From Candidatus Omnitrophota bacterium (lineage in GTDB: Bacteria > Ratteibacteria > UBA8468 > MWAK01), in assembly GCA_043797665.1 (NCBI GenBank), contig JAZDPL010000038.1, forward strand, positions 26,940 through 90,939: a stretch of 64,000 nt of DNA, read 5' to 3'. Shown piece by piece: positions 1 through 64,000 of the stretch. Positions within the stretch are counted from its first letter, which is position 1. The number at the start of each line of letters is the position of its first letter. The notes below the pieces were generated by a model that was not told where the DNA came from, searched no databases, and saw only the letters and a program-made list of their open reading frames with translations. Position numbers and translations under genes: made by a program.

Positions 1-22
1 AAAAGATTATGGAACAAATTAC

Positions 23-73
23 GTAGGGGTCGGATTCATCCGACCCGCGGGCGCCATGAATGGCGCCCCTACA
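23..73. repeat. Family-A palindromic repeat element (GTAGGGG-hairpin-GCGGGC-hairpin-CCCCTAC), copy 1
   Basis: Sequence gtaggggtcggattcatccgacccgcgggcgccatgaatggcgcccctac. It has two adjacent stem-loops bracketed by the inverted repeat GTAGGGG/CCCCTAC. The same architecture recurs at 5911, 20749, 39523, 46353 and 55335. Confidence 0.7.
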
Positions 74-113
74 GATGAAGATAACAAACTTACTAAACAT
101 TAGAGAAACCGGG

Positions 114-3100
114 ATGAAAAAACTCCAGCCGGATAAACCGTATATTGCGGTGGGAATGGGAACCTGCGGTATTGGCAACGGAGCCGATGAGGTTTACCGG
201 GCTTTCGCTGAAATACTGGCAAAAAATAAACCGGATATCATTCTCAAGAAAGCAGGATGTTTTGGGTTCTGCGCCGAAGAACCCCTGGTGAATCTTTATC
301 GGCCGGGTAAACCGCTCCTTATTCTCAACCGGGTTCTACCACAGGATGCAGAAAAGATTATGAAAAACATTACCACCGCAAATCCTGCCCCCTTAAAACC
401 TCTCTGCAAAATTGAAGAGTGGGACCATTTAACCGGAACGGTTATCCATTACGGCAAAGGGCTTACCGAGGTGCCTGAATGGAACAAACTTCCTTTCTAC
501 AACGGGCAGAAGAAGGTTGTCCTGAGAAACTGCGGTCTGATTAACCCGGAAGATATTGAAGAATACATTGCGGTGGGCGGTTATCACGCTCTGGTGAAGG
601 TTCTCCAGGGATATTCTCCGGAAAAGATAATTGCCGAGTTGAAAACTGCCAAACTGCGGGGCCGGGGAGGAGCCGGATTTCCTACCTGGAGAAAGTGGGA
701 TTTTCTGAGACAGGCAAAGACAGACGAGAAATACATTATCTGCAACGCTGATGAAGGTGACCCGGGTGCTTATATGAACCGCAACGAGATGGAAAGCGAC
801 CCCCATATGCTCCTGGAAGGGATGCTCATCGGTGCCTATACCATGGGTGCAAACGAAGGTGTTATCTATGTCCGGGCTGAGTACCCTTTGGCGGTGAAAC
901 GGCTGAAGACCGCCATCCGGCAGGCGAAAGATTACGGCTTATTAGGGGACAACATCCTGAATTCCGGTTTTAACTTTCAGATACACATTGTAGAGGGTGC
1001 GGGTGCTTTTGTCTGCGGTGAAGAAACCGCTTTGATTGAATCAATTGAAGGCAAAGCGGGAAGACCCAGACCCAGACCGCCTTTCCCGGCGGAAAAAGGT
1101 TTCCGCGGAAAACCCACCAATATCAACAACGTGGAAACCTGGTGTAATATCCCGGTCATTGTTTTGAAGGGCGGTTCGTGGTTTGCCGAAACGGGGACAG
1201 AGAACAGCGCCGGTACAAAGGTCTTCTCGCTGGTCGGTAAAGTAAAAAATACCGGACTGGTAGAATTACCTTTAGGGACCCGATTAGAAACCATCGTCTA
1301 TCAAATCGGAGAAGGCAACAGCGGGGACCGGAAGATTAAAGCGATTCAGATCGGCGGACCATCAGGCGGATGTATCCCCAAAGAACTCTTTGCTACCCCG
1401 GTGGACTATGAGTCTCTGACCGCCCTGGGTGCCATCATGGGTTCCGGCGGAATGGTGGTTATGGACGAAGACAACTGCATGGTTGACATCGCAAAGTATT
1501 TCACCGAATTCACCTCTGCGGAATCCTGCGGAAAGTGCGTGCCGTGCCGGGAGGGCCTGTACCAATCCTTAAAGATTTTACAAGCCACCACCAGAGGTGA
1601 ATCTGACGAAAGAGACCTGGCAGAACTGGAACTTCTGGGAAAGGTTATCAAAAATACCGCACTTTGCGGATTGGGTCAGACCGGACCAAATCCGGTCATT
1701 ACCACGCTCAAATACTTCCGGAATGAGTACGAAGAACACATCTTGGAAAAAAGATGCCTTGCCGGTATCTGTGAAAGTCTTTTCCTTTCTCCCTGCGAAA
1801 ACAGCTGTCCCCTTCACATAAATATCCCCGGATATTTACAATTACTTAAAGAAAACCGTATTGATGATGCCTATGAACTTCTCCTCCGTGACAACCCCCT
1901 GCCCGCCACAACCGGAAGAATTTGTTATCATCCCTGCGAGAATAGATGCCGAAGAATTGATATTGATACCGCGGTGGGAATGAGAGAAGTACACCGTTAT
2001 ATCGCTGATACCATCTACCAGAAAAAAAATGAGGTACCCATTTTAAAAAGGCTTCGGGAAGAAAAATTACCTCCCACCGGGAAAAAAGTCGGTATCGTTG
2101 GTGCCGGACCTGCGGGTCTGACCGCGGGTTTTTATCTGACAAGGTTAGGCCATGAAGTAACTATCTACGAATCTGAAAGTGAAGCAGGCGGGATGTTAAG
2201 ATACACCATACCCGAATACCGGCTTCCCAAATCGGTATTAAAAAAAGAATACCGGTTGATAAAAGATCTGGGGGTACGTTTTCTCTTCAATACGCGCATC
2301 GGTGAAGATAAGCCCCTGGACAAATTGGTTGAGGAATACGATGCGGTCTTCCTTGCCACCGGCGCCCACAAAGAGATATCCCTAGAGATTCCGGGTGAAG
2401 ATTTGAAAGGGGTGCTTTCCGGCACCGGGTTCCTGAAAGATATCGCGAACAACCGGATGCGGAAGGTCGGCAAGCAGGTCCTGGTGGTGGGCGGCGGAAA
2501 TGTGGCGATAGATACCGCCCGTTCTGCCCTTCGTTCCGGTGCCCGGGTATCCATCGTCTACCGAAGGGAAAAAGAGGACATGCCCGCCTACAGGGAAGAA
2601 ATCAAGGAAGCCGAATTGGAGGGGGTCAAATTCGTATTTCTGGCGGCACCCAGGGCGGCCAGGGGTGATACAAACGGAAGAGTCAAGGGGTTAGAAGTTA
2701 CGAAAATGAAGCCCGGGGGATTTGATTCCTCAGGTCGCCGAAGACCGGTTCCCACTAATGAAACCTTCATAATACCCTGTGATACGGTAATCGTGGCGAT
2801 TGGAGAAAGAGCAGAGCCGGGATTTATTAAAGACCTTGAGGTAAACAGATTCACCCTCCAGACCGGTAATCCCAAAGTCTATGCCGGAGGGGACCTTGTT
2901 ACCGGACCAGCCACCGCAGTGGAAGCGATGGCTGCGGGTAAGAGGTCGGCTGAATCTATTGATTTTCTTTTAACCGGCAAACATAGATTTTCTAAATTAT
3001 TCTCCGAATTCCGATATCAAAAGACTGCTCCGGCTGAACCGGAAGGTGGAAAAAGGAGTTCCATGAAGATATCCCCGGTGAAAGTTAGAAGAGAAGACTT

Positions 3101-3188
3101 CCGGGAAGTTACCTCAGGACTCTCCCAGAAAAAAGCTTGTGCTGAGGCGGTTCGGTGTCTCCGGTGCGATGTAAAAGAAAAAGAATGA
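114..3188 (+). CDS. NAD(P)H-dependent formate dehydrogenase diaphorase/beta subunit (NuoE-like 2Fe-2S + NuoF FMN/4Fe-4S + GltD-like FAD/NAD(P) domain fusion)
   Basis: N-terminal thioredoxin-like Cys motifs (GTCGIGNGA...GCFGFC). NuoF hallmarks GRGGAGFPT and ESCGKCVPCREG. Then Cys clusters CxxxC...CENSC and CYHPCENRC, and a Rossmann motif GKKVGIVGAGPAGLTAG typical of glutamate-synthase small-subunit-like domains. The ORF track starts at 60 inside the repeat; ATG 114 (MKKLQPDKPY) is the likelier start. Confidence 0.8.
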   Translation: MKKLQPDKPYIAVGMGTCGIGNGADEVYRAFAEILAKNKPDIILKKAGCFGFCAEEPLVNLYRPGKPLLILNRVLPQDAEKIMKNITTANPAPLKPLCKIEEWDHLTGTVIHYGKGLTEVPEWNKLPFYNGQKKVVLRNCGLINPEDIEEYIAVGGYHALVKVLQGYSPEKIIAELKTAKLRGRGGAGFPTWRKWDFLRQAKTDEKYIICNADEGDPGAYMNRNEMESDPHMLLEGMLIGAYTMGANEGVIYVRAEYPLAVKRLKTAIRQAKDYGLLGDNILNSGFNFQIHIVEGAGAFVCGEETALIESIEGKAGRPRPRPPFPAEKGFRGKPTNINNVETWCNIPVIVLKGGSWFAETGTENSAGTKVFSLVGKVKNTGLVELPLGTRLETIVYQIGEGNSGDRKIKAIQIGGPSGGCIPKELFATPVDYESLTALGAIMGSGGMVVMDEDNCMVDIAKYFTEFTSAESCGKCVPCREGLYQSLKILQATTRGESDERDLAELELLGKVIKNTALCGLGQTGPNPVITTLKYFRNEYEEHILEKRCLAGICESLFLSPCENSCPLHINIPGYLQLLKENRIDDAYELLLRDNPLPATTGRICYHPCENRCRRIDIDTAVGMREVHRYIADTIYQKKNEVPILKRLREEKLPPTGKKVGIVGAGPAGLTAGFYLTRLGHEVTIYESESEAGGMLRYTIPEYRLPKSVLKKEYRLIKDLGVRFLFNTRIGEDKPLDKLVEEYDAVFLATGAHKEISLEIPGEDLKGVLSGTGFLKDIANNRMRKVGKQVLVVGGGNVAIDTARSALRSGARVSIVYRREKEDMPAYREEIKEAELEGVKFVFLAAPRAARGDTNGRVKGLEVTKMKPGGFDSSGRRRPVPTNETFIIPCDTVIVAIGERAEPGFIKDLEVNRFTLQTGNPKVYAGGDLVTGPATAVEAMAAGKRSAESIDFLLTGKHRFSKLFSEFRYQKTAPAEPEGGKRSSMKISPVKVRREDFREVTSGLSQKKACAEAVRCLRCDVKEKE

Positions 3189-5899
3189 AGAACGTAAAGG
3201 TTACGGTTGACGGAAAATGTCTGGAAGTACCGGAGGGGGTAACGATACTTTCTGCCTGCGAAAGCAATCGCATCTCCATCCCGACGCTTTGCTTTTTAGA
3301 AGGTATCAGCGAAGAAGCATCCTGTTCCCTGTGTGTGGTGGAAGTAACCGGAGCAAAAACGCTGTTACGTGCCTGCGTCACCAGAGTGACCGAAGGAATG
3401 GAAATATTTACCGGTACCCCTTCGGTGGAAGAGGCACAGAGGATAAACCTGGAACTCATCCTTGGCAAGCACCCCTTAGATTGTATGACCTGCGAAAAGG
3501 ATGGTGGATGCCAGCTCCAGGATTTAGCCTACCGGTTTGGCATCAAGACCAGCCGGTTTCTTTCTCCGGAATATCTCTTTGTAAAACAAGAGGAAAATCC
3601 CTGGAGTACCAATCCTTTCATTCAGTTTACTCCGGAAAAATGTATCCAGTGCGGCCGGTGTGTCAATGCCTGCAAGAACCAGGCGGTTATAGAGTCTATC
3701 TCTTTCGCAGGCCGGGGACAAAAAGTACGCGTTACCCCTCCATCCTCGATACCATTAGAAAAGACACCCTGTCAGTTTTGCGGAGAATGTCTCCAGGCGT
3801 GCCCTACCGGCGCCTTAATTGAAAAGACGCGGCTCAGGCAGGGGAAGATTAAAGATTTCCTCCCCACCAACACCATCTGCGCCTACTGTGGGGTGGGCTG
3901 TAACATCACCATTTACCGGGACAAGGCTAACCGTCTGGTGATGGCCGAAGGCGTTACCGGCGATACCGTTAATAACGGAAGGCTTTGCGTTAAAGGAAGG
4001 TACGGACATGAGTATAGCCAGAGTTCTGACCGGCTTACTACCCCGCTCATTAAAGAAAACGGAAAGTTCCGGACCGCAGGATGGGAAGAAGCAATTCGTC
4101 TTACCGCCGCAAAGTTGAAAGAAATAAAGGAAAAATACGGACCGGAAGCAATAGGTGTCCTGGGTTCTTCCCGGTGTACCAATGAGGATAATTACCTTTT
4201 ACAGAAATTTGCCCGCGCCGTACTGGGTACCAACAACATAGATAATTGCGCCAGGCTGTGCCACGCCTCAACCGTGGTGGGATTAGGTATGGCTTTCGGC
4301 GCCGGTGCGGCGACCAGCTCCTGTGAGGAAATAAAAGACTCTGACGTAATCTTCCTTATCGGGTCTAATATGACTGAAGCCCATCCGGTCATCGCCCAGA
4401 TGGTTAAAGAACAACAGAGAAAAAAACAGGCAAAATTAGTGGTATGTGACCCCAGATACATTGATATCGCCAAGGAGGCAGACCTCTACCTCCAGCAATA
4501 TCCTGGAACTGACGTGGCGCTGATAAACGGCATAATGAAAGTAATCCTGGAGCAAGGCCTGGAAAACAAAGGGTTTATTCAACAGCACACCGAAGGATAC
4601 GAAGAATTTAAAAAAGAGTCTGCCGGATATGACCTGGAGATGGTGAGTAAAATTACCGGCGTTAAACCGGAATTGATAAAGCAGGCAGCGGAAATCTACG
4701 GAAGGGCAAAAAGGGCGATGCTTTTCTACACCATGGGCATAACCCAGCATACCACCGGAGTGGATAACGTCTTAAGTACTGCTAATTTAGTATTAATAAC
4801 CGGCAACGTGGGGAAAAGGGGTGCGGGACTGATGCCTCTGCGGGGACAGGGAAACGTTCAGGGCGCCTGCGATATGGGTGTACTCCCGGACGTATTTACC
4901 GGTTACCAGAAGGTTACTGACCCTGATGCCCGCCATAAGTTTGAAACGGAATGGGGTGTCCCACTCCCGGATAAGCCCGGCATTCCGGTCACCCTCTTTT
5001 CGGAGAAGGCTCTTCAGGGGACATTAAAAGCGGTTTACATAATGGGAGAAAATCCGCTGATGACCGAACCGGATGTCCGCCACGTAAAAAAAGGTTTTGA
5101 AAAACTGGAGTTCCTGGCAGTCCAGGATATCTTCCTTTCGGAAACCGCACAGATGGCAGACGTGGTCTTCCCGGCTGCCTCCACCTACGAAAAAGATGGT
5201 ACCTTTACCAATACGGAAAGAAGGGTCCAGTTCCTCCGGTCCGCTAAAGAAAAACCCGGACACACAAAATTTGACTGGGAAATCGTGCGTGAAGTTGCCT
5301 CGGCAATGGGATACAGGATGGAATATACCGGTAGTGCGGAAATTATGGAAGAGATCGCCAGGATGACCCCTTCCTACGCCGGTATCTCCCACGAACGATT
5401 GAAAAAAGGCAGTCTCCAGTGGCCCTGTCCGGATAAAGACCACCCCGGAACACTCTTTCTTCATAAGGACGGCTATTTCAAAAGACCAGGTGGAAAAGGT
5501 CTGCTATCACCGGTAGCCTATAAACCAGCACAGGAACTGCCGGATGAGGAGTATCCTTTCATCCTGACCACCGGAAGGATTCTTTACCATTACCACTCCG
5601 GACAGGAGACCCGAAGGGTAAAGGTACTGGATGATTTCGTTCCAAAAAACTACGTGGAGGTTAACCCTGAGGATGCGGCAAAAACCGGGATAAAAGACGG
5701 GGATATGGTCAGAGTTTCCACCCGAAGAGGTAGTATTTCGTTAACCGCAAGGATATCGGACCGGCCCAAACCCTGCGTAATTTTTATCTCCTTCCTCTTC
5801 CGGGAAACCAACGTGAACCTTCTGACCAACCCGGCCCTGGACCCTTTAGCCAAGATTCCGGAATATAAAGTCTGTGCGGCAAGAATAGAAGTGTGTTAA
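3185..5899 (+). CDS. fdhA: Formate dehydrogenase catalytic (alpha) subunit, molybdo/tungstopterin bis-PGD enzyme with N-terminal 2Fe-2S and 4Fe-4S domains, Cys-type (no selenocysteine)
   Basis: N-terminal NuoG-like ferredoxin domains (CIQCGRCVNAC, CQFCGECLQACP) and Mo-bisPGD 4Fe-4S motif CAYCGVGC. The active-site region ARLCHASTV carries Cys where FDH-H has Sec, and there is no in-frame TGA. ATG 3185 overlaps the upstream stop (ATGA). Confidence 0.8.
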   Translation: MKNVKVTVDGKCLEVPEGVTILSACESNRISIPTLCFLEGISEEASCSLCVVEVTGAKTLLRACVTRVTEGMEIFTGTPSVEEAQRINLELILGKHPLDCMTCEKDGGCQLQDLAYRFGIKTSRFLSPEYLFVKQEENPWSTNPFIQFTPEKCIQCGRCVNACKNQAVIESISFAGRGQKVRVTPPSSIPLEKTPCQFCGECLQACPTGALIEKTRLRQGKIKDFLPTNTICAYCGVGCNITIYRDKANRLVMAEGVTGDTVNNGRLCVKGRYGHEYSQSSDRLTTPLIKENGKFRTAGWEEAIRLTAAKLKEIKEKYGPEAIGVLGSSRCTNEDNYLLQKFARAVLGTNNIDNCARLCHASTVVGLGMAFGAGAATSSCEEIKDSDVIFLIGSNMTEAHPVIAQMVKEQQRKKQAKLVVCDPRYIDIAKEADLYLQQYPGTDVALINGIMKVILEQGLENKGFIQQHTEGYEEFKKESAGYDLEMVSKITGVKPELIKQAAEIYGRAKRAMLFYTMGITQHTTGVDNVLSTANLVLITGNVGKRGAGLMPLRGQGNVQGACDMGVLPDVFTGYQKVTDPDARHKFETEWGVPLPDKPGIPVTLFSEKALQGTLKAVYIMGENPLMTEPDVRHVKKGFEKLEFLAVQDIFLSETAQMADVVFPAASTYEKDGTFTNTERRVQFLRSAKEKPGHTKFDWEIVREVASAMGYRMEYTGSAEIMEEIARMTPSYAGISHERLKKGSLQWPCPDKDHPGTLFLHKDGYFKRPGGKGLLSPVAYKPAQELPDEEYPFILTTGRILYHYHSGQETRRVKVLDDFVPKNYVEVNPEDAAKTGIKDGDMVRVSTRRGSISLTARISDRPKPCVIFISFLFRETNVNLLTNPALDPLAKIPEYKVCAARIEVC

Positions 5900-5910
5900 T
5901 ACAAAAAAAA

Positions 5911-5960
5911 GTAGGGGTTTGATTTATCAAACCCGCGGGTCGGATAAATCCGACCCCTAC
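5911..5960. repeat. Family-A palindromic repeat element, copy 2 (inverted orientation)
   Basis: Sequence gtaggggtttgatttatcaaacccgcgggtcggataaatccgacccctac. It is the reverse-complement arrangement of the two hairpins seen at 20749. Confidence 0.7.
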
Positions 5961-5969
5961 AACCTCCTG

Positions 5970-6734
5970 ATGGAAAGGGTAAATATCGTTGTTATTTCTG
6001 AAGGAATACGCCGAACCCAGACCGATTTTGTAACCGCAGAAGTTCCTCTTACCCTTGAGGTCAATCAGAAAGAGATGGTAACCCTGTTATGCAGTCCCAT
6101 AAACTTAAAAGAGCTGGCACTGGGGTTCCTTTACACCTCAGGATTTATCCGGAAGACCGCAGACCTCAAAAAGATAATTATTGACCAACAACGATGGAAA
6201 GCAGACGTAGAAATAGACCCTTCACTTTTCCCGGAAAAATTGCTCTTCAAGCGACTCTACACTTCAGGATGCGGCAAGGGAATCATCTTTTATAATCCGC
6301 TTACTTCCATTCACCGCCGGCTCTCTTCAAAATCCACCTTTCCCGGTAAGAATATCATAGAACTAATGAAAAAATTTCAGAAAAGTTCTCCGGAATTCAA
6401 ACAAACCGGAGGCGTCCACAGTGCCGCATTGTGTGACCGGGAGAAAATACTGGTTCTGGCAGACGATATTGGCCGACATAATGCTCTGGATAAAGTTATC
6501 GGCAAAGCGCTCTTAAGTACCATCCATTTTGAAGACAAAATGACTCTTATCACCGGCCGGATTTCTTCGGAAATCTTATTCAAAATTCAGCACTGCGGAA
6601 TTCCGGCCATAGCGTCAAGCAGCGCCCCTACCGACCAGGCGGTTAAATTAGCAAAAAAAGCCGATATCACTCTGGTTGGATTCGTAAGAGGCAACCGCCT
6701 GAACGTTTACAGCGGCGAAAAACGGATAACGTAA
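5970..6734 (+). CDS. fdhD: Formate dehydrogenase accessory sulfurtransferase FdhD
   Basis: FdhD/NarQ-family sequence (GGVHSAAL..., conserved Cys in SGCGKG) directly downstream of fdhA. The track start 5919 lies inside the repeat element, and the same peptide 'IYQxRGSDKSDPY' is generated by the repeat copy at 39520 on the other strand. ATG 5970 (MERVNIV) is therefore preferred. Confidence 0.7.
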   Translation: MERVNIVVISEGIRRTQTDFVTAEVPLTLEVNQKEMVTLLCSPINLKELALGFLYTSGFIRKTADLKKIIIDQQRWKADVEIDPSLFPEKLLFKRLYTSGCGKGIIFYNPLTSIHRRLSSKSTFPGKNIIELMKKFQKSSPEFKQTGGVHSAALCDREKILVLADDIGRHNALDKVIGKALLSTIHFEDKMTLITGRISSEILFKIQHCGIPAIASSSAPTDQAVKLAKKADITLVGFVRGNRLNVYSGEKRIT

Positions 6735-6740
6735 CGGATT

Positions 6741-8012
6741 ATGGCTGACAAAACCAGGGCAGGTAATAAAGGAGGGTTTGGCAAATTGGTCTCCCTGCAG
6801 GAAGCCAGAGAAATAATTACGGCCCGGATAAAGATACTTCCTAACCGGAAAGTTATGTTAAGCAGGGCTCTGGGCAGAGTCTTAGCTGCCGATATTCTGG
6901 CACCGATTGATGTTCCCCATTTTGCCAAGTCCGCTATGGACGGTTATGCGGTTATCGCTTCGGAGACCTTCTCCGCCACCAACGTCAGACCAAAACACTT
7001 CACCTTAGCCGGAAGGGTATTCCCGGGACAAACCTTTTCCAAACGGATAGCCCGAGGCCTGCCCCTGCGTGGGGTAGGCAGGGGTCAATGCGTGGAAATT
7101 GCTACCGGCGCTCCCCTGCCGGAAGGAACCGATGCGGTGGTAATGGTAGAGTATACGGAAAGAGTATCCGACAAGGTGATAATGTATAAATCGGTCGCAC
7201 CCGGTGAGAATGTTATCAAAACCGGTTCAGATATAAAGAAAGGAGACCGTGTCCTCTCCAAAGGAACCCGCCTGTCGCCGCGTTTCACCGGACTCCTTTC
7301 CGCTCTGGGTATTTCCAGCGTTCCGGTCAAGGAGAAACCAAAAGTGGCGGTCTTCGCTACCGGCAATGAAGTTATCAAGCCGCCCGCAAAGATTAAAAAA
7401 GCGCAGATATACGATATCAACTCAAGAGCAATTATTGACGCGCTCCTTCAAGAAAACTGTTCGGTTTTTGATCTGGGAATTGCCAGAGACAATCGGGAGG
7501 AAATAAAGAAGAAAATCATCCGGGGAATTGAAAAATCTGACCTGGTACTCCTCTCCGGAAGTTCTTCGTTAGGCGCGACTGATTTAGTGGCGGAAATTGT
7601 AAACGAAATGGGTGAAATTCTGATTCACGGAATTGCGGTTAAACCCGGTAAACCCACCGTCGTCGGTAAGATAAGGGACAAACTGGTCATCGGACTTCCC
7701 GGTCACCCGATGTCAGCCCTCTCTAACTTTTACATTCTCATTGTACCCCTGTTAAGAGGAATGCTGGAAAGCAAGGAACCGGCAAGAAGGTGTGTGCCGG
7801 CACGCCTGTCCCGAAAAGTTCCTTCAACCATCGGCCGATACGAATTTTTACCGGTCAGGATGGTCAAAAGCAACGGCAAACAATATGCGGAACCAATCCT
7901 TAAAGGTTCCAGCGCCATCACCACGCTCAGTGAAGCGGACGGCTTTGTGGAAATTGAAGAAAACGTTGAGGTAATAGAAAAAGGTAAACTGGTACAGGTA
8001 AACCTATTTTGA
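6741..8012 (+). CDS. moeA: Molybdopterin molybdenum/tungsten transferase MoeA
   Basis: MoeA N-terminal, MPT-binding and C-terminal domains; GLPGHP-type motif (VIGLPGHPMSA). Confidence 0.75.
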   Translation: MADKTRAGNKGGFGKLVSLQEAREIITARIKILPNRKVMLSRALGRVLAADILAPIDVPHFAKSAMDGYAVIASETFSATNVRPKHFTLAGRVFPGQTFSKRIARGLPLRGVGRGQCVEIATGAPLPEGTDAVVMVEYTERVSDKVIMYKSVAPGENVIKTGSDIKKGDRVLSKGTRLSPRFTGLLSALGISSVPVKEKPKVAVFATGNEVIKPPAKIKKAQIYDINSRAIIDALLQENCSVFDLGIARDNREEIKKKIIRGIEKSDLVLLSGSSSLGATDLVAEIVNEMGEILIHGIAVKPGKPTVVGKIRDKLVIGLPGHPMSALSNFYILIVPLLRGMLESKEPARRCVPARLSRKVPSTIGRYEFLPVRMVKSNGKQYAEPILKGSSAITTLSEADGFVEIEENVEVIEKGKLVQVNLF

Positions 8013-8027
8013 GGTAACGAAAAAACG

Positions 8028-8777
8028 ATGGTGGGAGAGATGCTTGTCCTGACGCTGCTTACGACGACCAGCGTCCAGGATTGCGGTTTGCTGGACAAGA
8101 TTTTGCCGAAGTTTGAAAAAAAGTTTCAGTGCCAGGTCAGGGTGGTTGCGGTTGGCTCCGGCGCTGCCTTCCGGTTAGGTAAGGACGGACAGGGTGACAT
8201 CCTCCTGGTCCATGAACCGGAAGGTGAACAGAACTTCCTTCGGGAAGGTTACGGTACCAAAAGATATCCGGTGATGAGTAACGAATTTATTCTGGTGGGA
8301 CCGAAGGAAAAAGAATTCAAAAAAAAGAACGATTTAATGGAAATTTTACGAGAGATTTGCGATTCCCAATGGAGGTTCGTTTCCCGGGGGGATAATTCCG
8401 GTACCCACCGGAGAGAACTGCAACTCTGGAAGAAAGCCGGGGTCAAACCAAAAGACTCCTGCTACTTAGAAACGGGCCAGGGAATGATTGAAACCTTAAG
8501 GGTAGCCAACGAAAAAGGAGCGCTCGCCTTGACCGACAACGCTACTTTTTTCCGGCACCAGGATGAACTGAAAAATCTAAAGGTCTATTATATGGGAGGA
8601 CAGGAACTGATTAACCGATACAGTTTGATTCCCGTCTCTCCGGAAAAATTCCCCAAGGCTAATCATAAATTGGCTTTAAAACTGGTGGAATATTTCTTGA
8701 GTTCAGAGGTTCAAAATTATATCAAAACTTTCGGCAGTGAGTGGGGTTACCAAATCTTTAAACCCGGCGTAAAATGA
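8028..8777 (+). CDS. tupA: Tungstate/molybdate ABC transporter periplasmic substrate-binding protein (TupA/WtpA-like)
   Basis: PBP-fold binding protein of about 250 aa with an N-terminal hydrophobic segment. It resembles the TupA family and sits in the Moco/FDH context next to permease and ATPase genes (16353-17664). Its stop TGA overlaps the ATG of the island helicase (ATGA). Confidence 0.6.
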   Translation: MVGEMLVLTLLTTTSVQDCGLLDKILPKFEKKFQCQVRVVAVGSGAAFRLGKDGQGDILLVHEPEGEQNFLREGYGTKRYPVMSNEFILVGPKEKEFKKKNDLMEILREICDSQWRFVSRGDNSGTHRRELQLWKKAGVKPKDSCYLETGQGMIETLRVANEKGALALTDNATFFRHQDELKNLKVYYMGGQELINRYSLIPVSPEKFPKANHKLALKLVEYFLSSEVQNYIKTFGSEWGYQIFKPGVK

Positions 8778-17009: not shown

Positions 17010-17664
17010 AAACTTAGGCAAGAGTTTTTCTCAAAAAGAGGTCTTAAAGAACCTCCACCTGGAGGTTGATGAAGGAAATCTGGTCCTGATTGTGGGTAAA
17101 AATGGTACAGGCAAAACCACGCTTCTGAGAATTATAAACCGTCTGGAAAGGCCCGATACCGGAGAAATATTATATCGGTCTGAAGGAGAGGTAGGGGTCG
17201 GATTTAAAGGGAATTTCTATACAAGGGATTTACTCTTTCAAAGGAGAATGGTATTGGCACCCCAGACACCAATCGTCTTCCCCGGGTCGGTATATCAAAA
17301 TGCCATTTACGGGGTAAGAATCAGACGCCAAAAGCCTGAAATTTCTGTGGTCCAGGACCTGTTGGAAAGGTTTGACCTTATTCCAGCAAAAGATTTGCCC
17401 GCCCAGAAGGCCTCCTTGGGACAGAAACAGAAATTGTCTCTGGTTCGGGCATTACTCATCCCTTGCGAACTTTATCTTTTGGATGAACCTGACAACAACC
17501 TTGATGAACCAGGTCTGAAAACCCTTTTTGATTTGCTTTCTTATTTAAAAACCAGGAGAAAAACTATCTTAGTCACCACCTCCTGCCTACCCCGACTGGC
17601 TCAATTAAACTATGACCATATCTATTTCCTGGAAGATGGAAAACTAATGCCCACCGCCTCTTAA
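16993..17664 (+). CDS. tupC: ABC transporter ATP-binding protein (TupC-like)
   Basis: Walker A GKNGTGKTT, ABC signature-like LSLGQKQKLSL, Walker B LYLLDEPDNNLD. Confidence 0.65.
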   Translation: MELQIKNLGKSFSQKEVLKNLHLEVDEGNLVLIVGKNGTGKTTLLRIINRLERPDTGEILYRSEGEVGVGFKGNFYTRDLLFQRRMVLAPQTPIVFPGSVYQNAIYGVRIRRQKPEISVVQDLLERFDLIPAKDLPAQKASLGQKQKLSLVRALLIPCELYLLDEPDNNLDEPGLKTLFDLLSYLKTRRKTILVTTSCLPRLAQLNYDHIYFLEDGKLMPTAS

Positions 17665-18132
17665 CATTTCAACTGCGTGGCCGAGAATCTCCGCAATAGC
17701 CTCGAAAGATTCCTTTACACCTGCGGGACTGCCCGGTAAATTAATGATGAGTGTTCCTTTTCTGATAACCGAGACCGCCCGGGATAAAACAGACCTCTTC
17801 CCGGTTCGGGTTATATTCTCATTTCTAATCATCTCCGCTATGCCCGGGACAGACCGGTCCGCCACCGCTAACGTTGCCTCCGGCGTTACGTCCCGTGGTC
17901 CCAGGCCGGTTCCGCCGCTGGTAAAGATTAAATCAACCTTCAGGATATCACTGTATTCCTTGATTTTTTTCTTAATCAACTCCTTTTCATCCGGAATTAT
18001 TTCGTAGGCAACTAATTTTATACCTCTTTCTCTTAATAAATCCGTGAGTATCTTACCACTCCCATCTTTCCTTTCTTTTTTAAAACAACTGTCGCTGATG
18101 GTCACAACAGCAGCATTAACCCCATTAACCAT
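17644..18132 (-). CDS. mogA: Molybdopterin adenylyltransferase MogA/MoaB
   Basis: MogA/MoaB family, GGTGLGPRD motif. Confidence 0.7.
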   Translation of the reverse strand: MVNGVNAAVVTISDSCFKKERKDGSGKILTDLLRERGIKLVAYEIIPDEKELIKKKIKEYSDILKVDLIFTSGGTGLGPRDVTPEATLAVADRSVPGIAEMIRNENITRTGKRSVLSRAVSVIRKGTLIINLPGSPAGVKESFEAIAEILGHAVEMLRGGGH

Positions 18133-18616
18133 TGGTTATCTCCAGAAGGTCACCCACCTGAATCACCCCGCCTTTCAAAACCCTGGCAAAAACTCCTTCT
18201 TTAGGCATAATGCAGTCTCCAATCTTATAGTATATGGAACAGCGCCGGTAACACTCCTTGCCAATCCTGACAACCTCCAAGAGTACTCCTTTGCCCACGG
18301 CCATCCGGTCACCCTCTTTAATCTTTGCAAGGTCTATCCCTTCCGTCGTTATATTCTCCGCAAAATCTCCCGGTTTCAATTCCAAAGACTTATTATTTTT
18401 ATTTATCCTGGGACACTCTTTTTGCCGTTTGATGCTCTCTAAAGAAAGGAGGCTTACCTGCCGAACTTTATCTCCGGCATGCACGTCCCCTTCCAGACCG
18501 TAATCGGTAATTAAATTGGCGGTTGAAACCGGCTTTTTAGAGACCCCTTTAACCGTACTGATGTTAATGGAATAAATCCGACCTTGTTGAGTAGACACTA
18601 TAACCCCTTTTGTCAT
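18125..18616 (-). CDS. MOSC-domain protein (YiiM-like)
   Basis: Beta-barrel MOSC-like sequence of 163 aa with a conserved Cys near the C-terminus. Embedded in the Moco biosynthesis cluster. Confidence 0.55.
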   Translation of the reverse strand: MTKGVIVSTQQGRIYSINISTVKGVSKKPVSTANLITDYGLEGDVHAGDKVRQVSLLSLESIKRQKECPRINKNNKSLELKPGDFAENITTEGIDLAKIKEGDRMAVGKGVLLEVVRIGKECYRRCSIYYKIGDCIMPKEGVFARVLKGGVIQVGDLLEITNG

Positions 18617-19134
18617 TCTGAGGCAAAGCCGAAGAATCTCTCTTTTAGACCCTCCCTTTCCAATCCTATGGAAAGGGGACCCGTGTCTTTACTCAGGGTG
18701 ACACCCTGACGGGTGTCACTTTTCCCGCCTCTTTTTTCTTTCAGGTAAATCTTTTCTATCACTATTGCCCGGTCAAACATTTTGCACATATCGTAGATGG
18801 TCAGGCTGGAAATGGCACAAGCCGCCAGGGCTTCCATCTCCACACCGGTCTTGGCATGAGCCCGGACCTCTGTTTCAATCTCAATCCTCCCTTTCTGAAT
18901 CTTAAATTCAACCCCGACAAATTCTATGGCGATGTTATGACAATGGGGAATCAGTTCCGAGGTTCTCTTTGCCGCTAATATCCCGGCGACCCGGGCGCTT
19001 TCCAAAACATCTCCTTTGGGAACTCTGCCCTCTTTGATTAATCTGAGCACCCCCTCTTTCAACCTGACAACACCGTTAGCCCGGGCGCTCCGGTGAGTCT
19101 TCCCCTTCCGGCCGACATCCACCATTCCCTTCAT
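18613..19134 (-). CDS. moaC: Cyclic pyranopterin monophosphate synthase accessory protein MoaC, with a repeat-derived C-terminal tail
   Basis: MoaC core (GKTHRSARANGVV...ELIPHCHNI). The last ~30 codons are encoded by a GC-rich hairpin element (18650-18719). Confidence 0.75.
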   Translation of the reverse strand: MKGMVDVGRKGKTHRSARANGVVRLKEGVLRLIKEGRVPKGDVLESARVAGILAAKRTSELIPHCHNIAIEFVGVEFKIQKGRIEIETEVRAHAKTGVEMEALAACAISSLTIYDMCKMFDRAIVIEKIYLKEKRGGKSDTRQGVTLSKDTGPLSIGLEREGLKERFFGFASE

Positions 19135-19739
19135 TCTTCTCCTTTAATCTTTTTCCAGTCATCATTTGAATTAAGATTAAAAAATATCTTGTCCCAGTTT
19201 CCCTCTAAGTCCAAAAATGCTTTTTGGCCGCATTCCATCAGCAGGTCTTTAAGTTTTAATCTGCCCGCCTGAATACACTGCTCAACCAGAGGTAAGATAC
19301 TCCGGCTATATATACTGCAGAGCGGTTCTGTACCTCCCTGGTGACGGGGAACCAAACAGGCGGGTCTCTTTTCAGAAAAGCAGGATTTCAATCTTCTCAA
19401 AATATCTGCGTTTAAAAAGGGCAGATCACAGGCTACAAAGAGCCCGGCAATATTCTTCATCATCTTCAGACCGGTATAGATTCCACCCAGCGGACCAATA
19501 CCCTTTATTTCATCTTCCACGGTTTTAACACCAAAACGGACGTATCTGTCAGGGGAGTTGGTGACAACAAGAACTTCCGCGAAGTCTGCCCGTAACAGGG
19601 AAAGCGTATCTTCAATAATCGGACTCCGGTCAATTACCAGAAAGGCTTTATCAAGTCCATCCATCCGCCTGTTTTCGCCGCCGCTTAAGACCACTGCGGA
19701 AAGCTCCATTGAGGATGCCATTATCCCCCTATCCGGCAC
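19131..19739 (-). CDS. mobA: Molybdenum cofactor guanylyltransferase MobA
   Basis: MobA N-terminal motif AVVLSGGENRRMDG.. and an overall NTP-transferase fold. Confidence 0.7.
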   Translation of the reverse strand: MPDRGIMASSMELSAVVLSGGENRRMDGLDKAFLVIDRSPIIEDTLSLLRADFAEVLVVTNSPDRYVRFGVKTVEDEIKGIGPLGGIYTGLKMMKNIAGLFVACDLPFLNADILRRLKSCFSEKRPACLVPRHQGGTEPLCSIYSRSILPLVEQCIQAGRLKLKDLLMECGQKAFLDLEGNWDKIFFNLNSNDDWKKIKGEE

Positions 19740-20695
19740 ATTGACACCGGTGCCTTAGAGAAATCTGGTGATGCCAGTCCGTGGTCAGCCGGTTTTTGCA
19801 AGACCGCATCCTCAATAAACTCCATCACCATTTTTTCCGAACCTTTCTCCAGAAGACTATGCAAATTGAAAGAGACCGGACGGTGCAGACAAAGGACTAA
19901 ATTACCGCTCGCCGTAATTCTTAAACGGTTGCAACTGAAGCAAAAAGAACCGCTTAACGGACTGATGAGCCCAAAAGAACCCCGGTAACCGGAAACCCGG
20001 AAATACCGGGCTGGTCCGGAACCAAAAACCTTATCAGGACCGACCTCGCCCATCTCCTTTATCTTTTCCAGAACTTCGGTCCCGCTGATAAAATACTTGC
20101 TCCACTCCAGGGCATTGCAGGTGGGCATAAACTCGACAAAACGTACCACCAGATTATGATTCCGGGTAAGGCTGATAAACCCACCTATTTCATCGTCATT
20201 TATACCCTTAAGCATCACCACATTTATCTTAACCGGAATAAATCCTGAATCTAAAGCACACCTTATGCTTCGTACCACTTCCACAATCCGGTTGTGTCCG
20301 GTTAAAAAACTAAACCGTTCACTCCGCAAACTATCCAGGCTGATGGTTACCCTTTTTAGACCGGCTTTCTTCAACTCGACGGCATAACCGGCAAACAAGA
20401 TTCCGTTGGTGGTCAGCGATAAATCCTGTACCCCGGGAATTTCAACTATTCTCCTGACTAAACCTGCCACATCTTTTCTCAACAGAGGTTCACCGCCGGT
20501 CAACTTAATCTTATCCACGCCTAATTTAACCAAACACTTTATCAGGCTGATAATCTCTTCAAAAGAAAGAATTTCTGACTCCCTGCTTAAACTTAAATCC
20601 CGGTGAGGCACACAATAGAGACAGCGCAGGTTACACCGGTCAGTGAGAGAAATCCGCACCGACTCTATCTTTCTGCCGCAGGAATCAATCAGCAT
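19721..20695 (-). CDS. moaA: GTP 3',8-cyclase MoaA (radical SAM)
   Basis: CNLRCLYC radical-SAM motif and a C-terminal second-cluster Cys triad (CFSCNRLR). Confidence 0.8.
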   Translation of the reverse strand: MLIDSCGRKIESVRISLTDRCNLRCLYCVPHRDLSLSRESEILSFEEIISLIKCLVKLGVDKIKLTGGEPLLRKDVAGLVRRIVEIPGVQDLSLTTNGILFAGYAVELKKAGLKRVTISLDSLRSERFSFLTGHNRIVEVVRSIRCALDSGFIPVKINVVMLKGINDDEIGGFISLTRNHNLVVRFVEFMPTCNALEWSKYFISGTEVLEKIKEMGEVGPDKVFGSGPARYFRVSGYRGSFGLISPLSGSFCFSCNRLRITASGNLVLCLHRPVSFNLHSLLEKGSEKMVMEFIEDAVLQKPADHGLASPDFSKAPVSMCRIGG

Positions 20696-20748
20696 CGCGT
20701 TTAATCCCCTACATTTTTAACTGATACAAACGAATTAAATAATTTGAC

Positions 20749-20798
20749 GTAGGGGTCGGATTTATCCGACCCGCGGGCTTGATAAATCAAGCCCCTAC
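20749..20798. repeat. Family-A palindromic repeat element, copy 3
   Basis: Sequence gtaggggtcggatttatccgacccgcgggcttgataaatcaagcccctac. It shares a 26-nt upstream extension (atacaaacgaattaaataatttgac) with the copy at 39497-39608. Confidence 0.7.
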
Positions 20799-20821
20799 AC
20801 ACAATTCTTATGTAAATTTAC

Positions 20822-21889
20822 TTATTTCGTTTGGTACTGGTATTTGTAATGGGTGGAACAGGTACCCTCACCGCTGACCATGCAGGGACCCATCGGTCTT
20901 TCCGGACTGCACCGGGACCGGAACATCTTACATTCTTCCGGACTGATGGCGCCGATAATCACTTCTCCGCATCGGCAGGCCGGATTGACCTTTGCCTTTC
21001 CGGCTCCCGGAAATTTAAATTTGTGCCAGCCGTCAAACTGTTGGAACTTTTCTTTAATCTGTAAGCCGGTTCCGGGAATCTTTCCCAGACCGCGCCAGGA
21101 AGATTCACAAGACTGGAAAACCCGGTTAATTAAAGATTGAGCGGACCGGTTGCCTTCCGGCTTTACCGCCCGCCGGTATTGAATCTCAACCCTGGGCAGA
21201 CCGCTTCTAATCTGTTTCAGGATAAAAGCTATGCCTTCCAGAATGTCTTCCGGTTCAAAACCGGTGATAACCGCGGGTTTTTTGTATTTCTGCGGAATAA
21301 ATTCGTAAGGGTACGCCCCGATAATGGTACTGACGTGACCCGGGCAGAGAAATCCGTCAACCTGAACCCGGTCGGAATCAAGTAAGACCGCCATCACCGG
21401 TGGTATGGTCTTTATCACTGACAAGAGAAAGAAATTGTTTAGACGCCGGCGTTCTGCTTCCAGAATGGTGGCGGCAATCGGAGCCGCGGTCGTCTCAAAC
21501 CCGATGCCCAACAATACCACTTTTTTGTCCGGATTCTCTTTCGCGATTACCAGGGAATCTATCGGACTGTAAATAAGACGGACGTCCGCACCCTTTACTC
21601 TCTCCTTCTCTAAACTGGTTCCTGAAGCCGGTACCCGCAAAAGGTCTCCGAAAGTAGTAACGATTACCTTCTTATCCCGGCTCAAAAAGCAAAAAGAGTG
21701 GATGTCCTCTTCACTGGTTACGCAGACCGGGCAGCCTGGTCCGGCGATAAGTCTAAGGTTGGACGGAAGCAGATTAGGCAGACCACTCCGGTAAACCGCC
21801 ACCGTGTGGGTACCGCAGACCTCCATTATGGAAATAAGCCCCTTACCTCCGGCTAACCTTTTTATCTCCGTAACAATCTCTGGTACCAT
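20822..21889 (-). CDS. hypD: [NiFe]-hydrogenase maturation factor HypD
   Basis: CGTH, GPGCPVC and C-terminal CxxH-type motifs. Confidence 0.8.
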   Translation of the reverse strand: MVPEIVTEIKRLAGGKGLISIMEVCGTHTVAVYRSGLPNLLPSNLRLIAGPGCPVCVTSEEDIHSFCFLSRDKKVIVTTFGDLLRVPASGTSLEKERVKGADVRLIYSPIDSLVIAKENPDKKVVLLGIGFETTAAPIAATILEAERRRLNNFFLLSVIKTIPPVMAVLLDSDRVQVDGFLCPGHVSTIIGAYPYEFIPQKYKKPAVITGFEPEDILEGIAFILKQIRSGLPRVEIQYRRAVKPEGNRSAQSLINRVFQSCESSWRGLGKIPGTGLQIKEKFQQFDGWHKFKFPGAGKAKVNPACRCGEVIIGAISPEECKMFRSRCSPERPMGPCMVSGEGTCSTHYKYQYQTK

Positions 21890-24644
21890 AATACAAACGA
21901 AGGATCGTCATTGCGAGGCAGGCTCCTGCTAACACCAGAATTATCGGTGCCAATAAACCCTTGATAAGCAGGTAGACAAAGGCGATTACCGGATAAAGCG
22001 TAATCCTTGTCAGGTGTTTTACCCAGAGATGTTGTGAGATAAATCTGGCTCCGATGGGTCCCTTCTGATAATACCAGTCAACAAACCTTCTGCCCGGGCT
22101 ATTCGTTAAGAGATAACCATCCCGGAACCTTTTCAGTATCTCCACCTGTTTGGCTAAGGGAGAGCCAAACGCCGCGGTGGCTATAAAACACTCACCGAAT
22201 AGACTGCCGGTCTCCTCCCCTGTTCCGGTCAGGGGAATTTCTAAAGTTGGGGTATCCGGGTCATCAGAAGTTACCGCAAGGGTTGCACTGAATGTCTTAA
22301 GTGAGGATATATCATAGGATGGTGCAAAAGTTACGGTGACGGTGTTACTTCCATCAGGTAAAATTGTTACTGTTTCGCTTCCACAAGGATTGTCACCACC
22401 GCTTACATCTAAAGAGAATGTTGAGGACGTTGTGTCTGAGGATGATGTCTCTGAGACGGTAATAGCTGTAATATTAAGGTCTGCGGTGCCCGTGTTAGAT
22501 ATAGTGAAGGTTTTAGGGTTTGAAGCAGTCCCTGCTTCTACCCCGCCAAAGTCGTAACTTGCGGGAGACACTTCAATTTCAGGATTCGTTGTAACAACTA
22601 CCTCAGTATCAGTTTCAGTTTCACCGGTTCCGCTTAAAGAAACTGAACAAGGATTTTCATCCGGGTCATCAGAAGGGATGGATAAAGTAGCAGTTTTTGA
22701 ACCAGAGGAAACGGGAGAAAAAACCACCTCTAAGGTTTTGCTTGCACTTGAAGTTATAATTTGGCCGGAAGCATTGTCATTCTGAATCTGCAACTCATCA
22801 GCATTGGTACCAGACAATGTTATTGTTCCAACAGAAAGGTCGCCGGCGCCGATATTAGATATGGTAAAAACCTTGGCAGTTGACGAAGTTTCTACCGTTA
22901 CACTCCCAAAATTGTGGCTGGTGGGAGATACGAAAATATTGGGGTCTGTTGTTGTACCAGTCCCCCGAATGCTGAAATCATAAGGGTTCTCATCATTGTC
23001 ATTGGTGGCAATGCTAATAGTAGCAGTGCGTATGCCTGAAGCACTGGGGTCAAATTTCACCTGGAAGGTAGTACTGCTATTAGAAGTAACTGGAGAGGAA
23101 GGTTGGATTGTTACCGTAAAGTCAGAAGCATGGCTGCCACTGATTACAATTATAGTGTCTCCGGTTAAATCTAAATCGGCAATACCGGTGTTCTGAATTG
23201 TAAAGGTATGGGTTACTTCGCCGCCGGTCACATCTACACTGCCAAAATCGGTTTCATCAGCGGTGCTCGGAGTAGTATCCCCATCTACGATTGTCTGGCT
23301 ATTTCCCTGGAGGTTGATTTCGGGTGTCATAACAACCTGAACCGGAACGTTGGTATCGGTATTGGTGCCATCTCCCAATTGTCCACAGTCGTTGCCTCCC
23401 CAGGTCCAGACCGTACCATCATCTTTAAGTGCCATAGTATGGTCCGCTCCGCCGGCAATCGCAGTTATATTGGTAAGATAATCTATTCCACCGGCACCTT
23501 TCACCTGAACCGGAGTGTTGATACTATCGCTCTCCGTGCCATCTCCCAGCTGTCCATAGAAGTCCCATCCCCAGGTCCAGACCGTACCATCATCTTTGAG
23601 CGCAATGGTATGGTCCCCCCCACCAGCAATTGCTATTATATCAGTAAGAAAATCCTCTCCAAACTCGCCTTTTACCTGAACCGGAACGTTGGTATCGGTA
23701 TTGGTGCCATCTCCCAATTGTCCACAATCGTTGCCTCCCCAGGTCCAGACCGTACCATCATCTTTAAGTGCCATAGTATGGTCCGCTCCGCCGGCAATCG
23801 CAGTTATATTGATAAGATAATCTATTCCACCGGCACCTTTCACCTGAACCGGGGTGTTGCTGCTGTCAGTATTAGTACCATCTCCTAATTGTCCCCGGTT
23901 GTTCTTTCCCCAGGTCCAGACAGTAGTACTATCAACACCGCTGGCATCTTTGAGCGCAACAGTATGGTTCTCTCCACCGGCAATCGCAGTTATATTGGTA
24001 AGATCATCTATTCCACCGGCACCTTTTACTTGAACCGGGGTGTTGGCATTAATATTAGTGCCATCTCCTAATTCTCCACAGTCGTTCCGTCCCCAGGTCC
24101 AGACAGTATCGGCATCTTTAAGGGCAATAGTATGGTCATATCCACCGGCAATCTTAGTTATACCGGTAAGATAACCTATTCCAGCCTGAACCGGTATGTT
24201 GGTATCGGTATTAGTATCATCCCCTAATTCTCCATAGTCGTTATCTCCCCATGTCCAGACAGTACCATCATTTTTGAGTGCAATGGTATGGTCCGCTCCG
24301 CCGGCAATCGCAGTTATATTGGTAAGATAATCTATTCCACCGGCACCTTTCACCTGAACCGGAGTGTTGATACTATCGCTCCCCGTGCCATCTCCCAGCT
24401 GTCCATAGAAGTCCCATCCCCAGGTCCAGACAGTAGTATCAACACCACTGTCGTCTTTGAGCGCAATGGTATGCTTCCTTCCGCCAGCAATCTGTACCAT
24501 GGTCGCAAAGGAAGTATTCTCCAGCAAAATCAAACAAACTATTCCAGGCAATAATAGATGAACAAACCCGGCCGTTATTTTCTGCTTCAGGCTATTTCTT
24601 CGTAATATTCTGTATGTCTTCATCTTTTTGAGACAAATTAGCAA
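21843..24644 (-). CDS. Large RCC1-repeat (beta-propeller) surface protein with Ig-like Thr/Ser-rich domains and a C-terminal CFIATAAFGS motif plus TM segments
   Basis: About 8 RCC1-like repeats (TVWTWG.N..GQLGDGT). Three S/T-rich beta-sandwich-like segments. C-terminal GECFIATAAFGSPLAKQVEILKRFRD followed by two hydrophobic helices. Overlaps hypD by 47 nt. Confidence 0.65.
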   Translation of the reverse strand: MLICLKKMKTYRILRRNSLKQKITAGFVHLLLPGIVCLILLENTSFATMVQIAGGRKHTIALKDDSGVDTTVWTWGWDFYGQLGDGTGSDSINTPVQVKGAGGIDYLTNITAIAGGADHTIALKNDGTVWTWGDNDYGELGDDTNTDTNIPVQAGIGYLTGITKIAGGYDHTIALKDADTVWTWGRNDCGELGDGTNINANTPVQVKGAGGIDDLTNITAIAGGENHTVALKDASGVDSTTVWTWGKNNRGQLGDGTNTDSSNTPVQVKGAGGIDYLINITAIAGGADHTMALKDDGTVWTWGGNDCGQLGDGTNTDTNVPVQVKGEFGEDFLTDIIAIAGGGDHTIALKDDGTVWTWGWDFYGQLGDGTESDSINTPVQVKGAGGIDYLTNITAIAGGADHTMALKDDGTVWTWGGNDCGQLGDGTNTDTNVPVQVVMTPEINLQGNSQTIVDGDTTPSTADETDFGSVDVTGGEVTHTFTIQNTGIADLDLTGDTIIVISGSHASDFTVTIQPSSPVTSNSSTTFQVKFDPSASGIRTATISIATNDNDENPYDFSIRGTGTTTDPNIFVSPTSHNFGSVTVETSSTAKVFTISNIGAGDLSVGTITLSGTNADELQIQNDNASGQIITSSASKTLEVVFSPVSSGSKTATLSIPSDDPDENPCSVSLSGTGETETDTEVVVTTNPEIEVSPASYDFGGVEAGTASNPKTFTISNTGTADLNITAITVSETSSSDTTSSTFSLDVSGGDNPCGSETVTILPDGSNTVTVTFAPSYDISSLKTFSATLAVTSDDPDTPTLEIPLTGTGEETGSLFGECFIATAAFGSPLAKQVEILKRFRDGYLLTNSPGRRFVDWYYQKGPIGARFISQHLWVKHLTRITLYPVIAFVYLLIKGLLAPIILVLAGACLAMTILRLYYGTRDCYGDKKVSRR
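23400..24420. repeat. Near-identical ~170/340-bp tandem nucleotide repeats inside the RCC1-repeat gene
   Basis: The string ccaggtccagaccgtaccatcatctttaagtgccatagtatggtccgctccgccggcaatcgcagttatattggtaagataatctattccaccggcacctttcacctgaacc recurs at ~23400, ~23740 and ~24250, with only a few mismatches. Confidence 0.7.
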
Positions 24645-24764
24645 AATAGTTAATATGCTCCTTCCTAAATATTATCACCTTGTTGAAGGTAAGTCAAAAC
24701 TTTAAAGGTAGTCGAACATGGTGTCCAGATAGGGTCCATACAGGGGTAGAATTGGGGTAAATAT

Positions 24765-24989
24765 TTACTTCTGCATAAGACTCAGTACCTGCCGGGCTTC
24801 TTCTGAGGTCATCTTTTGAATGGCAAACCCGGCGTGGATAAGCACGTACTCCCCGGCTCTTACGGAATCAAGGAGACCAAAATTGACCGGGCGCCTGATA
24901 CCCAGAATTTCAACGATACCGGTTGGAAACGCCTGCGTTTTCTCCGGCGGTTTAACTTCAATCACTTTGCCGATAACTGCTAAACACAT
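24765..24989 (-). CDS. hypC: Hydrogenase maturation factor HypC
   Basis: N-terminal MCLAVIGKVIE with the conserved Cys2. Confidence 0.7.
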   Translation of the reverse strand: MCLAVIGKVIEVKPPEKTQAFPTGIVEILGIRRPVNFGLLDSVRAGEYVLIHAGFAIQKMTSEEARQVLSLMQK

Positions 24990-25027
24990 AAATACGAGAT
25001 TCTCCCCCTGAATGAACCTATCAGGGG

Positions 25028-27433
25028 TCAGAATGACAAAGACCTGGCTAAAAGGAGTTGCCCCAAACAGACACCGGAATCATTTATCGGAACCCGCTCC
25101 GGAATAACCGGCTCAAACCCGGCAATAGAAAGTCTTTTCAAAACAAGGGATAAAAGAAGCCGGTTCTGAAAAACTCCTCCGGAAAGAACGACCTTCTTTA
25201 TTTTAAACTGTCGGGACAGTCTTTGGCAAACCGAAAAGATAATTTCCGCTATTGATAAATGGAACCGGTTGGCAATATCTTCCACCGGTACTCCTCTTTT
25301 TAAATCGGTTACCATGCCGGTAATGATGGGTCGCCAGTCTACCTTCACCCCATCCAAAACAAAGGGATACGGCAAAAGGTTTTCAGATTCAGATTTTTCC
25401 GCTGCGGTCTGAATCCTGACCGGCGCCTCTGCCTCATAACTCTGTTCATAACAGAGACCCAAAATCGCGGAGACACCGTCAAAAAGCCTGCCGGCACTGG
25501 AGGTAACCGGAAAAGGGTATCCTTTCTTTATCGCTTCCAAGACCGGTTTCCATAAATCCCCCCAACTTGATGTTGGGGTCCCCGCGGCAGATGCGCCTTC
25601 AAATCCCCCTACTTCCCCCTTTCCAAATCCTATGGAAAGGGAACCCGCCTTTAGCAAAGGGGGATTGAGGGGGATTTCCGGAATATTCTCTCCAAAACTC
25701 CGGTAGAGAAGACTTAAACCGGTCCGCCAGGGCTGGTTCACCGCCAAATCACCCCCGGGCAAAGGGAAAGGAAGAAAAAAACCTGCCCGCTCTAACTTTT
25801 CGTGGTCTCCGACAAAGAACTCTCCGCCCCAGGCGCTGCCATCTTCACCATAACCGGTACCGTCAAAAGCAACCCCGATTATTGGTTCTTTAATCCCTTT
25901 CTCCGCGATAACCGAAGCCACGTGTGCCTTGTGGTGCTGAATCAAAAGAAGAGGTATCTTTTCTCTTTGCGCCATCTCCTCAGCCAAACGCCGGCTCCGG
26001 TAATCCGGATGGAGGTCGGCGACTAAAAACTTCGGTTGAATGCCGAACATCTTTTGATAGCGAGACAGGGTCTCCTCTAAAAACTCCTGGTTTTCATAAT
26101 TCTTCAGGTCACCCAAATACGTCGAAAGGAAAACGGTATTACCGGCGGCCAGGGCAAAGGTTCCCTTTTCCTCAGCACCAAAAGAGAGACCGGGCGGAAA
26201 GGTAAATCCAGTCAAAATGGGCAAAGGTGCGTAACCGCGGCTGCGCCGGATAGAGACCATCCCGGATTTCCCCAGGGGGGTTGTCACAAAAGGCAAAAAT
26301 ATAGAATCGTCGCAACGATTAATAATCCTGCGGTTATGAACCAGGAAATAGTCGGCAATCCCGGAAAGTTTTTCTTCCGCCTCGTCATTATCACAAATAA
26401 TCGGTTCCTCCGAAAGATTGGCGCTGGTTGCCACCAGAACGTCCAATTCCTTCTCAAAAAGAAGGAAATGAAGCGGTGCGTAGGGCAGAAAGAAGCCGTA
26501 GTAATTATTGTCCGGGGCTATGGAGGGCGCCAGTAAATTATCTGAAGGCTTCTTTTTACTGAGAAGAAGAATCGGCCGGGCCGGACCGGACAGGACTCTC
26601 CGGTCTTCAGGAGAAAACAGGGCATACCGGGCTATCGTCTCACCGGATTCTGCCATTAACGCCAGAGGTTTTATCGGTCTGTTTTTGCGCTCCCGTAATT
26701 TCCTGACCGCGGTTTCGTTATGGGCGTCGCAAATTATGTGGAATCCGCCGATTCCTTTAACCGCTAAAATCCTGCCCTGCCGGAGCAGACCAACCGCTTT
26801 CTTAACCGCGCCCCCTTTTGTGGCAATCGTAACCTGCTGGTACCGCAAGGAAACTTCCGGACCACAGACCGGACAGGCAATTGGTTCCGCGTGGTATCTG
26901 CGGTCAGCCGGATTAAGGTACTCCTTCCGGCAAACACCGCAGATTTGGAACTCAGACATAGCGGTTTTGGACCGGTCATAAGGCAAACCGCTGATAATAG
27001 AGTAACGGGGACCGCAGTTGGTACAGTTAATGAAAGGGTATTGGAACCTGCGGTCAGTCCGCTCCTCCATTTCGGAAAGGCAATCAGGGCAGGACGCGAT
27101 ATCCGGAGGCACAAAGAGTTCACCCCTCCTTCTACTCTGGCTCCGGACAATCCGGAAGTCCGGGAAGTTAACCGGCGGAACTTCTTTAGTCTTTATCCGG
27201 AGAATTTCGCTGGCTGGCGGCGCCTCTTTGGAAAGGAATACCACAAACCGGTCAAGAACTTTACGGGTACCTTCAATATGAATCGTTACGCCGTCGCGCT
27301 GGTTCCGTACAAACCCGCACAGTCCCAACCGGGTGCTCAGGCGGTACACGAACGGCCGGAAGCCGACACCCTGTACCAGACCGGTTATTTTAATCCGGAA
27401 GGCTGTTCTCTTTAGGGGTTGATTAGTAGACAA
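25028..27433 (-). CDS. hypF: Carbamoyltransferase HypF
   Basis: Acylphosphatase domain (VQGVGFRPFVYRL...), two Zn-finger Cys pairs, and YrdC and Kae1-like domains. Contains an in-frame repeat-element insertion at 25560-25680. Confidence 0.85.
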   Translation of the reverse strand: MSTNQPLKRTAFRIKITGLVQGVGFRPFVYRLSTRLGLCGFVRNQRDGVTIHIEGTRKVLDRFVVFLSKEAPPASEILRIKTKEVPPVNFPDFRIVRSQSRRRGELFVPPDIASCPDCLSEMEERTDRRFQYPFINCTNCGPRYSIISGLPYDRSKTAMSEFQICGVCRKEYLNPADRRYHAEPIACPVCGPEVSLRYQQVTIATKGGAVKKAVGLLRQGRILAVKGIGGFHIICDAHNETAVRKLRERKNRPIKPLALMAESGETIARYALFSPEDRRVLSGPARPILLLSKKKPSDNLLAPSIAPDNNYYGFFLPYAPLHFLLFEKELDVLVATSANLSEEPIICDNDEAEEKLSGIADYFLVHNRRIINRCDDSIFLPFVTTPLGKSGMVSIRRSRGYAPLPILTGFTFPPGLSFGAEEKGTFALAAGNTVFLSTYLGDLKNYENQEFLEETLSRYQKMFGIQPKFLVADLHPDYRSRRLAEEMAQREKIPLLLIQHHKAHVASVIAEKGIKEPIIGVAFDGTGYGEDGSAWGGEFFVGDHEKLERAGFFLPFPLPGGDLAVNQPWRTGLSLLYRSFGENIPEIPLNPPLLKAGSLSIGFGKGEVGGFEGASAAGTPTSSWGDLWKPVLEAIKKGYPFPVTSSAGRLFDGVSAILGLCYEQSYEAEAPVRIQTAAEKSESENLLPYPFVLDGVKVDWRPIITGMVTDLKRGVPVEDIANRFHLSIAEIIFSVCQRLSRQFKIKKVVLSGGVFQNRLLLSLVLKRLSIAGFEPVIPERVPINDSGVCLGQLLLARSLSF
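25560..25680. repeat. Family-B GC-rich hairpin element (core AAGGGGGATTGAGGGGGATTTC) inserted in frame in hypF
   Basis: Hairpins ccccaac-ttgat-gttgggg and ccctttcc-aaatcctat-ggaaaggg, plus the 22-mer aagggggattgagggggatttc. That 22-mer is also present at 41016 and, as its reverse complement, at 40170. Confidence 0.65.
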
Positions 27434-28068
27434 AGCCAGTCAAACCATTCTTTAAAACCAGTACTCTGAAGAGAAGAAATTTGAAATATTGGAAGGGTTG
27501 CGTTCACCCGGTGGACATACTCTAAGCAGGCTTGCAGACTGAAAGGGAGGTAAGGAAGCAGGTCCATCTTAGAAAGCACCAAAGCCTTTGCCTCGCGAAA
27601 AAGTAAAGGATACTTCAGGGGCTTATCCTCCCCCTCGGTAACACTTAAAACTGCGACCTTGGCATCTTCACCGATATCAAACTCTGCCGGACAGACCAGA
27701 TTTCCAACGTTCTCCACCAGAACCACGTCTAACTTGTCTAACGGAAAGTCACGCAGGCCGTAATGGACAAGTTTTGCCTCCAGATGGCAGGCGCCGCTGG
27801 TCAGTAACTGACTCACCGGAATACCCAAAGGCGCCAACCTTTCCGCATCCCGGGTCGTTTCAATATCACCCTCCAGAACCGCGAAACGCACCCTGTCTTT
27901 CAGTCCTTGCACTGTCTTTTCCAGGAGGGTGGTCTTGCCGCAACCGGCCGACCCGATTATGTTTAACAGCACCAGATTCTTTTCGCGCAGCAGAGTACGG
28001 GTCTTCTGCGCCCACTCGTCATTGGCGCCCATCAGGTCCCGGTAGACCCTAATCCTCTGCGTCTCCAT
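27412..28068 (-). CDS. hypB: Hydrogenase nickel incorporation GTPase HypB
   Basis: G1 motif GSAGCGKTTLL and a CH-type metal-binding N-terminus. Confidence 0.8.
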   Translation of the reverse strand: METQRIRVYRDLMGANDEWAQKTRTLLREKNLVLLNIIGSAGCGKTTLLEKTVQGLKDRVRFAVLEGDIETTRDAERLAPLGIPVSQLLTSGACHLEAKLVHYGLRDFPLDKLDVVLVENVGNLVCPAEFDIGEDAKVAVLSVTEGEDKPLKYPLLFREAKALVLSKMDLLPYLPFSLQACLEYVHRVNATLPIFQISSLQSTGFKEWFDWLCLLINP

Positions 28069-28411
28069 CGCTAACGGTCAGTCCGTCTAAATAAAGTTCC
28101 TTTCCGCCCAGAATCTCCAAATCCCCGGAGCCGCAAGCACTGCATTGAAAAAGGACATCTTTTATCTCTTCCCGCTGCCGGCATTTCCGACACTCCGCCA
28201 GAACCGGGGCGGATACAATCTCAAGGATGGAACCTTCCAGATTCGTACCTTTCGCTAAACTCCGGTAGGCAAACTCCAGGTTATCCGGAACAACCTGCCG
28301 TAGTCTGCCCACTACCACCCTGGCACTTAAAATCTTCGGCACTGGTTCTATTTCCTCCAGTTCCGCACTAATCGCCTTTACCAGCCATTCACCAATCGCA
28401 AATTCGTGCAT
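28049..28411 (-). CDS. hypA: Hydrogenase nickel insertion protein HypA
   Basis: MHEF... N-terminus and zinc finger CRKC...CSAC. Confidence 0.7.
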   Translation of the reverse strand: MHEFAIGEWLVKAISAELEEIEPVPKILSARVVVGRLRQVVPDNLEFAYRSLAKGTNLEGSILEIVSAPVLAECRKCRQREEIKDVLFQCSACGSGDLEILGGKELYLDGLTVSDGDAED

Positions 28412-28634
28412 AGGGGGTTGCTAAAATAAAAAATCCCGTCCTGCCGTTGGAATACACCTCTAGACCCATAAAGTAGGTGGGTGTCATCGCAGGCTACTTT
28501 TTGCCCGCAGGCAATCGTACCTGACTCCGACTCCCATTATCAGGGTGTTGGCAAAAGGTTGTATCCCTGGCGAACAGGACAGGATTAGTACCTATTTTAC
28601 TCCCCTCCCTCCCCGCTGTCAATAGGTAGGCATC

Positions 28635-28913
28635 TCACCTCACAGACTTAAGAAATTTCCTGATCTGGTCGTGACTTCCAACGGTGCCCCAGGTAAGAAA
28701 GTCCCCTTCTATTGTGAACAAGATTCTCAGCCGGATACCAGCTCTTATTTCCCATATGTCTTCAGTTAGTTTCTTCAGACCTAAACCAGCAGGTCTCTGT
28801 CCCATTTCGTAGAAAGTTATCAACCATCTGATAGCCTCTTTAACCGTTTTTTTATCCTGCGGAACAAGTTTTTGGAAGGTTTTTTCAAAGGAAGGAAGAA
28901 CGGCATAACGCAT
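28635..28913 (-). CDS. Type II toxin, RelE/ParE superfamily
   Basis: 92 aa with a RelE/ParE-like pattern (LKKL...IWEIR...RILF...GSHDQIRKF). The stop and start overlap with the upstream antitoxin gene. Confidence 0.5.
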   Translation of the reverse strand: MRYAVLPSFEKTFQKLVPQDKKTVKEAIRWLITFYEMGQRPAGLGLKKLTEDIWEIRAGIRLRILFTIEGDFLTWGTVGSHDQIRKFLKSVR

Positions 28914-29167
28914 TATAGTTTTTCTAAGTAACTATCAAACTCTTTTTGGTTCATAATCTTTGCCTTTTGCCTTTCTTTTCGGAAAAGTTCTTCCAGGCAT
29001 TTAAGTTCTTTCTCCAAAAACTTCTCTTCCAAAACCATCGGTTTCACTTTAATGTAAGTTTCCTCTATTTCCACGTTCACATAGTCTCCCACCTTGATGG
29101 GGAAAATATTGCGTACATCTTCCGGAATTGTTATCTGAAACTTTTCCTTTACTTTTGACAGGCCCAT
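28913..29167 (-). CDS. Antitoxin, AbrB/MazE/SpoVT swapped-hairpin DNA-binding domain
   Basis: 84 aa. The N-terminus 'KFQITIPEDVRNIFPIKVGDYVNV' matches the AbrB/MazE fold. Positioned 5' of the toxin. Confidence 0.5.
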   Translation of the reverse strand: MGLSKVKEKFQITIPEDVRNIFPIKVGDYVNVEIEETYIKVKPMVLEEKFLEKELKCLEELFRKERQKAKIMNQKEFDSYLEKL

Positions 29168-29179
29168 CCTGATCCTCCT

Positions 29180-29230
29180 ACTGTATTACAGTATTATTGT
29201 ATAACATAAATATTCACAATGTCAATAGGG
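29180..29230 (-). promoter_or_regulatory. Sigma70-like promoter (TTGACA-17-ATACAAT) with a perfect palindromic operator ACTGTA-T-TACAGT over the leader of the TA operon
   Basis: Reverse complement: TTGACAttgtgaatatttatgttATACAATaatACTGTAATACAGTaGGAGGatcATG. The palindrome lies between the -10 box and the RBS, as expected for antitoxin autoregulation. Confidence 0.4.
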
Positions 29231-29454
29231 AGGAGAATCTCCGAATTGAGCCCTCCGAAAAAGAGACGAATATTCTATCAATCATTCCCAATTCGTCAGA
29301 CAGTGTCTGCGGAATTTGAACCCATGCTCTCGTGGTCTCATTATTGCGGAAAAACAGTAATTCTGAACCGCCATCGCTAACCCAATCACTCCCACCCCCA
29401 ATCTCTTCTGTACTTTATTCATAGGAACTACTTTTTTAAGTTATGGTATTGATT

Positions 29455-30807
29455 TTATTTTGGAATGACTGTGAACTTGCCGACTCGCAAAAATGGAATC
29501 ATTTTCGTTGAGGTTTCAGTGATTATCCAGAGTTTTGCCGGCAAAAATGTCACCGGTGTCGGGCTATTCCAACTTAGCGTATCAACTATCTCGTTAGAAG
29601 AAAGGTTAACAACATTGACCGAAATATCCGTATCAGATTTCACATTCAAAATCATCCGGTACCATTGTGTATCCCAAACCCAGGTACCCAGTGTACGACT
29701 CTCTTTTTTATTCCCGTCTACAGACAGTACCAAGGTATAGGCGCCGCCGTTGTAACAAGCATAACATAGTATGACCGAGGGCTGCTTAAAATAGACAAAA
29801 CTTCTCTTATCCGCCAGTTCGCTACCCAGCATTATTCCAAACCAATAGCCTCCGGCAGGTCTCAAAATGAAATCCAGAGTATACGTCCCTGTGTCATACA
29901 TACTCGTTTCTGACCCCTGATGTTTATTATCATCAAATAAAAGTAACCCATCAAGATTTATGCCGTTTTGAAGTGCAGAAATAGAGGTGCTGAATAGCCC
30001 TTCTTGCTTAAATGTTATTATTTCTGGTGTCAGATTGCGGAGATAATCCAGGTCCGAACTTTTTTTAAACGTAACTTCTATATTCCTCTTTTCTTTTTCG
30101 GCTCCTTCCTGCGAAGGTTTTGTATCTATCTCCGTTTCCGCAAAATTGAAGTCGTCAAGGTAACATTCCGGTCCAGAAGCAGTAACCCCGGGATTAATAG
30201 CGCTTATCTGGAGGTCACCAGCATTATAAACGGCTGAATACTCTTTCCATTCCTCAGTTAACGACACACCTTTCAAAACTTCGGCACAACCGGAGAATCC
30301 TTTTTCACTGTAAAGATAAAGAAAAAGGGTAACTTCGCCCTTACCTTTTGCCCAGACACTTACCCGGTAAGAAGCCTTCTTTTTAACTTCGCCGTAAATA
30401 TAGTACAGTGCACCATTTCCACCAAGTTTCACGCATCGATTTCCCGTGTGTGCGACTCCGTCAATTACCTCAATGGTTCCAGGCTGGCTGGGATTTAATC
30501 GCCAATGCCAAAGATAATTGGCTGGGTCAAATTTCCAGCCGGACAACAATAAGTCTTTTATCTCATCTTCACCAGCATCCCTTTTCGTCACTTGTTCAAA
30601 ACTGTGGTTTTGAATCGGATTTTTTATTTTAAACATCTGCTCAACCCCTTCTGCAGACATCCTCAGAAATAAAAGACCCATCGCCACTAAAGCTATAACC
30701 CGTATCCCTGGTTTTCTTCCCATTTTTCTCCTTTCTGCAACAATATATTTATGGAATAACCTTTGCCACTCTGCCAGGCAGGTCCTCTTCGCTAACATTT
30801 TCTTCAA
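29455..30807 (-). CDS. Secreted hypothetical protein (signal peptide/TM anchor at N-terminus)
   Basis: Long ORF with a hydrophobic N-terminal segment (IRVIALVAMGLLFL) and no recognisable catalytic motif. The true start is probably the internal Met (MGRKPG). Confidence 0.4.
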   Translation of the reverse strand: MKKMLAKRTCLAEWQRLFHKYIVAERRKMGRKPGIRVIALVAMGLLFLRMSAEGVEQMFKIKNPIQNHSFEQVTKRDAGEDEIKDLLLSGWKFDPANYLWHWRLNPSQPGTIEVIDGVAHTGNRCVKLGGNGALYYIYGEVKKKASYRVSVWAKGKGEVTLFLYLYSEKGFSGCAEVLKGVSLTEEWKEYSAVYNAGDLQISAINPGVTASGPECYLDDFNFAETEIDTKPSQEGAEKEKRNIEVTFKKSSDLDYLRNLTPEIITFKQEGLFSTSISALQNGINLDGLLLFDDNKHQGSETSMYDTGTYTLDFILRPAGGYWFGIMLGSELADKRSFVYFKQPSVILCYACYNGGAYTLVLSVDGNKKESRTLGTWVWDTQWYRMILNVKSDTDISVNVVNLSSNEIVDTLSWNSPTPVTFLPAKLWIITETSTKMIPFLRVGKFTVIPK

Positions 30808-31690
30808 AAGATACGACTGCTTTCATTTGCCAGGTCTTCCCTGGATTTAGAACGTAAGGCTGGCACATAAACTCCAGGGTGGGAATTTCGTTAACGCTAA
30901 TATTGGTATACTCCTGTAAAAGTTTTTCATAGGTGGGTTTAACGAAAAAAGCCGTTTTTGTTTTTTTACTATAAAGGATAAAATTTCCCTCTTTAATTGT
31001 TTCCGCCAAACGATACTCTTTTTCAAACTTTTCATTACCATGAGTATAAGGGGCATTCTCAACGGGAAAAACAAGGTTTTCTTTTTCCGGGGGCAAGGTT
31101 AAAAGTTGAATTATTATTTCTTTTGTGCCCGGTAATATTAAAGCATACTCCGAACCAAAGTCAAGCCAATTGTGAAACCAGAACGAAAAATATCTCGGTT
31201 TTTTACCGCTGTTCTTAATGGTGTAATTAATTGTTATTTCTGGTTTGCTTCCTTGAATATAATAAGTTTTGATAATTGTCCAGCCTTCACTGGTAGAAGA
31301 ACCTATCTGAAAAGGAAAAACCTCAAATTTGCCCTCAAATTCAAGGGTTACCGTACCGCCTTTTATGCCCTTTTTTATTAATTTATAGGGAACTGATAGC
31401 GTCAACCGTCGTGGACTCCAAAGTGTGTCTTTGGCAATTCCGTGTCCCTTATCCGGGTAAAGTATATACTCTCTGTTATTGAACCTCCAGCCGACAATCT
31501 TTGCGGTGTCTGTGCGGTCAAAAACAATCTTCTGCCCTACGGTTTCTACAATAGTTTTGGTATCAAAAGGATCGGGATAAACCTTTATTCCTTCGGGAAA
31601 TAGAACGGATGGAAATAGAAAAAGTAGGCATAAAAACCAAACAGGCATAAGAAATCTCCTTATTTTAAAAATTCTAATTTTCCCCATCAT
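30749..31690 (-). CDS. Secreted hypothetical protein
   Basis: 313-aa ORF with an N-terminal signal-like segment (MPVWFLCLLFLFPSVLF). Confidence 0.4.
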   Translation of the reverse strand: MMGKIRIFKIRRFLMPVWFLCLLFLFPSVLFPEGIKVYPDPFDTKTIVETVGQKIVFDRTDTAKIVGWRFNNREYILYPDKGHGIAKDTLWSPRRLTLSVPYKLIKKGIKGGTVTLEFEGKFEVFPFQIGSSTSEGWTIIKTYYIQGSKPEITINYTIKNSGKKPRYFSFWFHNWLDFGSEYALILPGTKEIIIQLLTLPPEKENLVFPVENAPYTHGNEKFEKEYRLAETIKEGNFILYSKKTKTAFFVKPTYEKLLQEYTNISVNEIPTLEFMCQPYVLNPGKTWQMKAVVSFEENVSEEDLPGRVAKVIP

Positions 31691-31708
31691 AAATGTTTCT
31701 CCTTTTGC

Positions 31709-34594
31709 CTATTCCAGTAATTTACCGACCAAGCCGGCTTTTTTGGCGGCAAAACTGCCGTCCGGTCTTTGGTACATATAAAGATAAGTAGTATCGGGAA
31801 ATCTACCGTAGTACGTGTATTCTTTATCCCAGAGACGGAAGAGCAGAAGAATCGCATCCTGAACCGCATCGTGGTCTTTGCCCCCTACGTAAAGAATTTC
31901 CGACTGGTTAGTATCCTTGGTCACAATAATTGACCCTTCTCCTTCGTATCTGAGATTCCATTTGCCAGAAAGGATATTTTTATTGTTGATATCGACTATA
32001 ATCATGTTGTCGCTAACCGGAGATTCCCGGTCAGTCTTTACCGGGATATCCATCTTCACGTAAGGAGTCAGTGTCTCACAGTAATACCGGAAATAATCTT
32101 GAATACGTAAGACCAATCTTTCTGATTCTTTATCATTAGCCGGATATACAATAGTACAGTTAGGGCTTTTTTTATCCTTCATCGCGGGGAAATTTAATAC
32201 CTCTTTTTCCGGGGACAAAAAGGTTTTTGAACGTTGAATAACAACGATTTTGTTTTCTCCGGCAACTAAATTAGCTTTAAACAAAATACCGTTTTCTTTT
32301 TGAACGTAATCTTTTATCGGTTTTTCGTTTAGCATAACAGAGAAAACTTTTTTATTTTCCTCCAACCTTGCCACCATCTGGGTGGAAAAAGCTTCAGATA
32401 CTTTCAAGGAAATCTGGGTGGTTGATTGATAGGCATCATCGGTCTGGCTGGCGGATACCACTGATTTCCCTTTTGGAGTAAAACCAATCTGTGCCCGGAA
32501 AATAGCCGGAGTTCGGCCGGGAATAACTACTTTGGAAATTATGGTATAAGTACTGTCCAATTCTTGCTCAGTTTTTTCGCCGGTATGATACACAAAAACA
32601 TAACTGAAATCACCCAAAAAACGATTCTCTATGGTAATGTTACTGGTAATAGGCTCATCATCCGGATTTCCCAGGCACAATATACTTTTAACATCCTTTC
32701 CGTAGCGAGACAGCCAAATCTTATCATTGGCTTTTACCGGCACCAATGGTTCCCACCCGGTGGTAACTGTATCTAACAGTACCGGCATATACTTAAAGAA
32801 CCGGGGAACACCGCTAAGAAAATTGTGCGGTGGAATGCCCCCAAGATAAAAACTGGAGAGGAGAACATTATCCCGGGCGATTAAAAAAGCCTCTTTAATC
32901 TCTTCCGGACTCAATGACTCCCAGTCTACGAGGTTATCGACGCTATAATCACGCCACCACGAAATACTCTTACGTCCACTGAAATACCGGGAGGATTCGA
33001 CACATTCCGGGCCGTAATAAGGAGGATTTTCGTAAATTGCTGCGTCAGCACGAAACGAAGCCGGAAAGACACCCCAATCAAAATTACCGATGACACCCAG
33101 GGTGTATTTCCCTTTGTTATTCTTAAGGGTATGAGCATAGTCCATTATGTTAGCAATGGCGATTGCAGTATCAACGTAGGCTCCTTTTTCATCAAACGCT
33201 CTCCCCTTACATTTATCCAGTGCCGGCCCGCGATACTTACCGATATCATTGGCGGTATCGCAAGACCAGCCGTAAAGGTCTACCTCTTCCGCAACCTTTC
33301 TCATCCCTTCCTTCAAAAACTTTTCGTATTCCGTCTGGTACGCAAACACTTTATATTCATTATCGCTTCCAGTTACCCAGGGTTGATTGTATACGGTCAC
33401 CACATCCGGGTCCATCTCCGGCGTAATCAGGGAATCTGGAAATTTTTCATTAACTAATTGCTGTTCACACCATGGTATCGCGATATAAAAACAATTGGCT
33501 ACCTCGCCATCAAGAAACGCAAACCGTTCTTTCCGAAAAGCGTGGAATTTTTCCCAGGAAAAAGAAGTCGCTTTAAAAATCTCCACCGGCCTGGCAGGAG
33601 TGAAATCCCAGAGGTCTTTCTCTCCGTAAATATCACCGGAACGTTTGAATGGAGCATATGCCCAAGCCCAAGCGCCGTACAGCCTTCTTACATACTCTAA
33701 ACGTACGGGGTGGTCGTAGCCGTAGTCAGCCCGGCCGCTGGCCCAAGTAACATTACATATTGAGCCTAAGTTAATCTTGGGATTAATATCCTTTAGGGGA
33801 GAAAAGTATTCCGGAAAGATATCGTAATATTTCTGCAGTCCGGCTTTAAATCCTCCGTATTCCGGTTCAAAATTATAGAGAACAAAAGTAACCGAATCTT
33901 TAACTTTATTATCCACCACCATTCTGGTTCCGTAGCGAATCTGAAAAGACCCAGGTTCCAGGGGAGTAATGCTATTTTCCAGGTAACTTAAAAGGTCATA
34001 AGCAGCATTACCCACGGCAATGCCTGATTTTCTTGAATAGACACAAGCCATCGGGAAGGTGCCAACCCATTTATTCCGGATATGTTGGGCTCCCGGTGAT
34101 TTGACAACTGAATTCCCATCCCAGTACGTATATTCTTTATCTCCAAAAGAGGAGGCCAATTGCATCCCCAATTCCAACAAAATGGCCTTATTCTTTCCAC
34201 CCATTTCAGGTTTAACTTTCCAGGTAATGTAGTCCGGATAAACGGTGATGCTGTGGTCGGCTTTTATGCACCCGGTCTTATCCGCCCATTTAAATAAAAG
34301 CGTATTGCCTTTCTGTTGGAAAGCAGAAAGACTCCCTCCGCTCAGGTCTTCTTTTTCCTTATTGTTAAAAAAGGTAATAAGACCTTTTCCCTCTCGTAAG
34401 ATTGAACCCTTAAGATTATCCTTAAATTTAAACGTGCCGTCTGCCTTATTTAAGGAAAAAGAAAGTGCTTTTGTCTCAATTAAATAGCAACCTTTATCTT
34501 CTTTAATATCTGCCAGCGACACCCGGCAAAATATCAAAAGAAAAATAAACGTAAAGACACACTGACTCCATGTAATTCTTTTTCGTGATACCAT
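31709..34594 (-). CDS. Large secreted hypothetical protein, possibly glycan-active (961 aa)
   Basis: N-terminal signal peptide (FTFIFLLIFCRVSLA). Long uninterrupted ORF in a cluster with a sugar-type regulator and transporter. No motif I can name confidently. Confidence 0.45.
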   Translation of the reverse strand: MVSRKRITWSQCVFTFIFLLIFCRVSLADIKEDKGCYLIETKALSFSLNKADGTFKFKDNLKGSILREGKGLITFFNNKEKEDLSGGSLSAFQQKGNTLLFKWADKTGCIKADHSITVYPDYITWKVKPEMGGKNKAILLELGMQLASSFGDKEYTYWDGNSVVKSPGAQHIRNKWVGTFPMACVYSRKSGIAVGNAAYDLLSYLENSITPLEPGSFQIRYGTRMVVDNKVKDSVTFVLYNFEPEYGGFKAGLQKYYDIFPEYFSPLKDINPKINLGSICNVTWASGRADYGYDHPVRLEYVRRLYGAWAWAYAPFKRSGDIYGEKDLWDFTPARPVEIFKATSFSWEKFHAFRKERFAFLDGEVANCFYIAIPWCEQQLVNEKFPDSLITPEMDPDVVTVYNQPWVTGSDNEYKVFAYQTEYEKFLKEGMRKVAEEVDLYGWSCDTANDIGKYRGPALDKCKGRAFDEKGAYVDTAIAIANIMDYAHTLKNNKGKYTLGVIGNFDWGVFPASFRADAAIYENPPYYGPECVESSRYFSGRKSISWWRDYSVDNLVDWESLSPEEIKEAFLIARDNVLLSSFYLGGIPPHNFLSGVPRFFKYMPVLLDTVTTGWEPLVPVKANDKIWLSRYGKDVKSILCLGNPDDEPITSNITIENRFLGDFSYVFVYHTGEKTEQELDSTYTIISKVVIPGRTPAIFRAQIGFTPKGKSVVSASQTDDAYQSTTQISLKVSEAFSTQMVARLEENKKVFSVMLNEKPIKDYVQKENGILFKANLVAGENKIVVIQRSKTFLSPEKEVLNFPAMKDKKSPNCTIVYPANDKESERLVLRIQDYFRYYCETLTPYVKMDIPVKTDRESPVSDNMIIVDINNKNILSGKWNLRYEGEGSIIVTKDTNQSEILYVGGKDHDAVQDAILLLFRLWDKEYTYYGRFPDTTYLYMYQRPDGSFAAKKAGLVGKLLE

Positions 34595-34623
34595 AAAGCC
34601 TCCTCCTAAATTTAAAAATTCTC

Positions 34624-35337
34624 TTAAAATCCCGCATCAAGGAGCGGGTATACATCAGAATGCGGATAAACCGAATTGGCACTCTTTATGGTCTGAGCAG
34701 GTGCTCCAGTAATCGCCTTGACATGTCCGTCAACGTAAAGAGCGTTGTAAAGTGCTTTATGGTAACAAAGTGACGACCAGAAAGCATCTGCCAGGACACA
34801 TTTTTGGGCATCTTTTTCGGTATCCAGAAATCTGGGGTCATAATTATAGAGGCGATAGAAATACGGAGACTTTGCGCCTTCGGAATAAGGAGATGTTCCG
34901 GCACGCATGCTTACGATGGCCGAGAGATTGTATGCGCTTGCTCCAAGGTAATTCTCGGAAGGTATACTGGGGCAGAAGAACATTTTAGCGCTTGTCCTGC
35001 CGATACTCCCACAATAACCGTTCACCAAAAGAATTCCTAAACCGGCTGCCGGTTGAGGCAAGCTATAGGGTATCCAGGTGAAGCAACTTGGATCGCTCGC
35101 CGGACCAATGGGGAGTTTTTGTTCCCAGTCGTTGGCGTACATCAACAAACTAAGTCCCAGTTGTTTTAGATTATTTATACACTGTGCCTGGCGGGCTTTC
35201 TCACGAGCTTGGTTCAATGCAGGTAACAGCATCGCGGCTAAAATTGCAATTATGGCGATTACCACCAATAACTCTATAAGGGTAAAACTTCCCCTATGTT
35301 TGGCACACACAATCCGCAATTTCAATCTTCTTTTCAT
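34624..35337 (-). CDS. Prepilin-type N-terminal cleavage/methylation domain protein with DUF1559 (H-X9-DG) domain
   Basis: Class III signal peptide and pilin N-terminus [26 protein letters not shown], then the characteristic C-terminal [13 protein letters not shown]. Confidence 0.7.
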
Positions 35338-36491
35338 AGCCTTGCCTCCATAGAAACTAACGAAGATACCGGATGGGTAACCGATTCTCTTTCAATAAGA
35401 AGGTGAGGAATTTTTATCACTTTTTCTTTCTTCGGGAACCCATTTTTAATAATATCCAAGAGAAATTGGGCTGATTTTTCTGCCATTTCCTTTGTGGGGA
35501 TACGCATTGCGGTTATGGGAGGGATAACTGCATTCAAACCTTCCCAGTCACGAAGAGAAATAATGGAGAGTTCCTCGGGAATCTTCTTTCCCATCAGGAC
35601 CGTCTGCCGTAATAAGTCAATACAGACCGCCGGGTGTTCAACCACGATTGCGGTAAGTTCCGGATTTGTTTCCAGATATCCCCGGGCGATTTGTGGCCCT
35701 GGAAAGTTTTTCCACTGTTCAAAAGGTCCGGAGAATTCCACGCTGATACACCAATGGGGTTCAAACCCTCCGTTTTGGGCGTAAAAACTTTGGTATTCCT
35801 GTTCTGTTTCCCAGCCCCGGTAGTTACATACTAATCCAATCTTCCGGTGTTCCATATTCCAAAGGTACTCTAACGCATCCCGGATAGCCTGGCTATCATT
35901 TCCCCTGACCAACGGCGCTTTCAGTTCTCCGGTGAGGAAATTATTTCCAAACCTAACGTAGGGGAACTCTCTTTTTTCTAATTCAAGGGTATTCTTTTTA
36001 CAATCCTCGGTGTCTAAAAGGGTAATGATTCCGCCTTTCAGGTTCATCTGCTGGATTTCCTGGTAGAGGTCTAACTGGTCAAAGTAGTCTTTATTAAAAC
36101 CAAGTATCTTCAGGTCAAATCCACGCAGAGTTAAAAAATCCTGAATATATTCCGCCGCCTTTGCCATTATTATCTCGGCCTCTTTAAAGTAAAAGAAACC
36201 GATAGATGGGGATTCCTTGTTGAGATTAATATCTTTACTTACGAAAGTGCCGGCCCTTCTGGTTCTATTTATTAACCCTTTCTCTACCAGACCGGAGAGG
36301 CCCTTCCGTACGGTCAGGTGATTTATTCCTAAAAACCTGCCCAGGAATGCTTCGCCGGGAATATTTTCTCCACGTTGGAGAAAGCCCTGTTCAATCATCT
36401 CGTCTAATTTGGTTTCAATCTGGTAGTAGAGAGGAATTGGGCTTGTCCGGTCTATCCCTTCTTTCAGTTCTATAAGCAGTTTTTTATCCAT
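35334..36491 (-). CDS. Transcriptional regulator, GntR-type HTH fused to a LacI/periplasmic-binding-protein-like sugar-binding domain
   Basis: N-terminal [46 protein letters not shown] (GntR wHTH). C-terminal ~300-aa PBP type-1 fold. Confidence 0.6.
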
Positions 36492-36565
36492 CTTACTATA
36501 ATTTAATTATATCTATATATAGTTATACCATAATTATTCTGTTTTTGTCAAGGGGGTGCCCAAAT

Positions 36566-37438
36566 CTAAGTTCTGTTGGGTGGGGGAAAAAAGGACAGGA
36601 TGCCGGCGGCGATGAGAACTCCACCGATAACCAAACTGAGGCTGATACTTTCTTTCAACCAGAAGACGGAAATCAGGCCGGTCGTCAAAGGCGCCAGAAA
36701 CTGGAGCGCCCCGCAAAAAATGGTCTTGAGGTTCTTCAGGGCATAAAACCAGAGAGAAAACCCAACCGCGGTTGGCACTATCCCCAGGTAGGTACCGATA
36801 AGCCAGGCATCTTTTCCCTGTGCCAAAGGGATACGGGAAAAAAGCAGGAATAAAAACAACAAAATAGTTCCGGAAGATATGGCTAAAAAAGTGCTGACGG
36901 TCGCTCCGTATCTATCAATTAGTCCAAACTTTTTACCCAGAAGGGAATAAAATGCCCAGAATAAGGCACCCGTAATCGCCAACAGGTTCCCTTTAAGATT
37001 TAACGGGACGCCGCCGAAACGGGCAACCACCATCCAGCAGCCGATAAAACCTAAAATTATTCCCAGTACTTCCCGGAAAAGTATCTTTTCCCGTAAAATC
37101 AGAAATGCCAGAAGCCCCATAAAGATAGGATTGGCATTCATCAGGATACTGGAGGAAGTAGCGGAAGTATACTTAAGGGAATAGAAAACAAACGTGCTCA
37201 TCCCGAAGATACCCACCAGACCCAGGATAAAAAAATACAGCCAGTCTTTTTTCTTTACTCTGAGTTTGGTGCCGCCTAAAATGATGACCAGACCCAGGAC
37301 CAGAGAAGCGACGAGAAATCTGATAAAGGAAAGGAGTACCGGATGTGCTCCCCTGTTTACCGCAATCTGGGCAAAAATAAAAACCGTGCCCCAGCTTATC
37401 GCACTTATCAGTCCGGCCAGAAAACCTGCGGAATTCAT
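36566..37438 (-). CDS. EamA/DMT-family transporter
   Basis: Ten predicted TM helices and two EamA-like halves, 290 aa. Confidence 0.65.
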   Translation of the reverse strand: MNSAGFLAGLISAISWGTVFIFAQIAVNRGAHPVLLSFIRFLVASLVLGLVIILGGTKLRVKKKDWLYFFILGLVGIFGMSTFVFYSLKYTSATSSSILMNANPIFMGLLAFLILREKILFREVLGIILGFIGCWMVVARFGGVPLNLKGNLLAITGALFWAFYSLLGKKFGLIDRYGATVSTFLAISSGTILLFLFLLFSRIPLAQGKDAWLIGTYLGIVPTAVGFSLWFYALKNLKTIFCGALQFLAPLTTGLISVFWLKESISLSLVIGGVLIAAGILSFFPPPNRT

Positions 37439-39492
37439 CGCGGAATAGCAGTGGCTCCGGAAGGGAAATCAATGATTATCAGACCGTAAAAGGGCAGGAC
37501 CGTTTTGGGGATGACCGTAAGCCCGGCTTTACTCTTCTCTATCCCGAAACTTACCCGGCGCGGTCTACTCAACGGGTCAAGCACCGTACACACGGAAACC
37601 CGGTTTACTCCGGGAAGATGTACCTGGACCCGTCCGGAATCTGTACTTAAGTTGAAAACTACTATCTTACGCCTGGTTTTGAATTGCAGGTCTATGGGAA
37701 ACAGATGCGGCGTGCCGGATACCATTACCGGAGGATTCTTTTCTGCCAAAATATTTATCAGGTTCTGAACTATCCTCTGGCGCTGGAAATTAGGATTCCA
37801 GAATGACCCCTCTTCATTAAGCGGAAAAGCGCTCACCGCAACCGTACCGCCTAATTCGTTTTTAAATATGGAGAGCCCTGTTCCCACCGGTTTATTGAAA
37901 CAATCCACTACCTCGGTCCAGGGGTATGCCTTACCTCTCCGGCAGTTAAATTTCAAGATCCGGGTAAACTGGTTACAACCTGAATTAAATCCTGCCCTGA
38001 CTCCGCTCGCCCCGGAATACACAGACCGCTCCACGGAATATAAAGATTTCTCGCGGTAAAGCCACCCCCCGGATTCAATTCCCAGATATTTTCCGAATCC
38101 CCTTTTAATCAGAATATCGGCGGATTCCGCATCTAACCACAAACCCTTCGTCAGTATTTCTTTTACCTCCTTATCGGAAAAAGACCAGGCTTTCTTTCCC
38201 CAGATAAGGTTCGCCGATTCTGATTCACCCATCTGAAAAGCAACCCCGAACATTCCTAAAAGATTGGCCGGTGGAGTTGACCAGACGATAAGGTTCTGGT
38301 AATCATCACCGGAATCAGTACGGATACTTTCCGCGGCATCTTCCTTGAAAAGCACACCCACGCCCTGTGACTCCATCTTTCGGTTAAACTCCTGCCCCAG
38401 GTAAGCCAGCCCCGGAAAGGATTTATCCAGAAGTTCTCCGATACCCTCTTCCTCAAAGACACTGTTACCGGTCATGGGATGGAGGTCAAGTAAAAGTCCT
38501 TCCGAGCCCATAATCTTGGCTAAAGCCATCTGAACAAAGGTAAGGGTGTCAGACTTGTTGAAACGACCAAAAGGGAAGTTCTCCACCTCAGAATAGGATT
38601 CCACCCATTCCGGACGCAGTCTTTTCTGGATATCAAGAAGGGCAAAAGAGTTAATAAGAGAGGAACCGGTAGTCTCTCCGTAACCGGCAAAATTGGGCCG
38701 GTGAACCGCCCGGCCATTTATGGCCAATGCCTTGAAAAGGCTTTTCCACTTTCTGCCTTCTGCGCTGTGGACATCCGGGTGACTGCTCATCAACCCTAGA
38801 CGGGCTTTCGGATTTACGGACTTAACCGCATCCCTCAAGCGCCCCGCATTGGTTTCACTAATCCGGCGCCAGAGTTCTAACCAGGTCTTTCGCCAGGGAT
38901 GGGGTTTGCCAGACTGCAAAATATTCTTCACTAATTCCGGACGGCTGACCTTTTTGCCAATCTTGTGACTAAAAAGGCTCATCATCCTTTCGCTAAAATC
39001 ACCGCCCCAATCAAGGGGGCTGTGGTTATGGTAGCGGAAATCGTCTTCCAGCCAGATGGTATCAAAGCCTAACTCCGCCATTCGACGATACAAATCAGTA
39101 ATGTATTTACGCCACTCAGGGCAGGCCGGAGAGGCGACCGCCTTTGCCATTTTTCCGGTCGGGGAAACCATCAACTCAAATCCCTGACCTTTACGCAGGG
39201 TCCGACCGCGGTCACAGTGCAATACCGTAATCCACGGATTGAGATTTATTGAGAGACCGGCTCTTTTCAAGAGCGGGATTATCTTCCGGAAATTGGCGGT
39301 TATCTCCTTTATCTCCGACTCGGTTGCGTGTCCCCGGTTCCACTCTTCCGCATTGAAGAAAAGATGGACTTCAAGAATTTTGTGCTTCCGGCAAAATCGC
39401 ACTAATTCTTTAGCCCGGCTTAACGCATTCTCATCCGGCAGGATGTGAAACCGCAGACCATATCGGACATTATTGATAGACTTTTTATCCAT
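37435..39492 (-). CDS. Hypothetical TIM-barrel glycoside-hydrolase-like protein
   Basis: Long ORF with acidic motifs (TIWLEDDFRYHNH) reminiscent of GH catalytic barrels. The track start 39600 runs through the family-A repeat (39523-39608), so Met at 39492 (MDKKSINN) is preferred. Confidence 0.4.
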   Translation of the reverse strand: MDKKSINNVRYGLRFHILPDENALSRAKELVRFCRKHKILEVHLFFNAEEWNRGHATESEIKEITANFRKIIPLLKRAGLSINLNPWITVLHCDRGRTLRKGQGFELMVSPTGKMAKAVASPACPEWRKYITDLYRRMAELGFDTIWLEDDFRYHNHSPLDWGGDFSERMMSLFSHKIGKKVSRPELVKNILQSGKPHPWRKTWLELWRRISETNAGRLRDAVKSVNPKARLGLMSSHPDVHSAEGRKWKSLFKALAINGRAVHRPNFAGYGETTGSSLINSFALLDIQKRLRPEWVESYSEVENFPFGRFNKSDTLTFVQMALAKIMGSEGLLLDLHPMTGNSVFEEEGIGELLDKSFPGLAYLGQEFNRKMESQGVGVLFKEDAAESIRTDSGDDYQNLIVWSTPPANLLGMFGVAFQMGESESANLIWGKKAWSFSDKEVKEILTKGLWLDAESADILIKRGFGKYLGIESGGWLYREKSLYSVERSVYSGASGVRAGFNSGCNQFTRILKFNCRRGKAYPWTEVVDCFNKPVGTGLSIFKNELGGTVAVSAFPLNEEGSFWNPNFQRQRIVQNLINILAEKNPPVMVSGTPHLFPIDLQFKTRRKIVVFNLSTDSGRVQVHLPGVNRVSVCTVLDPLSRPRRVSFGIEKSKAGLTVIPKTVLPFYGLIIIDFPSGATAIPR

Positions 39493-39522
39493 ACCTAATA
39501 CAAACGAATTAAATATTTTGAC

Positions 39523-39608
39523 GTAGGGGTCGGATTTATCCGACCCGCGGGCCCCGTATAGGCGGCTATCGCCTTTTACGGGGCGGGCTTGATAAATCAA
39601 GCCCCTAC
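39523..39608. repeat. Family-A palindromic repeat element, copy 4 (with extra internal 34-nt hairpin)
   Basis: Sequence gtaggggtcggatttatccgacccgcgggc-[ccccgtataggcggctatcgccttttacgggg]-cgggcttgataaatcaagcccctac. It carries the same upstream extension as copy 3. Confidence 0.7.
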
Positions 39609-39616
39609 AAGTTATG

Positions 39617-40486
39617 CTACTTCTGGCAATGAGCGCAGAAGTACGTGGAACGGCTCCCGTCTTTTTTTACCATAATCGGATTTTTACAAATTCGGCAGGG
39701 CTTGTCCTTACGACCATAGACAAAGAGCTTTTCCTGAAATGTACCGTCCCGGCCGTCCGGTTTGACATAGTCCTGAATTGAAGTCCCGCCGGCAGAAAGC
39801 GCTTCCTTCAGTACCGATTGAATCGCCTGATAGAGAAGTTTCTGTTCACCTTCGGTAAGCGAACAGACTCTCCGGTCAGGATGAATCTTTGCCCGAAACA
39901 ACGCTTCGCTGGCGTAGATGTTACCCAGACCGGCGATTACGGCCTGGTCCAGAAGGAACGGTTTAATTCTGGTTTTCCTGTCCTGTAAAATCTTCTGCCA
40001 GCAGGAAAAAGTAAATTCGGCAGAAAGGGGTTCCGGTCCAAGTTTCAGGTCCGGCTCCGGGTCTTTATCCAGGAGAGAGAAACCGCCGAAACGCCTTATG
40101 TCCTGGTAATAAAGGACAGAGTTATCGGTAAAGAAAAAAGCGAGATGGTAATTGTCAACAGGATAAATCCCCCTCAGTCCCCCTTTGCCCATCCGAGGGC
40201 AAGGGGACCCGCCTTTTTTAAAGGGGGAAGAGGGAAAATAAATCAACCGGCCGGAAAGTTTCAGATGGACCAGAAGATAACCGGAAGGAATCAGATTAAA
40301 TATGAGATATTTACCGCGGCGCCGGATATCACCAATCTTTTTGCCGGATAATTCATGACAAAATTCTTTGGGTGATGGCTTTTTGACCAGGTTTAATACC
40401 TTCACCTCAACCCGGCTAACCTTCCTGCCGATGATTTTTTTCCGTAGTTGTTGCCGGATAGTTTCAACTTCAGGGAGTTCAGGCAT
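39617..40486 (-). CDS. mutM: Formamidopyrimidine-DNA glycosylase (Fpg/MutM)
   Basis: N-terminal MPELPEVE with catalytic Pro2/Glu3, H2TH region, and C-terminal zinc finger CRICKNPI...CAHCQ. Contains an in-frame family-B element at 40166-40240. Confidence 0.75.
   Translation of the reverse strand: MPELPEVETIRQQLRKKIIGRKVSRVEVKVLNLVKKPSPKEFCHELSGKKIGDIRRRGKYLIFNLIPSGYLLVHLKLSGRLIYFPSSPFKKGGSPCPRMGKGGLRGIYPVDNYHLAFFFTDNSVLYYQDIRRFGGFSLLDKDPEPDLKLGPEPLSAEFTFSCWQKILQDRKTRIKPFLLDQAVIAGLGNIYASEALFRAKIHPDRRVCSLTEGEQKLLYQAIQSVLKEALSAGGTSIQDYVKPDGRDGTFQEKLFVYGRKDKPCRICKNPIMVKKDGSRSTYFCAHCQK
40166..40240. repeat. Family-B GC-rich hairpin element inserted in frame in mutM
   Basis: Sequence aaatccccctcagtccccctttgcccatccgagggcaaggggacccgccttttttt. 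It encodes ...SPFKKGGSPCPRMGKGGLRG... inside Fpg and is a close relative of the 40966-41032 and 25600-25680 copies. Confidence 0.6.
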
Positions 40487-40491
40487 ATTTT

Positions 40492-40929
40492 TTAAATTTC
40501 TTCCGCGGTCTTAGAGGGATAGTCCGGCTTCCGGCAAAAGTCAAGGTAATCCTGCAGAATTATCTGGGCGGAAAGCCGGTCAATAACCTTCTTCCTTTTC
40601 TCCCGGGATAAGTCCGCAGCCAAAAGATAACGTTCCGCTAATTTACTGCTCAGCCTTTCATCCCATTCGGTAACCGGACAGACCACCAGTTTTTTCAATC
40701 TTTCAATGAAGGCGAGTACTTTTTGAGTCTGTCCGCTATTTTTGTTATCCATAGTCTTAGGTAATCCAACCACTACCAACTCGACCTGATAATTTTTAAT
40801 TATCTCCGGCAGTCTTTTTTCCCACTCTTTCCTGGGAATAGCCATCAGACCCTGGGCTAAAGAACCTTCTTCATCGGAGACGGCTACGCCTAAATTCTCC
40901 TGTCCGAAATCAACACCCAATATCCGCAT
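40492..40929 (-). CDS. ruvX: Holliday-junction resolvase-like nuclease RuvX/YqgF
   Basis: MRILGVDFGQENLGVAVSD with RNase H-like YqgF motifs. Confidence 0.7.
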   Translation of the reverse strand: MRILGVDFGQENLGVAVSDEEGSLAQGLMAIPRKEWEKRLPEIIKNYQVELVVVGLPKTMDNKNSGQTQKVLAFIERLKKLVVCPVTEWDERLSSKLAERYLLAADLSREKRKKVIDRLSAQIILQDYLDFCRKPDYPSKTAEEI

Positions 40930-40953
40930 CGCAGTTTCACCCCCACCTCTCCT

Positions 40954-41847
40954 CTAATCCCTCTTCTTCCCCCTTTGCAAAAGGCGGGTCCCCTTCCCGT
41001 TGAATCGGGAAAGGGGGATTGAGGGGGATTTCATGGCTTCGGCTACCAGCAAGGCTTGCTTTACTTCTTTGACATCATGTACCCGAAAGATATTCGCACC
41101 GCCAAAGTAGGTCACCACTACCGCGGCAATCGTCCCGGCCATCCTTTCGGAAACCGGAGAACCGGTGATTTCACCGATAAATTTCTTCCGGGATAGACCA
41201 ACCATAACCGGACGGGAAAGGACACTGAATTCTCCAATTTTATTCAGGATGGTAAGGTTATGTCCGGTGCTCTTTCCAAAACCGATACCCGGGTCAACTA
41301 CAATCTGCTCCTCAGAAACACCGTTATCCAAAGCAATTCTTACCCTTTCTTCCAGAAACCGGGAGATTTCTTCAATTACGTCCTGATAGACCGGTCTATT
41401 TTGCATCGTGGCAGGTGTGCCCTGCATATGCATTAAAACTACTCCGCAGCCGGTTTCACCAGCCAGTTTCAAAATTCGGGTATCCTTTCCCGCGGTAATG
41501 TCGTTAATAATGTGCGCGCCTCTTTCCAGTACTGCTCTGGCTACCTCATATTTATAGGTGTCTACGGAAACAGGTATCTTTATTTTAGGAATAAGATTCT
41601 CCAGGACCGGCAGCAACCTTTTCTTCTCCTCTTCCACACTTACGGTCTGACTGCCTGGCCGGGTGGATTCTCCGCCTAAATCGATAATGTCCGCACCCTC
41701 AGCCTCCATCCGGAAAGCCCGGTCAACCGCCTTCTCTTTTTCTAAATAGGCTCCTCCTTCGGAAAAGGAGTCCGGCGTCAGGTTAAGGATACCCATAACC
41801 CTGGGCCGGGTACAGTCAATCTTCTTTCCGCGTACTAACCAGACCAT
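40954..41847 (-). CDS. folP: Dihydropteroate synthase FolP (C-terminal tail encoded by a repeat element)
   Basis: Pterin-binding TIM barrel (GILNLTPDSFSEGG, VDTYKYEVA). The last ~25 codons (SIPLSRFNGKGTRLLQRGKKRD) are encoded by the family-B element. Confidence 0.75.
   Translation of the reverse strand: MVWLVRGKKIDCTRPRVMGILNLTPDSFSEGGAYLEKEKAVDRAFRMEAEGADIIDLGGESTRPGSQTVSVEEEKKRLLPVLENLIPKIKIPVSVDTYKYEVARAVLERGAHIINDITAGKDTRILKLAGETGCGVVLMHMQGTPATMQNRPVYQDVIEEISRFLEERVRIALDNGVSEEQIVVDPGIGFGKSTGHNLTILNKIGEFSVLSRPVMVGLSRKKFIGEITGSPVSERMAGTIAAVVVTYFGGANIFRVHDVKEVKQALLVAEAMKSPSIPLSRFNGKGTRLLQRGKKRD
40966..41032. repeat. Family-B GC-rich hairpin element at the folP 3' end
   Basis: Sequence ccctttgcaaaaggcgggtccccttcccgttgaatcgggaaagggggattgagggggatttc. 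It shares the 22-mer core with the copies at 25658 and 40170 (reverse complement). Confidence 0.65.
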
Positions 41848-41857
41848 ACTCTTTTTG

Positions 41858-43252
41858 TCATTCTACCTTTATTATCCGGGAACCTGAAGGAGTATCTTCT
41901 ACGGTTATCCCGCGGTCTTTTAAGACCTTACGAATGGTATCAGCCTTCTGGAAATCTTTTGTTTTCCGCGCCGATTCTCTTTCCGCAACCAGATTTTTTT
42001 CTTCTTCAGTCAATTCCATCTTCTCGTCGGTAAGAATCGCCAGAACCGTATCAAATTTCTTTAACGTTGTAGTGATTTCCAGTATATCCGCGGTTACCAA
42101 CGAACCTTTTTCCAGCAGAGGATTCAGGTTAGTAATCAGGTTATGCACGGCCGCCAACGCCTCCGGAGTATTCAGGTCATCGTCAAGACCCGCTTCAAAT
42201 TGTTCTATTGCCTTGTCTATCTCCCCTTTAACCGCAGGATTTTCTTTTCCTTGACTACTGTCTACTATGACACGGTTATAAAACCCCTGGATACGTTCTA
42301 TTGCGTTCCGGGATGCTTCCAGGGCTTTCAAGGTGAAGTTGAGGGGACTGCGGTAATGCACTGAAAGGAGAAGATAACGAATGGCAACCGGGTCGTATCC
42401 TTTGGCAAGCAGGTCCCGGATGGTATAGAAGTTCCCTTTACTCTTGGACATCTTTTCATTGTCAGACAGAAGGTGGGCACAGTGCAGAAAGTACCGGACA
42501 AAAGTCTTGCCGGTGGCAGACTCACTCTGAGCGATTTCATTTTCGTGGTGCGGAAAGATATTGTCCACACCACCGGTATGAAGATCAAGGGTTTCACCTA
42601 AATACTTCATACTCATCGCCGAACATTCAATGTGCCAGCCGGGCCGGCCCGGTCCAATTGGCGTTTCGTAACAAGGTTCGCCCGGCTTACTCCTCTTCCA
42701 GAGAACAAAATCTTTAATATCTTCTTTTTCGTACTCATCACTGTCAATACGCACACCCTCTTTCAGTGAGGAAAGGTCTAACCTGGCAAGTCTTCCGTAG
42801 GAGGGAAACCGCGCAATTGAAAAATAGATGGAACCATCCTTCTCATATGTATACCCTTGCTCAGCCAGTCTTTTGACCAGAGCAACCATTTCCGGAATGT
42901 GTTCGGTGGCGCGGGGATAAATGTCAGCCGGTTTAATCCGCAGGGTATCCCTGTCTTCAAAAAAAGCCTTTTCGTAAATCCGGGTATATTCGGCCAGGGA
43001 AAGACCTTCTTCCCGACTGCATTTAATCGTTTTGTCGTCAATATCGGTGATGTTCATTACATGCGTAATTGCATACCCCCGGTATTCTAAATAGCGCCGT
43101 AAGACATCCTCAAAAACGTAGGCACGAAAATTTCCGATGTGAGCAAAGTCATAAACGGTAGGACCGCAGGTATAAAGAGTAACCCTGCCGGTATCCAGAG
43201 GGGTAAATATCTCTTTTTCCCTGGTCAACGTATTCCAGAACCTTAATACCAT
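41858..43252 (-). CDS. cysS: Cysteine--tRNA ligase
   Basis: HIGN and KMSKS motifs plus the class I anticodon-binding domain. Confidence 0.85.
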   Translation of the reverse strand: MVLRFWNTLTREKEIFTPLDTGRVTLYTCGPTVYDFAHIGNFRAYVFEDVLRRYLEYRGYAITHVMNITDIDDKTIKCSREEGLSLAEYTRIYEKAFFEDRDTLRIKPADIYPRATEHIPEMVALVKRLAEQGYTYEKDGSIYFSIARFPSYGRLARLDLSSLKEGVRIDSDEYEKEDIKDFVLWKRSKPGEPCYETPIGPGRPGWHIECSAMSMKYLGETLDLHTGGVDNIFPHHENEIAQSESATGKTFVRYFLHCAHLLSDNEKMSKSKGNFYTIRDLLAKGYDPVAIRYLLLSVHYRSPLNFTLKALEASRNAIERIQGFYNRVIVDSSQGKENPAVKGEIDKAIEQFEAGLDDDLNTPEALAAVHNLITNLNPLLEKGSLVTADILEITTTLKKFDTVLAILTDEKMELTEEEKNLVAERESARKTKDFQKADTIRKVLKDRGITVEDTPSGSRIIKVE

Positions 43253-43293
43253 ATGTACCCTAGGGGTTTGCCTTAACGAACGCAGGCTTCGAA

Positions 43294-43605
43294 TCAGAGA
43301 CCTAAACCGGGAAGGTTAATACCCATCTGACTGCCTACCATCCGGCTCACCTGACCTTGCATCTGATTGACCGCGCTATTGAGGCTGACCATCAATAATC
43401 TTTCCAGGGTCTGCTTCTGGGCCGGAACGAGCAAATCGGGTGAAATCTCAAGAGAAAGAACTTCCATCTTCCCGTTGATAATCCCTTTTACCCGGCCGTC
43501 CCGGCTGGAAAACTCCAAACGATGGTCCCGCAACTGTTTTTCCAGAACTTTGGCGTGCCCGCGCAACTTGTTCAATTCTTTAAGCCCTTGAAGAAAATCT
43601 CCCAT
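43294..43605 (-). CDS. ybaB: Nucleoid-associated protein YbaB/EbfC
   Basis: 103-aa YbaB family (QKQTLERLLMVSLNSAVNQMQGQ). Confidence 0.7.
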   Translation of the reverse strand: MGDFLQGLKELNKLRGHAKVLEKQLRDHRLEFSSRDGRVKGIINGKMEVLSLEISPDLLVPAQKQTLERLLMVSLNSAVNQMQGQVSRMVGSQMGINLPGLGL

Positions 43606-43620
43606 AAACCTCCCCTTGTG

Positions 43621-43685
43621 TCATTCCCGCGGGTACTAAGCGGGAATCCATTATAGATTCCTGCCTAATGCATGCAGGAATGACA
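43621..43685. repeat. Composite palindrome with two tandem near-identical hairpins (ATTCC[C/T]GC-9nt-GC[G/A]GGAAT) between ybaB and dnaX
   Basis: Sequence gtcATTCCCGCgggtactaaGCGGGAATccattatagATTCCTGCctaatgcatGCAGGAATgac. A third hairpin, ccttaccg-ttgaatc-ggtaagg, lies at 43709-43737. Confidence 0.55.
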
Positions 43686-43750
43686 GATCGAAACGCAGGC
43701 TACGGGTCCCCTTACCGTTGAATCGGTAAGGGAACCTGCGACTACCTATT

Positions 43751-45427
43751 TTACGCTTCTTTTTTGATACTCATCACCTCACCCCCAAAAATGTTTAATA
43801 TCCTCTTTACCATTCCCTCTTCATCCGGCGTAAGGGAAACAGGAACGGAAGATATTCCTTCCGGAGGTTCCTCGCTGGTTATTTTTGGGGCGGCAACCTC
43901 TTTCTTGACTACCTTCGCCTCTTTTTCAACCGAGGCTGCGAACCGTACCGGATAACCAAACTTCTTCTGCCAGATAGCAACCAAAGGCTGCTGGTTCCGG
44001 TCTAACAAATCCTGGTCGAACTGGCGCCGAAATTCAAGATGGAGTGTTTTTACGAAGGGACCGCTCTCAACACTCTTAAGATGTCCAGCCCGGAGCACGG
44101 GCAGAAGAAACGGATTTTCCTTACCAACCTCAGATAGAAAACCGGTCCAGGCTTCTTCAACCGGAACCTCTTCCGGTTTAGATTTCTCTTCAGGGCTTTG
44201 AGATTCAGGCCCTTTTGTCAAGTCCCCCCCACCTACACCTCCCCCACTTGGGGGGAGGATTTGGGGTACGGGTGATATAAATTCCGGTAGGTTCAAAACA
44301 GATTTCGGCTGTCCTTCTTTTAAGTTTAAAGATTTACCGAAAGCATCCGCCAATTTCAACAGGGAAACTTCTAATCTGGTCCGTAAGAGGTCCTCGTACT
44401 TTAACTTCTCCCGTTCTTCCGCCAGGGATTCCAGGAAACGGATGATTTCCTCCTGACTGAACTGGCCGATTATTTCGGAAAGCCGTTCTGCAACTTCCGG
44501 AGCCACCGTATCGGCAACCAATTCTCCGGCACCGAACTTTATCAGCAGGAGGTAACGGCTGAATTCCAAAAGTCCGGACGCAAACTGGAAGAGTTCGTAA
44601 CCGGCACCGGTTACCTTCGCTACCGTCTCCAAACATCCTTTCCGGTCCCCGGAAAGAAGTACTTCTATTGTTTCCAGGTAAACCCTTTCGGGAACCAGAC
44701 TCAGTAACCGCTCCACATCGGAAGTGGTAATTGTTTCTCCGTATCGGAAAGAAGCCAACTGGTCCAGGACAGAAAGCCCGTCGCGGAAAGAACCGGCTGC
44801 CGCCTGGCTGATACGGATAAGCGCGGCAGGTTCCGCCTTAATCCCCTCTCTTCCCGCAATTTCAGAAAGGTGCCGGCTGAGTTCGTTAACCGGGATAAGA
44901 TGGAAATCATAACGCTGACAACGGGAGATAATCGTGGGCAGTAGTTTATCCGGCCGGGTGGTGGCAAAGATAAACTTGACGTGGGCGGGCGGTTCTTCCA
45001 GCGTTTTCAGGAGGGCATTAAACGCCGGGTCGGTAAGCATGTGTACTTCATCAATCAGGTAGATTTTAAACCGGCTCTTTACTGGTAAAAAACGCGTATT
45101 CTCGTTGATGGAACGTGCTTCATCGATACCCCGGTTGCTGGCACCGTCAATCTCCAGAAGGTCTAAACTGCGGCCATCCAGAATCTCCCGGCAGTTTTCG
45201 CATTCCCCGCAGGGTTCACCGGTGGGTACTCTAACGCAGTTAAGGCTGCGCGCTAAGATACGCGCGGTGGAAGTCTTACCGACCCCGCGCGGACCGGCAA
45301 AGAGATAGGCGTTGGTAATCCTGCCCTCTCCCAGCCCTTTAACCAGGGCGGTGACAATCTCAGCCTGACCCAGCACTTCGGAAAAAGTCTTTGGCCGGTA
45401 CTTCAGAGCCAATACCTGATAACCCAT
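43751..45427 (-). CDS. dnaX: DNA polymerase III subunit gamma/tau
   Basis: Walker A GPRGVGKTS and clamp-loader AAA+ motifs, followed by a low-complexity linker and tau-like C-terminus. Confidence 0.8.
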   Translation of the reverse strand: MGYQVLALKYRPKTFSEVLGQAEIVTALVKGLGEGRITNAYLFAGPRGVGKTSTARILARSLNCVRVPTGEPCGECENCREILDGRSLDLLEIDGASNRGIDEARSINENTRFLPVKSRFKIYLIDEVHMLTDPAFNALLKTLEEPPAHVKFIFATTRPDKLLPTIISRCQRYDFHLIPVNELSRHLSEIAGREGIKAEPAALIRISQAAAGSFRDGLSVLDQLASFRYGETITTSDVERLLSLVPERVYLETIEVLLSGDRKGCLETVAKVTGAGYELFQFASGLLEFSRYLLLIKFGAGELVADTVAPEVAERLSEIIGQFSQEEIIRFLESLAEEREKLKYEDLLRTRLEVSLLKLADAFGKSLNLKEGQPKSVLNLPEFISPVPQILPPSGGGVGGGDLTKGPESQSPEEKSKPEEVPVEEAWTGFLSEVGKENPFLLPVLRAGHLKSVESGPFVKTLHLEFRRQFDQDLLDRNQQPLVAIWQKKFGYPVRFAASVEKEAKVVKKEVAAPKITSEEPPEGISSVPVSLTPDEEGMVKRILNIFGGEVMSIKKEA

Positions 45428-45432
45428 AATTT

Positions 45433-45483
45433 TCTCTTCGAATCCCCTTTAGCCATATCAAGTAGTAGCGGCGTGGGGATTCG
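45433..45483. repeat. 51-bp direct repeat duplicating the 3' end of tRNA-Met plus 33 nt of downstream sequence (second copy at 45561-45611)
   Basis: The string tctcttcgaatcccctttagccatatcaagtagtagcggcgtggggattcg is identical at both loci. The distal copy overlaps tRNA positions 45594-45611. Confidence 0.75.
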
Positions 45484-45593
45484 GCGCCCTCGGCTTTCAC
45501 TACGCCTCAGGTCGGCCATTCGCTAATAACGCTCTTATTCATCGCGTTATCTGACTTCGCTCTCTTCGAATCCCCTTTAGCCATATCAAGTAG

Positions 45594-45666
45594 TAGCGGC
45601 GTGGGGATTCGAACCCCAGACATAGCGGGTATGAGCCGCTTGCTCTACCAGCTGAGCTACACCGCC
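45594..45666 (-). tRNA. tRNA-Met (anticodon CAT)
   Basis: Reverse complement ggcggtgtagctcagctggtagagcaagcggctcataCCCGCtatgtctggggttcgaatccccacgccgcta. It folds as a cloverleaf with a D-arm, a CTCATAC anticodon loop and a TTCGAAT T-loop; G1.U72 and U6.G67 are wobble pairs. CCA is not encoded. Confidence 0.7.
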
Positions 45667-45791
45667 GTATCCAGATATTATAACCAAAAAGGAGGAAAAA
45701 CACAAACGGAATACAAATGAAGAGTAGGGGTTTGATTTGATAATTTTTTCGCTTTTAAGGTATATTAAATATCTCTTTTCTGAAAACATAT

Positions 45792-47033
45792 ATGCGCCCA
45801 AAAAGATACTGGATATATTTATTCCCCGGTTTGGTTGATTTCTCGCTGGCTTCTTTTTCCTTCTTTGTCGCGGTCAAAGCGACCCAGTTAGGCGTTTCCC
45901 CGATTACCATAGGAGGAATCGGTTCCGTCTGGGGAACAACCTACTTCGCCTCAAGTCTTATCTTGTCAAAATTGGCGAAGAAGGAGAACGTGTATCGTCT
46001 GATGATGACAGGTTGTCTCTTGTTTATATTGCTCACCATAGGTTTTGCCCTTTTCAATTCCCTACCATTCCTTTTTATTCTTACGGCCCTGACCGGAATA
46101 ACCACCGCTCTCTTCTTTATCGGTTTCCAGGTATTCATGGGCGAACAAAACAATATGCCGCTCCATAAAGGAATCGCTTTCTATACCCTTGCCTGGAGTT
46201 CCGGCATAGCTTTCGGTTCCCTGGTCCAGGGAATCCTGCTCTCCTGGGGGCCTTTTATTTCTCTCCTGCCGGTATTCCTCAGTTTTATCGCAGTTATCTT
46301 CGGTTTGAAGTTGATAAAAAGGGGGACTGACAAATCAACAGATTTCCCAAATGTAGGGGGCGGATTTATCCGACCCGCGGGCTTGATGAATCAAGCCCCT
46401 ACAGTTCGGATTAATAGGGGTATAAAAGATATAAATTCCTGCGGGTTCCAGGAAGACCCGGTAAACGACCGCATTAAAACGGCCTACGTCTATGTAGGAT
46501 GGATGAGTATCTTTACGGCTACCGCGATCAGAATGGGGATAGGTTTTCTGCTCCCCAACCTGACGATGACCCTTTTTGGATTTTCTTCGGCTCTGGCTGG
46601 CCTGGCAATATTTATCAGTCTGATGGCCCAGGCTCTGGCCGGCTTTTCAATGATGAAACTTCCCGCCTGGCGCTACCGGCTTGCACCTCTTTTCTGGACG
46701 AAATTGATTGTGGTTATCGGATGTTTCCTCGCGGCCGCCTTCCCGGCAAAAATTACCATCTTCACCCTGACTATTCTGGTGGGTATCTATTCCGGACACG
46801 CCTACTACAACGGCGTATTTTATGCCCTTAACCAGCGGGACAAAAGCGGCCGGAACGTCGGTATAAACGAAGCCCTGGTGGGTGTCGCCAGCATTGTGGG
46901 ACCGCTTACCTTTGGAATCTGTCTCCAGGCAGGGGTACCCTGGTTTATGATGGCGCCGGCGATATTTGTCCTCATCACCTTTGTGGCTCAAGCAATACTC
47001 TTGAAACTGCGGTTATCGGGCTCAATAAATTGA
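45792..47033 (+). CDS. MFS-type transporter carrying an in-frame family-A repeat insertion
   Basis: 12-TM topology over 413 aa. The segment 46331-46402 encodes ...FPNVGGGFIRPAGLMNQAPTV... from the repeat element. Confidence 0.55.
   Translation: MRPKRYWIYLFPGLVDFSLASFSFFVAVKATQLGVSPITIGGIGSVWGTTYFASSLILSKLAKKENVYRLMMTGCLLFILLTIGFALFNSLPFLFILTALTGITTALFFIGFQVFMGEQNNMPLHKGIAFYTLAWSSGIAFGSLVQGILLSWGPFISLLPVFLSFIAVIFGLKLIKRGTDKSTDFPNVGGGFIRPAGLMNQAPTVRINRGIKDINSCGFQEDPVNDRIKTAYVYVGWMSIFTATAIRMGIGFLLPNLTMTLFGFSSALAGLAIFISLMAQALAGFSMMKLPAWRYRLAPLFWTKLIVVIGCFLAAAFPAKITIFTLTILVGIYSGHAYYNGVFYALNQRDKSGRNVGINEALVGVASIVGPLTFGICLQAGVPWFMMAPAIFVLITFVAQAILLKLRLSGSIN
46331..46402. repeat. Family-A palindromic repeat element, copy 5 (inside coding sequence)
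   Basis: Sequence caaatcaacagatttcccaaatgtagggggcggatttatccgacccgcgggcttgatgaatcaagcccctac. The upstream 22 nt are shared with copy 6. Confidence 0.7.
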
Positions 47034-47051
47034 GCCCCTACATTTTCCAAA

Positions 47052-48467
47052 ATGGAAACGGGGAAAATATTAGCGGTTTTGCAGAAGTATAACCAGAAAC
47101 AGATTCTGGAGCATTACCGTCGGATTACCCCCGGGAAAAAGAAAGCCTTGATCAAAGATATCAGCGGGCTGGACTTGGAATTAACTTTCCGGGTTCATCG
47201 GGAATTCAGCCGGCAGAAAGATTCCGTCAGGACGCATCATGATATCAAGACTGCGTCCATCATCAGAATCCCGCAAACCAGAAGGGAAAAGGAGTTACAG
47301 GAAGAGGCACGGAATTTAGGTGAAAATCTGCTGAGAAAAAATAAAGTGGCGGTTCTGATTGTGGCCGGCGGACAGGGGTCAAGATTAGGTTATGACGGGC
47401 CGAAAGGTCTCTTCCCGATTTCGCCGGTGAAACAGAAACCTCTCTTCCGGATGTTTGCGGAAAAGGTAAAGGCTCTGGCTAACCGGTACCGGGCAGAAAT
47501 TCCTTTGTTAATTATGACCAACAGGGAAAATCGCCGGACAATTGAAATCTTCTTTAAAGAACACCGCTTCTTTAGACTTAATCCGGAAGACCTTTATTTT
47601 TTTGAACAGGAGATGCTGCCCAGCGTTACCCCGGAAGGAAATTTGATTCTTAAAGATGAAACCCATCTCTTCGTAAATCCCAATGGTCACGGCGGCTCTT
47701 TGAAAGCCCTCTTCCGGTCAGGTATCCTCAAAACGCTTCTGGAAAGAAACGTCTCTGAACTCTTTTACTGCCAGGTAGACAATCCGCTGGTAAGGGTGGC
47801 CGACCCGGTCTTTTTGGGTTACCATAATATGGGAAATGCGGAGATGTCCCTTAAGGTACTGCGTCGCCGGGATGGTTTCGAGAAGGTCGGCATCTACGGA
47901 ACGGTAAACGGAAAACCCTCAGTCGTCGAATACAGCGACCTTCCCCCGGAAGAAATGTCTGCCGTGGACGAAGAAGGTAGACTGAAGTACTGGCCGGGAA
48001 GCATTGCCATCCACATCTTCTCTCTTACTTTTATCCGGCGGCTGAACGAAAAAGGGTTCGCCTTACCGTATCACCGGGCCGTTAAGCCACTCCTTCCCAC
48101 CTACGCCTCCTCCACAAGGGAGGAGGAAAATGGTGGGGGTGATAACCAACGATGTCCAGTAACTGCCTGGAAGTTTGAAACCTTTGTTTTTGATGCGCTA
48201 CCCCTGGCGCAGAGAGTCTGTTGCGTGGAGACAATAAGGGAAGAGGAGTTTGCACCGGTAAAAAATCGGACCGGAGAGGATTCGCCGGAAACGACCAGAA
48301 GAGCACTGAGTAATCAGTATAAAAAATGGTTGCGGGCAGCCGGCGTAGAAACGGCACCGGAAGTCCTTGTGGAAATCAGCCCGCTCTATGCGCTTGACCA
48401 GGAAGAACTGGTTAGAAAAGTCCGCCGAAAAAATCTGCGCATATCTCAGGATACTTATCTGGGTTAA
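47052..48467 (+). CDS. UDP-sugar pyrophosphorylase, eukaryotic-type UDPGP family (UTP--glucose-1-phosphate/UDP-GlcNAc pyrophosphorylase-like)
   Basis: Sequence VAVLIVAGGQGSRLGYDGPKGLFPI matches the UDPGP (UAP/UGP/USP) nucleotide-binding loop. 471 aa. Confidence 0.6.
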   Translation: METGKILAVLQKYNQKQILEHYRRITPGKKKALIKDISGLDLELTFRVHREFSRQKDSVRTHHDIKTASIIRIPQTRREKELQEEARNLGENLLRKNKVAVLIVAGGQGSRLGYDGPKGLFPISPVKQKPLFRMFAEKVKALANRYRAEIPLLIMTNRENRRTIEIFFKEHRFFRLNPEDLYFFEQEMLPSVTPEGNLILKDETHLFVNPNGHGGSLKALFRSGILKTLLERNVSELFYCQVDNPLVRVADPVFLGYHNMGNAEMSLKVLRRRDGFEKVGIYGTVNGKPSVVEYSDLPPEEMSAVDEEGRLKYWPGSIAIHIFSLTFIRRLNEKGFALPYHRAVKPLLPTYASSTREEENGGGDNQRCPVTAWKFETFVFDALPLAQRVCCVETIREEEFAPVKNRTGEDSPETTRRALSNQYKKWLRAAGVETAPEVLVEISPLYALDQEELVRKVRRKNLRISQDTYLG

Positions 48468-48686
48468 TGTAATATATTAGCGTCAGAAAGAGCGTCGGTA
48501 AATCTTTGCCAACAAGTTTGCGGAGGCAGAAGGACAGTGATTTTTGTCTGCCGGAAGAGGGAAACCAAGTGTTTATCTTGGAGGGATTCCCCTGATGACA
48601 AACCCTTACCACTGTTTCTGCCGTAGCTACTGTCCGAAGTTGGAGAAGACTTACCGGCGCTAATACGATACGGGTTAATCAAAGTG

Positions 48687-50705
48687 CTATTTGGCTTTCA
48701 GCGAATGCATGGAAAATGCCTTGAGAGAAAAGGTGCAATAAACTTCGGTCTCATCCTGGTCCTCATAGACCCCAAAGCGGACTTCCCAGCAGTGCAGGTC
48801 CCGCCAGATGCTTATTTCCCTTCCCTCAAAACGGTCATCCTCTAAGTTGTACGTGGCGTACGCGTCCACCTTCCACCTGTTGCCTACCGGAAAGGAAATG
48901 GAGGGAACGATTGTCTCCGTATCATCCTGCTGATAATTATGCTGGAGACCACAACTGACGCGGTCGTTGTGCCAGGTACAGGAAGTAGACGAAGTATTCC
49001 AAACGCCCCGGTCTAAGTCAACCTCACTTTCGTTCCGGAAGGTAAGTCTACCCTGCGGGCCTAAAACGAAGAGGCTATGTAGGTCCCCGAATTTACCATC
49101 TTTCACGGAATAGTCAGCCTTAAGGTCAGATCTCATCTTCTCGGAACTCTTCCCATCCTTGTTGTAATTGAGCCGGTTAAGTAACTGAAAGGAAAGGATA
49201 TTATCGGACTGAATCTCGTCGACCTCATCATAAGAGAAGAATTCGTCCGGGCCTTTGTCTGCCCACTGATTCAAAAAAGTAATCCGGGGTTCCAGATAAT
49301 GGGTCAGGACGGCACCGTCGGCCCGGTTGAAACTACGGCAAAACTTCCAGTCCAGGTTAAATCCCGCCTGGGAAAAAACCCGGCCTTCTTCGTCTCCTTC
49401 TACGTCCTGGGAATAGTAGGTGAAGCCACCGGTTAAAAATGGCCTCCATATCCCACCGGCAAAGGGATAGAAGTCAGAAATACTCTGCGTATAATGTGCC
49501 CGCTGCGTCTCCTCCCTTTCCGCGGAAAATTCCTTGGAAAGATTACTCAACAACAGGTCTTCTTTCCAGTAGAAACCGCCGAATTTGCGGAAAGGTGAAG
49601 CGAAGGATAATTCCGGCAAATGCCGCGTAAGATTGTGTTCATCATCCAATTCCGCATTGGTAAAGAAACTTAAGGCATAGTCTTCCCGGTTCGCGGAATA
49701 GTAAAGAAAACTGTCCCGCTCAACGTCTTTCACGCTTTCCCGCCAGAAGTAATCTTCCAGGAAATCTTCGTCGGAAAACTTATGTAATTCCAGCAAAAAA
49801 TCATCTTCTCCTTTTTCCCTCAAAAATTCACTCCGGTGCCAGGCTTCAATCCGATAGCGGTCTTCATCTACGTCCTGGTCGCGAATGAAATAAGTCTTCA
49901 CCCGGGTTGGTCCCGATTCTCCGCTCTCCAGGCCGGGAGCAAAACCGATTCCCCTATCACCCCGCAGGTCAAAATCGCAGTAGTAACTGGATTCCGGGGT
50001 TGAGTAGAAAGTAACGGTTACCACCTGAGCACCGTCACGGGAACTCAACGTTGGAGCAATATTTAAACCAAAAGGTCTTTTCTCTTTACCGATACTTTGA
50101 AAATAACTGGGGAGATAAAAAACAGGTAACCAACCCACGCGGAATGTCGCTGACTCTATCTTTATTCCGCTATCCTTTTTAAGAGAGGCATTTTTAAAAG
50201 CAATCCGATAGTGCGGCGGGACAATCTCACAGGTAGAGAGATAACCGTTGTAAAGCAAAACTTCTTGGCCGCCGGATATTTCTATCCGCTCAACCCTCCC
50301 AAACCAGAGAGGACTGGAAAAATCCGCGGGTCCGGTAAAACCGTTGCCGGTATTAAAGTTATAGGAAAGTTCATCGGTTTCAATCTCGCCGAAAGGTAAA
50401 AAAAACCGTACCTTTCCCTGCAACCATGCCTCTTTGCTCCCGGGAAAATACCGGACATAATCAGCCTTTACCATCCGGTCACCGGACTCAATACAAACGT
50501 TTCCTTTTAGAATAATCTCCCCCTCCCTTGATGGGAGGGAACCCGACTCTAAAACAGCCTCAACCGTATCCGCCTGCCAGAGAACCTGGGAAGAAGCAAA
50601 AAGAGGGGTGAAAGAAAAAAAAGCGAAAAAGAGAAAGTAAGTTATTAGCCTCAAATAGTTGTACAAATGGTAAAATGAGCCCAAAGACTTTTCGGCGCTA
50701 TACAA
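48687..50705 (-). CDS. lptD: LPS-assembly outer-membrane protein LptD-like
   Basis: Signal peptide, an OstA-like N-terminal beta-jellyroll (ILKGNVCIESGDRMVKADYVRY), then a long beta-barrel-type region rich in alternating aromatic residues. Confidence 0.5.
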   Translation of the reverse strand: MYSAEKSLGSFYHLYNYLRLITYFLFFAFFSFTPLFASSQVLWQADTVEAVLESGSLPSREGEIILKGNVCIESGDRMVKADYVRYFPGSKEAWLQGKVRFFLPFGEIETDELSYNFNTGNGFTGPADFSSPLWFGRVERIEISGGQEVLLYNGYLSTCEIVPPHYRIAFKNASLKKDSGIKIESATFRVGWLPVFYLPSYFQSIGKEKRPFGLNIAPTLSSRDGAQVVTVTFYSTPESSYYCDFDLRGDRGIGFAPGLESGESGPTRVKTYFIRDQDVDEDRYRIEAWHRSEFLREKGEDDFLLELHKFSDEDFLEDYFWRESVKDVERDSFLYYSANREDYALSFFTNAELDDEHNLTRHLPELSFASPFRKFGGFYWKEDLLLSNLSKEFSAEREETQRAHYTQSISDFYPFAGGIWRPFLTGGFTYYSQDVEGDEEGRVFSQAGFNLDWKFCRSFNRADGAVLTHYLEPRITFLNQWADKGPDEFFSYDEVDEIQSDNILSFQLLNRLNYNKDGKSSEKMRSDLKADYSVKDGKFGDLHSLFVLGPQGRLTFRNESEVDLDRGVWNTSSTSCTWHNDRVSCGLQHNYQQDDTETIVPSISFPVGNRWKVDAYATYNLEDDRFEGREISIWRDLHCWEVRFGVYEDQDETEVYCTFSLKAFSMHSLKAK

Positions 50706-50709
50706 AACC

Positions 50710-51666
50710 TTATTTTTGAGCGAGACCGGCGAACTGAAGTGTCTCGTCTAAAGAACGGATACCGGAGGTAGCACCCATCTTACACACCGCCAGGGCACCA
50801 ACCGCGTTTGCCAATTGAACCACCCGTTGGAGAGACCATCCGAAAAGATACCCGGCTAAAAATCCAGCCACAAAAGCATCGCCGGCACCGGTGGTATCCT
50901 TTACTTCCACCGGATAAACCGTTACCAGACCTTCTTCACCCGCAGCAGACTTAAAATAGGAACCCGCGGAACCCATCTTCAACGCTACCACCTTAACACC
51001 CGCTTTAAGGAAGAAGTCCGCAATAGCTTCAGGTTTATCCAGACCGGAAAGCATCTTCGCTTCTTCCAGACTGGGTAAAAAAAGGTCGGTAAAGGGTAAA
51101 ATAGGACCAACCGCCTTTAACCACCGTCCGGTAGAATCCCAGGCAGTATCCAAAGAAGTTACCAGACCCGATTCCCTGGCCTGCCGCAGAATCATCGCGG
51201 CCGGTTCTCCGTCTAACTTCGGGGTAAGAAGAATCCCGGCTAAATGGATTATCCGATAATCTTTAAAAATCTTAGTCTCAAAATCCCCGGCACAGAAGTT
51301 CTGGTTGGCACCCAGGAAATGGAGAAACGAACGTTCGCCGGCAGGAGAAACCATTACCGCGGTGGCTGAAGTACGTTCTCCGGCAGACATCCGCAAGCCG
51401 GCGGTAGAAACCCCCTCAGAATCCAATCGCTCTTTCAAAAATTTGCCGAACCCGTCTTCACCCACCCGGCCCACGACACCAGCCCTGATTCCCAGACGGG
51501 CAAGTCCGATGGCGGTATTAACCGCACAACCGCCGTTATGCAGTTCAATCTCGTCGACCAGCAACAATTTGCCCTCTTCCGGCAAAGAACGGACCGGCCG
51601 TACAACCACATCGGCTACCGCAATCCCGGCACATAGTACACCCTTAGGGGCTGTCCCCTTATCCAT
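50710..51666 (-). CDS. PfkB-family carbohydrate kinase
   Basis: Ribokinase-like fold with the C-terminal GAGDAFVAGFL anion-hole motif. Confidence 0.6.
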   Translation of the reverse strand: MDKGTAPKGVLCAGIAVADVVVRPVRSLPEEGKLLLVDEIELHNGGCAVNTAIGLARLGIRAGVVGRVGEDGFGKFLKERLDSEGVSTAGLRMSAGERTSATAVMVSPAGERSFLHFLGANQNFCAGDFETKIFKDYRIIHLAGILLTPKLDGEPAAMILRQARESGLVTSLDTAWDSTGRWLKAVGPILPFTDLFLPSLEEAKMLSGLDKPEAIADFFLKAGVKVVALKMGSAGSYFKSAAGEEGLVTVYPVEVKDTTGAGDAFVAGFLAGYLFGWSLQRVVQLANAVGALAVCKMGATSGIRSLDETLQFAGLAQK

Positions 51667-51712
51667 AAATTTGTTGTATTATCTTACCAAATAAGTGATG
51701 AATAGGTCAAAT

Positions 51713-51742
51713 TTGACGAAAAGAGAGAAATTGTAATATAAT
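51713..51742 (+). promoter_or_regulatory. Near-consensus sigma70 promoter (TTGACG-18-TATAAT) upstream of the lysine-rich protein gene
   Basis: TTGACG at 51713-51718 and TATAAT at 51737-51742 with an 18-nt spacer, ~70 nt upstream of ATG 51811. Confidence 0.4.
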
Positions 51743-51810
51743 AGTGTGTTACGAATATTCCGTCTCCTAATCTACGTGTATGCCGGCTACTGCAAAAATA
51801 AGGGGTACTT

Positions 51811-52170
51811 ATGGCTAAAAAAGAGCGAGATCTGAAAAAGAAGGGTTTAACAAAGAAAACAGCCGTGAAAAGTGTCCCAAAGAAGAAAAAGACGGAAAAG
51901 AAAAAGATTACACCGAAGAAAAAGCCCGAGATGAAAGAGAAGAAAGAGGTAAAAAAGGTAACGGGAAAAGAAAAAAAGACCAAAGAAAAAATAGTCAAAA
52001 AGGGCCAAAAAGTAGCCGTTCCCGTTGTAAAACCTAAGCCCTTACCTGAGCTCCAGGAACCTTACGTCAATCTTCGCTGCCGCCACTGTTCGTTAGTGGA
52101 TGGTTACGCTAAAACCGAAAAGGCCTGTCGCCATTGCGGAGCAGAAATTTTTGAGATAGACATCATCTAA
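51811..52170 (+). CDS. Lysine-rich histone H1/Hc1-like protein with C-terminal Cys4 zinc ribbon
   Basis: The N-terminal 90 aa are ~45% Lys (KKKGLTKKTAVKSVPKKKKTEKKKITPKKKPE...). C-terminal CRHCS...(13 aa)...CRHCG. The antisense ORF is poly-Phe and rejected. Confidence 0.45.
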   Translation: MAKKERDLKKKGLTKKTAVKSVPKKKKTEKKKITPKKKPEMKEKKEVKKVTGKEKKTKEKIVKKGQKVAVPVVKPKPLPELQEPYVNLRCRHCSLVDGYAKTEKACRHCGAEIFEIDII

Positions 52171-52185
52171 GGGGGTGAATAATCC

Positions 52186-52365
52186 TTGACCGAAGAGATA
52201 AAAAAAAGACACAGACCCATCGATTCCTTTGAAAAAATGTTCAAGCGGTTTAAACGCGAAGTAGAAAGGGAAAAAATTTTACAGGAGATTAAAAGCCGGG
52301 AATTTTACGAAAAGCCGAGCCGCCAGCGACGTTTAAAAAAGATGCGCAAAGCGTATTCCAGGTAA
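52186..52365 (+). CDS. rpsU: 30S ribosomal protein S21
   Basis: TTG start 8 nt after the GGGGGTG RBS. The translation LTEEIKKRHRPIDSFEKMFKRFKREVEREKILQEIKSREFYEKPSRQRRLKKMRKAYSR matches the S21 family. Not in the ATG-based ORF track. Confidence 0.65.
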   Translation: MTEEIKKRHRPIDSFEKMFKRFKREVEREKILQEIKSREFYEKPSRQRRLKKMRKAYSR

Positions 52366-52376
52366 AAGGGTATTGG

Positions 52377-53333
52377 ATGAAAATCTATACCCTTACCGCC
52401 AATCCGTGTTTAGACATCTTCTTGGAGGTTCCCCGGCTCGTTAGCGAAGATATCAACCGGGTGACCGCAGTTAGGAAAGACGCCGGCGGTAAAGGTATTA
52501 ACGTAATCAGGGTCTTAAAAATTTTAGGCATCAAAGGGTTAGCCCTGGGTATAATCGGCGGTGAAAGTGGTTCCTGGATTGAAAACCGATTGAAGAAAGA
52601 AGAGATTAGGTCGCATTTCTTCCCCATTCCCGGGGAAATCCGCACTATTTACAACATCAAACAGACCGGAACCAACCAAACATTCCGTCTGAACGAACCC
52701 GGTCCCCGAATAACCTCAAAAACGCTTCTCCGGTTCCAGAGATTCCTCCTTTCCTTTCCTTACCCGAAAGGCTCCTTTTTTGCCATCTGTGGAACCGCGC
52801 CACCGGGTATTCCCGTGGATTTTTACGGACATCTTATTGACCGTCTGAAAAAACGGGGGATTAAGACGGTTCTGGATTGTGATGACCCCTTCCTGAGCAA
52901 GGGGATAGACGCAAACCCGGAGATAATTAAACCCAATCTCTTTGAACTCAGCCGTCTGGTCAAAAAAAGACTGAAAAACGAAGAGGAGATTCTTAACGCC
53001 GCTTTTCAGTTCGTCCAAAAAGGCATTAAATTAGTGGTTGTTTCAATGGCGGCAAATGGTGCGCTTGCGGTAACCGAAAAAGAAGCGTTTTACGCCCAAC
53101 CGCCCCCGGTAAAAGTACGCAGTCCTATCGGCGCCGGAGACGCTTTTCTGGCTGGCTTGCTGGCTAAATTAGCCCAGAAAGAAAACCTCTCCGAAGCTTT
53201 GCGAACGGCGGTCGCAGCCGGTTCGGCATCCGTCCTTTACCCCGGTACCTCCTGCGGGTCTTTAGCCGATATCAATACCATCTACCGCAAGGTTAAAGTA
53301 AGGAAGTTAAGTCCAAGTCGCGGAATCCGATGA
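52377..53333 (+). CDS. PfkB-family sugar-phosphate kinase (1-phosphofructokinase/tagatose-6-phosphate kinase-like)
   Basis: FruK/LacC-like layout with the GAGDAFLAGLL motif. Confidence 0.6.
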   Translation: MKIYTLTANPCLDIFLEVPRLVSEDINRVTAVRKDAGGKGINVIRVLKILGIKGLALGIIGGESGSWIENRLKKEEIRSHFFPIPGEIRTIYNIKQTGTNQTFRLNEPGPRITSKTLLRFQRFLLSFPYPKGSFFAICGTAPPGIPVDFYGHLIDRLKKRGIKTVLDCDDPFLSKGIDANPEIIKPNLFELSRLVKKRLKNEEEILNAAFQFVQKGIKLVVVSMAANGALAVTEKEAFYAQPPPVKVRSPIGAGDAFLAGLLAKLAQKENLSEALRTAVAAGSASVLYPGTSCGSLADINTIYRKVKVRKLSPSRGIR

Positions 53334-54115
53334 GGCTATTACCGGCGTCAATTTTAGAAAACAAAAAGGTTGGGAATCCGGATTTCTACCGGTTAATGCT
53401 CCATACGGAAAAACCTTTGCCCGCCCTTCCGGGCCAATTTCTCCAGATTCCGGTAAACGACACTTCATCCGACCCTCTCCTGCGCCGGCCGTTCTCAATC
53501 GCGGGTATCACGGAAACCAAAATAACCCTTCTTTACCGGATAAAAGGAAAAGGGACCGCCCTCTTGAGCAGGCGAAAGACAGGCGAAATAATCTCTCTTT
53601 TAGGTCCTTTAGGCGGATGCTACCCTATTCTTCCGCAACCCAAGATTATTTTAGCCGGCGGTCTGGGAGCAGCCAGCCTTCTCTTTTTGGTATCTCACCT
53701 CGCCCGGCAAAAAAATCCATATCCAGTTACTATCATTCTGGGCGCCAAGACCGAAGAACACCTCTTCTATCTATCTGACTTCCAAAAGTCCGGTTTCCCT
53801 GTCTTATACGCAACGGAAGATGGCTCCGCCGGTTTTAAAGGACTGGCAACCTTTTTATTATCTGAAAAGATACCCTCTTTGGATAGAAAAAATATCCTTT
53901 ACGCCTGTGGTCCTAACCCGATGTTACGTGAAGTAAGCAGACTCGCAAAAAGGTCCGGTTGGCAGACTTACCTCTCGTTAGAGACTGCCATGGCTTGCGG
54001 CTACGGTGTCTGCCGGGGTTGTGCGGTACTAACCCGGGAAGGTTATCGCTTAGTCTGCACCGATGGTCCGGTCTTTGCTTCGGAACAGATTATATGGGAA
54101 GAATTTCCAGAATAA
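53330..54115 (+). CDS. pyrK: Dihydroorotate dehydrogenase electron-transfer subunit PyrK
   Basis: FAD/NAD-binding ferredoxin-reductase fold with the C-terminal 2Fe-2S motif CGYGVCRGC. Overlaps the pyrD start (TAATG). Confidence 0.7.
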   Translation: MRLLPASILENKKVGNPDFYRLMLHTEKPLPALPGQFLQIPVNDTSSDPLLRRPFSIAGITETKITLLYRIKGKGTALLSRRKTGEIISLLGPLGGCYPILPQPKIILAGGLGAASLLFLVSHLARQKNPYPVTIILGAKTEEHLFYLSDFQKSGFPVLYATEDGSAGFKGLATFLLSEKIPSLDRKNILYACGPNPMLREVSRLAKRSGWQTYLSLETAMACGYGVCRGCAVLTREGYRLVCTDGPVFASEQIIWEEFPE

Positions 54116-54990
54116 TGGCAGAGAATTTGAAACTGAAATTTGCGGGAATCAATTTACGGAATCCGGTGGTCCTTCTTTCCGGAACCGCAGGTTACGGAAA
54201 GGAACTGAACGACATCATCGACCTCTCTCGGATAGGTGCGCTCATATCCAAAACGATTACCGAAAAACCAAGGGTGGGAAACCCGCCGCCCCGAACCGCA
54301 GAAACTCCGGCCGGACTGCTCAACTCAATCGGACTGGAAAATCCGGGTTTGGAAGAGTTTATCAAGGAAGCGGTCCCGTTTATCAAAAGACTGCCCCTGC
54401 CGGTACTGGTCAGTATTGCGGGAAACGAAAAACAGATTACCCGAATGGGAAAAAGATTAGAAGATGCCGGAATGGCTGCCTTGGAAGTAAACCTGTCCTG
54501 TCCCAACGTTTCAGGAGAATTCAGACCTGCCTCTCCCCGGGAGATAAAAAGACTGGTAAGTCATATCAGGAAAGCGGTTAAAATCCCTTTTTTAACCAAA
54601 CTACCTCCGGACCTGTTTCGAATACAGGCTCTGGTAAAGGCGGCCGAGGAAGGTGGTACCAGCGGACTTACCATTGCCAATACTTTTCCCGCAATGACCT
54701 TTGACGTAAAGAAACGCAAACCACTACTGGGAGGGATAACCGGCGGACTATCCGGACCGGCAATTTTGCCTCTGAGCCTTTATCTGGTCTTCAAGGCGCG
54801 TGGTGTAACCAAACTTCCCATCCTGGGCTCCGGGGGGATTTACAACGGTACAGGGGCAGTATCAATGCTTCTGGCCGGTGCCGATGCGGTGGGATTGGGA
54901 ACGGTCACTTTCTACCAGCCGGACGCGTACCGGGAAATATTAAAATCCATCGCCGAATTTAGGGGCCACAGGAAAAACCAAACTAAATGA
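54115..54990 (+). CDS. pyrD: Dihydroorotate dehydrogenase catalytic subunit PyrD (class 1B)
   Basis: MAENLKLKFAGINLRNPVVLLSGTAGYG and the FMN-binding TIM barrel. The track's upstream extension from 53959 overlaps pyrK and is rejected. Confidence 0.75.
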   Translation: MAENLKLKFAGINLRNPVVLLSGTAGYGKELNDIIDLSRIGALISKTITEKPRVGNPPPRTAETPAGLLNSIGLENPGLEEFIKEAVPFIKRLPLPVLVSIAGNEKQITRMGKRLEDAGMAALEVNLSCPNVSGEFRPASPREIKRLVSHIRKAVKIPFLTKLPPDLFRIQALVKAAEEGGTSGLTIANTFPAMTFDVKKRKPLLGGITGGLSGPAILPLSLYLVFKARGVTKLPILGSGGIYNGTGAVSMLLAGADAVGLGTVTFYQPDAYREILKSIAEFRGHRKNQTK

Positions 54991-56798
54991 GACAGGGGTT
55001 CTTTCTGCTGTTTGTACTCTTTTTCGCTGTCCGACCATTCATTGACGGATTAACCTATCCCCTGACCCAGTACCTTTTTCAGTTGGTCATCATTGCCGGG
55101 GCATTAATCTATTCGACTGCCATATTATCCGGGAAAGTCCGGTATCGTCCCACCGGTCTGGAACTGCCGGGTTTTCTTTTTATTCTGGTTACCGGAATCA
55201 GCACCGTCTTTTCCTGTTCACCCTACCGGAGTTGTATTGTCTTCTTACAGTACCTATACTACTTTTCACTTTTTTTTCTCGTAAACCAGAGCCTGGCTAC
55301 CGAAATCCCGGTCAAGTCAACAAATCCCCCAAATGTAGGGGTCGGATTCATCCGCCCCGCGGGCTTGATGAATCAAACCCCTACAACGGTTCTGGTTGCG
55401 GTGCTCCTGACCACCGGTGCCCTGATAAGCCTTTATGGAATCCAGCAGTATCTCTGGGGTCTGAAAGATACCCTTAACTATCTGACAGAAAAAGGAATGG
55501 TCAACACTTTCCCTCCGGAATTTTTAGCCCGAATTTACTCCAATCGGGCATTCGCTACTTTTGTCTACCCTAATATCTTCGCGGCGTTTTTAATCGCTTT
55601 AATCCCGGTTGCTGCCTTTTCGTTGTTCCCCGGCCGATTCAAAGCGCCGGCTGATAGACTGAAGACCGTCGCGGGACTTCTTTTCCTGTGCCTTTTTGGC
55701 GTTACTCTTATGATGACGAGATCCGGCGGCGGCATTATGACCTTGATGGTGGTCTCTCTCATCTGCCTGAGCAGTCTCTGGGCATCCAAAATCGTTCCGG
55801 CAAAAAAAAAGTATCTACCGTTTCTTATTCTTATCGGGGGTTTTATTCTTATCTTCTGGGGTCTGACAACCCTGAAAATAGTACCGCACGACAAAGTCGT
55901 TTCTCTGACCGACCGGTTCTTTTACTGGCGGAGTTCTCTAAATATTACCCGCGAACGGCCTCTTCTGGGATTCGGTCCGGGAAGTTTCGGAGTTCACTAT
56001 GCCCGGTTTAAGTTACCCCGGGCAATGGAAACCCAACACAGTCACAGTACATTCTTCGAAATCCTGCCGGAAGAAGGGCTTTTGGGTGTCATTACCTTCT
56101 TCTGGTTCTGGACATTCCTTCTGATTAAAACCGGCAAGAAGAAACGAACCAACATTGAAAACGGCCTCTTCTGGGGAACGCTCGGACTATTCCTGCACAG
56201 TCAGTTCGACTTTGACCTTGCGGACCCGTCGCTGGCGACCTATCTTTTTGCTTTGCCGGCGTTGATTACTCTGACCGAGGGAAAGGAACACCCCTGGCCC
56301 CTCTCTAAGAGGGGAAGGGAACCCTCGGTAAAATTGACCCGAATCGGAACAGGAATTATAATATTAGTATTACTCTTTTCCGGAATAAGAACTATTAGAC
56401 TTTACCGTGCCGAAAAAATTTATCAACACGGATTGAACCTCTTCGCCAAGGGAGAAAACGGTTTGGAACTATTGGAACAAGCAGGATGTCTGGAACCCAA
56501 AAACCCAACGTACTGGGCTCAGTTAGGAAATATCTATTACCGGGCAGGCAAAGAATTGGGTGCCGTAAAAATTATGGAAAAAGCCGCTGATGCTTACCGT
56601 AATGCGGCGGATGCGGAACCTTACGCCGCTTCCTACCGGTTTCATTTAGGTTCGTCCGCAGAGGAGATTGCCCGAATGTCCGGTGACAAGCGGTGGGAAA
56701 GCGTAGCCAACGAGGCTTTTAAACAAGCGGTCTTACTCTATCCAACTAAAAAAGAGTATCAAAAAAAGGCGGAAAGATTGAGAGGGAACACCCCATGA
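54987..56798 (+). CDS. O-antigen ligase/polymerase-like (Wzy_C) membrane protein with C-terminal TPR repeats, carrying an in-frame family-A repeat insertion
   Basis: Multiple TM helices, a Wzy_C-like loop (LLGFGPGSFGVHY...HSHSTFFEIL), and a TPR-like C-terminus. The segment 55313-55384 encodes ...PPNVGVGFIRPAGLMNQTPTT... Confidence 0.55.
   Translation: MRQGFFLLFVLFFAVRPFIDGLTYPLTQYLFQLVIIAGALIYSTAILSGKVRYRPTGLELPGFLFILVTGISTVFSCSPYRSCIVFLQYLYYFSLFFLVNQSLATEIPVKSTNPPNVGVGFIRPAGLMNQTPTTVLVAVLLTTGALISLYGIQQYLWGLKDTLNYLTEKGMVNTFPPEFLARIYSNRAFATFVYPNIFAAFLIALIPVAAFSLFPGRFKAPADRLKTVAGLLFLCLFGVTLMMTRSGGGIMTLMVVSLICLSSLWASKIVPAKKKYLPFLILIGGFILIFWGLTTLKIVPHDKVVSLTDRFFYWRSSLNITRERPLLGFGPGSFGVHYARFKLPRAMETQHSHSTFFEILPEEGLLGVITFFWFWTFLLIKTGKKKRTNIENGLFWGTLGLFLHSQFDFDLADPSLATYLFALPALITLTEGKEHPWPLSKRGREPSVKLTRIGTGIIILVLLFSGIRTIRLYRAEKIYQHGLNLFAKGENGLELLEQAGCLEPKNPTYWAQLGNIYYRAGKELGAVKIMEKAADAYRNAADAEPYAASYRFHLGSSAEEIARMSGDKRWESVANEAFKQAVLLYPTKKEYQKKAERLRGNTP
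55313..55384. repeat. Family-A palindromic repeat element, copy 6 (inside coding sequence)
   Basis: Sequence caagtcaacaaatcccccaaatgtaggggtcggattcatccgccccgcgggcttgatgaatcaaacccctac. Confidence 0.7.
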
Positions 56799-57496
56799 AA
56801 TATGCAAAATTGCGGATCCGGCGTCTGGATAAAGTGGAGATTTTTATCATCCCGGACGAAGTGGCAGTGACCACCGGCGATTACGTCATTATTGAATCTG
56901 AGAAAAGTGGCTCGGACCACGGCATAATACTTTCGGTTTATCCGGAATCCCCGCCGGGAATTGACGCCGCAGGTCTGCCTCATGTCATTAGAAAAGTAAC
57001 CCCGGAAGACATCACCCAGATTGAGGGGAATTATCGCCACGACGAAGAGGCTTTCCGGATCTGTTCGGAAAAGATTACCGAAAAAGGAATCTCCAAGATG
57101 AAACTCCTGGATGCCGAGTATTCGTTCAACCGCACGGTGGTTACCTTTTACTACTTTGCGGAAGAACGCATTGATTTCCGGGAATTAGTGCGGGAATTAG
57201 CTAAGATTTTTAATTGCCGCATTGAGATGCGACAGGTAGGCCGCCGGGATGAAGCCCGGATGATGGGCGGGGTTGGAATATGCGGCCGTCAATTATGCTG
57301 TTCCCTGTTTTTACAGGAATTCAAGCCCATCGCCATGCGTATGGTAAAGGAACAGAACCTTCCCCTGGACCCGGCTAAAGTCTCCGGTCTCTGCGGCCGG
57401 CTGATGTGCTGTCTCGCTTACGAAAGTTCCTGTCCGTTAGTAGCCGGCGGTCCTGCAATCAAAAAAGAAGAACGGGAAAAAAACGAAGAGGTCTGA
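56795..57496 (+). CDS. PSP1 C-terminal domain protein (YaaT/RicT-like)
   Basis: Conserved Cys-rich PSP1 segment (GICGRQLCCSLFLQEF...CGRLMCCLAYE). Confidence 0.65.
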   Translation: MKYAKLRIRRLDKVEIFIIPDEVAVTTGDYVIIESEKSGSDHGIILSVYPESPPGIDAAGLPHVIRKVTPEDITQIEGNYRHDEEAFRICSEKITEKGISKMKLLDAEYSFNRTVVTFYYFAEERIDFRELVRELAKIFNCRIEMRQVGRRDEARMMGGVGICGRQLCCSLFLQEFKPIAMRMVKEQNLPLDPAKVSGLCGRLMCCLAYESSCPLVAGGPAIKKEEREKNEEV

Positions 57497-58983
57497 TGGA
57501 AAAGTACTACCTCACCACCCCAATTTACTACGTCAACGCCCGGCCGCATATCGGTCATGTCTACACCACGGTCGCAGCAGATGCGCTTGCCCGCTGGGAA
57601 AGATTTTTAGGCAAAGAGGTCTTCTTCCTTACCGGCACCGACGAACACGGCAGTAAAATTGCCGCCTCGGCAGACGAGTCCGGCATCACCCCGAAAGAAT
57701 TAGCGGACTCAATGGTTCAGCACTACCGGGATTTATGGGAGATTCTTGAGGTCAGGTTTGACCGGCTCATCCGCACCACGGAACCGGAACATGAAAAGAT
57801 TGTTCAAACAACATTTCTCACCCTCTACCGGAAAGGAGATATCTATCCCGGTACTTACCAGGGTTACTACTGCATCTCCTGCGAAAACTACCTTACCCCG
57901 GCCGAAGGGAAGGTTTGTCCGGACTGCGGAAGAACGGTGGACCAGATTTCGGAATCTACCTACTTTTTCCGCCTCTCCCGGTACCAGGAAGCACTGAAAG
58001 AATACTTCCGGAACCATCCCGAATTTATTCAGCCTCCCCAGATTAAAGATGAAATCAATAACATGCTCACCCTTCCCCTGCCGGACCTGTCTCTCACCCG
58101 GCGCTGCGATTGGGGAGTCCCCCTGCCCGCCGAAATTATCTCAAAGGAGCCCCTGTCAATATACGTCTGGTTTGACGCCTTGCTCAACTATCTTTCCGGA
58201 GTGGGTGGGCCGGACGGAACCCATTATAAAAAATTCTGGCCTCCGGACGTTCACATCATCGGCAAAGACATAATCCGGTTCCATCACATTATCTGGCCGG
58301 CTATTTTAATGGCGCTGGAACTGCCGCTGCCGAAAAAAATCTTTGCTCACGGCTGGTGGCTCTCCGGCGGAGAAAAGATGAGCAAGTCCCGCGGAAACGT
58401 GGTAGAGCCCTTTGGATTCTGTCAACAATATGGTTCAGAATCTTTACGGTATTTCCTCTTAGCGGAAGTCCCTTTCGGCCTGGACGGCGATTTCACCGAA
58501 ACCTCCTTTAAAAAAAGGTACAACAGCGATTTGGCGAACGATTTGGGCAACCTGATTCACCGGTTCAACCATCTTATCCGAACCAACTCCGGAGGCAAGG
58601 TCCCCCGACCGGGGGACGGCGGTACTATGGCAGAAAAAACCCTGAACATCTTCCCGGAGTTAATTCAAAAGATGGAAAATTTAGACTTTTACGGCTTTCT
58701 GGGAAAGGTGCGCCAGGTAGTAGCCTCCGCCAACAAATATCTTGACGAACAGGCACCATGGCGCCAGGGGCAGAATGCGGAAGAAGTCCTCTATAACCTT
58801 ACCGAGGTAAGCCGAATCTTAAGCCTTTACCTTAAACCGGTTCTGCCCAGGACGGCCGAGCTGATTCGCGGGCAATTGGGCCTTTCTGATTTACCGGAAA
58901 CAAAGGATGCGGTAAGGTGGGGATTAACGCCGGCGGGAGCAGACGTCAGCAAGGCTCCCCCGCTCTTCCCCAGAATTAAATGA
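57496..58983 (+). CDS. metG: Methionine--tRNA ligase (short form)
   Basis: HIGH-type PHIGHVYT, KMSKS, and Zn-knuckle CISCENY...CPDCG. The track's upstream extension (57406) is rejected in favour of MEKYYLTTPIYYVNA. Confidence 0.85.
   Translation: MEKYYLTTPIYYVNARPHIGHVYTTVAADALARWERFLGKEVFFLTGTDEHGSKIAASADESGITPKELADSMVQHYRDLWEILEVRFDRLIRTTEPEHEKIVQTTFLTLYRKGDIYPGTYQGYYCISCENYLTPAEGKVCPDCGRTVDQISESTYFFRLSRYQEALKEYFRNHPEFIQPPQIKDEINNMLTLPLPDLSLTRRCDWGVPLPAEIISKEPLSIYVWFDALLNYLSGVGGPDGTHYKKFWPPDVHIIGKDIIRFHHIIWPAILMALELPLPKKIFAHGWWLSGGEKMSKSRGNVVEPFGFCQQYGSESLRYFLLAEVPFGLDGDFTETSFKKRYNSDLANDLGNLIHRFNHLIRTNSGGKVPRPGDGGTMAEKTLNIFPELIQKMENLDFYGFLGKVRQVVASANKYLDEQAPWRQGQNAEEVLYNLTEVSRILSLYLKPVLPRTAELIRGQLGLSDLPETKDAVRWGLTPAGADVSKAPPLFPRIK
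58879..58983. repeat. Left copy of a 105-bp imperfect direct repeat (3' end of metG); right copy at 60432-60536
   Basis: Left: ggcctttctgatttaccggaaacaaaggatgcggtaaggtggggattaacgccggcgggagcagacgtcagcaaggctcccccgctcttccccagaattaaatga. Right: ggtctttctggtttaccgg...aacaccggcggg...cccccactcttccccagaattaaataa. About 5 mismatches. Confidence 0.8.
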
Positions 58984-60410
58984 ATATGAATATTGACCGT
59001 ATAAGAACAATCTTAAAAAATAAAGAGGCATTGCATGTTGAGTTTAAGGAATCTATTGGGGGTGTGCCAAAATCTTTGTATGAGACTATTTGTGCATTTT
59101 TAAATAGAGAAGGTGGAGATATATTTCTTGGCGTAGATAATAAAGGCGGAATAAAAGGATTAAATAATCACAGCATAAAAAAAATTACGGCTGATATAGT
59201 ATCAACTACAAATAATGCTGGAAAGTTAAATCCTCCTTTTCTGCTTTTCCCGAAACAAATAGAGATTGAAGGGGAAAACATTTTACAAATCCAAGTGCCG
59301 GAAAGTTCAAGAGTTCACACCTTAAATGGAATAGTGTATGACAGAAGTGCCGATGGCGATTTTAAGGTTAAACACCCGGAGCAGATTGCGGCTATTTCAA
59401 ACAGAAAAAGTGGATATTATTCTGAATCCAGAGTTTATCCTTACCTGACCATTAGTGATTTTGACAAATCCACTCTGAGAAAGGCCAGGAATCTAATCAG
59501 CAGTCAAGAGCCTGTACATCCATGGTTAGGTTTTGATACAAAAGGGATGCTCTTAAAAGCGGGCCTTTATCAAAAGGATTTTTTAACCGGGAAAAGCGGA
59601 TATACTCTTGCGGCAGTTCTTTTGTTTGGAAAAGAAGAATCAATCCAGGGGATTATTCCCCATTACAAAATTGATGCATTGGTTAAAAAGAAAAACACGG
59701 ACCGATATGATGACCGGGTTGATATACGGGTAAATCTTATAGAATCTTATGGAATATTGATGTCATTTATAGAAAAACATCTGCCTGACCCGTTTTATCT
59801 TGAAGGAGCGATAAGAATCAGTTTAAGAGAAAAAATATTCAGAGAAATAGTAGCCAATCTTCTCGTACACAGAGAATATACCATTGCTTTACCCTCCCGG
59901 TTAGTTATATATTCTGACAGGGTGGAAGTGACAAATCCCTGTATCCCGCATAAAAAAGGAGTGTTGACTGTTGAAAACTGTACTCCATTTCAAAAGAATC
60001 CTTTGGTTTCAAAATTTTTCACACAACTTGGATTGGTAGAAGAGATTGGTTCAGGTATAATAAATGTGAATAAATATCTCCCGCTATATCTTCCCAATGG
60101 TAAAGCAGAATTTATTGAAGATAATATTTTTAAAACAGTAATTAAATTGCCTGAATTATTACAAATATCTACCCCCCAAGCTACCCCCCAAGCTACCCCC
60201 CAAGTTGTTATAGGAGTGAGAAATGAAAAGATTGTTGAATTTTGTAAAATTCCACGGAAAAGGGAAGAAATACAAATATATATAGGAATTAAAAATAGGA
60301 AATATTTCCGAAATGAAATAATGATACCGCTTCTGAAGGTCGGAAGGATTAAGTTGACAATTCCGGAAAAGCCAAATAGTCCAAAACAAAAGTATCGATC
60401 TGTTATGTAA
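58980..60410 (+). CDS. AlbA_2/Schlafen-like putative DNA-binding domain protein with C-terminal HATPase/HTH-like region
   Basis: N-terminal EALHVEFKESIGGVPKSLYETICAFLNREGGDIFLGVDNKGGIKG is typical of the AlbA_2 'divergent AAA/putative DNA-binding' domain. The gene is AT-rich, and its start overlaps the metG stop. Confidence 0.55.
   Translation: MNMNIDRIRTILKNKEALHVEFKESIGGVPKSLYETICAFLNREGGDIFLGVDNKGGIKGLNNHSIKKITADIVSTTNNAGKLNPPFLLFPKQIEIEGENILQIQVPESSRVHTLNGIVYDRSADGDFKVKHPEQIAAISNRKSGYYSESRVYPYLTISDFDKSTLRKARNLISSQEPVHPWLGFDTKGMLLKAGLYQKDFLTGKSGYTLAAVLLFGKEESIQGIIPHYKIDALVKKKNTDRYDDRVDIRVNLIESYGILMSFIEKHLPDPFYLEGAIRISLREKIFREIVANLLVHREYTIALPSRLVIYSDRVEVTNPCIPHKKGVLTVENCTPFQKNPLVSKFFTQLGLVEEIGSGIINVNKYLPLYLPNGKAEFIEDNIFKTVIKLPELLQISTPQATPQATPQVVIGVRNEKIVEFCKIPRKREEIQIYIGIKNRKYFRNEIMIPLLKVGRIKLTIPEKPNSPKQKYRSVM
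60171..60206 (+). repeat. 12-bp tandem repeat x3 (accccccaagct) encoding (QATP)3 linker
   Basis: Sequence accccccaagct accccccaagct accccccaagtt, inside the AlbA_2-like gene. Confidence 0.7.
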
Positions 60411-60431
60411 GAATAGCAACAATATCTATTA

Positions 60432-60536
60432 GGTCTTTCTGGTTTACCGGAAACAAAGGATGCGGTAAGGTGGGGATTAACACCGGCGGGAGCAGACGTC
60501 AGCAAGGCTCCCCCACTCTTCCCCAGAATTAAATAA
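60432..60536. repeat. Right copy of the metG 3'-end direct repeat (would encode the last 33 aa of MetG)
   Basis: See 58879-58983. It sits 22 nt after the AlbA_2-like gene stop. Confidence 0.8.
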
Positions 60537-60607
60537 GGACCGAATCCATATGAGCACTAAATTTATAACGAATCAAGAAAAATTATTAAAAATCAAGAGG
60601 TGATAAT

Positions 60608-60829
60608 ATGCAGAATCTTTTAGAAGAACTTAAAAAACTTTTAGAGCAGGACGAACGATTAGTTGTTGATGGTAAACTCTTGAAGAACAAAATAATTGAA
60701 TCGGCTCTTAAACTTGATGCAAAAATCAAAGAATACGAATGCCAGGTTGACCGGATGATTTATAAACTATACGATTTAACAAAAGAAGAAATTGCTATCG
60801 TGGAGCAGTTTGGAATGAAGGATAAATAA
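60608..60829 (+). pseudogene. Probable gene fragment: C-terminal remnant of a restriction-modification (Type IIG/PglX/HsdS-like) protein
   Basis: The 73-aa ORF ends ...DRMIYKLYDLTKEEIAIVEQFG. The 'LYgLTeEEIxIVE' terminal motif is characteristic of C-termini of many R-M MTase/specificity proteins. Too short to be a full protein. Confidence 0.3.
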
Positions 60830-60849
60830 TTTTAGAGAAAATAAAAAAT

Positions 60850-64000: not shown

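What the first reader, a model, noticed from the sequence alone, without database searches (positions are those of the whole stretch)
23..55384. Family of ~50-90-bp GTAGGGG...CCCCTAC double-hairpin repeat elements, two of them inserted in frame inside membrane-protein genes
Six clear copies sit at 23-73, 5911-5960, 20749-20798, 39523-39608, 46331-46402 and 55313-55384, with a partial seventh at 45724-45745. All share the architecture GTAGGGG-[tcggatttatccga]-CCC-GCGGGC-[ttgataaatcaa]-GCCCCTAC, in both orientations. One copy carries an extra nested hairpin. Four copies are intergenic, often right at gene starts, where they create spurious N-terminal ORF extensions such as the 'IYQxRGSDKSDPY' peptide at the fdhD start and at 39600. 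Two copies lie inside an MFS transporter and a Wzy-like ligase, where they are read in frame as ...PNVG(G/V)GFIRPAGLMNQ(A/T)PT.... This resembles the in-frame palindromic elements of Rickettsia (RPEs). Such behaviour is rarely documented outside a few lineages.
Basis: seen in the sequence. Interest (0 to 1): 0.65.

Follow-up and report, generated by a model that had tools for sequence, protein, structure and literature searches.

The report
GTAG-tagged REP dimers, two inside genes
These repeats are an ordinary kind of bacterial "junk" hairpin DNA (GTAG-tagged REP sequences arranged as inverted pairs), here in an uncultured Omnitrophota bacterium, and two copies have landed in frame in flexible loops of membrane-protein genes, a behaviour already reported for this repeat class in 2013.

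Summary
The window holds five exact 50-nt elements GTAG-GGG-N14-CCC-GC-GGG-N14-CCC-CTAC (0 expected by chance). It also holds an 86-nt copy with extra DNA in the spacer, one single unit and two truncated heads. Each element is two inverted copies of one polar 24-nt unit: GTAG followed by a 20-nt palindrome. That is the anatomy of GTAG-tagged repetitive extragenic palindromes (REPs) in "head-to-head" dimers (BIME/REPIN-like).

The same architecture occurs in at least 96 stretches from Omnitrophota, gut Clostridia, Acidobacteriota, Proteobacteria, Chloroflexota and others. Stem covariation across them is very strong.

The two in-gene copies are real. The MFS and Wzy-like ORFs read through them, homologues lack the peptide, and both peptides fall in low-confidence inter-helix loops of AlphaFold models. 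In other genomes the same dimers sit in frame in UvrA, another Wzy protein, a PabB-like enzyme and an oxidoreductase.

Di Nocera et al. 2013 already described GTAG REP dimers with 1-2 bp spacers and in-frame intragenic copies, including in uvrA. They also showed that some Rickettsia RPEs are the sister CGTC-tagged REPs.

No RAYT transposase was found in the window, so mobilisation by one is inferred, not shown.

Verdict: new member of a known kind, modest interest.

The parts
23..72 (.). REP head-to-head dimer (units GTAG-GGGTCGGATTCATCCGACCC and, on the minus strand, GTAG-GGGCGCCATTCATGGCGCCC; 2-nt GC spacer). Intergenic, upstream of the NuoF-like/formate dehydrogenase gene.
5911..5960 (.). 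REP dimer in the opposite orientation (TTTG unit first, TCGG unit second). It lies between the stop of ORF 3155-5899 and the likely true fdhD start at 5971, and creates a spurious N-terminal extension of ORF 5919-6734.
20718..20798 (.). REP dimer (20749-20798) plus a 31-nt 5' flank that is 95% identical to the flank of copy 39492-39608. It lies between hypD (stop) and moaA (start), both on the minus strand.
   Evidence: (family D7)
39492..39608 (.). REP dimer whose spacer carries an extra 32-nt hairpin (39552-39583, unique in all the data held), plus the shared 31-nt 5' flank. It lies between fpg (stop at 39617) and the start of the next minus-strand gene.
46331..46402 (+). REP dimer (46353-46402) plus a shared 5' extension of at least 22 nt, inside the MFS transporter gene 45792-47033. 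It is read in frame as aa 181-204, in the central loop between helices 6 and 7. One stem mismatch.
55313..55384 (+). REP dimer (55335-55384) plus the same 5' extension, inside the Wzy_C/O-antigen-ligase-like gene 54987-56798. It is read in frame as aa 110-133, in a loop between two helices. Both stems carry one mismatch.
47018..47041 (-). Single REP unit (GTAG-GGGCTCAATTTATTGAGCCC). Its complement encodes the last residues (SGSIN) and the TGA stop of the MFS gene.
   Evidence: (D8)
45724..45738 (+). Truncated REP head (GTAGGGGTTTGATTT), 15 nt identical to the start of copy 5911. Lies upstream of the MFS gene.
17191..17206 (+). Truncated REP head (GTAGGGGTCGGATTTA, 16 nt) inside ABC-ATPase-like ORF 16993-17664, read in the same frame (VGVGF). 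Possibly the remnant of an old in-gene copy.

Best explanation
The elements are GTAG-tagged repetitive extragenic palindromes (REPs). The basic unit is 24 nt: the tetranucleotide GTAG followed by a perfect 20-nt palindrome, GGG-NNNN-ATTYAT-NNNN-CCC. Two units in inverted orientation, with the GTAG tags on the outside and a 2-nt GC spacer, form the 50-nt 'double hairpin'. This is a head-to-head REP dimer of the BIME/REPIN type.

**Inferred mechanism.** Such units are non-autonomous. A single-copy HUH/Y1 'REP-associated tyrosine transposase' (RAYT/TnpA-REP), encoded elsewhere in the genome, copies or moves them. It recognises the folded single-stranded hairpin together with its GTAG tag, cleaves nearby and rejoins. 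This explains four features:
- the unit is polar;
- the stem stays Watson-Crick on both strands while its sequence drifts;
- there are no target-site duplications;
- sibling copies carry along 22-31 nt of flank on one side only.

**Genomic position.** Most copies survive between co-directional genes, where they are harmless. As stable RNA hairpins (about -30 kcal/mol) they may also affect mRNA 3' stability there.

**In-gene copies.** Two sibling copies, a variant with a 5' extension of at least 22 nt, landed in frame in permissive inter-helix loops of an MFS transporter and a Wzy-like protein. They are tolerated as roughly 24-residue disordered inserts and have begun to lose stem perfection.

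**Shown versus inferred.** Shown: the anatomy, polarity, covariation, distribution, in-frame read-through, loop location and absence from homologues. Inferred: RAYT-mediated mobilisation, any RNA-level role, and neutrality of the peptide inserts.
For: - **Exact architecture, far above chance**.
- **Same polar unit in both halves.** Read GTAG-first, the loops are ATTYAT 73 times against ATRAAT 2, and TCACGA 58 against TCGTGA 8.
- **Stem covariation.** In 88 distinct units, 97% of cells are paired and all 6 variable pairs show compensatory changes. The score is 0.764 against at most 0.16 for slid controls, with almost no G-U. This points to a hairpin constraint that holds on both DNA strands.
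- **Stable two-hairpin folds**, z from -3.5 to -7.4.
- **Wide distribution.** The same GTAG-GGG-N14-CCC-GC-GGG-N14-CCC-CTAC design occurs in at least 96 stretches from many phyla, and N14 is always palindromic although the pattern did not require it. The hits include clustered BIME-like arrays (L054) and dimers with 26-62-nt spacers.
- **No target-site duplications**; CTACA is conserved at the right end.
- **Sibling pairs share one-sided flanks** (families D4 and D7; L043).
- **Typical REP position.** All four intergenic copies lie between co-directional genes.
- **In-gene copies.** Both ORFs are intact with full-length homology. Homologues lack the peptide. The inserts coincide with pLDDT<50 coil between helices. 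Stems are perfect in 9 of 9 intergenic units against 1 of 4 in-gene units (Fisher p=0.014).
- **Independent in-frame cases elsewhere**, verified with Pfam: UvrA, Wzy_C, Chorismate_bind, GFO_IDH_MocA.
- **True RAYT genes exist in related uncultured lineages.** One scores NF047646 at 104 bits (cut-off 80) and lies 1 kb from an Omnitrophota-type dimer. Clostridial RAYT-like ORFs contain GTAGGGG-class units.
- **Literature.** REPs are defined as 20-50-nt palindromes preceded by GTAG. TnpA-REP needs the GTAG and the folded ssDNA, and group-3 REPs are short perfect palindromes (PMC8266576). GTAG REP dimers with 1-2 bp spacers and in-frame intragenic dimers are described in PMC3733652.
Against: - **No RAYT in the window.** No RAYT gene is present in the 64-kb window, and the rest of the contig could not be fetched.
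- **The RAYTs found belong to another class.** Those I could examine are flanked by, and contain, a different GTAG/GTAC REP class (TCGGGSTC stems), not the GGG-N14-CCC class. The cognate enzyme for this class is therefore unidentified.
- **Copy number is extrapolated.** The count in this genome rests on 64 kb plus related MAGs.
- **Fold differs from classical REPINs.** Heterodimers fold as two separate hairpins rather than one long REPIN hairpin in most copies.
- **Convergence not excluded.** Cross-phylum similarity of a short GC-clamped palindrome could be partly convergent.
- **The MFS gene may be under relaxed constraint.** Its closest relative is split by a 2-nt indel. 'Tolerated in a functional protein' is therefore less secure for that gene.
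Confidence: 0.8

Rival explanations
1. A Rickettsia-RPE-like selfish element. This would be a distinct family of palindromic elements that specifically targets coding sequence and persists because it is read in frame.
For: The behaviour is the same as RPEs. There are in-frame inserts of about 24 aa in loops of otherwise conserved proteins, and this recurs in other genomes.
Against: - Only 2 of 6 dimers in the window are in genes, although about 90% of the window is ORF. Of about 100 dimers elsewhere, only a handful are clearly intragenic. The family is therefore depleted in coding sequence, not targeted to it.
- The tag is GTAG. Rickettsia RPE-4/6 belong to the CGTC-tagged REP super-family, and RPE-1 is a longer palindromic insertion (PMC3733652).
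- The architecture matches GTAG REP dimers exactly.
Confidence: 0.05
2. [quoted passage not shown] Its terminal inverted repeats would be GTAGGGG/CCCCTAC.
For: It is short, palindromic and dispersed, occurs in both orientations, and its ends are inverted repeats.
Against: - None of the six copies has a target-site duplication.
- Each half is independently a perfect palindrome with its own GTAG. Single units also occur alone (47018-47041), which a MITE would not do.
- Spacers between halves vary from 2 to 62 nt.
- No IS-like parent was seen.
Confidence: 0.05
3. Host-encoded regulatory hairpins (terminators, attenuators or mRNA stabilisers) that evolved in place and look alike through convergent selection for a GC-clamped stem, rather than mobile DNA.
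For: The intergenic copies sit between co-directional genes inside apparent operons (fdhA-fdhD, hypD-moaA, fpg-next gene). They fold very stably as RNA. E. coli REPs are known to affect mRNA stability and gene expression (PMC8266576 introduction).
Against: - There is no T-run, and the elements are not called by the terminator scan.
- Near-identical copies share extra flanking sequence at unrelated loci.
- Copies occur inside ORFs and as truncated fragments.
- Identical design with a conserved unpaired GTAG tag and a polar loop appears in many phyla.
- G-U pairs are avoided, as expected for a DNA-level rather than RNA-only constraint.
- A regulatory side-effect of mobile REPs is not excluded.
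Confidence: 0.07
4. The PNVGxGFIRPAGLMNQxPT peptide is a native protein motif, and the DNA similarity is secondary.
For: Two membrane proteins carry it in the same frame.
Against: - Homologues of both proteins lack it. This covers 7 MFS homologues, including one about 80% identical, and 11 Wzy homologues down to 25% identity.
- The same DNA occurs in intergenic space and in other frames and orientations.
- The peptides are modelled as disordered.
Confidence: 0.01

Closest known systems
GTAG-tagged REPs in head-to-head dimers (Di Nocera et al. 2013, BMC Genomics 14:522); closest described example: Opitutus terrae GTAG-17 HH dimers
   Same: - Unpaired GTAG tag followed by a 6-9 bp GC-rich stem.
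- Sub-families with alternative complementary stems.
- Dimers with GTAG on the outside and only 1-2 bp between partners.
- Location mostly between co-directional or convergent genes.
- The GTAG end sometimes supplies the end of an ORF.
- In-frame intragenic dimers encoding about 16-30 aa, including in uvrA and transporters.
- O. terrae belongs to the PVC superphylum. Omnitrophota being PVC-affiliated is my own knowledge and was not checked here.
   Different: - The stem and loop sequence differs: GGG-NNNN-ATTYAT-NNNN-CCC here, whereas the O. terrae peptides imply CCGGG-type stems.
- 'GTAGGGG' does not occur in the paper's text or its held supplements, so this sequence family and the host phylum were not covered.
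- The paper surveyed complete genomes of cultured organisms only.
REPIN-RAYT systems / REPtrons (Nunvar 2010; Bertels & Rainey 2011; Ton-Hoang 2012; Corneloup 2021)
   Same: - Two inverted REPs behave as one replicating unit, since sibling dimers share flanks.
- Short, perfectly palindromic REPs with GTAG resemble 'group 3' REPs.
- Polarity of the unit and a DNA-level hairpin constraint fit recognition of folded ssDNA by a Y1 HUH enzyme.
   Different: - No RAYT flanked by these units was found.
- The spacer is only 2 nt.
- The two halves usually have different stems, so most copies fold as two hairpins on a 4-bp GTAG/CTAC stem rather than one long hairpin.
Rickettsia palindromic elements (RPE)
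   Same: Palindromic repeats inserted in frame in conserved genes, adding a short peptide in a permissive region.
   Different: RPE-4/6 carry the CGTC tag, not GTAG, and RPE-1 is a longer palindromic insertion. The host lineage is different. Here most copies are intergenic.
E. coli BIMEs (REP y/z pairs)
   Same: GTAG-headed REPs in alternating orientation, sometimes in arrays. Arrays are seen here in Clostridial locus L054.
   Different: E. coli REPs are longer imperfect palindromes with a conserved bulge and defined linker motifs. The units here are perfect 20-nt palindromes with a 2-nt spacer.

Membership tests
GTAG-tagged REP | Small palindrome (20-50 nt) immediately preceded by a conserved, unpaired GTAG | tested here: met
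   13 units in the window read GTAG + GGG-N14-CCC. Ten have 8/8 stem pairs, against 0 in 50 shuffles. The definition is taken from PMC8266576.
GTAG-tagged REP | Many dispersed copies per genome, predominantly extragenic | tested here: inconclusive
   The window has 6 dimers, 1 single unit and 2 fragments in 64 kb. Four of the six dimers lie in the roughly 6-10% of sequence not covered by long ORFs. A related Omnitrophota MAG has 38 units in 86 kb of fetched loci. The whole genome of this MAG could not be scanned.
GTAG-tagged REP | Sub-families with different but complementary stem sequences (structure conserved, sequence free) | tested here: met
   The stem cores TCGG, CTTG, TTTG, CGCC and CTCA occur in the window. 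Across 88 distinct units, 97% of cells are paired and 6 of 6 variable pairs are compensatory.
GTAG-tagged REP | Organisation in inverted dimers/clusters (BIME; HH or TT dimers) | tested here: met
   All six window elements are HH dimers, five with a 2-nt spacer and one with 38 nt. Related genomes show 26-62-nt spacers and arrays.
REPIN-RAYT system (REPtron) | A single-copy RAYT/TnpA-REP gene in the same genome, flanked by cognate REPs | tested here: inconclusive
   There is none in the window (tblastn and a small HMM). RAYTs found in related metagenomic lineages score NF047646 at 104 bits, but they are flanked by a different REP class. Clostridial RAYT-like ORFs contain GTAGGGG-class units internally.
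REPIN-RAYT system (REPtron) | The enzyme cleaves and rejoins the folded single-stranded REP in a GTAG-dependent manner | not testable with these tools
   This needs a biochemical assay (CST assay of Corneloup et al. 2021).
REPIN | The doublet, not the single REP, is the replicating unit and can fold as one long hairpin | tested here: inconclusive
   Sibling dimers share flanks, and dimers greatly outnumber single units. However, 6 of 8 folds give two separate hairpins, and only copies 5911 and 55335 fold as one long hairpin.
Rickettsia palindromic elements (RPE) | RPE consensus (CGTC-tagged for RPE-4/6; a longer palindromic insertion for RPE-1) | tested here: not met
   The tag is GTAG, the unit is 24 nt and the dimer 50 nt. 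The RPE classification is taken from PMC3733652.
MITE | Terminal inverted repeats with target-site duplications; no autonomous half-elements | tested here: not met
   None of the six copies has a duplication. Single units occur on their own.
Intrinsic terminator | GC-rich hairpin followed by a run of T/U | tested here: not met
   The elements at 20749 and 39523 are not among the 32 terminator-like sites, and no T-run follows any copy.

The most novel reading that the evidence does not exclude
The exact geometry GTAG-GGG-N14-CCC-GC-GGG-N14-CCC-CTAC (7-bp clamp, 6-nt polar centre, 2-nt GC spacer) is one homologous, anciently or horizontally shared REP-dimer super-family. It would span Omnitrophota and other candidate phyla, gut Clostridia, Acidobacteriota, Proteobacteria and Chloroflexota, and would be served by one conserved, still unidentified RAYT clade. 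It would also act as a recurrent, cross-phylum source of 17-24-residue loop insertions in real proteins (UvrA, Wzy, MFS, PabB), and in some lineages inside the RAYT gene itself. In this genome it would operate alongside a second, unrelated palindromic repeat family that likewise inserts in frame (fpg).
Probability: 0.35. Interest if true: 0.55.

Novelty: new member of a known kind. Interest (0 to 1): 0.3.

Why it matters
This is mainly a clean annotation result. It explains spurious N-terminal ORF extensions, odd low-complexity peptides such as VGVGFIRPAGLMNQAPT and CRGRIYPTRGLDKSSPY in predicted proteins from metagenome-assembled genomes, and extra loops in otherwise conserved proteins.

It also extends GTAG-REP dimers to Omnitrophota and to many uncultured lineages and gut Clostridia that the 2013 survey of cultured genomes did not cover. 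No paper in the searched library links Omnitrophota with REP, REPIN or RAYT.

If the cross-phylum family is truly homologous, it offers a large natural data set for two questions: how RAYT specificity co-evolves with hairpin sequence, and how mobile hairpins seed new protein loops. None of this overturns current understanding.

Tried and rejected
1. **Peptide search in the 5.8-billion protein set.** A 61-aa concatenate of the three open frames produced only 2 candidates and missed even the window's own MFS protein. It says nothing about distribution, and one search was wasted.
2. **Metagenome scan for the 5'-extension sub-family** (ATYYCCCAAATGTAGGGGNNNNATTYAT). It re-found only the L043 locus, as L101 and L102. 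The sub-family is rare, and no bias towards coding sequence could be tested.
3. **Extending the window's contig.** Two window proteins were not on record.
4. **RAYT hunt.**
   - tblastn with E. coli YafM, recalled from memory and used only as a lead, plus a 4-sequence HMM, found nothing in the window.
   - Homologues of the L078 RAYT were followed into 11 contigs. All carry another REP class.
5. **Nested hairpin of copy 39523.** No other copy exists in the window or in 110 loci.
6. **Rfam at gathering thresholds.** Only tRNA-Met and 6S RNA were found; nothing matches the repeats.
7. **'72 nt = 24 codons' as the reason only the extended variant is in genes.** Not pursued as a claim, because the true insertion boundaries are uncertain. 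The shared similarity could be 72-75 nt. What is firm is that the bare 50-nt dimer cannot insert without a frameshift.
8. **Close, empty-site orthologue of the Wzy gene.** None was obtained. The best representatives are at most 53% identical and have unrelated loops of similar length at that site.


Full report
**Observation.** The pattern GTAGGGG-N(20-50)-CCCCTAC occurs five times in the window, at 23-72, 5911-5960, 20749-20798, 46353-46402 and 55335-55384. It occurs in none of 100 shuffles.
- The sixth copy, 39523-39608, has the same two arms with an extra 32-nt hairpin in between.
- GTAG followed by a perfect 8-bp stem occurs ten times in the window and never in 50 shuffles.
- I add a single unit at 47018-47041, whose complement encodes the last five residues and the stop codon of the MFS gene. 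I also add a 16-nt head at 17191 inside an ABC-ATPase ORF.

**Anatomy.** Each 50-nt element is GTAG + a 20-nt palindrome + GC + a 20-nt palindrome + CTAC. That is two copies of one 24-nt unit in inverted orientation with the GTAG tags outside.
- Read GTAG-first, every window unit is GTAG-GGG-NNNN-ATTYAT-NNNN-CCC, with stem cores TCGG, CTTG, TTTG, CGCC or CTCA.
- The unit is polar. Over 210 units from the window and 96 other loci, the centre reads ATTYAT 73 times against ATRAAT 2, and TCACGA 58 times against TCGTGA 8.
- On 88 distinct units, 97% of stem cells are Watson-Crick pairs and all six variable pairs show compensatory changes. The covariation score is 0.764, against at most 0.16 when partners are slid. 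G-U pairs are almost absent. This is what a hairpin that must form on either DNA strand predicts.
- As RNA or single-stranded DNA, the dimers fold into two hairpins on a short GTAG/CTAC stem (about -26 to -34 kcal/mol, z from -3.5 to -7.4). Two copies prefer one long hairpin.
- There are no target-site duplications, and CTACA is constant at the right end.
- Copies come in sibling pairs that share flank on one side only. Copies 20718-20798 and 39492-39608 share 31 nt at 95% identity. The two in-gene copies share at least 22 nt. The same extension precedes an intergenic dimer in a related MAG (L043, also L101/L102).

**Context.** The window is from a Candidatus Omnitrophota MAG. Its MFS protein is 100% identical to an NCBI record of that name.
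- The four intergenic dimers all lie between co-directional genes: upstream of a NuoF-like formate-dehydrogenase subunit, fdhA|fdhD, hypD|moaA and fpg|next gene.
The Pfam FdhD domain starts at residue 40 of ORF 5919-6734.
- They have no T-run and are not called as intrinsic terminators. Rfam has nothing for them.

**The in-gene copies.** ORF 45792-47033 (Pfam MFS_1) and ORF 54987-56798 (Pfam Wzy_C) run through the elements without a stop or frameshift.

For the MFS gene:
- The insert is residues 181-204.
- Seven homologues lack it, and it falls in the central loop.
- An AlphaFold model (pTM 0.81) gives 12 helices, with pLDDT<50 only for residues 181-223, between helices ending at 184 and starting at 223.
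- At the DNA level the closest relative is about 90% identical in the flanks. At this very site it carries a different palindromic repeat, and its gene is split by a 2-nt indel in four independent contigs. The loop is therefore a hot spot, and the gene may be under relaxed constraint in this lineage.

For the Wzy-like gene:
- The insert is residues 110-133.
- Eleven homologues (25-52% identity in the alignment) lack the peptide. Distant ones have a short loop there, and the closest have unrelated loops of similar length.
- The model (pTM 0.85) has pLDDT<50 at 107-129, between helices 79-104 and 132-168.

Three of the four in-gene units carry a stem mismatch, whereas 9 of 9 intergenic units are perfect (Fisher p=0.014). 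This suggests decay of, or selection against, strong hairpins in coding sequence. The bare 50-nt dimer is not a multiple of three. Both in-gene copies are the variant with extra 5' sequence, but the exact boundaries are unknown.

- Twenty-two bases of the pattern are specified, so by my own arithmetic about 0.07 matches are expected by chance in 596 Gb.
- In every hit both N14 segments are palindromic, although the pattern did not require it.
- Hosts include three Omnitrophota MAGs (13 contigs of one), several unclassified MAGs with the same ATTYAT type, Ratteibacteria, Ignavibacteria and Bipolaricaulota. They also include about 45 loci from gut Clostridia (TCRYGA centres), Acidobacteriota/Bryobacterales, Alpha-, Gamma- and Delta-proteobacteria, Chloroflexota and Actinomycetes.
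- Hits on megabase contigs and a closed chromosome show the spread is not a binning artefact.
- Arrays (L054) and dimers with 26-62-nt spacers also occur.

Screening all dimers for long ORFs open on both sides and checking with Pfam gave independent in-frame cases:
- UvrA, inside the DNA-binding domain (L032);
- another Wzy_C protein (L073);
- a chorismate-binding PabB-like enzyme (L001);
- a GFO/IDH/MocA oxidoreductase (L081);
- a PfkB kinase with a repeat-encoded C-terminal tail (L006).

**Transposase.** No RAYT-like ORF is in the window.
- L078 carries a true REP-associated tyrosine transposase (NF047646, 104 bits against a cut-off of 80) 1 kb from an Omnitrophota-type dimer. It is flanked by dimers of another GTAG/GTAC class.
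- Its homologues in 11 contigs are likewise flanked by, and contain in frame, that other class. They sit in conserved synteny between an epimerase and a DegT aminotransferase.
- Clostridial RAYT-like ORFs (L084, L016) contain GTAGGGG-class units inside their coding sequence.
- So RAYT-REP systems are present in these lineages, but the cognate enzyme of this class was not identified.

**Comparison with the literature.**
- REPs are defined as 20-50-nt palindromes preceded by a conserved tetranucleotide, mostly GTAG, often paired as REP/iREP in BIMEs. TnpA-REP is a single-copy HUH/Y1 enzyme related to IS200/IS605 transposases. It processes folded single-stranded REPs and needs the GTAG. [quoted passage not shown]
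- Di Nocera et al. 2013 (PMC3733652) sorted REPs into GTAG and CGTC super-families and described HH/TT dimers, homo- and heterodimers, and 1-2 bp spacers in Opitutus terrae GTAG-17 HH dimers. They also described location between co-directional and convergent genes, and intragenic units and dimers encoding 20-30 aa, many in DNA repair genes such as uvrA. They assigned Rickettsia RPE-4/6 to the CGTC super-family. Their supplementary table lists in-frame O. terrae dimers such as VAGLGEPGAGVRDPGY in a transporter.
- The present elements share all these properties but have a different stem and loop sequence. 'GTAGGGG' does not occur in that paper or its held supplements. No paper in the library links Omnitrophota with REP, REPIN or RAYT.

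**Mechanism and rivals.**
- Best explanation (0.8 for identity as GTAG REP dimers; about 0.55 for RAYT mobilisation specifically): these are non-autonomous hairpin elements spread through single-stranded DNA intermediates by a RAYT. They are mostly retained in harmless intergenic sites. Two sibling copies are tolerated as disordered loop inserts.
- An RPE-type coding-targeted element is not supported. Copies are depleted in coding sequence, and the tag is GTAG.
- A MITE is not supported. There are no duplications, and half-elements occur alone.
- In-place regulatory hairpins are not supported. Copies share flanks, occur in genes and as fragments, have no T-run and avoid G-U.
- A native peptide motif is refuted by the homologue alignments.

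**Verdict.** The sequence observation is sound, and the in-frame insertions are real and lie in loops. The phenomenon is a new member (new sequence family, new host phylum) of a kind described in detail in 2013. Interest is modest (0.3). The most novel reading not excluded is a single cross-phylum REP-dimer super-family with one conserved RAYT partner, acting as a recurrent source of protein loops.

Noticed in passing
window 25599-25680, 40163-40228, 40953-41030; partial 18651-18690, 43703-43732: A second, unrelated family of nested palindromic repeats (AAATCCCCC..TCCCCCTTT..inner hairpins..AAAGGGGGA..GGGGGATTT). Copy 40163-40228 lies inside fpg (39617-40486, minus strand) and is read in frame as about 20 extra residues (SPFKKGGSPCPRMGKGGLRG). 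These residues are absent from E. coli Fpg (1K82), while the rest of the protein aligns end to end. Copy 40953-41030 encodes the C-terminal tail of the folP-like ORF 40954-41847.
   Followed up: partly
L097:780-1200 and L098:496-916 versus window 46200-46560: In the closest relative (MAG CAZVUE01 and three metagenome contigs), the orthologous MFS gene carries a family-2 repeat (peptide LLNPPQSPFVKEGLQGDL) at the same central-loop site where the window has the GTAG dimer. A 2-nt indel splits that gene into ORFs of 230 and 162 aa. The loop is a repeat-insertion hot spot, and the gene may be decaying or working as two halves.
   Followed up: partly
L084:22-558, L016:2-259, L106:3001-3564, L109:3001-3657, L112:2011-2574, L113:233-952: RAYT (REP-associated tyrosine transposase) genes in Clostridia and in uncultured lineages contain REP units of their own genome's class inside their coding sequence, in frame. 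Examples are VGANCVRPQ and GRPQVAPT in L084, and a GTAG-TCGGGCTC unit in the L078 clade. One clade sits in conserved synteny between an epimerase and a DegT aminotransferase gene.
   Followed up: partly
window 45433-45483 and 45561-45611: A 51-nt exact direct repeat, 128 nt apart. The second copy overlaps the 3' end of tRNA-Met (45593-45666, minus strand). It looks like an att-type duplication left by an integrative element, or a local tandem duplication.
   Followed up: no
window 28429-28588 (minus strand): 6S (SsrS) RNA gene, Rfam RF00013, 64.8 bits.
   Followed up: no
window 23333-24492, inside ORF 21843-24644 (minus strand): Six to seven tandem copies of a coding repeat of about 170 nt (60-97% identical) in a 933-aa ORF.
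   Followed up: no
window 58875-58981 and 60428-60534: A 107-nt direct repeat, 95% identical and 1553 nt apart, at or after the 3' ends of two adjacent ORFs (57406-58983 and 58980-60410).
   Followed up: no
L054:4300-5760: BIME-like array in a gut Eubacteriales MAG. Four GTAGGGG dimers alternate with other GTAG-headed hairpins and conserved linkers within 1.4 kb.
   Followed up: no
L008 (Candidatus Altiarchaeota MAG, 2.2-kb contig): An Omnitrophota-type dimer (TCGG/TTTG units, ATTYAT centres) sits on a short contig binned as archaeal. This is more likely a mis-binned bacterial contig than a true archaeal occurrence.
   Followed up: no

Follow-up and report, generated by a model that had tools for sequence, protein, structure and literature searches.

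Family B elements and the genes that carry them

The window, a stretch of 64 kb of a Candidatus Omnitrophota MAG, contains three full copies of a palindromic repeat, family B, which are 76-96 nt long: hypF and mutM each harbour one, and the third is situated at the 3' end of folP. Two further copies, one within the moaC tail and one within the spacer between dnaX and ybaB, consist of the hairpin only; this count of three full and two hairpin-only copies covers the 64 kb. The gene identities proposed by an earlier, sequence-only reading of this DNA were upheld for moaC, hypF, fpg/mutM, folP and dnaX, with lptD as a weak match, and all peptides quoted there are found in the translations. The copies and two doubtful loci are:

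25601-25677, plus strand (gene 25028-27433, minus strand): full copy B1 in hypF, with arms at 25601-25622 and 25656-25677 and the inner hairpin at 25617-25641; nhmmer E = 1.8e-25
40165-40238, plus strand (gene 39617-40486, minus strand): full copy B2 in mutM/fpg; nhmmer E = 8e-24
40937-41032, minus strand (gene 40954-41847, minus strand): full copy B3, extended by 19 nt, at the 3' end of folP, element proper 40955-41031; nhmmer E = 4.6e-26
18651-18690, plus strand (gene 18613-19134, minus strand): hairpin-only copy in the extended moaC tail; nhmmer E = 4e-7
43703-43738, minus strand: hairpin-only copy between the dnaX stop (43751) and the ybaB start (43605); nhmmer E = 5e-5
50515-50545, plus strand: hairpin in an lptD-like ORF, codons ~54-64 (ESGSLPSREGE)
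44222-44262, plus strand: hairpin in the dnaX linker (PPSGGGVGGGD); no nhmmer match

The 22-mer AAGGGGGATTGAGGGGGATTTC, by which the family had been recognized, is present without mismatch at 25657-25678 and 41011-41032 on the plus strand, as claimed; the minus-strand copy at 40164-40185, however, deviates by two mismatches instead of one, and the coordinates given for the 22-mer were off by 1-6 nt. Zero matches to it were obtained in 100 shuffles. Next to every copy there is a short hairpin as well as a GGG(G)ACCCGCC tail, in agreement with the earlier description. The three full copies share 79-87% pairwise identity, and an nhmmer profile built from them recovers the same copies with E = 1e-24 to 1e-26.

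Full copies are composed of two inverted units, which jointly fold into a three-way junction. Unit 1 runs from AAATCCCCCTnnnTCCCCCTTT through an apical stem-loop (loop ATYCWA) to AAGGGGA, and unit 2 reads CCCGCCTTT-nnn-AAAGGGGGAnnnAGGGGGATTT. The units start with AAATCCCCCT and contain the hairpin TCCCCCTTT-loop-AAAGGGGGA with stems of 9-13 bp, while the hairpin-only form ends with ACCCG; the unit-1 hairpin also occurs alone and nested within other palindrome families. Folding z-scores of -2.4 to -4.5 reveal stable stem-loops of the kind that characterizes REP/REPIN elements, and the copies in the window, like many elsewhere, form inverted doublets of 73-95 nt, the arrangement that defines REPINs. 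Across 37 distinct hairpin variants, the stems covary (TTTCCA/TGGAAA, TTACCG/CGGTAA, TTGCCA/TGGCAA and others) and the loop and the ACCCG tail are invariant. Each copy is open in three of the six reading frames. With 22-nt arms, a length of 76-96 nt and no coding capacity, the elements also match MITEs in size and terminal inverted repeats, for which the 46-47-nt forms are too small. Family A, which is found in the same window, is a typical GTAG...CTAC REP doublet.

Rfam searches at gathering and permissive thresholds returned only tRNA-Met and 6S RNA and left the elements unmatched, and a terminator/promoter scan across mutM-folP found no terminator-like site. G-quadruplex formation was dismissed by inspection, as each strand has three G-runs only, and a weak nhmmer match at 53527-53572, which resembles ordinary coding sequence, was not retained as a family member.

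The related hairpins listed by the sequence-only reading are recovered by nhmmer in the moaC tail (18650-18690, E = 4e-7) and at 43703-43732 (E = 5e-5), the latter forming a 13-bp stem with a folding z-score of -4.5; two of the seven listed loci, however, are not demonstrable members. One of these is the lptD hairpin, CCCTCCC-TTGAT-GGGAGGG-AACCCG (E = 0.3 at 50519-50551), which is possibly a degenerate hairpin-only copy. The other, the dnaX-linker hairpin (44225-44255), has no nhmmer match and was rejected; it comes close to a third family, CCCC(T/C)CACC...GGTGAGGGG, and similar sequences are found in the related loci L123, L124 and L126.

Filled and empty insertion sites

B1 codes for HypF residues ~585-612, EIPLNPPLLKAGSLSIGFGKGEVGGFEG, and its DNA folds into a three-way junction with a z-score of -3.9. 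The whole segment is absent from HypF orthologues with 58-64% identity, and a relative with 83% identity carries a different element at this site. This relative, L124, also has its own 57-nt in-frame copy (LNPPQSPFVKGGLQGD) elsewhere in hypF, which the window lacks. The AlphaFold model of HypF is of low quality overall (mean pLDDT 68) and falls below a pLDDT of 50 over residues 590-624.

For mutM, the closest orthologue (P0001/L122, 86-90% nucleotide identity) provides an empty site from which the insert is exactly missing. Compared to this relative, B2 adds 60 nt net (about 40167-40226), corresponding to 20 codons, with an uncertainty of up to 12 nt in the insert boundary; its right arm is shortened. 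The encoded peptide, PFKKGGSPCPRMGKGGLRGI, represents MutM residues 89-108, aligns to a gap in Fpg structures of the PDB and is placed between two beta strands by AlphaFold, with a pLDDT below 50 for residues 89-107. Other palindrome-coded inserts are found in the same loop in P0004, P0007, P0008 and P0015, and that of P0007 includes the inner hairpin of family B (RFNGKGTR).

The description of these elements as embedded in genes holds for hypF and mutM; at folP and moaC, however, the native C-terminus and stop codon were replaced, and genes that overlap in a relative were separated. B3 provides FolP with a new C-terminus, MKSPSIPLSRFNGKGTRLLQRGKKRD, and a new stop codon. L122 has only AAAG where the window has a 96-nt block (+92 nt net); its FolP ends with ...AEAIKNCDADIGC*, and its folP and ruvX genes overlap, whereas B3 separates them in the window. 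The moaC-tail hairpin, CCCTTTCC-AATCCTA-TGGAAAGGG-GACCCG, lies within a 138-nt block (18580-18717) of three stacked palindromes from different families. At this site, L128, with flanks of about 95% identity, has 8 nt (+130 nt net for the window) and L126 a different element.

The orthologue alignments at mutM, folP, moaC and hypF thus bear out the proposal that these segments are lineage-specific insertions. Family B copies are recent, presence/absence-polymorphic insertions and not native sequence, because empty sites occur in 86-95% identical DNA and a relative possesses its own hypF copy. Calling the target genes essential was an overstatement for hypF, mutM and moaC. None of the four filled/empty comparisons (mutM, folP, moaC and the hypF site of the relative) revealed a direct repeat at the insertion site, and no target-site duplication was found in 43 complete copies elsewhere, the flanks of which prolong the palindrome and are not direct repeats. 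To the left of the insertions, the flanks have no target motif in common, and insertions occasionally replace a few native bases. Structural mapping, which the sequence-only reading had proposed, places the inserts in low-confidence AlphaFold loops of HypF (590-624) and MutM (89-107). The other inserts remodel C-termini and stop codons. The 20 residues added to the MutM loop and the insert in the HypF loop correspond to the in-frame insertion into housekeeping genes, at sites that the structure tolerates, known from Rickettsia palindromic elements.

Distribution across phyla, plasmids and viruses

The expectation that further copies exist was confirmed, since arms and inner hairpin are abundant outside the window, in other sequences. 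Exact 22-nt arms recur in genomes that bear the labels of about 20 phylum-level groups, among them Omnitrophota, Desulfobacterota, Nitrospirota, Nitrospinota, Gamma- and Betaproteobacteria, Chloroflexota, Patescibacteria and Deinococcota; they are also carried by plasmids of Acinetobacter and cyanobacteria and by many viral contigs. At genome loci, the complementary arm follows 133 of 142 arms, and no long ORF runs across most of the copies in other taxa (105/120). In viral contigs, a start codon lies 0-15 nt past the arm AAAGGGGGAnnnAGGGGGATTT (mode 4-7) in 50 of 122 copies compared to 23 of 122 random control positions; in bacterial genome loci, there is no such enrichment (12/109 versus 18 controls).

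AGGGGGA is able to pair with the anti-Shine-Dalgarno sequence if one G-U pair is included. It is tempting to speculate that the arms, with four SD/anti-SD-like AGGGGGA/TCCCCCT heptamers, constitute one undescribed superfamily common to about 20 phylum-level groups, plasmids and viruses, which might serve viruses as a stem-loop and ribosome-binding module, with phages as users and vectors; the in-frame insertions into genes of the compact Omnitrophota genomes would then represent the selfish aspect of a mobile cassette for translation initiation. We regard this idea as rather unlikely. Family B itself seems to be undescribed. Literature searches with the arm sequence strings returned unrelated eukaryotic papers only, and a search for Omnitrophota and repeats found nothing relevant.

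Probable origin and mobility of family B

Family B is most likely a non-autonomous, REP/REPIN-like mobile palindromic DNA element of MITE size (probability about 0.75). Copies inserted recently at unlinked sites without target-site duplication, and selection may have retained only those that were in frame, stop-free and located in disordered surface loops (HypF, MutM), as well as insertions at gene 3' ends that gave the protein another C-terminus and the gene another stop codon (FolP, MoaC). An anatomy rich in hairpins, together with the absence of duplications, is suggestive of mobilization in trans by an enzyme that recognizes hairpins in single-stranded DNA, the most probable type being an HUH/Y1 transposase such as RAYT/TnpA-REP. 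No transposase domain was detected among the 46 window ORFs scanned with NCBIfam or Pfam, and no recurrent transposase family lies beside the copies at 120 genome loci; all-against-all clustering of 2,870 ORFs from these 120 element-bearing loci yielded only ABC ATPases, response regulators and epimerases. ORFs lying between inverted copies (L036, L296) were discarded as candidate mobilizers, since they turned out to be nif-related genes and an ORF resembling a methyltransferase. Family B units lack the GTAG/CGTC tag by which RAYT-associated REPs are defined.

Alternatively, the elements could be classical MITEs, i.e. deletion derivatives of insertion sequences with a DDE transposase, which move by cut-and-paste via the 22-nt terminal inverted repeats. 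Arms and element lengths (76-96 nt) are within the MITE range, and TTAA or TA-like sequence flanks some copies elsewhere; however, these A/T flanks are palindrome extensions rather than direct repeats, direct duplications are missing at the mutM, folP and moaC sites and at the hypF site of the relative, neither a parent insertion sequence nor a transposase was seen in the loci examined, and the 46-47-nt single-palindrome forms fall short of the 70-300 bp given for bacterial MITEs. A MITE origin is therefore improbable. It has also to be considered that no dedicated mobility is involved and that palindromes arise or spread locally through replication template switching at hairpins or through gene conversion among G5/C5 hairpins already present, with convergence on a simple, very stable motif accounting for the likeness across phyla. 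Such a local origin would be in line with the repeated strikes of different palindromes at the same loops and gene junctions, the nesting and recombination of modules among palindrome families, the apparent replacement rather than duplication of native bases, and a motif that is one heptamer, AGGGGGA/TCCCCCT, used four times. It is nevertheless quite improbable, given that copies of 60-96 nt with 79-87% identity occupy unlinked loci, that clean empty sites lack a precursor hairpin and that the variable triplet of the arm follows taxonomy, as expected of inherited subfamilies.

Copies could also be selected RNA or DNA signals, for instance a stem-loop with a Shine-Dalgarno-like module, mRNA stabilizers or protein-binding sites, rather than selfish DNA, in which case those in coding sequences would be by-products. 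The proximity of the arm AAAGGGGGAnnnAGGGGGATTT to start codons in viral contigs, the co-orientation of copies within a viral contig and the ability of AGGGGGA to pair with the anti-Shine-Dalgarno sequence point in this direction, but bacterial loci show no start-codon enrichment, those in the window are found within genes in either orientation, and neither a terminator-like site nor an Rfam family was found. We consider this explanation to be very improbable indeed.

Family B extends a process best known from Rickettsia and scattered REP cases, the in-frame colonization of genes by palindromic repeats, to a free-living candidate phylum with compact, overlapping genes. The insertions can be dated as recent because the filled and empty site pairs are clean, and their consequences are peptides added to enzyme loops, replaced C-termini and stop codons, and overlapping genes pulled apart. 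This is relevant to the question of how proteins gain new loops and for the annotation of MAGs, in which inserted peptides enlarge the space of hypothetical proteins and disturb the alignment of orthologues. That the 22-nt arms are exact in many phyla, in plasmids and in phages, with no transposase among the ORFs scanned, is contrary to what REP biology predicts; this recurrence offers a tractable handle on the enzyme or selective force behind such elements.

Comparison with known systems

REP/REPIN elements are associated with RAYT (TnpA-REP) transposases (Di Nocera et al. 2013, PMC3733652; Bertels & Rainey 2011, PMC3116915), and intragenic REPs encode 20-30 amino acids, often in repair genes (PMC3733652). 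Family B resembles them as a short imperfect palindrome with long hairpins, often arranged in inverted doublets of about 80-100 nt, that is dispersed and, to judge from other taxa, probably mostly extragenic, lacks target duplications, shows compensatory stem changes and has a minority of intragenic copies encoding 20-30 amino acids, often in repair genes. It differs in that the GTAG/CGTC tag is missing, no RAYT was seen among the window ORFs scanned, all three full window copies touch coding sequence, and the arms are the same in many phyla, whereas REPs as a rule are confined to one lineage.

Bacterial MITEs include Correia/NEMIS, QMITE of Coxiella and Nezha (PMC10969869, PMC5896051). Family B agrees with them in size, in having terminal inverted repeats, in lacking coding capacity and in its occasional in-frame fusion to host ORFs; however, MITEs have target-site duplications and a recognizable parent insertion sequence, neither of which was found for family B at the sites and loci examined.

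The small dispersed repeats of cyanobacteria, reportedly described by Elhai et al. (2008, Genome Res 18:1484), are 21-27 nt long, occur in hairpin contexts, are mutually nested and inserted without duplications. Family B shares the very small size, hairpin contexts, nesting and absence of duplications, but these repeats are shorter, known from cyanobacteria only and of other sequence. The bacterial interspersed mosaic elements (BIMEs) of E. coli likewise join palindromic units with other short motifs in a mosaic, combinatorial manner; unlike family B, they are, as far as known, strictly extragenic and made of GTAG-type REPs.

The Rickettsia palindromic elements (RPE) were reportedly described by Ogata et al. 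in 2000. RPE and family B are both palindromic repeats that lie in frame in unrelated housekeeping genes, are lineage-specific in comparison to orthologues and add a peptide at fold-compatible positions. By description, they are set apart: RPE (reviewed in PMC10969869) are about 100-150 bp long, AT-richer and known from Rickettsia only, whereas family B measures 46-96 nt, contains G5/C5 runs and occurs in Omnitrophota. The in-frame insertion of palindromes has a precedent in Rickettsia, and the repeat family responsible here seems to be an undescribed one.

Family B copies in the window

Family B is a GC-rich palindromic element with inverted 22-nt arms. The 22-mer occurs exactly at 25657-25678 and 41011-41032 and, with mismatches, on the opposite strand at 40164-40185, and is absent from 100 dinucleotide shuffles of the window. 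All three copies had been recognized by the sequence-only reading; however, the third differs by two mismatches rather than one. Reading and then aligning the flanks revealed a larger unit of 76-96 nt, which consists of AAATCCCCCTnnnTCCCCCTTT, a small stem-loop with the loop ATYCWA, and AAGGGGA-CCCGCCTTT-nnn-AAAGGGGGAnnnAGGGGGATTT. The following copies were detected with an nhmmer profile:

25601-25677, full copy in hypF
40165-40238, full copy in mutM
40955-41031, full copy at the folP 3' end
18651-18690, inner hairpin alone with ACCCG tail (E = 4e-7)
43703-43738, inner hairpin alone with ACCCG tail (E = 5e-5)

The full copies (E = 1e-24 to 1e-26) share 79-87% pairwise identity. Two of the four related hairpins proposed earlier, those at 18651-18690 and 43703-43738, are significant. 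The lptD hairpin does not reach significance (E = 0.3), and that of the dnaX linker gives no nhmmer match and is more like a third palindrome family. Folded as single-stranded DNA, the full copies are predicted to form a three-way junction (z -2.4 to -4.0), and the hairpin-only copies reach z = -3.4 and -4.5. No Rfam family matches the elements, and they are not terminators, as no terminator-like site was predicted in a scan across mutM-folP. The identities of moaC, hypF, fpg, folP and dnaX agree with NCBIfam, the lptD match being weak, and every peptide quoted previously is found in translations of the window.

Filled and empty sites in relatives

Contigs from GCA_964630335.1, a close relative, and related contigs from metagenomes, which are 86-95% identical to the window at the DNA level, served for comparison. 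Alignment of orthologues, proposed earlier as a check on insertion status, revealed empty sites for mutM, folP and moaC and the absence of the hypF segment from distant orthologues. The mutM gene of the relative is shorter by precisely 20 codons (PFKKGGSPCPRMGKGGLRGI), and its flanks match those of the window codon by codon; the boundary is uncertain by up to 12 nt, since the neighbouring FPSS/SPPS codons may derive from the element. A gap is likewise seen here in Fpg proteins of the PDB. At folP, 96 nt of the window (40937-41032) stand against 4 nt (AAAG) in the relative, whose FolP ends in ...AEAIKNCDADIGC and overlaps with ruvX, whereas FolP of the window ends in ...AEAMKSPSIPLSRFNGKGTRLLQRGKKRD and the overlap is gone. 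At moaC, a block of 138 nt in the window (18580-18717) stands against 8 nt in one relative (L128); the block is a stack of three different palindromes with the family B hairpin in the middle, and in a second relative (L126) this junction is occupied by another element. The entire hypF segment is missing from orthologues of 58-64% identity, and an 83% identical relative has a different palindrome at this site, next to an older hairpin common to both. The hypF gene of this relative additionally contains its own 57-nt in-frame copy (AGTTAAATCCCCCTCAATCCCCCTTTGTAAAAGGGGGACTTCAGGGGGATTTAAAGA -> LNPPQSPFVKGGLQGD), which has no counterpart in the window near 25353. From these comparisons at four genes, the family B insertions are recent and polymorphic in both directions.

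Neither a direct duplication flanking the mutM, folP, moaC or the relative's hypF insertions nor a common motif among the left flanks of the insertions was found. Each copy is open in about half of its six reading frames, so that a frame-keeping, stop-free insertion is not improbable and selection can finish the process. Structural mapping, also suggested earlier, places both the MutM and the HypF insert in low-confidence segments of AlphaFold models. In the MutM model (mean pLDDT 85), the insert is predicted between two beta strands and is the only long stretch with pLDDT < 50 besides residues 236-245, presumably the mobile lesion-capping loop of Fpg. In the HypF model, which is of lower quality (mean pLDDT 68), the insert lies within an unstructured segment (590-624) between two helices. 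The MutM loop carries palindrome-coded inserts of other kinds in four more Omnitrophota-type orthologues, and in one of these, P0007/L123, the same inner hairpin is nested inside a different outer palindrome.

Distribution of the arm and the inner hairpin

A scan of genome representatives with AAATCCCCCTNNNTCCCCCTTT yielded at least 120 loci with at least 142 matches, with about 4 expected by chance (19 fixed bases, 1.2e12 positions). Among the matches listed, record titles cover about 20 phylum-level groups and include isolates, e.g. Iodobacter, Andreprevotia and Pseudoxanthomonas. The complementary AAAGGGGG, absent from the query itself, follows the arm in 133 of the 142 matches listed, usually as single palindromes of 46-47 nt or inverted doublets of 73-95 nt. 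The variable triplet of the arm correlates with taxonomy among these matches: AAA is mainly found in Desulfobacterota, CAA mainly in Gamma- and Betaproteobacteria, and T(A/C/T)A in Patescibacteria, Chloroflexota and others. Copies lie outside long ORFs at 105 of the 120 loci listed; a small number of convincing in-frame copies exist, e.g. in an ORF of 813 aa that contains repeated heme-binding CxxCH motifs (L057) and in one of 947 aa (L024). Complete genomes such as OY820905.2 and OY762444.1 contain many copies, and full copies are also carried by Acinetobacter and cyanobacterial plasmids.

The inner hairpin was found at 85 metagenome loci, clustered in few sample series, where it forms the apex of several kinds of outer palindrome, the GTAG type among them. 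Compensatory variation is clear in the stem, which is perfect over at least 9 bp in 37 of 60 distinct sequences, whereas loop and tail are constant.

The arm is further present in 104 viral loci of IMG/VR contigs (L217-L320, e.g. L273, L240, L242, L293), where a single contig of 31 kb carries up to about eight copies in the same orientation. In reverse orientation, ...AAAGGGGGAnnnAGGGGGATTT lies 0-15 nt ahead of a long ORF's start codon in 50 of the 122 viral copies, most often at a distance of 4-7 nt, compared to 23 of 122 random control positions; no such bias was found at bacterial loci (12 of 109 versus 18 controls). AGGGGGA resembles a Shine-Dalgarno sequence, and the viral arm looks like a phage-type module of stem-loop and Shine-Dalgarno sequence, hairpin-AGGGGGATTT-N4-7-ATG. 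Placement before start codons may partly account for the occurrence of a heptamer-based palindrome across so many phyla. On viral contig L296, a 414-aa ORF (10095-11339), methyltransferase-like by eye, contains an in-frame copy (QIPLSPPLEKGESLRGG) and ends within another, so that phage genes also undergo in-frame insertion.

Other features of the window

Family A, a REPIN-like GTAG...CTAC double hairpin, forms a block with a nested hairpin at 39474-39620, in which GTAG provides the TAG stop of mutM; the block is missing from relative L122, where mutM reads on (CQKING*) and overlaps with the next gene. Further copies lie within an MFS transporter ORF (46352-46402 in 45792-47033) and an O-antigen-ligase-like gene (55334-55384 in 54987-56798), so family A probably also inserts in frame. 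Additional small palindrome families (GTCATTCCCGCG...CGGGAATCC, GAGATTCTTCGGCTTTGCCTCAGAATGAC, GTGACACCCGTCAGGGTGTCAC) are present at 43627-43686, 18617-18646 and 18696-18719, and Omnitrophota HypF and MoaC orthologues contain peptides coded by such families at other positions.

A 6S RNA gene (28429-28588; Rfam, 64.8 bits) lies directly downstream of hypA (28049-28411). The adjacent region 28623-37468 (about 8.8 kb, with a lower GC of 0.40-0.44) is an indel or island: it is missing from relative L121, in which a 693-aa gene adjoins hypA/6S RNA directly, and encodes a CBM-domain protein, a 961-aa protein of unknown function, a DUF1559/N-methyl pseudopilin-like protein, a GntR regulator and an EamA transporter. 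Another low-GC island (8774-16135, 0.36-0.41), probably for restriction or defence, contains genes for an SNF2-type helicase, two Eco57I-like N6 DNA methylases and a DUF3800 protein. A direct repeat of 51 nt without mismatches (45433-45483 and 45561-45611, 128 nt apart) looks like the attachment-site scar of an integrated element; its second copy extends into tRNA-Met (45593-45666, minus strand) at the 3' end of the tRNA gene. A 933-aa ORF (21843-24644) consists of 6-7 tandem repeats of about 170 nt (about 57 aa) with 60-97% identity.

Proposed mobilisation and comparison with known systems

The analysis shows insertion and polymorphism without duplications, conservation of the hairpin by covariation, and modular nesting. 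Family B would be mobilised in trans by an enzyme acting on single-stranded hairpins, as in the REP/REPIN-RAYT and IS200/IS605 systems; since neither the window nor the surroundings of copies elsewhere yielded a gene for such an enzyme, we put this forward as a hypothesis. No description of the arm was found in the searchable literature. Family B works like the intragenic REPs known from Opitutus terrae, Rickettsia and others, which code for 20-30 aa and are frequent in repair genes (PMC3733652), and like the Rickettsia palindromic elements, the classic in-frame palindromic inserts (PMC10969869). However, it lacks the GTAG/CGTC tag of REPs and the duplications of MITEs and is, for these reasons, classed as akin to the known elements and not as a member of them.

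What the first reader, a model, noticed from the sequence alone, without database searches (positions are those of the whole stretch)
58879..60536. 1.55-kb insertion carrying an AlbA_2/Schlafen-like gene, flanked by a 105-bp duplication of the metG 3' end
The last 105 bp of metG are repeated (about 95% identity) immediately after an AT-rich single-gene cargo, so that the distal copy would encode the final 33 residues of MetG. This is the footprint expected from site-specific integration into the 3' end of a gene (an att-site duplication reconstituting the target). However, no integrase is present, so either the recombinase acted in trans, the element is a decayed remnant, or the cargo was captured by another mechanism. 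AlbA_2/Schlafen-like ATPase-associated DNA-binding proteins are frequent in defence islands.
Basis: seen in the sequence. Interest (0 to 1): 0.55.

Follow-up and report, generated by a model that had tools for sequence, protein, structure and literature searches.

The report
Schlafen defence gene inserted after metG
A horizontally acquired Schlafen-type anti-phage gene is inserted exactly at the end of the essential gene metG, flanked by a 107-bp copy of that gene's tail and with no recombinase in sight: a real but fairly ordinary scar of gene gain in a small defence-gene hotspot.

Summary
The sequence at 58875-58981 recurs at 60428-60534 (102/107 identical, spacing 1553). Between the copies lies one AT-rich gene (35% GC; host about 52%).

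The insertion is real. Two close relatives (about 91% nt identity) lack the gene and the duplication. One of them (L097) keeps the next gene (ORF6N/PDC-S05). The other (L001) has metG followed directly by pyrH.

The cargo is a prokaryotic Schlafen: PF04326 + HATPase_c_4 + winged HTH, with an intact ExxxxExK motif. It is 91% nt-identical to a gene in Elusimicrobia. That homology stops 1 nt before the ATG and 6-14 nt after the stop.

The left junction is a 3-nt microhomology (AAT). It turns the metG stop TAA into TGA, overlapping the new ATG.

I found no recombinase, inverted repeats or structured site. None of 81 related metG loci reuses this site.

My best reading (confidence 0.5) is microhomology-mediated host recombination in a metG|pyrH defence hotspot that also holds decayed gene remnants. 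A decayed or trans-mobilised integrase element (0.25) and a single-crossover integration (0.12) remain possible.

Interest is low to moderate.

The parts
57496..58983 (+). metG (methionyl-tRNA synthetase, 495 aa), intact. Its stop codon TGA (58981-58983) is created by the junction.
   Evidence: Pfam tRNA-synt_1g, E=4e-108. 92% nt identical to L097 metG.
58875..58981 (+). Proximal copy of the 107-nt repeat: the functional last 35 codons of metG.
   Evidence: It has three derived changes relative to L097/L001, all synonymous.
58979..58981 (+). Left junction: 3-nt microhomology AAT shared by host (..ATTAAAT|AA) and donor (..GGTGAAT|GAATATG).
   Evidence: DNA homology to L081, L091 and L147 starts at 58979. 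The 43-nt leader that those three share is absent here.
58980..60410 (+). Prokaryotic Schlafen gene (476 aa; alternative start 58986): Slfn/AlbA_2 nuclease + GHKL-like HATPase_c_4 + winged HTH. No promoter or SD of its own; the ATG overlaps the metG stop (ATGA).
   Evidence: Pfam. 90% aa and 91% nt identical to the Elusimicrobia gene P0002/L081. dN/dS 0.17. GC 0.352.
59028..59051 (+). Predicted Schlafen catalytic motif E-x4-E-x-K (EALHVEFK, residues 17-24).
   Evidence: Read from the translation. The motif definition comes from PMC13056530.
60169..60204 (+). 12-nt x 3 perfect tandem repeat (TPQA linker) inside the Schlafen gene. Copy number varies among relatives.
   Evidence: L091 has about 9 copies.
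60411..60427 (+). 17-nt spacer. The first 14 nt are donor 3' flank (they match L091); the last 3 nt (TCT) are of unknown origin. The right junction lies here.
60428..60536 (+). Distal copy of the repeat plus the original TAA stop: an orphaned, non-coding metG 3' end. It is in frame with the Schlafen ORF but lies behind two stop codons.
   Evidence: It has two derived changes, one of them non-synonymous.
60608..60829 (+). 73-aa ORF, a remnant of a type IIG restriction-methylase. Its C-terminal 34 residues match the extreme C-terminus of the IIG models.
   Evidence: PADLOC REase_MTase_IIG, E=1e-6, model positions 1113-1146 of 1148. The same tail remnant occurs in L091, L092 and L147.
60850..61755 (+). 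ORF6N-domain gene (301 aa), a PADLOC defence candidate PDC-S05. It is an older insertion shared with L097. Its stop codon abuts the pyrH RBS.
   Evidence: Pfam ORF6N, E=4e-33. PDC-S05, E=5e-66. Right junction identical to L097, and dS 0.30 equals that of host genes.
61766..62479 (+). pyrH (UMP kinase), the downstream core gene of the hotspot.
   Evidence: Pfam AA_kinase. Synteny in L001, L002, L073 and L097.

Best explanation
A promoter-less prokaryotic Schlafen (pSlfn) defence gene of foreign, low-GC origin was joined to the end of metG. The site is a small defence-gene hotspot between the core genes metG and pyrH.

I infer that host illegitimate (microhomology-mediated) recombination made the joins, not a resident site-specific recombinase. 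One join links the metG stop region to the first base before the pSlfn ATG through a 3-nt AAT overlap. The other links a point 14-17 nt past the pSlfn stop to metG position -107. Because the two host breakpoints are staggered, 107 bp of target were duplicated. metG therefore stays intact, and its old tail remains as a non-coding relic.

The left join may be primary. Alternatively it may be a later microhomology deletion that trimmed a larger insert.

The gene is now read with the metG-pyrH operon (no + strand terminator) and is probably translated by ATGA stop/start coupling. It is a fixed remnant rather than an active mobile element, although RecA recombination between the repeats (39-bp perfect block) could delete it.

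Shown: the repeat, the insertion polarity, the foreign origin, the flush boundaries, the microhomology, and the absence of a recombinase in the window. Inferred: the recombination pathway, the expression mode, and the anti-phage tRNase function.
For: - Repeat and spacing.
- Empty or intermediate sites: L097 (metG - GajA-like remnant - ORF6N - pyrH, with no pSlfn and no duplication) and L001 (metG - 20 nt - pyrH). The tree is ((L097,L001),window).
- Foreign origin: GC 0.35 against 0.52; 91% nt identity to an Elusimicrobia gene, confined to 58979-60416.
- The 43-nt leader shared by three other contexts (L081, L091, L147) is missing here, so the junction lies at AAT.
- No flanking repeats around the gene in L081 or L091. 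Only 1 of 50 other homologue loci has any flanking duplication.
- No tyrosine or serine recombinase-like ORF in 64 kb. Pfam of the neighbouring genes and the synteny list show none.
- The repeat does not fold better than shuffles. No terminal inverted repeats.
- 0 of 81 related metG loci duplicate their own metG 3' end.
- The hotspot shows deletional decay elsewhere: a IIG remnant and a GajA-like remnant in L097.
- No + strand terminator between 57300 and 62000.
Against: - A long direct repeat that rebuilds the 3' end of a conserved gene is the classical signature of integrase-mediated insertion.
- The proximal copy carries 3 synonymous changes in about 26 synonymous sites, whereas the supposedly neutral distal copy has only 2 changes in 107 nt. 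The binomial p is about 0.05 (and my arithmetic). This hints that the proximal tail came from another allele, or that the distal copy is constrained. Neither is predicted by a simple in-situ duplication.
- A junction that lands exactly on a stop and a start codon is improbable for random joining, unless selection or later trimming is invoked.
- The donor sequence beyond +14 nt is unknown, so microhomology at the right junction cannot be checked.
- Only one assembly (a MAG) shows the arrangement.
Confidence: 0.5

Rival explanations
1. Site-specific integration. An element whose attP carried the last ~107 bp of metG integrated by a tyrosine or serine integrase, giving attL and attR. The integrase either acted in trans (a CIME-like, non-autonomous cassette) or sat in a left-hand part of the element that a microhomology deletion later removed, leaving pSlfn flush with metG.
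For: Direct repeats rebuild the target gene's 3' end, and the repeat ends exactly at the stop codon. The proximal copy has an excess of synonymous differences, as expected if the tail was supplied by an element from another lineage. Large internal deletions have clearly occurred in this hotspot. In the relative L091/L100, the same gene is the last gene of a defence island, and two independent assemblies break right after it, as they would at a repeat. From my own knowledge: e14 and phage 21 in E. coli icd leave a similar duplicated 3' end with silent differences.
Against: No recombinase-like ORF in the 64-kb window. The site is not reused in 81 related metG loci. The 20-23-mer is absent from viral and JGI metagenome contigs. 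The left-to-right order of derived differences (P, P, D, P, D) fits no single crossover point. Foreign homology leaves at most 3 nt between the pSlfn 3' flank and the repeat, so any lost element part must have been entirely to the left. The same gene elsewhere has no att-like flanks.
Confidence: 0.25
2. Campbell-type single crossover. A circular DNA (a plasmid, an imprecisely excised element, or a circularised fragment from a sibling strain) already carried pSlfn next to a captured metG 3' fragment. It integrated by RecA-dependent homologous recombination, which duplicated the homologous segment.
For: In E. coli conjugation experiments, single crossovers of a circular molecule produced duplications of 109-950 bp flanking the inserted DNA, and they far outnumbered true HFIR events (PMC3240628). 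The repeats keep perfect blocks of 39 and 32 bp, long enough for RecA pairing. The model explains allelic (synonymous) differences between copies without needing an integrase.
Against: It only moves the problem back. An earlier illegitimate event is still needed to put pSlfn flush against metG and to close the circle at -107. A 1.55-kb circle has no replication function. No such molecule, and no second arrangement, was found in any collection.
Confidence: 0.12
3. Assembly artefact. The arrangement is a chimeric path through strain variants in a metagenome-assembled contig, not a real chromosome.
For: The arrangement is known from one MAG contig only: P0001, P0121 and P0241 have no other exact carriers. 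The closest relatives come from fragmented assemblies.
Against: The host/foreign junctions share only 3 nt, so a de Bruijn graph cannot join them without reads that span them. The two copies differ at 5 positions and each is linked to distinct flanks. The gene is full length, under purifying selection, and in frame-precise coupling with metG.
Confidence: 0.05

Closest known systems
Prokaryotic Schlafen (pSlfn) anti-phage nucleases, HisKinase-HTH architecture (PMC13056530)
   Same: It matches PF04326, has an intact Ex4(E/D)xK motif (EALHVEFK), and is fused to a GHKL/His-kinase-like ATPase and an HTH. That is the second most common pSlfn architecture (19.2%). It has defence neighbours.
   Different: This class was not among the two systems shown experimentally to defend. 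Here the gene has no promoter of its own and is embedded in a housekeeping operon. There is only a weak match to any PADLOC v2 model.
Integrase-mediated insertion into the 3' end of a protein gene (e14 / phage 21 in E. coli icd; from my own knowledge, not checked here)
   Same: There is a long direct duplication of the target gene's last codons. The functional copy differs by silent changes. An orphan pseudo-3' end sits at the far side.
   Different: There is no integrase, no other phage or island genes, only 1.45 kb of cargo, and foreign homology flush with a single ORF.
CIME (cis-mobilisable elements flanked by att sites of ICESt1/ICESt3-type ICEs; from my own knowledge)
   Same: It is flanked by direct repeats and lacks recombination and transfer genes.
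   Different: No cognate ICE or integrase using a metG att site was found. The site is not reused in relatives.
Illegitimate / homology-facilitated illegitimate recombination, and single-crossover integration of foreign DNA (PMC3240628; de Vries & Wackernagel 2002 as cited in PMC2884548)
   Same: It shows a junction at a 3-nt microhomology, no dedicated recombinase, and a duplication of about 100 bp of recipient DNA flanking foreign DNA.
   Different: Those are laboratory events with known substrates. Here the donor molecule and the second junction cannot be reconstructed.
Defence-gene hotspots between conserved core genes
   Same: Three close genomes carry different contents between the same two core genes: nothing; a GajA-like remnant + ORF6N; or pSlfn + IIG remnant + ORF6N. 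Decayed defence genes are present.
   Different: It is very small (0-2.8 kb), sits inside a tightly coupled housekeeping operon, and occurs in an uncultivated Omnitrophota lineage.

Membership tests
Integrase-mobilised genomic island / prophage remnant | Direct repeats flank the element, one of them being the 3' end of the target gene | tested here: met
   107 nt, 95% identical: 58875-58981 and 60428-60534.
Integrase-mobilised genomic island / prophage remnant | A tyrosine or serine recombinase gene lies within or next to the element | tested here: not met
   Pfam of all flanking ORFs shows none. phmmer with XerD, Hin and lambda Int against 199 ORF segments of the window gave no hit at E<=10.
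Integrase-mobilised genomic island / prophage remnant | The same att site is used repeatedly in related genomes | tested here: not met
   0 of 81 related metG loci have a second copy of their own metG 3' 150 nt. There were no matches of the site in the viral or JGI metagenome contigs.
Integrase-mobilised genomic island / prophage remnant | Excision to a circle and restoration of the empty site | not testable with these tools
   This needs reads or PCR.
CIME-like non-autonomous att-flanked cassette | A cognate autonomous element with the same att site exists | tested here: inconclusive
   None was found in the window or the collections searched. The rest of the genome was not available.
Transposon / IS with target-site duplication | Terminal inverted repeats and a transposase; a short TSD of fixed length | tested here: not met
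   No inverted repeats at the ends. The only ORF is the Schlafen gene. A 107-nt duplication is far longer than known TSDs (my own knowledge).
Integron gene cassette | A structured attC site downstream of a promoter-less ORF, with IntI/attI nearby | tested here: not met
   The sequence after the ORF is a copy of metG. Its fold has z-scores of -1.8 to +0.25 against shuffles. No integrase was found.
Prokaryotic Schlafen (pSlfn) defence nuclease | Full-length PF04326 domain | tested here: met
   SLFN_AlbA_2, E=1.6e-16, residues 16-127, profile positions 1-114 of 118.
Prokaryotic Schlafen (pSlfn) defence nuclease | Conserved Ex4(E/D)xK active-site motif | tested here: met
   EALHVEFK at residues 17-24. 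The motif is as defined in PMC13056530. It is also present in L081 (ETLHVEFK).
Prokaryotic Schlafen (pSlfn) defence nuclease | Fusion to a putative sensor module (HisKinase-like +/- HTH) | tested here: met
   HATPase_c_4 at 308-365 and the Fic-like_C winged HTH at 427-473.
Prokaryotic Schlafen (pSlfn) defence nuclease | Defence-gene neighbourhood | tested here: met
   It is adjacent to a type IIG RM remnant and to PDC-S05. The 85% relative in L091 follows GmrSD and Gabija-like genes.
Prokaryotic Schlafen (pSlfn) defence nuclease | Phage-triggered tRNA cleavage / protection from phage | not testable with these tools
   Experimental.
PADLOC candidate PDC-S05 (the neighbouring ORF6N gene) | Match to the PDC-S05 profile over most of its length | tested here: met
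   PDLC04869, E=5e-66, residues 3-261.

The most novel reading that the evidence does not exclude
The 1,553-bp unit (107-bp metG tail + one promoter-less ORF + 17 nt) is a minimal, recombinase-free integrative cassette. It pops out as a circle by recombination between its repeats. It re-enters any genome that has the metG tail, by an integrase supplied in trans or by RecA, and it plugs its cargo into the host operon by ATGA translational coupling. The mirror-image case in L104 would then be a second example of a general way in which single defence genes spread. In L104, a decayed hsdM 5' fragment lies upstream of a homologous Schlafen gene, and that gene's stop codon overlaps the start of an intact hsdM.
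Probability: 0.08. Interest if true: 0.65.

Novelty: new member of a known kind. Interest (0 to 1): 0.3.

Why it matters
The locus is a clean, datable example of how a single defence gene enters a compact genome of an uncultivated phylum. Three stages of the same locus are preserved in close relatives. The gene moved across phyla at 91% nucleotide identity, and its insertion keeps an essential gene and its operon working.

It adds a natural case to the laboratory evidence that foreign DNA can be fixed with a ~100-bp target duplication and without a dedicated recombinase. It also warns against reading every gene-end duplication as an att site.

It does not open a new mechanism unless the cassette reading turns out to be true.

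Tried and rejected
- Exact-protein look-ups of the window's own MetG, PyrH and Schlafen protein found nothing on record.
- A 20-23-mer of the repeat gave no hit in viral or JGI metagenome contigs.
- The Schlafen protein has no relative in viral contigs. On plasmids and phages it has only relatives of 40% identity or less, so no vector could be named.
- NCBIfam gave no name. PHROGs gave only generic 'helicase' and 'anti-repressor' labels.
- The integron-cassette idea is rejected: no structured site and no IntI.
- The transposon idea is rejected: no inverted repeats and no transposase.
- Tandem accretion of two att-flanked elements is rejected. There is no third repeat copy at the pyrH side, and the ORF6N block has host-level divergence and the same junction in L097.
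- I tested whether the flanking duplication is a hallmark of this gene family. Only 1 of 50 other loci (L104) shows anything similar, with 0 of 74 in a control.
- The second low-GC island (8.8-16.4 kb) was checked for the same duplication: none.
- Polarising the five repeat differences was meant to decide between an in-situ and an imported copy. The result is only marginal (p about 0.05).
- The N-terminal half of the 73-aa ORF could not be assigned.
Full report
**1. Observation**

- The last 107 nt of metG (58875-58981) recur at 60428-60534. They are 102/107 identical, with a start-to-start spacing of 1553 nt.
- A 39-nt core occurs exactly twice in the window, with none expected by chance.
- All five mismatches are transitions. 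The stop codon is TGA in the proximal copy and TAA in the distal copy.
- In the metG frame the distal copy encodes the last 35 residues with one change, D->G.
- Between the copies lie one ORF (58980-60410, 476 aa) and a 17-nt spacer.
- GC is 0.35 in the ORF and 0.52 in metG.
- The low-GC tract does not stop at the distal repeat. It continues to 61755 and holds a 73-aa ORF and a 301-aa ORF6N gene.

**2. Is it an insertion?** Yes.

- A genome scan with MetG found the source lineage, Omnitrophota/Ratteibacteria-like MAGs.
- The 90% MetG cluster contains a Logan contig, L097, and the MAG contig L001.
- Over 3,261 aligned nt, L097 and L001 are 96.5% identical to each other. Each is 91% identical to the window, so the tree is ((L097,L001),window).
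- L001 has metG-TAG, then 20 nt, then the pyrH ATG.
- L097 has metG-TAA, then 162 nt with a 46-aa ORF, then ORF6N, then pyrH. It has no Schlafen gene and no duplication.
- More distant relatives (L002 and L073, 70% MetG identity) also have metG followed by pyrH.
- The window and L097 share the same ORF6N/pyrH junction (GAGAATTGAGGATAAAATTATGG). That junction removes the last codon found in other ORF6N homologues.
- ORF6N dS between the window and L097 is 0.30. Host genes give the same range: metG 0.26, pyrH 0.30.
- So the ORF6N block is old and vertically inherited. L001 lost it, or replaced it by recombination. The Schlafen gene plus the duplication arose later, in the window's lineage.

**3. 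The cargo**

- Pfam finds SLFN_AlbA_2 (residues 16-127), HATPase_c_4 (308-365) and the winged-helix Fic-like_C (427-473).
- Residues 17-24, EALHVEFK, fit the Ex4(E/D)xK active-site motif of prokaryotic Schlafen nucleases.
- The Slfn + HisKinase + HTH architecture is the second most common class, at 19.2% (PMC13056530). That paper shows that some pSlfn proteins defend E. coli by cleaving tRNA. This particular class was not among the two shown to be active.
- PADLOC v2 has only weak matches for this protein.

**4. Origin of the cargo**

- The closest homologue, P0002 (90% aa), sits in a 37-39% GC Elusimicrobia genome between a glyoxalase gene and a QRPTase (nadC-type) gene, in at least 24 assemblies.
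- An 85% relative, frameshifted, ends a defence island holding GmrSD and Gabija-like genes (L091 and L100).
- At DNA level, window-to-L081 homology (91%) covers 58979-60416 only. Window-to-L091 homology runs to 60424, where that contig ends.
- L081, L091 and L147 share a 43-nt leader upstream of the ATG. The window lacks it.
- dN/dS against L081 is 0.17, so the gene has been under purifying selection.
- No close relative is on known plasmids, phages or viral contigs.

**5. Junctions**

- Left junction:
  - Host sequence: ...AGAATTAAAT|AA.
  - Donor sequence: ...GGTGAAT|GAATATG.
  - Product: ...AGAATTAAATGAATATG.
  - The overlap is 3 nt, AAT (58979-58981).
  - The join changes the metG stop from TAA to TGA without changing MetG. 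It also puts the Schlafen ATG in an ATGA overlap with that stop.
- Right junction:
  - Fourteen nt of donor 3' flank are followed by TCT.
  - Host sequence then resumes from metG -107 (60428).
  - The donor sequence beyond +14 nt is unknown.
- Other features:
  - There are no inverted repeats at the ends.
  - The repeat does not fold better than shuffles.
  - There is no + strand terminator between 57300 and 62000.
  - There is no Shine-Dalgarno sequence before the ATG (read directly from the sequence).

**6. Recombinase**

- No ORF of the hotspot or its flanks is a recombinase.
- The two other low-GC islands of the window hold no integrase either.
- None of 81 related metG loci has a second copy of its own metG tail.
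- The site is absent from viral and JGI metagenome contigs.

**7. Is a flanking duplication typical for this gene family?** No.

- Among 51 loci with homologues, only the window (the positive control) and L104 gave a hit.
- A control using metG as the flanked gene gave 0 of 74 hits longer than 19 nt.
- L104 is a curious mirror image. A decayed hsdM 5' fragment lies upstream of the Schlafen gene. The Schlafen gene's stop overlaps the ATG of an intact hsdM.
- The L104 contig is too short to interpret.

**8. The hotspot**

- The window's 73-aa ORF ends with the conserved C-terminal tail of type IIG restriction-methylases: PADLOC E=1e-6, model positions 1113-1146 of 1148.
- The same tail remnant lies in front of ORF6N in Desantisbacteria (L092). 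In L096, an intact split IIG-like enzyme precedes ORF6N.
- ORF6N matches the PADLOC candidate PDC-S05 (E=5e-66). It has more than 7,500 homologues, the listed best 120 of them at 69-100% identity and spread across phyla.
- L097's 46-aa ORF weakly resembles the GajA N-terminus (E=0.03).
- Three close genomes therefore carry three different contents, plus deletion remnants, between the same two core genes.

**9. Mechanism**

- Any recombinase-free history needs two illegitimate joins. The simplest history makes both on the chromosome, at staggered host positions, which creates the 107-bp duplication.
- The left join could instead be a later AAT-mediated deletion that trimmed a larger insert down to the essential gene's stop codon. 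This hotspot demonstrably decays by such deletions.
- In favour of imported DNA (integrase attP, or a single crossover):
  - With L097/L001 as outgroup, the proximal copy has 3 derived changes, all synonymous, in about 26 synonymous sites.
  - The non-coding distal copy has only 2 derived changes in 107 nt.
  - The binomial p is about 0.05 (and my arithmetic).
  - Against this, the left-to-right order of the derived changes (P, P, D, P, D) fits no single crossover point.
- Single crossovers of circular DNA are known to give duplications of 109-950 bp (PMC3240628).
- My weights:
  - host illegitimate recombination: 0.5;
  - decayed or trans-acting integrase element: 0.25;
  - Campbell-type crossover: 0.12;
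  - assembly artefact: 0.05.
- The artefact is unlikely because the junctions share only 3 nt and the two copies are distinguishable. However, only one assembly shows the arrangement.

**10. Consequences (inferred)**

- The Schlafen gene is probably transcribed from the metG operon and translated by termination-reinitiation.
- The repeats keep perfect blocks of 39 and 32 bp, so RecA could delete the gene and restore the ancestral locus.

**11. Verdict**

- This is a real insertion with a real target duplication.
- The cargo is a plausible anti-phage Schlafen gene, sitting in a small defence hotspot.
- The att-site reading is not excluded, but it has no support beyond the repeat itself.
- It is a new member of known kinds and is of modest interest.

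Noticed in passing
window 8774-16356: A second low-GC island (35-38% GC) lies between a PBP_like_2 binding-protein gene and its ABC permease. It holds a DrmD-like SNF2 helicase (PADLOC E=6e-187), two N6_Mtase/Eco57I methylases, DUF3800 and a 75-aa Zn-ribbon-like ORF. Both ends are ATGA stop/start overlaps with the host genes (8774-8777 and 16353-16356). There is no flanking duplication and no integrase.
   Followed up: partly
window 23-72, 5911-5961, 20749-20798, ~39513-39552, 46352-46402, 55334-55384: A dispersed palindromic element of about 50 nt (GTAGGGGTCGGATTTATCCGACCCGCGGGCTTGATGAATCAAGCCCCTAC), REP/MITE-like. One copy lies in frame inside the Wzy_C/TPR ORF (54987-56798).
   Followed up: no
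window 45433-45483 and 45561-45611: A perfect 51-nt direct repeat. Its second copy overlaps the 3' end of tRNA-Met (45593-45666, minus strand). It is an att-like tRNA-end duplication with only 77 nt between the copies.
   Followed up: no
window 40165-40231 and 40965-41031: 67-nt inverted repeats (87% complementary) enclose 733 nt. This may be a small IS or MITE-like element.
   Followed up: no
window 23333-24500: An array of tandem repeats of about 170 nt (6-7 copies, 60-97% identical), presumably a repetitive coding region.
   Followed up: no
L104 1-66, 118-1608 and 1605 onward: A mirror-image architecture around a 54%-identical Schlafen homologue. A decayed, AT-biased copy of the hsdM 5' coding region lies upstream. 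The Schlafen stop codon overlaps the ATG of an intact hsdM (ATGA). The contig starts inside the upstream copy.
   Followed up: partly
window 60719-60829; L091 3728-3850; L092 58-134 and 2143-2270; L147 928-1020: Remnants of the conserved C-terminal tail of type IIG restriction-methylases (..VYKLYDLTxEEI..) recur between defence genes in unrelated genomes. In L147 the tail is fused to the first 80 nt of the Schlafen gene. These remnants might act as recombination anchors for swapping cassettes.
   Followed up: partly
window 60169-60204; L091 8849-8992; L081 9188-9225: A 12-nt tandem repeat encoding the TPQA linker of the Schlafen protein varies in copy number: 3 perfect copies here, about 9 in L091, and 3 imperfect copies in L081.
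   Followed up: no
L091 (end 9190) and L100 (end 5396): Two independent assemblies of the same defence island both break within 14 nt of the Schlafen gene's stop. This suggests a repeat or strain-variable junction there.
   Followed up: no
L001 3403-3430 vs L097 7131-8203: L001 and L097 are 96.5% identical, yet L001 has 8 nt (TATTTTTA) where L097 has a 1.07-kb GajA-remnant + ORF6N block. This is a recent loss or allele replacement at the hotspot.
   Followed up: partly
window 29455-34594 (minus strand): A third lower-GC stretch (39-42% GC) holds a 961-aa and a 313-aa ORF with no Pfam match, and a 450-aa CBM_4_9 protein.
   Followed up: no
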